The notes under the pieces: model-generated
The model's input: only the letters and a program-made list of their open reading frames with translations
Told to the model about the DNA's origin: nothing
Database searches by the model: none
Translations under genes and position numbers: made by a program
Part shown: piece after piece, positions 1-20,000 of the stretch
Position numbering within the stretch: the first letter of the stretch is position 1
Layout of the letters: the number at the start of each line of letters is the position of its first letter
Source of the DNA: an uncultured virus (IMG/VR IMGVR_UViG_3300002175_000051)
Taxonomy: Duplodnaviria > Heunggongvirae > Uroviricota > Caudoviricetes
Strand: one strand, 5' to 3'
Virus record (IMG/VR): IMGVR_UViG_3300002175_000051
DNA: 20,000 nt

Positions 1-1329
1 CGCTTCAACCACGGATCCAACGTGCCGCTTAAAACCGGTGGCCAGAGGGTCGGCATTGTTACCGATAAAGAGGTCGGCAAAAAGAAGTTGCGCAAGATCG
101 ACCTTATGTATGAAACTAACGACATCATGAGCCACATCCATGCGTTTGTCGCTAACGAAATCGCTACCATCGAACCGGATTATAGCTGCTGCTATAGCCT
201 TGCGGAGTCTTACAAACAAAGCGAGCTTGTTGACATCAACGAATACGACAGGATCAAAGAAGAAGCGGCCGCCCTTGAGAGCGCCTATGCGTCCGACATC
301 AGGGCAATATTCTCGTCTCGCGCCCTTTCTAAGGAAGAGATGATGGGGCTGCGTAAAGAGGTCATTGCGGAGTATACGGACAAGCTTGCCGCTTTGTCAG
401 GCGACAGGTATAGCTTGGCACTTGCCGCCTATTGCGTAGGCGAAGAACGCCTGATGAGGAAAGGGCACAATAACCAAGGCATCAACAGCTTTGTGTTTAT
501 GTGCTGTTTTGACGGCATCCATGCGGTCGCTAAGAGCATCAGCAATACGGACTACCGTGTGCTGAGTATAAATGTGCCTCCCGATACGGCCCGCGTAGTA
601 GTGGAAGACGGCAAGTGCAGAGCCGAAGGCATCGGGCAGCCGTTCCTAGACAAGGTTTCCGGTATCGCCGATGGGCTGTATGAAGTCAACGGGACAACTA
701 ACGGCAGTGTAAAGCTTATCGTGCCTGTAATGAAGAAGGCCAATAAGAAGGCCGCCGAGGGCGAGTACAACATCAAGGTATCCTGGAAAACATCCGAGAT
801 TGCGGAAGGCGCCAAGGATTCCCGCTATGCCGTTACGCGTATGCAGGCCGAGGGAAGCGTGACAACCATCGCGCCGACAACCATGAATGGCAATTTGAAG
901 TATGTCCTCATGGTAAACGGCGAGTGGGTCGGTACAATATTCGACGCAGACAAAAACGTTTCCACTATGAGCGATATCGCCGCGCTTATCGGTAAAGAGC
1001 TTAAGTTTGTCTGCATCCCGGTATTCGGCAAAAGCAACACAGAATATTACACAAAGAAGGATGAAAATGGAAAGGAATTCAGGGTTTATCGCACCGCAAA
1101 CATCGTGACGTTCATTAATACCGGCAGGGATACCGGTTATGGCGTCATGGCTGAAACCGCTGGGGATAACATCCCTGGCGGTTCTTTTTTTATGGACGAT
1201 AATAATTCCAATTGGTATGCCGCCGATGAAGCCAATTACGAAGATATGGCCGCCGACATGGGCTATACGGTTGTCTTAACACAAGAAGAAATAGACGGGC
1301 TTGAAGATCTGTCTGCTTATGACTTCTAG
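1..1329 (+). CDS. C-terminal part of a large protein (5'-truncated by window edge); tentatively a YonO/cellular-RdRP-like single-subunit two-barrel RNA polymerase
   Basis: Frame is open from base 1 (RFNHGSNVPLKTG...), so the true start is upstream. Motif order KTG...YETNDIMSHI...EAAALESAY...LALAAY...SFVFMCCFDGI resembles RdRP-family C-termini. Acidic tail. CDS is confident, function is tentative. Confidence 0.4.
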   Translation, partial: RFNHGSNVPLKTGGQRVGIVTDKEVGKKKLRKIDLMYETNDIMSHIHAFVANEIATIEPDYSCCYSLAESYKQSELVDINEYDRIKEEAAALESAYASDIRAIFSSRALSKEEMMGLRKEVIAEYTDKLAALSGDRYSLALAAYCVGEERLMRKGHNNQGINSFVFMCCFDGIHAVAKSISNTDYRVLSINVPPDTARVVVEDGKCRAEGIGQPFLDKVSGIADGLYEVNGTTNGSVKLIVPVMKKANKKAAEGEYNIKVSWKTSEIAEGAKDSRYAVTRMQAEGSVTTIAPTTMNGNLKYVLMVNGEWVGTIFDADKNVSTMSDIAALIGKELKFVCIPVFGKSNTEYYTKKDENGKEFRVYRTANIVTFINTGRDTGYGVMAETAGDNIPGGSFFMDDNNSNWYAADEANYEDMAADMGYTVVLTQEEIDGLEDLSAYDF

Positions 1330-1346
1330 GATCTGCGCTTTGCTAG

Positions 1347-1368
1347 GGCTTACGGGATCCCGTAAGCC
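1347..1368. repeat. Perfect 22-bp palindrome GGCTTACGGGATCCCGTAAGCC just after the ORF1 stop
   Basis: Read directly; no U-tract follows. Confidence 0.9.
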
Positions 1369-1424
1369 TTCGGTATCATTCCTATCCTGTACCTTCGGTA
1401 TCATTCCTATTCCGTCCCTTCGGT
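1367..1424 (+). repeat. Direct repeats with 25-bp period (CCTTCGGTATCATTCCTAT at 1367 and 1392; CCTTCGGT at 1417)
   Basis: Read directly. Confidence 0.85.
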
Positions 1425-1445
1425 GTACCCAGCCTAGATAGACGC

Positions 1446-1472
1446 GGCGGCAAAGCCGCCTTATGCGCGAAA
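1446..1472 (+). promoter_or_regulatory. Hairpin motif copy 1 (GGCGGCAAAGCCGCC-N7-CGAAA)
   Basis: One of five copies; ATG at 1498 is 38 nt after the hairpin end. Confidence 0.75.
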
Positions 1473-1497
1473 TAATAAAATCCAAAGGGGTGTCTAT

Positions 1498-1755
1498 ATG
1501 TACAAGGTTATAGGGAAGCACCGTTATTACGATGTCAGCGATGTTTTGGTTGACCGATACTTAAGTGAGAAAGACGCCACCCAGCTTGCCAATGATATAA
1601 ACGAGAGAATTTCACTCTGGGCTGAAGACGACCCGTATCATTACGTGGCCGTAGCAGACAACACGGACGAATGCTCTGGTGATTGCGCTGGTTGCGTGGA
1701 CGGCGGTTTCTTAGGGGCCGCCGACGGCTCATGCGCCATTTACCGCAAAGATTAA
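1498..1755 (+). CDS. Small acidic protein with Cys cluster (CSGDCAGC)
   Basis: RBS AAAGGGG, 85 aa, followed by a terminator. Confidence 0.8.
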   Translation: MYKVIGKHRYYDVSDVLVDRYLSEKDATQLANDINERISLWAEDDPYHYVAVADNTDECSGDCAGCVDGGFLGAADGSCAIYRKD

Positions 1756-1759
1756 TACC

Positions 1760-1788
1760 GCCGGGGGTTTTATGCCCCGGCTTTTTTT
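1760..1788 (+). terminator. Intrinsic terminator
   Basis: GCCGGGG/CCCCGGC stem followed by T7. Confidence 0.85.
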
Positions 1789-1826
1789 AAAAATTAAATT
1801 TTGATCTAAAATATAGGGGGTTTATT

Positions 1827-2357
1827 ATGTTCAAGAATACTTGGAACGCGTTAAAAAGTGATTTATCCGGTATTAAAGATAGCGCTGGCCCTGCCATTAC
1901 AAAAGCTAAAATCAGCGCTTTGCAAAAGACCTCGGATTTATTAGGTATGGCTTCCGAAAAACTGGACAATATCGCCTCCGGGGTCAAAGAGTTCAAATAC
2001 AGCGTCCTGCAATTTGACTATAGCAAGCACGAGGATTTATTCTTTACGGTCATGTTCCTATGTGATTTAAACGTAATACAAAATGAGATGCTTAAGCGCA
2101 CGTATGAAATCACTGCTACCGGATCCGTAAAGGCCGAGTCCGAAGAGGACGCGCTTGAAGTTATTTTCGCGAAAGAGAACGGCGCGCACGAAGAGTATAG
2201 CCGTAGCGAGACCTTGCTTCATTCGGTATCCGTCGGGGATCTCGTTTTAATGAATAGAAAGATATTTGTTTGCCGGCCTACCGGATGGGCGCGCATCGAT
2301 GCTGAGGCCCACCAGGAGAGCATCCTTAATAGGAGGGTTATGTATACCGGCAGTTAA
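1827..2357 (+). CDS. YodL-like domain protein with N-terminal amphipathic extension
   Basis: LEVIFAKENG...HSVSVGDLV...FVCRPTGW matches the YodL-like pattern (LE.IF..FN...SLSVSDVV...YYVD..GF); RBS AGGGGG. Confidence 0.6.
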   Translation: MFKNTWNALKSDLSGIKDSAGPAITKAKISALQKTSDLLGMASEKLDNIASGVKEFKYSVLQFDYSKHEDLFFTVMFLCDLNVIQNEMLKRTYEITATGSVKAESEEDALEVIFAKENGAHEEYSRSETLLHSVSVGDLVLMNRKIFVCRPTGWARIDAEAHQESILNRRVMYTGS

Positions 2358-2375
2358 TTTTAATTAAAACCTTAC

Positions 2376-2412
2376 GGCTTCGCTGAATTTATGGCGAAGC
2401 CATTTTATTTTT
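2376..2412 (+). terminator. Intrinsic terminator
   Basis: GGCTTCGC/GCGAAGCC stem with T-rich tail. Confidence 0.75.
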
Positions 2413-2434
2413 GAATGTGAGGGGTGTCCCGGTT

Positions 2435-2578
2435 ATGGACTGTAAAGGCATTTTCTGCGAGATGTGTTTCGAATGCAAAAGTTATGTTGTCACTGACACG
2501 GAAGATGTAATCTGCACGCTCTGGAACCCGGAAAATCCGGAGGCGGATTATTTAATCATTAAAACTAAAAGCGCATAG
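2435..2578 (+). CDS. 47-aa Cys-rich miniprotein (MDCKGIFCEMCFECKSY...), not in ORF track
   Basis: RBS GAGGGG, ATG 2435, TAG 2576-2578 overlapping the next RBS. Confidence 0.7.
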   Translation: MDCKGIFCEMCFECKSYVVTDTEDVICTLWNPENPEADYLIIKTKSA

Positions 2579-2588
2579 GGGGTTTATT

Positions 2589-2786
2589 ATGAAGATATTA
2601 AAGGCGTGTATTACAATGGCCTTTTGGGCTACAGGCATGTGTTTTACCGTGAACGGGTATAAGAATTATTACAGTGGGGACACAGAGGCCGCCAACTCCA
2701 ATTTTAAAAAATCATATTTCTTCCATGTGCCGGCCATCATTTTAGGCTGTGCCGGATGGAACGTTAAAAATGCATTAGCGAAATAA
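2589..2786 (+). CDS. Small putative membrane protein
   Basis: RBS AGGGGG; two hydrophobic segments. Confidence 0.7.
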   Translation: MKILKACITMAFWATGMCFTVNGYKNYYSGDTEAANSNFKKSYFFHVPAIILGCAGWNVKNALAK

Positions 2787-2811
2787 TTTATTTACATTAC
2801 CTATGAGACAG

Positions 2812-2868
2812 ATGCCCGCGCTGCCGATACCGGACAATCATCCGGGCCGGCGCGGGCATATATTTTTT
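2812..2868 (+). terminator. GC-rich long hairpin / terminator
   Basis: ATGCCCGCGC...GCGCGGGCAT followed by a T-rich tail. Confidence 0.7.
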
Positions 2869-2894
2869 ATTTCCCCTGCGGGGCTTATTAGGGG

Positions 2895-2973
2895 TATCTG
2901 ATCGACGTGGGCATATCTGATCGACGTGGGCTTTTTATTGCCAGATCGGCCTGGCCCTCTAATCGACGTAGCC
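2895..2973 (+). repeat. 18-bp tandem repeat TATCTGATCGACGTGGGC x2 (2895, 2914) plus a degenerate third copy (2958-2973)
   Basis: Read directly. Confidence 0.85.
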
Positions 2974-2981
2974 GGAGTATA

Positions 2982-3006
2982 TTAATAATCCGTATTGGAT
3001 TATTAA
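2982..3006. promoter_or_regulatory. Inverted repeat TTAATAATCC-N5-GGATTATTAA, probable TA autoregulatory operator
   Basis: Perfect 10-bp arms immediately upstream of the antitoxin RBS; Phd-family antitoxins bind such palindromes. Confidence 0.6.
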
Positions 3007-3024
3007 ATTCCGGAGATGATCGGT

Positions 3025-3357
3025 TTGATAATAAAGCCCAGCAGCGATTTAAGGAAGAATTACAATAGCGTAGCGCAGGTAGCCATAGAGACAGGCGAAC
3101 CCATATTTTTGACCCTAAACGGCGAGGGCCACACGGTACTTCAAAGCGTCACGGCCTTTAATAAACGCGATGAAAATTTAAAGATAGCGGAACAATTAAT
3201 AGCCGCGGAACGCGGCCGCGCAGCGGCCGCCATATTTAATGGACCAGAAAACTGTGTCCGCTATGGACACAGTATCCCGGATTTTGAGCGTGCGGTAAAA
3301 TCCGGGATAGAGGGGGAGGGGCTGCCGGAATATGATCAGCTTTCTCTTGACGATTGA
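3025..3357 (+). CDS. Type II antitoxin, Phd/YefM family
   Basis: IIKPSSDLRKNYN...GEPIFLTLNG...VLQS is the typical Phd N-terminus. TTG at 3025 follows GGAG; ATG 3016 is an alternative start. Confidence 0.85.
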   Translation: MIIKPSSDLRKNYNSVAQVAIETGEPIFLTLNGEGHTVLQSVTAFNKRDENLKIAEQLIAAERGRAAAAIFNGPENCVRYGHSIPDFERAVKSGIEGEGLPEYDQLSLDD

Positions 3358-3649
3358 CCCTAATGTAACGGAGTCCATGGTTACGCATTTCAAAAAGGTC
3401 GCGGGCAAAAATAAGGCGGCCGCATTAAACCTATTGGCAGAGTTAATATCGGATCTAAATTTAATTCTAAACAACCCGTTCGACCGGCCGCCATATAACG
3501 GCCCGTACATACCCATAGGCAAATACGCGTACGTACTATCAAATAAATCGGCGCGCTACAAAATTATTTATCAAGTAGAAAAAAATAATGCCGAAGGCGC
3601 GTTCCGCATATATGTTGACTGCATATTGGACACGCTGTATATAAAATAA
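3332..3649 (+). CDS. Type II toxin, RelE/ParE family (divergent)
   Basis: Overlaps the antitoxin; L..NPF.RP...Y.IIYQV....IYVDCILD pattern. Confidence 0.7.
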   Translation: MISFLLTIDPNVTESMVTHFKKVAGKNKAAALNLLAELISDLNLILNNPFDRPPYNGPYIPIGKYAYVLSNKSARYKIIYQVEKNNAEGAFRIYVDCILDTLYIK

Positions 3650-3687
3650 TGTATGTGGATCTACCATATGCGTGTATACCCCCTTCC

Positions 3688-3734
3688 CTTTAGTGCAATG
3701 CCCGGCCGGCTGATCCTACTTCCCGGCCGGGCAT
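3688..3734. repeat. GC-rich inverted repeat (AATGCCCGGCCGG...CCGGCCGGGCATT)
   Basis: 13-bp perfect arms downstream of the TA pair. Confidence 0.75.
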
Positions 3735-4316
3735 TCCCTATTTTAGCATACCCTCCAAATGGGCTGAAAATAGCGATCTCGGTATTTTGCCCGAAATGCT
3801 TGATAAACGCTTGGTTTGCCCATACAAACGGTTCAAAACCGTGCGCAAATGGCAGGAATGTTTATGGTTTTGGCGGGTTATATGCGCAAAAGCCGCGAAA
3901 TCTTCGCGGCGGGGCGATGGCAGTCCCGTTGTCTCTTTTATGCCCTATTTTTAGCATTTCCGGTTATTCCGATTGACCTTCGGGGAAATTTAATTTATTA
4001 TAGACCTAGTTTACCTAATGATAACGGTTACTGTTTTATTATACGTAATTCCCTTATTTCCCGTGGTTTATATGGTTATAGTTTTTCTTTCTTAATGCTT
4101 TTCGATAAATTTTCATTTACAGGATATACGGTTTTATTTATGTGTGTTTTTGGTATTTTATCCTTTAAGGTTTATAAATATTGATTTATAGACCTTTTTT
4201 ATTAAAAATTTATTTAATCAAACTACATAGTATAGTGTGTATTCTTTGATTTGCTTAGAGCTTACAGTGAAATATGCGTTTGGCTTCAATTTATATTTTC
4301 GTTGGGGAGGTTTTAC

Positions 4317-5033
4317 GTGAGCAATTCTAATCAGGATGTCAATTCTTTATTTACCGGGCTGCCTCCTGGGTATAGTTATAGGCTTGACAAGACGTTTACG
4401 TATAGCAATGGGTATGCCTCCTACCGTGTCATATTAATAACGCCTGAGGGCAAGGAAATCCCTCTTGTTGGCGAGAACGACAGCCCAATAAGTTTTCCGA
4501 ATGCTCCGGGCAGTGTTTATTCGTTGAGAAGTGTTTGTGATACGTTAATCAAAATGGAAATAGGGTCAGGCGAAGCGTATTATTATCATGTCCACGGATA
4601 CGGGGAGCGTACCGGAGAGTATCTCAACGCCTGTAAAGAAGATCTATTATTGAGCGATATAACCGTTACCGGAGACTTGTCTGATTTTAATGACGGATGG
4701 ACTCAAATAGACGGCGGGTTTAACCAAAACGAAATATTTATTAAGCCTGAAAGCCCGTTCCATTATATCGCGGCCTTTCAGGTAAGGGCGGATAATGATA
4801 CAACATTAGAATATCGTTATACGTTTAACAAACGTCCGACTATTGATAATGTAATGACCGCGCAGTTAATCTATAATATCCAGAAGGATTTCAGGCTGGG
4901 CAAATATACCGAGAGTTATTTTTGCTGGGAGTGCGGAAATAAGGTAATGAATTGGATCGACACAGACGGCGGGCTGAGGGAGAAATGGGACTGCCTGAAA
5001 GAGAAATACTGCGGGTGTAAAAAGTATGTTTGA
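4317..5033 (+). CDS. Hypothetical protein with C-terminal Zn-binding motif (CWECG...KYCGC)
   Basis: GTG at 4317 after GGGGAGG; in frame with the track ORF 4251..5033. Confidence 0.8.
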   Translation: MSNSNQDVNSLFTGLPPGYSYRLDKTFTYSNGYASYRVILITPEGKEIPLVGENDSPISFPNAPGSVYSLRSVCDTLIKMEIGSGEAYYYHVHGYGERTGEYLNACKEDLLLSDITVTGDLSDFNDGWTQIDGGFNQNEIFIKPESPFHYIAAFQVRADNDTTLEYRYTFNKRPTIDNVMTAQLIYNIQKDFRLGKYTESYFCWECGNKVMNWIDTDGGLREKWDCLKEKYCGCKKYV

Positions 5034-5059
5034 TTAGGATGCGTTATGTTACATAAAGG

Positions 5060-5781
5060 GATTGAACAATACGTTATATTTCCTTAACGTGCGAACAATC
5101 TTTCTTTATTGAGTAAAATTCTCCTTAACGTGCGTTATCCGCGTTTTGCTGGCGGTAACTCAATATAAAAAACTCGAAAAAAGCTTAAACGAAAGCAAAG
5201 GAGTCCAATCTGAAATATGAGATCAAAAAATAAAAGAAAGGAGGGGCTAACTAAAAGGTCTGCCTGTATAGAAAAGAATGTACTTAGAGTGCAGAAATTT
5301 ATATGACGCACTTTCAAGGTATAGACAGGAATAGCCAGGTATCTGGCATGATTAAGGATAATGATCTGTCTAAAGCAATTGCCGGCCAGGGCTTCTATTA
5401 TTTCCGTAAATGGCTTGTATCTTGAATTCCCGTTTAACATAACGGGGATCAACTAAAAACCTTCAGGGATCGAACTAAGTATGGCCAACTGGTTCTATCC
5501 GAGCTGTAGAGCCTGCTGCATATGGAAAGATAAAAACTGTTCTCAGGCTAAAATATAGGGGTATGTCTGTGATTGTGGTAATCCGATAGATAGGGATTTA
5601 AACGCTGCCATCAACCTTGACAGATGCAGCTAATATAAAATAATTAAGCGAATGTACCGTAGGGTAATACGTGGAAACCTGGGGGCGCTAACTTATACTA
5701 AAGCAGCCATAGCAAAATCGGGTACGTTGAACCAGGTATACTCTAAATACATATTCTATATGTATTAGTTAGCAGAACAGG
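5060..5781 (+). mobile_element. Decayed non-autonomous IS607- or IS200/IS605-family element
   Basis: tnpB remnant plus about 150 nt of right end resembling an omega-RNA region (GTACCG...TTGAACCAGG), sub-terminal hairpin 5746-5766, ending in GG. Left boundary uncertain. Confidence 0.6.
5161..5633 (+). pseudogene. tnpB: tnpB pseudogene (frameshifts, stops, deletions)
   Basis: Translated fragments KKLEK/KLKRKQRS, IEKNVLRVQK, VSGMIKDNDLSKAIAGQGFYYFRKWL, GIELSMANWFYPS, YVCDCG, DRDLNAAINL (5589-5618). Confidence 0.9.
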
Positions 5782-6108
5782 ATGCCGAATAACAGAAGGC
5801 CAGAAGTAGTACGCGAAGACAAGGCTATGGATATAGCTAAATTAATAGACAGGGCCATGTTTGAAATTATAAAAGCTGAAATGACCGCCGAAGAGCTTGA
5901 GGGTAAATTCGATTCCGTATTGGGCGATTACCGGGGGCTCCCGACTGACGGAATTAAAAAAGCATTCATAGGCTTATGCAATTACATAAATCATTTCCGC
6001 CCGTGCCCGGAATGCTTTAAATGCGAACATTACAACAATGCGGACAATATTTGCCTTCTTGAGAAAGCGGGGTGCCTAGACAGGGCAGTTCATGCAGGCA
6101 TACTGTAA
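5782..6108 (+). CDS. Hypothetical protein with Cys cluster (CPECFKC...C....C)
   Basis: 108-aa ORF; the start may be ATG 5827. Confidence 0.65.
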   Translation: MPNNRRPEVVREDKAMDIAKLIDRAMFEIIKAEMTAEELEGKFDSVLGDYRGLPTDGIKKAFIGLCNYINHFRPCPECFKCEHYNNADNICLLEKAGCLDRAVHAGIL

Positions 6109-6146
6109 ATGAAACGGAAATGCCATTAATTTCCTCGAAATATTGT

Positions 6147-6175
6147 TTGACTAATTTTTAATATGGTTTTATAAT
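6147..6175 (+). promoter_or_regulatory. Sigma-A type promoter
   Basis: TTGACT-17-TATAAT. Confidence 0.8.
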
Positions 6176-6201
6176 GGATTTAATCATAATCAATATCATT
6201 T

Positions 6202-6238
6202 TGCCGAAGGCTTTTTATATGCCTCCGGTATTTTTTTT
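6202..6238 (+). terminator. Terminator-like hairpin between the promoter and the DUF2325 gene
   Basis: TGCCGAAGGC/GCCTCCGGTA stem (one mismatch) followed by T8. Confidence 0.6.
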
Positions 6239-6251
6239 GATATAGTGGTAC

Positions 6252-7739
6252 ATGCGTAATTTACATAAGAGAGATGGGTTTTTTAAAATGATGATTGAAG
6301 GCTCTGTATCAACAACCGACATGATATATTTCGTAGCGGAGGCAATGGCCCTTGACCCCTCGCACCTTAAAGAGCTTGACGACCTTTACCAGATGAACAA
6401 GCTTTTATTTAATAAAGCCGCAATGACTTCTAAATATTACGACAGTTTCATAATAAAGCAAAATTCAATCGTAAAAATGGAGTATACCCGGAAAGCGCTG
6501 GGCATCCTTACGTATACGATGGATCATGCGGGGGAGCCTTGCGAATATTACCAGAACCTAATTGAATTTATTAAAAAATCCTACCCGTACGCATTCCAAT
6601 ACGTAAAAAATACCGAACAGGTAAGCTTTGACGATTTTATTTTCCGCTTTGTAAAAAAGAAAAAGGGTATAGGGAACGTATCGGACGACGAGCTTAACAG
6701 CACGCTCGTGATGCTCGTGTACCTATGCAAGTGCTTCGAGAAAGATATCCCCAATGACTTTACGTTATGCACGCTTATGGAAGACTATGTGATGTCAAGG
6801 ATTGAGCTGTGCGGCGAGGGGGTAAACAGCGCCCTGCATTCCGACGCCCTTAACAAGGTCGCAAGGATCATAATTAAAAAGTATTGTGAGGGCTATTCTG
6901 TTGACGGGATAAACAACGGGGAGTTTTTGCGCGAGCTGGGCGATGACCATACCAGAAGGTTTTTTGTCCTATTCGATTTTATACCAATTGACATAGTTTC
7001 CCTTATAGAGTCAACGTCATACGACAAAGACATTTTAATGAACATCGTAAAAGGCTATATCTGCTATAAAGAGATAGACGGCAATGAAAAAATAGACGGC
7101 ATAGACGTGCGCGACCTCCGTGAGTACATTGTGTACGGGGCCCTTTACTATAAGCTCGCCCAGGCATACGGCGAGGTACGCGACTATTATTTCAAGAACA
7201 ATAAAGAGACGCTGCTGCTTGAGATTGAAAACGTAAAAAAAGGCATAGCCGAAATAGAATTAAAATACAAGAATTTAAACGGCGCCAAGAAGGACACGGA
7301 AGCTAGGCTTATTGAGGCGGAGCGCGTAAACAAGAGGCTCCGCAAAGAGGTAATGGAGCTTAAAAGGAACCAGACGGACTTGGCCGGCCTCCGGAAGCTC
7401 GCCTTCTCATTGAAGTCAGACGAAATAGTCGAGCCGAACGAACCTGTGCGCTTTGATTCCCTCAAAGGCGTCAAGGCCGTCATAGTTGGCGGCCAGGATA
7501 GCTGGCAAGCGAAGATGAAAGAGCATCTGCCGGACTGCGTATTTATCGGGATAGGCGCGGAAAAATTTGACGTGCGGCTGCTTAGCGGCTGCCGGGACAT
7601 ATTTTTAAACACCAGGCACATGACCCATAAATTATACTATAGGGTCATCGAGAACCTGGACAAGGGCGCCCGCGTACATTATTTCAGCCGGGACAATATT
7701 CATTTGTGTTTGATAGATATAGCGAACTCAAAAAGCTAG
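6252..7739 (+). CDS. Helical/coiled-coil protein with C-terminal DUF2325-like domain
   Basis: VIVGG..W...MK...D+IFLNT.HM.H.LYY.V motif after a long coiled coil. Confidence 0.75.
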   Translation: MRNLHKRDGFFKMMIEGSVSTTDMIYFVAEAMALDPSHLKELDDLYQMNKLLFNKAAMTSKYYDSFIIKQNSIVKMEYTRKALGILTYTMDHAGEPCEYYQNLIEFIKKSYPYAFQYVKNTEQVSFDDFIFRFVKKKKGIGNVSDDELNSTLVMLVYLCKCFEKDIPNDFTLCTLMEDYVMSRIELCGEGVNSALHSDALNKVARIIIKKYCEGYSVDGINNGEFLRELGDDHTRRFFVLFDFIPIDIVSLIESTSYDKDILMNIVKGYICYKEIDGNEKIDGIDVRDLREYIVYGALYYKLAQAYGEVRDYYFKNNKETLLLEIENVKKGIAEIELKYKNLNGAKKDTEARLIEAERVNKRLRKEVMELKRNQTDLAGLRKLAFSLKSDEIVEPNEPVRFDSLKGVKAVIVGGQDSWQAKMKEHLPDCVFIGIGAEKFDVRLLSGCRDIFLNTRHMTHKLYYRVIENLDKGARVHYFSRDNIHLCLIDIANSKS

Positions 7740-7746
7740 TATGAGT

Positions 7747-7775
7747 TTGCTTCCGTTAAATTTTTATGATATCCT
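7747..7775 (+). promoter_or_regulatory. Sigma-A type promoter of the BrnT operon
   Basis: TTGCTT-17-TATCCT with extended TG. Confidence 0.6.
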
Positions 7776-7792
7776 AGTGAAGGAGGCCGTTT

Positions 7793-8107
7793 ATGAGAGA
7801 TTATAAAGACTATAAATACACTTGGGATCCTGATAAAAATAGGAAAAATATTGATAGACATAGAGTCTCATTCTCAGAAGCAAAGACTGCGTTCTTCGAC
7901 AAAAATGTTGTTACAATTAAAGATTTAACGCATTCAACACATGATGAAGATAGATTGTTAATAATTGGCAACAGCAGGAAATCTCAAATTTTGTTAGTTT
8001 GCTTTTGTATTAGATATGAAGATACAATAAGAATATTTTCCGCAAGGGTAGCAGGGCCGGATTGGGTACAAGTATATGAGAACGGAGGTCTTGATCTATA
8101 TGAGTAA
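7793..8107 (+). CDS. brnT: BrnT family ribonuclease toxin
   Basis: WDPDKNRKNIDRHRVSFSEA...HS..EDR..IIG.....LLVC...IRIFSAR; RBS AAGGAGG. Confidence 0.92.
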   Translation: MRDYKDYKYTWDPDKNRKNIDRHRVSFSEAKTAFFDKNVVTIKDLTHSTHDEDRLLIIGNSRKSQILLVCFCIRYEDTIRIFSARVAGPDWVQVYENGGLDLYE

Positions 8108-8360
8108 TTCACAATTAGATTATCAAAGGAAATATATTACAAAAGAAGAGGTCAAGCATTTTGGGGACGAAAAAATATTTGCAGTAACCAGATACTATGA
8201 TTTAACAAAAGAAACTGAAGAAGACGAGCTTCGGGATATTATTGAATATGATGTTGATGTTATAAGGGAACTGCTCTTTAATAAATTCAAAGACATACCG
8301 CGTGGGGAGCAATATAATAAAAAGATGAACGAAATTTTTAACTATCTAAAAATATGTTGA
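8100..8360 (+). CDS. Unknown 86-aa protein inserted between brnT and brnA
   Basis: GGAGG then ATG 8100; overlaps both neighbouring genes. Confidence 0.75.
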   Translation: MSNSQLDYQRKYITKEEVKHFGDEKIFAVTRYYDLTKETEEDELRDIIEYDVDVIRELLFNKFKDIPRGEQYNKKMNEIFNYLKIC

Positions 8361-8563
8361 TTCGTGAATTAACCGAGGAAGATTTTGCCCGCGGGGTTAA
8401 AAACCCATATTTTGATAAGCTTATGACAAAAATAGAAATAGCCTTAAGAAATGAAGACTACGCTACATTTTGCGAAACAGCGGAAATTAACGGCGTCCCG
8501 GTAGATATCGTTATACGCAACTGTTTGGCTGATTTGGCAAAAAAGTTTCGGGAAAATGAGTAA
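8354..8563 (+). CDS. brnA: BrnA-like (RHH) antitoxin
   Basis: DFARGVKNPYFDKL..KIEIAL.......F...A...GVP....I...L.D pattern. Confidence 0.7.
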   Translation: MLIRELTEEDFARGVKNPYFDKLMTKIEIALRNEDYATFCETAEINGVPVDIVIRNCLADLAKKFRENE

Positions 8564-8578
8564 AATTATAAAAAGATG

Positions 8579-8613
8579 AACCGCCCTCTTTTGTATAAAG
8601 CGGGCGGTTTTTT
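8579..8613 (+). terminator. Intrinsic terminator
   Basis: AACCGCCC/GGGCGGTT stem followed by a T-run. Confidence 0.85.
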
Positions 8614-8634
8614 ATTTAAATTTTTCCGAAAAAA

Positions 8635-8661
8635 GGCGGCAAAGCCGCCGACTTCGTGAAC
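8635..8661 (+). promoter_or_regulatory. Hairpin motif copy 2 (GGCGGCAAAGCCGCC-N7-TGAAC)
   Basis: ATG 8690 is 41 nt after the hairpin end. Confidence 0.75.
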
Positions 8662-8689
8662 CAAAAAAAAATAAAAGGGGATGTTTGAC

Positions 8690-9262
8690 ATGTTTACAGG
8701 TTACGTATTTTCAAATGGGAAGCTTATGCAAAAGAAATGCTATGACTTAAACAACCGCGAGGATCTGTTTTATTATCGCGGCAACATTTCCGTCAATGGC
8801 GCAGACCACAAGAACATGTTTGTGATAGTCAACCGCAAGAACGGCTTGCCTGTTTCCTATGGCGCCAAGTTGGAGGACGCCAGGAAGGCCCTTAAAAAGA
8901 AAGTCACATCCGACGAGTCCGTGGCCCGCTATGAGTTCTTTAAGGCCATCTACGGCGCCGCAAAAGTGTTTGTCAACGTCGGTGTCTCCACGCCCAAGGG
9001 CAACAGCGTTGCTTTGGTGGAAATCAACGCCAAGGACATTAAATTCGACCCCCAAAAATACCTTGACGAAATGTTTAACGACCTGCTCATAGCCAACAAG
9101 AAGAATAATAAGGTTGTCGGGATATCCGGATATTCGGCCTATAAGTCCCAAACCGACGCCGCAAGTAAAGCCAACCCTCTTTACACAAAGAAATTTACAA
9201 AAGAAAACTGTTTTAAAATAGAGAACCTTTATTTTGGGTACCAGACAAAAAGGGCGGCGTAA
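8690..9262 (+). CDS. Basic hypothetical protein
   Basis: AAAAGGGG RBS spacing favours ATG 8690 over 8681; C-ending codon bias. Confidence 0.8.
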   Translation: MFTGYVFSNGKLMQKKCYDLNNREDLFYYRGNISVNGADHKNMFVIVNRKNGLPVSYGAKLEDARKALKKKVTSDESVARYEFFKAIYGAAKVFVNVGVSTPKGNSVALVEINAKDIKFDPQKYLDEMFNDLLIANKKNNKVVGISGYSAYKSQTDAASKANPLYTKKFTKENCFKIENLYFGYQTKRAA

Positions 9263-9307
9263 TGCCGCCCGCCTGTACATATTTTAATTTATTGGACAAC
9301 GTTTATA

Positions 9308-9316
9308 TGTTATACT
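9308..9316 (+). promoter_or_regulatory. Extended -10 promoter (TGTTATACT)
   Basis: About 24 nt upstream of ATG 9340; weak -35. Confidence 0.5.
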
Positions 9317-9339
9317 CAATAATAAAACGAGGGGTTTAA

Positions 9340-9735
9340 ATGAATGAGCAATTATACAATGACTTACATAACGCAGCTTACGAAACAGAAGAAATTATAG
9401 AAGGTACGCCTATGACATTTAAGGTCGTGGATTTGCCCGTTATAGATTCGTTGCTTAGTAAACATAATTTTTTAAAGTTGGGCGATTTATTAAATATCAT
9501 ATCGTCGTCACAGATGGTAGCGTTAAAATCAGGGACTACGCTGTTTAGATACGATTTTATAGGTACGGCCGGGGATGCATTAAATTGGGGCATACAGGAC
9601 TCGTTCAAAAATATCAGCGACAAGCCGTTTGATATGAGTGTCGCAAGGATTGATGTACAGAAGGGGTTACACGTATTTACGGACATGAACGGAAAAGAAA
9701 TCGATGTACCTACAATTGCTATACTATTGCACTAA
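9340..9735 (+). CDS. Hypothetical protein, paralog A
   Basis: Aligns end to end with the next ORF (KH.+LKLGD, YDF+GTA, F.M.VAR). Confidence 0.85.
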   Translation: MNEQLYNDLHNAAYETEEIIEGTPMTFKVVDLPVIDSLLSKHNFLKLGDLLNIISSSQMVALKSGTTLFRYDFIGTAGDALNWGIQDSFKNISDKPFDMSVARIDVQKGLHVFTDMNGKEIDVPTIAILLH

Positions 9736-9828
9736 GCGGGGAGGGGCGGGATGTCTACGCCGCAAAAAATACCCAAATGCGGGGTAAATTACGGATATTG
9801 ATTGACAAATGAATATGGAGGGATTTTT

Positions 9829-10209
9829 TTGAGTGATAGATTATGGCTTGATTTGGATAATGAATCTTACGAGGTTGAACATCCTGTAGACGGGAAACCT
9901 ACCATGGTGGTTGATTTGGACGATATCAAAGCAATCGTGAAGAAACATGATTATTTAAAACTAGGCGACGCGCTTAAATCTGTCGCGCCGTACCAGCCTG
10001 TTGTTATAAAAGCGGCTACCACAATCAACGAATATGATTTTTTGGGGACGGCGCAATATGCGATAGATGGAGCCCTTTATGAATCGTTAAAAAATGTGAC
10101 TGATGATCCTTTTGAAATGAATGTCGCCAGGATGGAAGCGCGGACGGGATATTTTCTATTTGAGGAAAAAGAATTAGACAAGCCGGTTATTTATATCATT
10201 GTAAATTAA
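9829..10209 (+). CDS. Hypothetical protein, paralog B
   Basis: TTG 9829 after GGAGGG; N-terminus MSDRLWLDL aligns with MNEQLYNDL. Confidence 0.85.
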   Translation: MSDRLWLDLDNESYEVEHPVDGKPTMVVDLDDIKAIVKKHDYLKLGDALKSVAPYQPVVIKAATTINEYDFLGTAQYAIDGALYESLKNVTDDPFEMNVARMEARTGYFLFEEKELDKPVIYIIVN

Positions 10210-10221
10210 GGAGGGAGTTAT

Positions 10222-11097
10222 TTGAAAAAAGTTAGCAGAATAAAAGACCTACTGTTTAAAAAGGCTTTCTGTACTGACGGGGTTACAGATCCTTTAATCG
10301 GCCTTGCAAAGGATATGCTGGATATTAATATAGCCGAACTTAATTTCAAACAGCCGTATTCTATAAGCAATTACACGAAAATGATAAAAGAGAACGGGCT
10401 CCAGACGCTCCAGCAGACCATTAAGGACGTATCCGCCAATATTACGGTTTCTGATGAGGAAGCCAACCTGGTAAGCGAATTGCAAGTCCGCGGGACGAAT
10501 TTTTTTGCAGAAAGGTCTTTATATTACCCAGCTATTACCTTTACTGAGAATTATCATCGGGAATATAAAAAGTATGGCGACCTTAAGCCGATTTATGGTA
10601 TAAATATATTAGGGTTTTACATGTTTGCTGATGACGACGATGGTCTGCGGCAATTTGAATTTTGGGACCGCAGGCACAATAAGCCATTTCCTGTTGATTT
10701 TATTATCGCGTATTTTGAGTACACGAAACCTAATTTCTTTACAGAAAATCAAAGATATTGGCGGGATTATTTCCTGGACAGGGATCTACCTCCGGAGGCC
10801 CCCGACTATATCCAGAAAGCCGCTGAAATTGCTGATTATGCCAATATGAACGAGGAGGAGAGAACCGTGCTGGATTTATTAGAGAAAGCGGAAGCTGATA
10901 GATTGGCAGAACTTGAGTATGCGGAAGATAAGGGTGTAGAAAAGGGCTTGGAAATGGGCTTGGAAAAAGGTATACGCGTAATGGTCCGTTTAGGCATGTC
11001 GGATATTGAAATTGCAAATCAAATGGAGATTCCGGAAGAAAAAGTTAAAGAAATTAAAAATAAGTTTATTATACTTGAAAGAACGGCTGGCGTGTGA
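10222..11097 (+). CDS. Rpn/YhgA-like PD-(D/E)XK nuclease (recombination-promoting nuclease family)
   Basis: D.LFKK.F, KDV...SELQ, ER.LYY, YGINIL.F, C-terminal KG.EKG repeats and HTH. Confidence 0.9.
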   Translation: MKKVSRIKDLLFKKAFCTDGVTDPLIGLAKDMLDINIAELNFKQPYSISNYTKMIKENGLQTLQQTIKDVSANITVSDEEANLVSELQVRGTNFFAERSLYYPAITFTENYHREYKKYGDLKPIYGINILGFYMFADDDDGLRQFEFWDRRHNKPFPVDFIIAYFEYTKPNFFTENQRYWRDYFLDRDLPPEAPDYIQKAAEIADYANMNEEERTVLDLLEKAEADRLAELEYAEDKGVEKGLEMGLEKGIRVMVRLGMSDIEIANQMEIPEEKVKEIKNKFIILERTAGV

Positions 11098-11113
11098 AGC
11101 ATATGTAATATAT

Positions 11114-11143
11114 AGATTGAGGGTTTCGCCTCAATCTTTTTTT
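11114..11143 (+). terminator. Intrinsic terminator
   Basis: AGATTGAGG/CCTCAATCT stem followed by a T-run. Confidence 0.85.
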
Positions 11144-11153
11144 ATTTGGCAGA

Positions 11154-11180
11154 CGCGGTAAAACCGCGTAGTTTTCGCAT
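11154..11180 (+). promoter_or_regulatory. Hairpin motif copy 3, variant (CGCGGTAAAACCGCG-N7-CGCAT)
   Basis: Two compensatory pair changes; ATG 11205 is 37 nt after the hairpin end. Confidence 0.65.
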
Positions 11181-11204
11181 CTATTTTAGAGGGGGGTGTT
11201 TCAT

Positions 11205-11510
11205 ATGTATGGCGGTTACAACAGAGGTATTACGGGCTGTGATGGTGAATGCGGCTTGTGCAATAACAACGGTTGCCCGCAGCATCGGGACTATATTGAC
11301 GATGTTAATGATATGACCGATATGTGCGGTTATATAGATAGCGGTACAGATGATATTGCTACGGGGATGTGCAACAACCCGCAGTGCAGCGACCGCGGGT
11401 TCTGTATCCTGTCCATATACTCAGAAGGCGGGCTTATTCCGGAAGATCCCGCCCCGTCATTTATAATGCATTTTATCGACGGTACAAGGCCAAACCAGGA
11501 TGCCGTGTAA
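11205..11510 (+). CDS. Small acidic Cys-rich protein (CDGECGLC...)
   Basis: RBS GAGGGGGG favours ATG 11205. Confidence 0.75.
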   Translation: MYGGYNRGITGCDGECGLCNNNGCPQHRDYIDDVNDMTDMCGYIDSGTDDIATGMCNNPQCSDRGFCILSIYSEGGLIPEDPAPSFIMHFIDGTRPNQDAV

Positions 11511-11563
11511 TGTTTGCTGCCAACAAATAATATCAGCCAAATGGCTTAGAAAGGGGAAGCATA

Positions 11564-11737
11564 GTGAAAGTTGAATATGTTGAGGATCTACAGGAAGACA
11601 TTTTTAACGAAAAAATAATAATTAATTATCTTCCAAAATGCCCATCATGCAAAAACTACCCCACATATAACGAACCGAGATGCCCGTTCTGCGGCATCCG
11701 TTTGGAATATGATTTTGACGAAGTGAAAACGGTATGA
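11564..11737 (+). CDS. 57-aa zinc-ribbon protein (CPSC...CPFC), not in ORF track
   Basis: AAGGGG then GTG 11564; ATGA overlap with the next gene. Confidence 0.8.
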   Translation: MKVEYVEDLQEDIFNEKIIINYLPKCPSCKNYPTYNEPRCPFCGIRLEYDFDEVKTV

Positions 11738-11964
11738 GATTTACCGTATATAATGTTGACAAGGACGAGAAATACCTTTTTATTGCCGACGGCCCAAAAA
11801 ATGCGTTGGAAAAGATGGCATATATGCTTAACGTGCTAAATCAGGACTTGGAATTTACCCTGAAAGAGACCGGCAAAGGCTTCCTCCTCCAACATAGGTT
11901 GGGGGAGTTCTGGGTCAGGAAGGTTGAACTTAATGGCAAAAAAGAAACCAAACCCGTTAGCTGA
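11734..11964 (+). CDS. Hypothetical protein
   Basis: Translationally coupled ORF. Confidence 0.7.
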   Translation: MRFTVYNVDKDEKYLFIADGPKNALEKMAYMLNVLNQDLEFTLKETGKGFLLQHRLGEFWVRKVELNGKKETKPVS

Positions 11965-12847
11965 ATTTGACAATCTATGCGTTAATCTACAGCGCGAATG
12001 GGATCATTGGTACGATATTTATAACAATGGCTGCTCTGACCCTTCTTGGGAAGACGGCTGCAATTTGAACTTGGTCAATAACCATATTATTTATGACCGA
12101 AGAGAAATAACCAGGCTTAGCAATGAACACGGTTTTGACCTCACAGATATTTTTTACCTTTCCCCTCCGGGGGCAGTGGATAATAAATACATGGCCAAGC
12201 CCGACGAGATAAGGGAACAGGCGCGCAAATCATACGAGATATATTTGGCCGACGAAAACTATCAGTACATGCTTAAAAATATATCTAAAGTAGATAAAAA
12301 ATCTGCCGAAAAACTATGCCTGAGTAATATTTTAGGCTATGTTAACGGCATAAAATTAGCCATTGAAAAAGACGCCCTTGTGGAAATGCGGAGGCACCGG
12401 GACCCGGGCGGCTATTTGCGCTCATTCAAATCCGGCGCCGAGTCAATAAAAGAATATTTTGAGGGCATAGGCAAAGGATTGGCCGGGCCGGAAATCAAAA
12501 AAGAAACTGAAATCAGTTTTAACGATAAATTCTACAAACTCATTATGAATGTAGAGACTAAAAAACCAGAGTTCGTAGAAGCGCTAGGCTTCTTGTGGGA
12601 ATACAACGGGTTTGCTTTTTATATTACGCATGAGGCTGATCAGTATGTTGTCACGGAAGGCAGGACGGGCCTTAAGGTCACTGAGCGCAGGACTCTTAAG
12701 AGCGCCCAGTCCGCCGCAAAAAACTTAACTAATAATAAATGCCGAGGGAAAGCTTTATACCCGCCTTTTGCCGAAAGGCTGGAGGACTGCGTTAAACAAT
12801 ACGGGGAAAGCCCAACCGCAAGAAAAAAAGATAAGGAGGCGGTTTAG
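11933..12847 (+). CDS. Two-domain hypothetical protein (NGCSDPSWEDG.NLNL..NHI motif)
   Basis: Long ORF; ATG 11933 after AGGAAGG. Confidence 0.85.
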   Translation: MAKKKPNPLAEFDNLCVNLQREWDHWYDIYNNGCSDPSWEDGCNLNLVNNHIIYDRREITRLSNEHGFDLTDIFYLSPPGAVDNKYMAKPDEIREQARKSYEIYLADENYQYMLKNISKVDKKSAEKLCLSNILGYVNGIKLAIEKDALVEMRRHRDPGGYLRSFKSGAESIKEYFEGIGKGLAGPEIKKETEISFNDKFYKLIMNVETKKPEFVEALGFLWEYNGFAFYITHEADQYVVTEGRTGLKVTERRTLKSAQSAAKNLTNNKCRGKALYPPFAERLEDCVKQYGESPTARKKDKEAV

Positions 12848-12865
12848 CGGTCGCCTTTCCACCGA

Positions 12866-12894
12866 TTGCATAGAAACCCGTATTTTGCTATAAT
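12866..12894 (+). promoter_or_regulatory. Sigma-A type promoter
   Basis: TTGCAT-17-TATAAT with extended TG. Confidence 0.85.
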
Positions 12895-12942
12895 ATAGCC
12901 GAGAGTCAGTTTTAAAACATAATCAGAAAGTAGTGCTGCTTA

Positions 12943-13227
12943 ATGGCAATGTATCCGTTTTCATTACTTGAAGATGGCACACAGGTTACACATTCACATT
13001 TAATAGAAAAAGAAGGGCAAAAGATAGTAGAAGTTCACTTTGAACGACCGACAGAGGATGGTTTTGACTCAATAAGGTGCAGTTTGCCATCGTATGAGTG
13101 GACAGTATGGGAAGGCGGCTTTACTGACGAAGAATTAGAGATATTTGATCATATGGTAAGGGACGGCGCCCATATATTTTATGAGCTTGCAGAATCAGGG
13201 GGGGCCAGTTTTGCCGACGCTGTTTAA
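12943..13227 (+). CDS. Acidic partner of the DUF4160 protein (putative antitoxin)
   Basis: MYPF..L.D.T...HS...C.LP.Y.W...GF pattern; overlaps the DUF4160 gene. Confidence 0.7.
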   Translation: MAMYPFSLLEDGTQVTHSHLIEKEGQKIVEVHFERPTEDGFDSIRCSLPSYEWTVWEGGFTDEELEIFDHMVRDGAHIFYELAESGGASFADAV

Positions 13228-13489
13228 ATTTGGAAAATATCGGATATTTTTCTGGTCAAACGAGGACGGCGAGCCAATTCATGTCCATATATGCGAAGGC
13301 ATACCAACCGAAAATACTGCGAAAATATGGCTCACCAGCAAGGGCGGTTTTATATTAGCGCATAATAACGGCAAGATACCTAAGAGCGATCTAAACGCTA
13401 TGATTAAAATGTTGCCGGTTTTCTATTTTTTAATAGTCAGCAAATGGAAGGCATTTTACAAGACTGATCAAATAAAATTTTATTGTTAA
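13211..13489 (+). CDS. DUF4160 family protein (putative toxin)
   Basis: MP.LF....Y.IFFWSNE..EPIHVH......AKIW; TTG 13211 after a G-run. Confidence 0.85.
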   Translation: MPTLFKFGKYRIFFWSNEDGEPIHVHICEGIPTENTAKIWLTSKGGFILAHNNGKIPKSDLNAMIKMLPVFYFLIVSKWKAFYKTDQIKFYC

Positions 13490-13498
13490 TAAGGAACG

Positions 13499-13530
13499 AT
13501 GCCCCGTGATATCTATCGGGGCATTTTTAT
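13499..13530 (+). terminator. Intrinsic terminator
   Basis: ATGCCCCG/CGGGGCAT stem followed by TTTTAT. Confidence 0.8.
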
Positions 13531-13549
13531 TCGGACAATCGTTCAGAAA

Positions 13550-13576
13550 GGCGGCAAAGCCGCTTGGTCTATGAAA
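13550..13576 (+). promoter_or_regulatory. Hairpin motif copy 4 (GGCGGCAAAGCCGCT-N7-TGAAA)
   Basis: ATG 13604 is 40 nt after the hairpin end. Confidence 0.75.
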
Positions 13577-13603
13577 ACTAAATTTGACAAAGGGGTTGTT
13601 CAA

Positions 13604-14230
13604 ATGTCTAACCAGAAATTTAATACCGTTTGTGTCACAGGCCATCGGCCGAAAGATCTGTTCGGCTATGACTGGGACAAATATTCCGCGGTAATCGAGA
13701 AAGTCACAGCCACCGTTACCCGCCTGCATAAGAAGTACGGCGTAACCAAATATATCTCCGGTGGCGCGCAGGGGGTAGACCAGTTGTTTTTCTGGGTGGT
13801 CGAGAAGTACCGCGAAGCCAATCGGCCTAACGGAAATCACGGCGAAATAGAAAACTGGCTGTATACGCCGTGCCAGAACCAGGCCAAGTATTGGAAAGAC
13901 GAAGGCCCGTTTTCCAAGAAAGAGTTCGGCAGGATCGTTAAGCGGGCGAAGAAGAACAAGACGTACAAGCTATGCGCGGACAAGCCGTATAACGCGCAGC
14001 TTATGTATGACCGGAACACCGCCATGGTTAAAGACTCCGATATCGTCCTTGGGATATATAAAGGCGACATAGCGGATATCAAGGGCAGCGAGAAGAAGAA
14101 CGGCGGCACGCTTCATTGCCTGCGGCACGCATATTCCAAAGGCAAGCCGATCATTATTATCAATCCGGTTACGCTGAAGCTTTCTACGCTTAATTTCAAG
14201 AAGGAAGCCGTTAAGTCCCCCGCTGCGTAA
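13604..14230 (+). CDS. SLOG superfamily protein, YspA/DUF1273-like
   Basis: VTGHRP, ISGGAQGVD, RN..MV, GGT..C motifs; AAAGGGG then ATG 13604. Confidence 0.9.
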   Translation: MSNQKFNTVCVTGHRPKDLFGYDWDKYSAVIEKVTATVTRLHKKYGVTKYISGGAQGVDQLFFWVVEKYREANRPNGNHGEIENWLYTPCQNQAKYWKDEGPFSKKEFGRIVKRAKKNKTYKLCADKPYNAQLMYDRNTAMVKDSDIVLGIYKGDIADIKGSEKKNGGTLHCLRHAYSKGKPIIIINPVTLKLSTLNFKKEAVKSPAA

Positions 14231-14309
14231 GCGGGGGCTAATGTTAGTGGCATGGCAACGATTCGTGTAAAAAACAGCCATAAGCGATCCGGCAGCAAAT
14301 AGCAGAAAC

Positions 14310-14360
14310 TATACGCTAAGGGAATAAAAGACGTTAAGGCCGAATTTTTTATACGCTAAG
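14310..14360 (+). repeat. TATACGCTAAG at 14310 and 14350, with degenerate AGACGTTAAG at 14329
   Basis: Read directly; roughly 20-bp phasing. Confidence 0.65.
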
Positions 14361-14387
14361 ACCGTTTTTTTAAGGGATGGGATTTAT

Positions 14388-14648
14388 ATGAATCATTACG
14401 ATAAGATCCAGTATGATATCAGTTTAGGCAGGGCCTATGATTTGTACCGGTTAGACTGGTGTAAAGAAAGAGGCTATGACATTAAGGATTACGACGATGA
14501 ACACGGTTTTAACGGCGAGTCTTTTGTATGTAAAGCTGAATTTGAAACAAACGAGTTCTTTGATAAAGAATATATAAAGTATCTTTTTGACAAAGAAAAT
14601 TTTAAGATCTATTTAATGTTATTAGATAAAATTGGCATTAAGGGATAA
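14388..14648 (+). CDS. Hypothetical acidic protein
   Basis: 86-aa ORF with RBS. Confidence 0.75.
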   Translation: MNHYDKIQYDISLGRAYDLYRLDWCKERGYDIKDYDDEHGFNGESFVCKAEFETNEFFDKEYIKYLFDKENFKIYLMLLDKIGIKG

Positions 14649-14670
14649 ATTTCAGGAGGTATTAAAGCAC

Positions 14671-15033
14671 ATGCGTAAATTCGAGGACGTGATTAAATCA
14701 CCGCGGCTATCGATCACGACTGTTCAGGACAACAGCATAAGGGGGCTTAGCGCATTCTTATCCCATCCTGCATATAAATCAAACGATATAGCTATTATAG
14801 CTGGCTGGGACGAACAGGCCATAGACGGCAAAAAGCTTGAGCATGTTAGCGTGTCGCTTAGGCGGCGCTGCCCTACTTGGGAAGAGATGTGCATTGTCAA
14901 GGATATATTCTGGGCTGATAACGAATGCGTCATCCAGTTCCACCCGCCAAAACACAAATATACAAACATGCATCCATACTGTTTGCACATGTGGCGGAAA
15001 CCTGGCTGGGAACCGGAAATGGATTGGGATTAA
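14671..15033 (+). CDS. Conserved phage-type protein (HVSVS...PTWEEMC.VK..FW...HP.CLHMW)
   Basis: AGGAGG then ATG 14671; the motif is recalled as common in prophages. Confidence 0.8.
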   Translation: MRKFEDVIKSPRLSITTVQDNSIRGLSAFLSHPAYKSNDIAIIAGWDEQAIDGKKLEHVSVSLRRRCPTWEEMCIVKDIFWADNECVIQFHPPKHKYTNMHPYCLHMWRKPGWEPEMDWD

Positions 15034-15052
15034 ACTATAAAGGGGGAAATGT

Positions 15053-15634
15053 ATGAACGACGTTATGTCCCAGGACGGCAAGACTATCCGTAATGCAAAA
15101 ATTGGCGATATTGTTGGCGTCATGCTTGAATCCGGCAAAATGGACGCTAAAATATATGAAGTCATCGGGGAGAGCAAAGGGTATTCCGTATTGAGCCGCG
15201 TGCTTAAGCAGCCCGGCTACCCTAACGCTGGCTATAAGTCCGAGTACCGTGCCAAAGGAATTTACCTTGTCCTTTTAGACGAAGGCAAAGGTCGGGTGCG
15301 TAAAGTTTCCCAATGTATTGATCAAAACAATGCGGTAAACAAATCAGCCGAATTAGAGTCGCTAAAAATAAAATATTTCTCGAACTTTATGACGGGCGAA
15401 ATAGAGATGGATTTTAAAAAGCGTTTTGTTATTTTAGACCACTGCCTGTCGCCCGAAAACATATCCCATGATGGGGAGCTTTCCCGCGTCGAAGTCATGA
15501 AGAAGCATAGGGAGCTTCAAATGCTATGGCGTGAGACCGAGCGGGAGTTCGGCCAAAAGGTCAATGCTACCGACGTATATAAATGGGCTGAAGCTGAAAT
15601 GGAGGAAAGGCGTGAAAAGAGAAGGGAAGTATAA
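15053..15634 (+). CDS. Hypothetical protein
   Basis: AAGGGGG RBS; 193 aa. Confidence 0.8.
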   Translation: MNDVMSQDGKTIRNAKIGDIVGVMLESGKMDAKIYEVIGESKGYSVLSRVLKQPGYPNAGYKSEYRAKGIYLVLLDEGKGRVRKVSQCIDQNNAVNKSAELESLKIKYFSNFMTGEIEMDFKKRFVILDHCLSPENISHDGELSRVEVMKKHRELQMLWRETEREFGQKVNATDVYKWAEAEMEERREKRREV

Positions 15635-15782
15635 AAAATATTATTGGTACCTTTATCCCGATTTTGGTTATTATATATGTTCCGTCTGGATAGATGGGAA
15701 AGAAAATAAGATATATGGCGATACCCTCAAAGAAATGAAAAATAAAGTGGATAAATTCATTACAGATAATAATTTGTTATAA
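15612..15782 (+). CDS. 56-aa basic protein, possibly an integrase arm-binding/AP2-like fold
   Basis: GGAGG then GTG 15612; IYGDTLKEMK.K motif. Confidence 0.5.
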   Translation: MKREGKYKKYYWYLYPDFGYYICSVWIDGKENKIYGDTLKEMKNKVDKFITDNNLL

Positions 15783-15816
15783 TAAAATTTATATTATAAC
15801 AAATTGGGTGAAATAA

Positions 15817-16719
15817 ATGGGCAAACTTATTGATTTAATAGGAAAAAGATTTGGGCTTCTAACTGTCATAAGCAGGGCGGAGAATTATATTAAGCCAAGC
15901 GGCCAAGTTGTCGCCAAATGGAACTGTATTTGTGACTGCGGTGGTTCAGTGACAGCAAGAAGTCAAGAATTACGTAAAGGTGACACCAAATCATGCGGCT
16001 GTTTAAAAAATATGAATTTGACAGGCCAGATTTTTGGGAAATTAAAAGTAGTAGATCGAGCTGAAGATTATATTTGTTCAAATGGAAATAGAATAAGCAT
16101 GTGGAATTGTATATGTGATTGCGAAAAAGCTACTATTAAAGCTATATTGCAGTCTAGTTTAATATCAGGCCATACACGCTCATGTGGCTGCTTGAAAAAG
16201 GAATATGCCGAAAATTTAAGGGGCGAACGCAACAAATATGATTTAACAGGCGAATTTGGCATTGGGTATACGCATGAAGGGATTGAATTTTGGTTTGACA
16301 AAGAGGATTACGACATTATAAGCAACCATTGCTGGCACGTAAATGAAAAAGGTTATTTGGTGGCAGGTTTTAATGATAAAAATATACGAATGCATAGGTT
16401 AGTAATGAAACCAGCAGACGATGCGCATGTTGATCATAAGGATCATAATACTTTGGATAACCGGAAAACAAATTTGCGTATAGCAACGCCACAACAAAAT
16501 AGTTTTAACACACAATCTGTAAAAAGAAATACCTCCGGAACTATTGGAGTTTATTGGGATAAAAGCAAAAATAAATGGTTGGCTTCGATAAGATTTAATG
16601 ACCGTCAAATTTATTTAGGGCGTTTTAAAGATAAAGACGACGCTATAAAAGCTAGAAAAGAAGCCGAAGAAAAGTATTTTGGTGAATGGAGTTACGAAAA
16701 TTCAATCAAAAATAAATAA
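15817..16719 (+). CDS. Free-standing HNH homing endonuclease with two N-terminal Cys repeats and C-terminal AP2 domain
   Basis: Two L.G..FG.L.V...W.C.CDC...SCGC repeats; HR...VDHKDHNTLDNRKTNL; GVYW....KW.A.I......YLG.F; AT-rich; extended -10 at 15775-15783. Confidence 0.92.
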   Translation: MGKLIDLIGKRFGLLTVISRAENYIKPSGQVVAKWNCICDCGGSVTARSQELRKGDTKSCGCLKNMNLTGQIFGKLKVVDRAEDYICSNGNRISMWNCICDCEKATIKAILQSSLISGHTRSCGCLKKEYAENLRGERNKYDLTGEFGIGYTHEGIEFWFDKEDYDIISNHCWHVNEKGYLVAGFNDKNIRMHRLVMKPADDAHVDHKDHNTLDNRKTNLRIATPQQNSFNTQSVKRNTSGTIGVYWDKSKNKWLASIRFNDRQIYLGRFKDKDDAIKARKEAEEKYFGEWSYENSIKNK

Positions 16720-16729
16720 GGGGGCTGTT

Positions 16730-16975
16730 ATGATAGAGCCATATGACCCGACGGATTATAACGACATACGCAACCGCTTCGACCCCAGTGCCCACATAGG
16801 GATATTGTGGCATGTTTCTGACGTTCAGGAAGTCCGCCCCGATTTAGATGACGACAAAGCCATGGAGGTATTAAAGAAGGCAGAACGGCACCATGATTGT
16901 AATATCGGGATTACATGGGACATCCTTAAATTTTGGGCAAATGATTTATTCCCGAAAGGCAATGCGGATGAATGA
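16730..16975 (+). CDS. Phage-type hypothetical protein (W...DV...RPDL...A.EVL......HD...GITW)
   Basis: AGGGGG then ATG 16730. Confidence 0.8.
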   Translation: MIEPYDPTDYNDIRNRFDPSAHIGILWHVSDVQEVRPDLDDDKAMEVLKKAERHHDCNIGITWDILKFWANDLFPKGNADE

Positions 16976-17420
16976 GATTAGGGGCAACATCTTTAAATAC
17001 ATAGGAAAAGCCGACGCCGTTTGTGTGACTACGAACGGCGTTTTAAAAAAGGGCGAGGACGGTTGTCCTAGCCTTGTAATGGGTAAAGGCATAGCCCTGG
17101 CGTTCGCTAAGAGATACCCCAGGCTCCCGTCCATATTGGGCGGCCATGTCAACCGATTCGGAAACCGGGCATTCCGGGTCAGGGAAGAAAATATAGACAT
17201 AGTCTCATTCCCGACTAAGCATAATTGGCGCGACAATTCAGACATATCGCTTATTAAAAAGTCAGCCAAAGAAATAGTGGAGATGGCCGATAAGTTTAAT
17301 TGGAATAGAATAATCCTCCCGCGGCCCGGGTGCAGCAACGGGCAATTGGACTGGAAGGACGTTAAAAAAGAAATTGAAGGGATTTTAGACGACCGGTTTT
17401 ATGTAATAACAAAATTTTAA
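16968..17420 (+). CDS. Macrodomain ADP-ribose hydrolase (DarG/TARG1-like)
   Basis: GNIF, TTNG, VMGKGIA, FPTK..W, P.PGC.NG.L.W motifs. Confidence 0.9.
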   Translation: MNEIRGNIFKYIGKADAVCVTTNGVLKKGEDGCPSLVMGKGIALAFAKRYPRLPSILGGHVNRFGNRAFRVREENIDIVSFPTKHNWRDNSDISLIKKSAKEIVEMADKFNWNRIILPRPGCSNGQLDWKDVKKEIEGILDDRFYVITKF

Positions 17421-17441
17421 CCTAAAAGGGGTGTTACCACG

Positions 17442-17568
17442 ATGGATAAGGTAATTGGCAGCAATGCCTTTTTTTTTTATGTGGTTTGTAATAGTTTTAT
17501 TGCTCGTCAGCCCGTTCCTGGCAATAGGTTTCCTTATTGTCAGGTTTTTTATGTCTTTATTTAAATAG
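17442..17568 (+). CDS. Small membrane peptide; frameshifted at a T10 tract if started at 17442, or intact 34 aa from ATG 17464
   Basis: AAAAGGGG then ATG 17442; hydrophobic frame MWFVIVLLLVSPFLAIGFLIVRFF ends at TAG 17568. Confidence 0.55.
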
Positions 17569-17579
17569 GGGGGGCATTA

Positions 17580-17759
17580 ATGAAACTCACATCATTATTA
17601 TATGACGCGTCCCGCAAGATTGGGAAACTAGCCAGTGCCTTATATGACGTAGAGGTGCTGGCTTCCGGCGATCCAAAGAGAATCGTTAAACGGGCGGCAA
17701 AAAAGGGCATCCGGAAAAAAGTATATAAAGGTTTAAACAAAGCGCTCAGAAAGTGGTGA
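17580..17759 (+). CDS. 59-aa basic amphipathic protein, not in ORF track
   Basis: G7 RBS then ATG 17580; MKLTSLLYDASRKIG...ALRKW. Confidence 0.8.
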   Translation: MKLTSLLYDASRKIGKLASALYDVEVLASGDPKRIVKRAAKKGIRKKVYKGLNKALRKW

Positions 17760-17764
17760 GATAA

Positions 17765-18667
17765 ATAACGCTCCGGGAAACAAAAGAAAAATTAAAAACC
17801 TGCCTGTTAAACAAAGGGTTCGTCATACATGAATACGACGCCTACTCGACGAATTCCTTATACATTAAAATCGACTACGGCGCCTGCAACACTATCCGAA
17901 TATCCGACCATTCCGGCAAAGGCCATTTAAAGTATATGTATAATGTGCTGCCTTACGTAAAAGAACGGTATCGCGTTAAACGCGATAATTATACGATGTA
18001 TTTTTACCCGATGACGGAGGAAGGGCTTTCAAGGCTCTTAAGCGATATATATCGCCGCCGCCAGCAGCGTTTTTTTAACAGAAAAATATACAGCAAGCTC
18101 CTTGCCGACTACAAAGAGGCCGGCCGCTATGCCAAAGGCTTCTGGACGCAGGCTGTTTGTACCATGCCAAGCGACGAGTCCAAAAAGAAAGCGTGGGATA
18201 AATTAATGTGCATCAAAGGGAAGACCCTTGAATGCTCTTCAGCCGGCGATAAACGCTTCTCGGCCCTCTACGCAAAGGTAAAGGTATTTGGTATTGAAGA
18301 CACCATAGAGGGCCACTATCAGGGCTGTAAGAGGCTACAGGACGGTTCACGCACTCATAAGGGGCAACGCCCCTATTCACTTGACATCTACGGCATACAG
18401 CTCGATATAAAGTACCTTACGGCCTACTACAAGCTTCTCTGGTACAAGTACCTCTGCCAGCATAAGGAGCTTGTGGAGTATGCGTGCGCCTTTGACAACT
18501 TTACCGATAAATTCAGGGGCAAGAATACCGTCAATTGCCAGGCCGACGTGATAAAGCAGTTCGTCAAGCAAGGTCTCAAGTCTATTGTAAATGAGCGCGA
18601 TGTCGTTGACTTGCTAAAAATATTAGCAAAAAAGAAGGAGGAAGAATCAATTTATGAAGAAGTTTAG
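17765..18667 (+). CDS. Fusion: N-terminal RISDH-motif domain plus C-terminal NADAR-like domain
   Basis: Frame is open 57 codons upstream of ATG 17936, back to ATA 17765 after GGTGA. C-terminal LECSS.GDKRFSA...IE..YQ..K resembles NADAR-like proteins. Confidence 0.6.
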   Translation: MTLRETKEKLKTCLLNKGFVIHEYDAYSTNSLYIKIDYGACNTIRISDHSGKGHLKYMYNVLPYVKERYRVKRDNYTMYFYPMTEEGLSRLLSDIYRRRQQRFFNRKIYSKLLADYKEAGRYAKGFWTQAVCTMPSDESKKKAWDKLMCIKGKTLECSSAGDKRFSALYAKVKVFGIEDTIEGHYQGCKRLQDGSRTHKGQRPYSLDIYGIQLDIKYLTAYYKLLWYKYLCQHKELVEYACAFDNFTDKFRGKNTVNCQADVIKQFVKQGLKSIVNERDVVDLLKILAKKKEEESIYEEV

Positions 18668-19001
18668 GATCCCGGTAAGCTGGTCCGCCACAGCTACCTT
18701 AATTGTAGAGGCGGAATATTTGGAAGCCGCTGTCTCGCACGCCAAAGAATCACCGCTGCCGGACGAATACGAATACGTAGACGGCTCCTTTAAGGTCGAT
18801 TCATATTTGATAGACGAGTTCCCGGATGACTACGGAGAGATGAAAACAGGCGAAGCAAACAGGGTATGCCGCCGCTGCAAGTCGCCCGTCCATTATTCGG
18901 ATAACCCTGAATATAAATATCAATGTTTTCAATGTGATGAAGACCTCTATGAATTTGAGACGGATCTTAAGGAGGATGGTTCAAATCAACCCGTATCATA
19001 A
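18654..19001 (+). CDS. Hypothetical protein with C-terminal zinc ribbon (CRRC...CFQC)
   Basis: GGAGG RBS; overlaps the upstream gene. Confidence 0.8.
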   Translation: MKKFRIPVSWSATATLIVEAEYLEAAVSHAKESPLPDEYEYVDGSFKVDSYLIDEFPDDYGEMKTGEANRVCRRCKSPVHYSDNPEYKYQCFQCDEDLYEFETDLKEDGSNQPVS

Positions 19002-19617
19002 ATTCCAACAAGCGCCCATGCAATGCCTCTATTTAACATGGGGCGAAATCTCTGCGGTCATGTCGGACGAGCTGACAAAACTTCTGTCGCGCCGGATTGA
19101 AGCCGATGCGGCAAGGGAATATCTGCAATGCTGGGTCCTACAATTATTCATGAACCCATTGACCCCTGACGAGCTTGAAAAAGTATTTGATTATGCCGGC
19201 GCCGACGAATGGGATCGCGAGCAAAACTATTATGAGGACGGTAAAGTCATGGAGCTGTGCGAGGCCCTTTGCGGGAAGATAATCAATAAGCATTTGCCTT
19301 TTAAGTTGGCCGATAAATGCCAGGACGAAAAAGGTGTATGGTTTATAAGCTATGTCGGGGCAATAGACAGGATACAGATCCCTATCCCTGGCGGGGTATC
19401 GCTTTGCGCCGAATTATTCATCGACACGGAATACCCCGGCATTAACTTGTTTTTACGGAAACCAGGCGAAATAGACAAAGCATTATGTTTTGCCGAACAT
19501 AACCCTTCGAAACCTCCGGGCAAAGAGGTTTGTATCGGGGTTTACGCGGAAAATATGGACGATCCGGTTTATTATGAAAGCTATAACGATCCGCAGCAGG
19601 AGAGCCCAAACAATTAA
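18976..19617 (+). CDS. Hypothetical acidic protein (start uncertain)
   Basis: Long ORF in the operon. Confidence 0.75.
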   Translation: MVQINPYHKFQQAPMQCLYLTWGEISAVMSDELTKLLSRRIEADAAREYLQCWVLQLFMNPLTPDELEKVFDYAGADEWDREQNYYEDGKVMELCEALCGKIINKHLPFKLADKCQDEKGVWFISYVGAIDRIQIPIPGGVSLCAELFIDTEYPGINLFLRKPGEIDKALCFAEHNPSKPPGKEVCIGVYAENMDDPVYYESYNDPQQESPNN

Positions 19618-19637
19618 TTAGGAGGTCTGAATAGCTT

Positions 19638-19928
19638 ATGCTTAAAGAAATGTTTGACGGAAAGATAATCCCGAGCGAACGCCGTAACCCAAACGCGGCC
19701 AAGCAGCTAGAAATATCGCGCAAAATTACCGCGATGGAAAACGGTCTGGCCGAAAAGCTCCCCCCGGAAGATTGTGAGCGGCTGAAAGAACTTTCCGCCT
19801 TATACTCGGAGCTTTATAAATTTGAAGAAAGCGATACTTTCGCTTATGGATTTTCTGTCGGGCTTTTTTTAATGCAGGACGCCTTGAATATACTGAAAAC
19901 AATGCTTCCGGACGATAATGCAGGCTAA
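19638..19928 (+). CDS. DUF6809-like protein
   Basis: L.E+F.G.I.P.E...F.YGF..G..LM pattern; AGGAGG RBS. Confidence 0.75.
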   Translation: MLKEMFDGKIIPSERRNPNAAKQLEISRKITAMENGLAEKLPPEDCERLKELSALYSELYKFEESDTFAYGFSVGLFLMQDALNILKTMLPDDNAG

Positions 19929-19940
19929 ATCTCCAATACT

Positions 19941-19967
19941 GGCGGCAAAGCCGCCTGATTGACGAAA
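19941..19967 (+). promoter_or_regulatory. Hairpin motif copy 5 (GGCGGCAAAGCCGCC-N7-CGAAA)
   Basis: AAGGAG and ATG 19995, 40 nt after the hairpin end; the gene runs off the window. Confidence 0.75.
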
Positions 19968-20000
19968 TTTTATAAAAAAAAGGAGATGTTTTTAATGGCT

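Follow-up and report, generated by a model that had tools for sequence, protein, structure and literature searches.

What reads the short hairpin that recurs between the genes of an uncultured termite-gut phage, always in the same orientation and always shortly before a start codon? The window analysed here is a 20,000-nt stretch of a 90-kb fragment of this phage; the full record (89,989 bases) is about 42% of the genome by the CheckV estimate, about 58% being missing.

Copies, strand and layout of the hairpin element

The first-pass annotation had placed five copies of the element in the window, at 1446, 8635, 11154, 13550 and 19941 (first base of a 15-mer of 6+3+6, the 13-mer core starting one base later), all in one orientation. 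All five are present at these positions, on the + strand:

1..1329, + strand: final 442 codons of the gene for a single-chain two-barrel RNA polymerase (Pfam PF05183)
1446..1471, + strand: copy 1, gGCGGC-AAA-GCCGCc, N7, CGAA; 118 nt past the polymerase stop codon; ATG at 1498
8635..8660, + strand: copy 2, gGCGGC-AAA-GCCGCc, N7, TGAA; ATG at 8690; heads ORFs up to 11097
11154..11179, + strand: copy 3, (a)cGCGGT-AAA-ACCGCg(t), 7 bp, then CGCA; ATG at 11205; heads ORFs up to 13489
13550..13575, + strand: copy 4, GCGGC-AAA-GCCGC with outer G-T, then TGAA; ATG at 13604, of a YpsA/SLOG-like protein
19941..19966, + strand: copy 5, gGCGGC-AAA-GCCGCc, then CGAA; ATG at 19995

A pattern scan of the window for GCGGYAAARCCGC returned five exact matches, on the + strand only. 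When up to two mismatches were allowed, 8 matches were found; 200 shuffles of the window yielded 1.84 on average and 6 at most, never 8. Extending the exact scan to the whole record, a check that the annotation had proposed, brought the count to six, all on the window's + strand and none on the opposite strand; the reversed control pattern had no match in the 89,989 bases. The sixth copy lies at window-scale coordinate 21551, ~1.6 kb past the window. All six copies are intergenic, and the exact-match scan found none among the structural genes, which occupy the opposite strand of the record. The sequence also bears out the variants described earlier, namely the two compensatory pair changes of copy 3 (cGCGGTAAAACCGCg), the one copy within this phage in which such changes are seen, and the terminal G-T of copy 4.

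The layout downstream of the hairpin was likewise as claimed (YGAA, once CGCA, at a fixed spacing from the stem, then an RBS and an ATG at +37 to +41), and the conserved tetranucleotide is found in the sixth copy as well. After N8 from the 13-mer, copies 1-6 read CGAA, TGAA, CGCA, TGAA, CGAA and CGAA, the G of the YG step being 16 nt from the loop centre in 6/6 copies. An RBS-preceded ATG follows 38, 41, 37, 40 and 40 nt after the 13-mer in window copies 1-5. The 8 nt after the stem contain 3-5 T but no run. On the upstream side the distance from stop codon to hairpin varies from 14 to 159 nt, and a search for conserved sequence there found none. The 14-nt case is copy 5, which follows the stop of ORF 19638-19928 with no terminator in between. 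Most genes in the units led by hairpins are ORFans, but Macro, NADAR-like and SLOG-like proteins also occur; the genes after copy 4 include DUF7694, HNH-AP2, Macro and NADAR-like proteins.

The adjoining polymerase gene

The gene that ends 118 nt before copy 1 extends in full over L010:472-4290:- and encodes 1272 aa. The protein matches Pfam PF05183 (RdRP) with an E value of 2e-15 and 56.9 bits (cut-off 23.8). Its GADFDGD motif is invariant in a four-sequence alignment, and a profile of the polymerase (A3) matches RDR2 (7eu0, E 3.7e-14) and QDE-1 (2j7n, E 9e-12). A Pfam scan of the 119 ORFs of the record detected no sigma domain, and no relaxase, Rep or TnpA (Y1) was found among the same ORFs. 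A TnpB-like gene is present elsewhere in the record, with no hairpin copy nearby.

Terminators and sigma-70-type sites near the hairpins

The following neighbouring signals were considered:

8580..8617, + strand: intrinsic-terminator-like hairpin with T-tract, closing the preceding unit, 17 nt before the 15-mer of copy 2 (read from the sequence)
11114..11147, + strand: intrinsic-terminator-like hairpin with T-tract, 6 nt before the 15-mer of copy 3 (terminator scan and sequence)
13499..13531, + strand: intrinsic-terminator-like hairpin with T-tract, 18 nt before the 15-mer of copy 4 (read from the sequence)
5617-5644, + strand: sigma-70-type match (11 of 12), TTGACA-16-AATAAT, before ORF 5782
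6147-6175, + strand: sigma-70-type match (11 of 12), TTGACT-17-TATAAT, before ORF 6252

Three copies thus follow an intrinsic terminator, as had been noted, but at 17, 6 and 18 nt rather than at the 10-21 nt given. The terminator at 8580..8617 was missed by the terminator scan, probably because of its long loop. The reported absence of sigma-A -35/-10 elements at the hairpins was upheld: among the sites listed in the window scan, none of sigma-70 type falls in the 60 nt before any of the five start codons. Over the window, 43 such sites were found against 47.4 expected, which is no enrichment. ORFs 5782 and 6252, preceded by the two matches above, have no hairpin and form a contrast class. Where the copies lie 6-18 nt past terminator T-tracts, there is no space for a host promoter.

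Co-occurrence of hairpin and polymerase in relatives

Scanning relatives and examining stem covariation had also been suggested, and both gave positive results. Relatives at about 34% identity carry the hairpin together with the PF05183 polymerase; their stems differ by compensatory changes, and a conserved GA keeps its distance from the stem. A perfect NNNGC-AAA-GCNNN hairpin stands at 14 of the 17 polymerase 3' ends examined, with stems GCGGC, CAGGC and CGAGC and every change compensated; one (L157) has a degenerate hairpin and two (L132, L155) have none. Across 24 sources (541,279 bases), the GCAAAGC core has fully complementary 3-nt flanks in 37/113 cases on the polymerase strand versus 1/90 on the other strand, and adding GA at the same spacing gives 24/27 versus 0/2; many of the copies counted are homologous, so that these figures represent few independent events.

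In most relatives the hairpin lies within the polymerase ORF, with a strong intrinsic terminator 100-150 nt downstream, so that a promoter reading must also assume that the phage enzyme ignores such terminators. In G002 and L171 it stands immediately before a terminator-like hairpin. The in-ORF 13-mer is identical in 12 relatives and is read as Q-A-K-P in 11 of them, the remaining one (L134) using another frame (TGKAC*). Codon positions flanking it show 6-10 different codons, and at the GA site Arg is encoded by NGA throughout. The identity of the 13-mer amid variable flanking codons indicates constraint at the nucleotide level. The annotation had named frequent occurrence across the host chromosome as evidence against its proposal. 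All copies of the motif in the MAGs G002, G004 and G005 (1, 2 and 1, respectively) are on the polymerase contig, and none lies outside it; it is not a host-genome motif. In Clostridia genomes, the 22-40 kb surrounding four PF05183 homologues that are more distant showed no repeated GC-rich hairpin.

A hairpin of similar build in Bacillus phage 0305phi8-36

The sole homologue of the polymerase in the phage database is ORF099 of Bacillus phage 0305phi8-36 (22% identity), which, like the window phage, is a jumbo-type Firmicutes phage with a PF05183 polymerase. Its genome carries 19 copies (18 unique) of a CGT-TCGC-ACG hairpin on the gene strand and none on the opposite strand, with stems of 5-8 bp followed by a T-rich stretch. 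In 15/18 the G of a YGTA lies 14.5 nt from the loop centre, with an RBS and ATG after it; the TGTA can be as near as 3 nt to the RBS. Paired cells make up 93.7% of the stem alignment (shuffles, 69.2%), and covariation scores 0.642 (shuffles, 0.148), with 0/500 shuffles reaching 0.642; the outer stem takes many sequences while pairing is kept. For this phage, Hardies, Thomas and Serwer (2007; PMC2147016) put forward a 21-bp motif, present in 14 copies, as gp99 promoters, and their text leaves open the alternative that host polymerase is directed to the motif. The text gives the 21-bp logo and, where it does so, does not call the motif a hairpin; the CGT-TCGC-ACG hairpin is presumably the same element.

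Like the window element, the 0305phi8-36 motif is dispersed, same-strand, intergenic and of non-sigma-70 type, and it is located in the non-structural arm. The two phages share a common build of hairpin, fixed spacer, Y-G step, short leader and RBS. The cores are unrelated: that of 0305phi8-36 is CGT-TCGC-ACG (4-nt loop, TGTA downstream), that of the window phage GC-AAA-GC (3-nt loop, YGAA downstream).

Interpretation and rival readings

On balance we lean towards the view that the six GCGGYAAARCCGC-N8-YGAA elements are hairpin-recognised promoters of the phage's own 1272-aa single-chain two-barrel polymerase. We infer all four components of this view: promoter identity, the start site, formation of the hairpin in DNA, and the polymerase as reader. 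The polymerase, or a factor bound to it, would recognise the 5-7-bp, 3-nt-loop hairpin of the inverted repeat by reading the invariant GC-AAA-GC core, and the outer stem would only have to pair. Transcription would begin at a set distance from the hairpin, the probable first nucleotide being the G of the Y-G step (16 nt from the loop centre), and leaders of about 28-32 nt, RBS included, would result. The adjacent intrinsic terminators may keep host-polymerase read-through out of the downstream genes, in which case the hairpin-led units would rely on the phage enzyme. The element-specific transcription signal proposed in the annotation thereby gains strong support of a circumstantial kind, from the polymerase gene 118 nt upstream, the co-travel of hairpin and polymerase in relatives and the parallel architecture in 0305phi8-36. 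If correct, this would be a promoter type so far never defined for the single-chain two-barrel polymerase class.

It is conceivable, though we think it rather improbable, that the hairpin acts instead in the RNA of transcripts begun upstream, where it could direct cleavage about 9 nt past the stem, stabilise a new mRNA end, or bind a phage antiterminator or translational regulator. The hairpin is always on the sense strand and is stable as RNA (-7 to -12 kcal/mol, versus -5 to -8 as DNA), and covariation is blind to RNA versus DNA pairing, the first unpaired position in 0305phi8-36 being uninformative. Its place in relatives' polymerase mRNA shortly before a terminator, as also in G002 and L171, would be useful for antitermination, and copy 5 lies 14 nt past a stop codon with no terminator intervening. 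However, the three copies 6-18 nt after T-tracts would be transcribed by read-through only, and upstream of the hairpin there is no conserved sequence that could be the promoter of such transcripts. A 3-nt loop with no boxA-like partner is unlike lambda-type nut sites, and Rfam at gathering score found no family except one tRNA in the window and four relatives' loci. The proximity of TGTA to the RBS in 0305phi8-36 is also easier to reconcile with a start site than with a signal internal to the RNA. It seems unlikely that the motif is recognised in duplex DNA. Its reader would then be a sigma-like factor of the phage that directs host polymerase, with the left arm serving as -35 and YGAAAT as -10 across a 16-nt spacer, or else a dimeric activator or repressor bound to the palindrome. 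The 16 nt between left arm and YGAA block are a normal -35/-10 spacing, the missing part of the genome could encode the factor, and Hardies et al. (PMC2147016) left open host-polymerase direction to their motif. Yet a sigma model accounts neither for the conservation of the right arm and loop nor for the compensated changes seen in copy 3 and the relatives, no sigma domain was found in the scanned ORFs, half-site centres are 8 bp apart and not a helical turn, and half-site recognition does not predict outer stems of diverse sequence that keep pairing, as in 0305phi8-36.

We give still less credence to the idea that the hairpin makes the phage polymerase terminate or pause, at unit ends beside host-type terminators and, in relatives, at the end of the polymerase gene. 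Such a role would suit its position at unit boundaries with adjoining intrinsic terminators (3/6 copies here and most relatives), its presence at 14/17 polymerase 3' ends and the T-rich stretch in 0305phi8-36. The spacing is nevertheless variable to the preceding stop codon and, in the five window copies, nearly constant to the next ATG, a fixed-distance conserved Y-G has no function in a hairpin terminator, the T residues after the stem form no run, and 0/5 window copies are listed as terminator-like on the + strand in the terminator scan. Several relaxases and transposases act on substrates in which a conserved site follows a hairpin by about 8 nt, and the record does hold a TnpB-like gene. 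A DNA-processing signal, be it a nick or recombination site for an HUH-type or other nuclease or an IS200/IS605-type remnant, is nonetheless very improbable: the 119 ORFs include no relaxase, Rep or TnpA (Y1), the TnpB-like gene has no copy near it, and the copies are locked to RBS and ATG, in gene orientation throughout.

Comparison with known systems

The promoter reading can be set beside other phage polymerases. YonO of Bacillus prophage SPbeta (Forrest et al. 2017, PMC5467207) is likewise a single-chain two-barrel phage RNA polymerase, described as transcribing a defined gene set, the late operon, from a single start; the sequence of its promoter is given in that paper as undetermined. 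Unlike the window polymerase, YonO is too distant for a PF05183 match in a Pfam search, and the SPbeta yonN-yonK gap holds no hairpin of GCGGYAAARCCGC type. Thermus phage P23-45 gp96 and gp64, also of the single-chain two-barrel class, each have their own short DNA motif upstream of mapped starts; these are described as AT-rich and GC-rich, and the word hairpin is absent from the main text (bioRxiv 2022.12.01.518664). For crAss-like phage phi14:2, early transcripts are reported to have no common motif, and enzymes of the two-barrel fold to prefer single-stranded DNA in vitro (bioRxiv 2020.03.07.982082). The annotation had also drawn an analogy with single-stranded promoters of plasmids, for which nothing was found in support; the element is a phage and not a plasmid.

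Its other analogy, with coliphage N4, stands as regards geometry. The early promoters P1-P3 of N4, read by the virion RNA polymerase, are reviewed in PMC4496689. In both phages the site is a short inverted repeat with a 5-7-bp stem and a 3-nt loop, inner bases are conserved while outer bases are free if paired, and several copies lie in one orientation in one genome region of a phage that encodes its own polymerase. The analogy does not extend to the enzyme, since the N4 vRNAP is a T7-like right-hand enzyme of unrelated fold, nor to the spacing, the N4 start being 11 nt from the loop centre and the Y-G step here 16 nt. The N4 loop contains a G-A sheared pair, an arrangement not available to an AAA/TTT loop. 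For N4, extrusion of the hairpin by gyrase and SSB has been shown (PMC4496689).

A same-strand hairpin downstream of an unusual polymerase gene

The dispersed hairpin pointed out by the first-pass annotation is present in all five copies claimed, in a single orientation; scanning the window for the exact 13-mer GCGGYAAARCCGC placed five of five on the + strand, each one base after the start of the 15-mer form used in that annotation. Allowing up to two mismatches gave eight matches in the window versus 1.84 expected, a number reached by none of 200 shuffles. The window corresponds to bases 45801-65800, minus strand, of a virus record that spans 89,989 bases and is estimated to be about 42% complete. 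Over this entire record the exact 13-mer occurs six times, always on the window's + strand and never on the opposite one.

Hairpin copies (start of the 13-mer, strand, tetranucleotide 8 nt past the 13-mer)
1447, +, copy 1, CGAA
8636, +, copy 2, TGAA
11155, +, copy 3, CGCA
13551, +, copy 4, TGAA
19942, +, copy 5, CGAA
1.6 kb beyond the window end, +, copy 6, layout as in the others

The stems of the six copies comprise 5, 5, 6, 6, 6 and 7 Watson-Crick pairs closed by an AAA loop, with predicted DNA hairpin energies of -7.4 to -8.3 kcal/mol. As had been reported, both differences that set copy 3 apart from the other copies are compensated (cGCGGT-AAA-ACCGCg) and copy 4 ends in an outer G-T. The downstream arrangement was likewise borne out: in the five window copies the tetranucleotide (listed above) is followed by an A/T-rich tract, a GGGG or GGAG ribosome binding site (RBS) and an ATG 37-41 nt from the 13-mer. 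After the stem the sole conserved site is the pyrimidine-G (Y-G) step of the tetranucleotide, 15-16 nt from the loop centre; upstream of the hairpin there is no conserved block, with one invariant column across six aligned sequences. The ATG follows at 37-41 nt, whereas the upstream stop codon is anywhere from 14 to 159 nt away, so the hairpin is tied to the gene that follows and not to the one that precedes it.

Further along the record are four sequences that resemble the motif more loosely (AGGGCAAAGCCCT, AAGGCAAAGCCTT and TCGGCAAAGCCGT twice); they have T-rich sequence after them and no Y-G site, and were left out of the copy count. The two TCGGCAAAGCCGT copies, at window-scale 45494 and 51297, are identical 13-mers each followed by a T-run, one upstream of a UvrD-like gene and the other upstream of an ORF at 51249; the pair may act as weak terminators or belong to a hairpin-signal class that has diverged. 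Among viral contigs, the matches listed for GCGGNAAANCCGC-N8-YGAA are unrelated single copies. One look-alike, locus L083, was rejected, its record showing no polymerase match.

Copy 1 begins 118 nt past the stop codon of a 1272-aa ORF, and the six copies, all pointing the same way as the ORF, are contained in the 20 kb that follow it. The ORF matches Pfam family PF05183 (RdRP) with an E value of 2e-15 (56.9 bits, cut-off 23.8). Residues 628-634 read GADFDGD, a stretch that does not vary among 4 sequences and is conserved to at least 90% among 10, which by its sequence is the DxDGD metal-binding loop of two-barrel RNA polymerases. A profile of the protein and nine relatives recovered, among solved structures, plant RDR2 (E 3.7e-14) and Neurospora QDE-1 (E 9e-12). 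The family is small, with 4 proteins in a word-indexed search and 10 cluster representatives at E <=1e-30. Viral contigs gave no match to the single protein or to a second polymerase alignment, and the alignment underlying the profile found phage 0305phi8-36 only. The interval between the polymerase stop codon and copy 1 contains a unit of about 19-25 nt repeated three times in tandem (window 1367-1430), starting each time with CCTTCGGT.

Genes for a DnaE-type polymerase, RecA, UvrD, SNF2, an SbcCD-like protein and SSB share the polymerase strand of the record; capsid, portal and terminase genes occupy the opposite strand. Neither a sigma-factor domain nor a T7-like single-subunit virion polymerase domain was detected by Pfam among the 119 ORFs scanned, which represent about 42% of the genome. 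PHROGs supplied names for almost none of the hairpin-led genes. The five runs listed as containing window 1201-11200 are all DNA and labelled termite gut metagenome, with no RNA run among them.

The unit behind copy 4 (window 13604-19617) encodes YpsA/SLOG-like, DUF7694, HNH-AP2, Macro-domain and DarT1-associated NADAR-like proteins, a mixture that suggests counter-defence against ADP-ribosylation systems. In the structural-gene arm, a 70-aa ORF (L011, a stretch of the phage record, 16095-16307, + strand) matches PF24729, the hairpin domain of Acb2/Tad1, with an E value of 8e-21; this family includes sponges of cyclic-nucleotide defence signals. A TnpB-like ORF (OrfB_IS605 plus a Cas12f1-like TNB domain) stands among the structural genes as an insertion of opposite orientation (L010, another such stretch, 16644-17729, - strand).

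A second dispersed repeat, the 12-mer GGACGATTGTCC (complement GGACAATCGTCC), occurs in six exact copies in 90 kb, with many near-copies, on both strands.

Positions of the 12-mer GGACGATTGTCC/GGACAATCGTCC
Window-scale -20715, -14595, -3463, 37485, 37499 and 37598, exact copies
In the window, near 3348, 13532-13543 (other strand) and 17057

Several copies are within ORFs, three of them in one GroES-like gene. Another lies between divergent genes, immediately before the 290-aa ORF that stands ahead of the polymerase gene; the A-rich leader and the RBS GGAGATGTT that follow it are the same as those of hairpin copies 5 and 6. The 12-mer could be an operator or a second class of signal.

Promoter and terminator context

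Inspection of the sequence alone had suggested that the hairpin-led genes have no evident sigma-A site and that three copies stand 10-21 nt after intrinsic terminators. The former agrees with our scan, in which the 60 nt upstream of each of the five start codons contain no listed sigma-70-type site. Terminator-like hairpins are there as well, although only two of the three distances fall in the range given: from the end of the T-tract it is 17 nt to copy 2, 6 nt to copy 3 and 18 nt to copy 4. The five copies themselves were not listed on the + strand by a scan for intrinsic terminators (GC-rich hairpin plus T-tract), and the 8 nt after the stem hold three to five T residues with no run.

The sigma-70-type matches of 11/12, at 5617 and 6147, precede two other genes, ORFs 5782 and 6252. 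They are situated between two modules that lack a hairpin copy, one consisting of a Phd/YefM-like antitoxin ORF and a small partner ORF (window 3016-3649), the other of a BrnT-like toxin ORF and two small ORFs (window 7793-8563).

Hairpins at relatives of the polymerase

Loci encoding relatives of the polymerase (33-37% identity) were collected from a genome scan (4) and a metagenome scan (21), two contigs being common to both; the four from the genome scan belong to Defluviitaleaceae MAGs. A perfect NNNGC-AAA-GCNNN hairpin is found at 14 of 17 readable polymerase 3' ends, of which twelve have the half-stem CAGGC, one has CGAGC and this phage has GCGGC. The remaining three are a degenerate CAGGCAAAGTCAG in locus L157 and two ends with no hairpin. 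Most relatives have the hairpin inside the polymerase ORF, followed by a strong terminator and, within about 40 nt, by the RBS of the next gene. The conserved stretch behind it was considered as a non-coding RNA and rejected, as it consists of the polymerase C-terminal tail (QAKPVEERLPL...AV-stop) plus the strong terminator.

In 11 in-frame relatives the four synonymous sites of the 13-mer are invariant, while flanking codon positions show 6-10 different codons. Locus L134 has the identical 13 bases in a different reading frame, and additional, non-coding copies occur in L134 (6849) and L158 (19163). The relatives' 13-mer is constrained at the nucleotide level. An arginine codon 9-11 nt past the stem is always CGA or AGA, with TGA in L160b, so that the GA equivalent to that of YGAA in this phage is retained.

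Sites chosen by the core alone were counted in 24 sources totalling 541,279 bases.

Copies of GCAAAGC with fully complementary 3-nt flanks, by strand
All GCAAAGC: polymerase strand, 37 of 113; other strand, 1 of 90
GA required at matching spacing: polymerase strand, 24 of 27; other strand, 0 of 2

Many of these copies are homologous, so that the counts reflect few independent events, four stem types in all. In three MAGs the motif is confined to the polymerase contig, and in the fourth seven of nine matches are on other contigs; among MAG sites outside the polymerase neighbourhood, GA stands at the corresponding place in one of eight. Searched against Rfam at gathering score, the sequences yielded one tRNA only, in a relative.

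A second class of conserved hairpin occurs in five relatives. It reads GCGCC-AAA-GGCGC, then N8 and TGAA, and is located at the 3' end of an ORF rich in lysine (...RAKGAxxVK...); in L133 the RBS of the next gene is about 60 nt downstream.

Positions of the GCGCC-AAA-GGCGC class in five relatives' loci
L159, 11153
L162, 18363
L163, 9794
L171, 12143
L133, 20094

A different hairpin in phage 0305phi8-36

The only phage-database homologue of the polymerase is ORF099 of Bacillus thuringiensis phage 0305phi8-36 (21.6% identity, E 2e-13). This phage resembles ours in combining a PF05183 polymerase with a dispersed, same-strand intergenic motif and no recognised sigma factor, whereas the core of its motif differs and bears no sequence likeness; it contains only two perfect 5-bp AAA-loop hairpins, neither of which recurs. 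Its top repeated non-AT-rich 10-mer is CGTGCGAACG, with 19 copies on one strand (18 unique, one being a terminal-repeat copy) and none on the other. On the gene strand this 10-mer forms the hairpin CGT-TCGC-ACG, extended by two to five more pairs of free sequence. Across the 18 copies, chosen by the 10-mer alone, 93.7% of cells are paired versus 69.2% in shuffles, and the covariation score is 0.642 versus 0.148, a value that none of 500 shuffles attained. All 18 copies keep pairing at two of the free pairs, where three and four pair types occur. A YGTA follows whose G is 14.5 nt from the loop centre in 15 of the 18 unique copies, regardless of stem length (two of the 15 read by eye where the script had picked a nearer TGTA), and then come an RBS and a start codon. 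The comparison of G-T with A-C at the first unpaired position, intended to separate RNA from DNA pairing, has to be read against a T-rich 3' flank. The available part of an earlier study of this phage proposes 14 copies of a 21-bp motif as targets of gp99 and describes no hairpin there (Hardies, Thomas and Serwer 2007, PMC2147016). Two polymerases of one family, 22% identical, are accordingly each accompanied by a hairpin of their own, a fixed spacer and a Y-G step, whose distance from the loop centre is 16 nt in our phage and 14.5 nt in 0305phi8-36.

Interpretation

On balance, we lean towards the element being a promoter of the phage's own two-barrel polymerase, with transcription beginning at the G of the Y-G step or close to it. 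This reading would best fit an element in which pairing is selected, which is tied to the downstream gene, has a pyrimidine-purine step at a fixed distance after it, often leaves no room for a host promoter and travels with an unusual polymerase. Against it, compensatory changes are seen in one copy only in this phage, one relative has a degenerate hairpin at its polymerase 3' end and two have none there; moreover, 58% of the genome is outside the record. The strongest rival, although an unlikely one, is a hairpin acting at the RNA level, in processing, stabilisation or antitermination. The sense-strand bias speaks for such a role, as does the position before terminators in the relatives; this same position would suit the promoter if the phage enzyme passes host-type terminators. 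Copies placed directly after terminators fit an RNA-level role poorly, and so does the absence of a promoter motif upstream of the hairpin. Lambda-type nut sites have a conserved boxA upstream, a boxB with a 5-bp stem and a purine-rich 5-nt loop, a promoter before them and terminators after. The hairpin is unlike these in its 3-nt loop, in having no conserved block before it and in the three copies that directly follow terminators.

Selection for pairing speaks against a site that is simply read by sequence on duplex DNA, and recognition by a sigma or dimeric factor, which leaves the covariation unexplained, seems improbable. We think it less probable still that the hairpin terminates transcription by the phage enzyme, since the fixed downstream spacing would go unexplained; a nick or recombination site, for which the record offers no matching enzyme, is the least credible of all.

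To return to the promoter, formation of the hairpin in DNA would be a further step, drawn from the N4 precedent (in the available part of PMC4496689) and from the preference of two-barrel-fold enzymes for single-stranded DNA (stated in the accessible portion of bioRxiv 2020.03.07.982082). Only tentatively do we suggest that phage polymerases of the QDE-1/RDR/YonO type find their genes via mini-hairpins extruded from DNA; they would bind the hairpin on one strand and begin RNA on the melted template, roughly 15 nt away from the loop. The enzyme would read through host-type terminators, so that a terminator next to each hairpin would leave the genes behind it strictly dependent on this enzyme. 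If true, this would provide a simple two-polymerase timing switch and account for the single-strand preference of the fold.

The pair described here is compact, one 1272-aa protein and a 26-nt signal, and its compensatory variants occur naturally; the second polymerase-hairpin pair is in a cultivable Bacillus phage. Should the hairpin reading hold, it would offer small orthogonal transcription parts for Firmicutes and a hint as to how ancestors of the RNAi polymerases chose their templates.

Comparison with known systems

In the literature searched, no promoter has been experimentally defined for any YonO/QDE-1-like phage RNA polymerase, the 0305phi8-36 motif of 2007 being a proposal only in the part of that paper available (PMC2147016). 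Nor are hairpin promoters of a YonO/RdRP-like polymerase described in that literature, which lies largely outside subscription journals and whose hairpin-promoter titles mostly concern N4 or N4-like phages. The available text on YonO gives its promoter sequence as not determined, and reports little pausing and no flap domain (PMC5467207). Primers for PYonO in the supplement of the YonO paper map to the yonN-yonK gap of SPbeta, as does a hairpin GGAGA-TTCC-TCTCC; the SPbeta record has no PF05183 match and the yonN-yonK region no NNNGC-AAA-GCNNN hairpin. Four distant homologues, from 399 Clostridia genomes scored, have no repeated GC-rich hairpin within 22-40 kb in a search that required perfect 5-bp stems and would overlook weaker forms. 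The lack of such hairpins at these four homologues and in SPbeta counts against the promoter reading, as does a crAss-like phage study which, in the part available, gives no motif for its enzyme (bioRxiv 2020.03.07.982082).

The hairpin resembles N4-type promoters in its 5-7-bp stem and 3-nt loop. N4-type promoters are conserved from -17 to +1, with a GC-rich heptamer centred at -11 and a start 11 nt from the loop centre, whereas here the conserved site, a candidate start, is at 15-16 nt; their reader is a T7-like single-subunit virion polymerase, whereas the polymerase found here belongs to PF05183. N4-type hairpins extrude when the DNA is supercoiled and are stabilised by SSB. The hairpin reading, if true, would make promoter recognition by structure known from two independent cases, and extrusion of the mini-hairpins would mean that an unrelated fold had converged on the N4 strategy.
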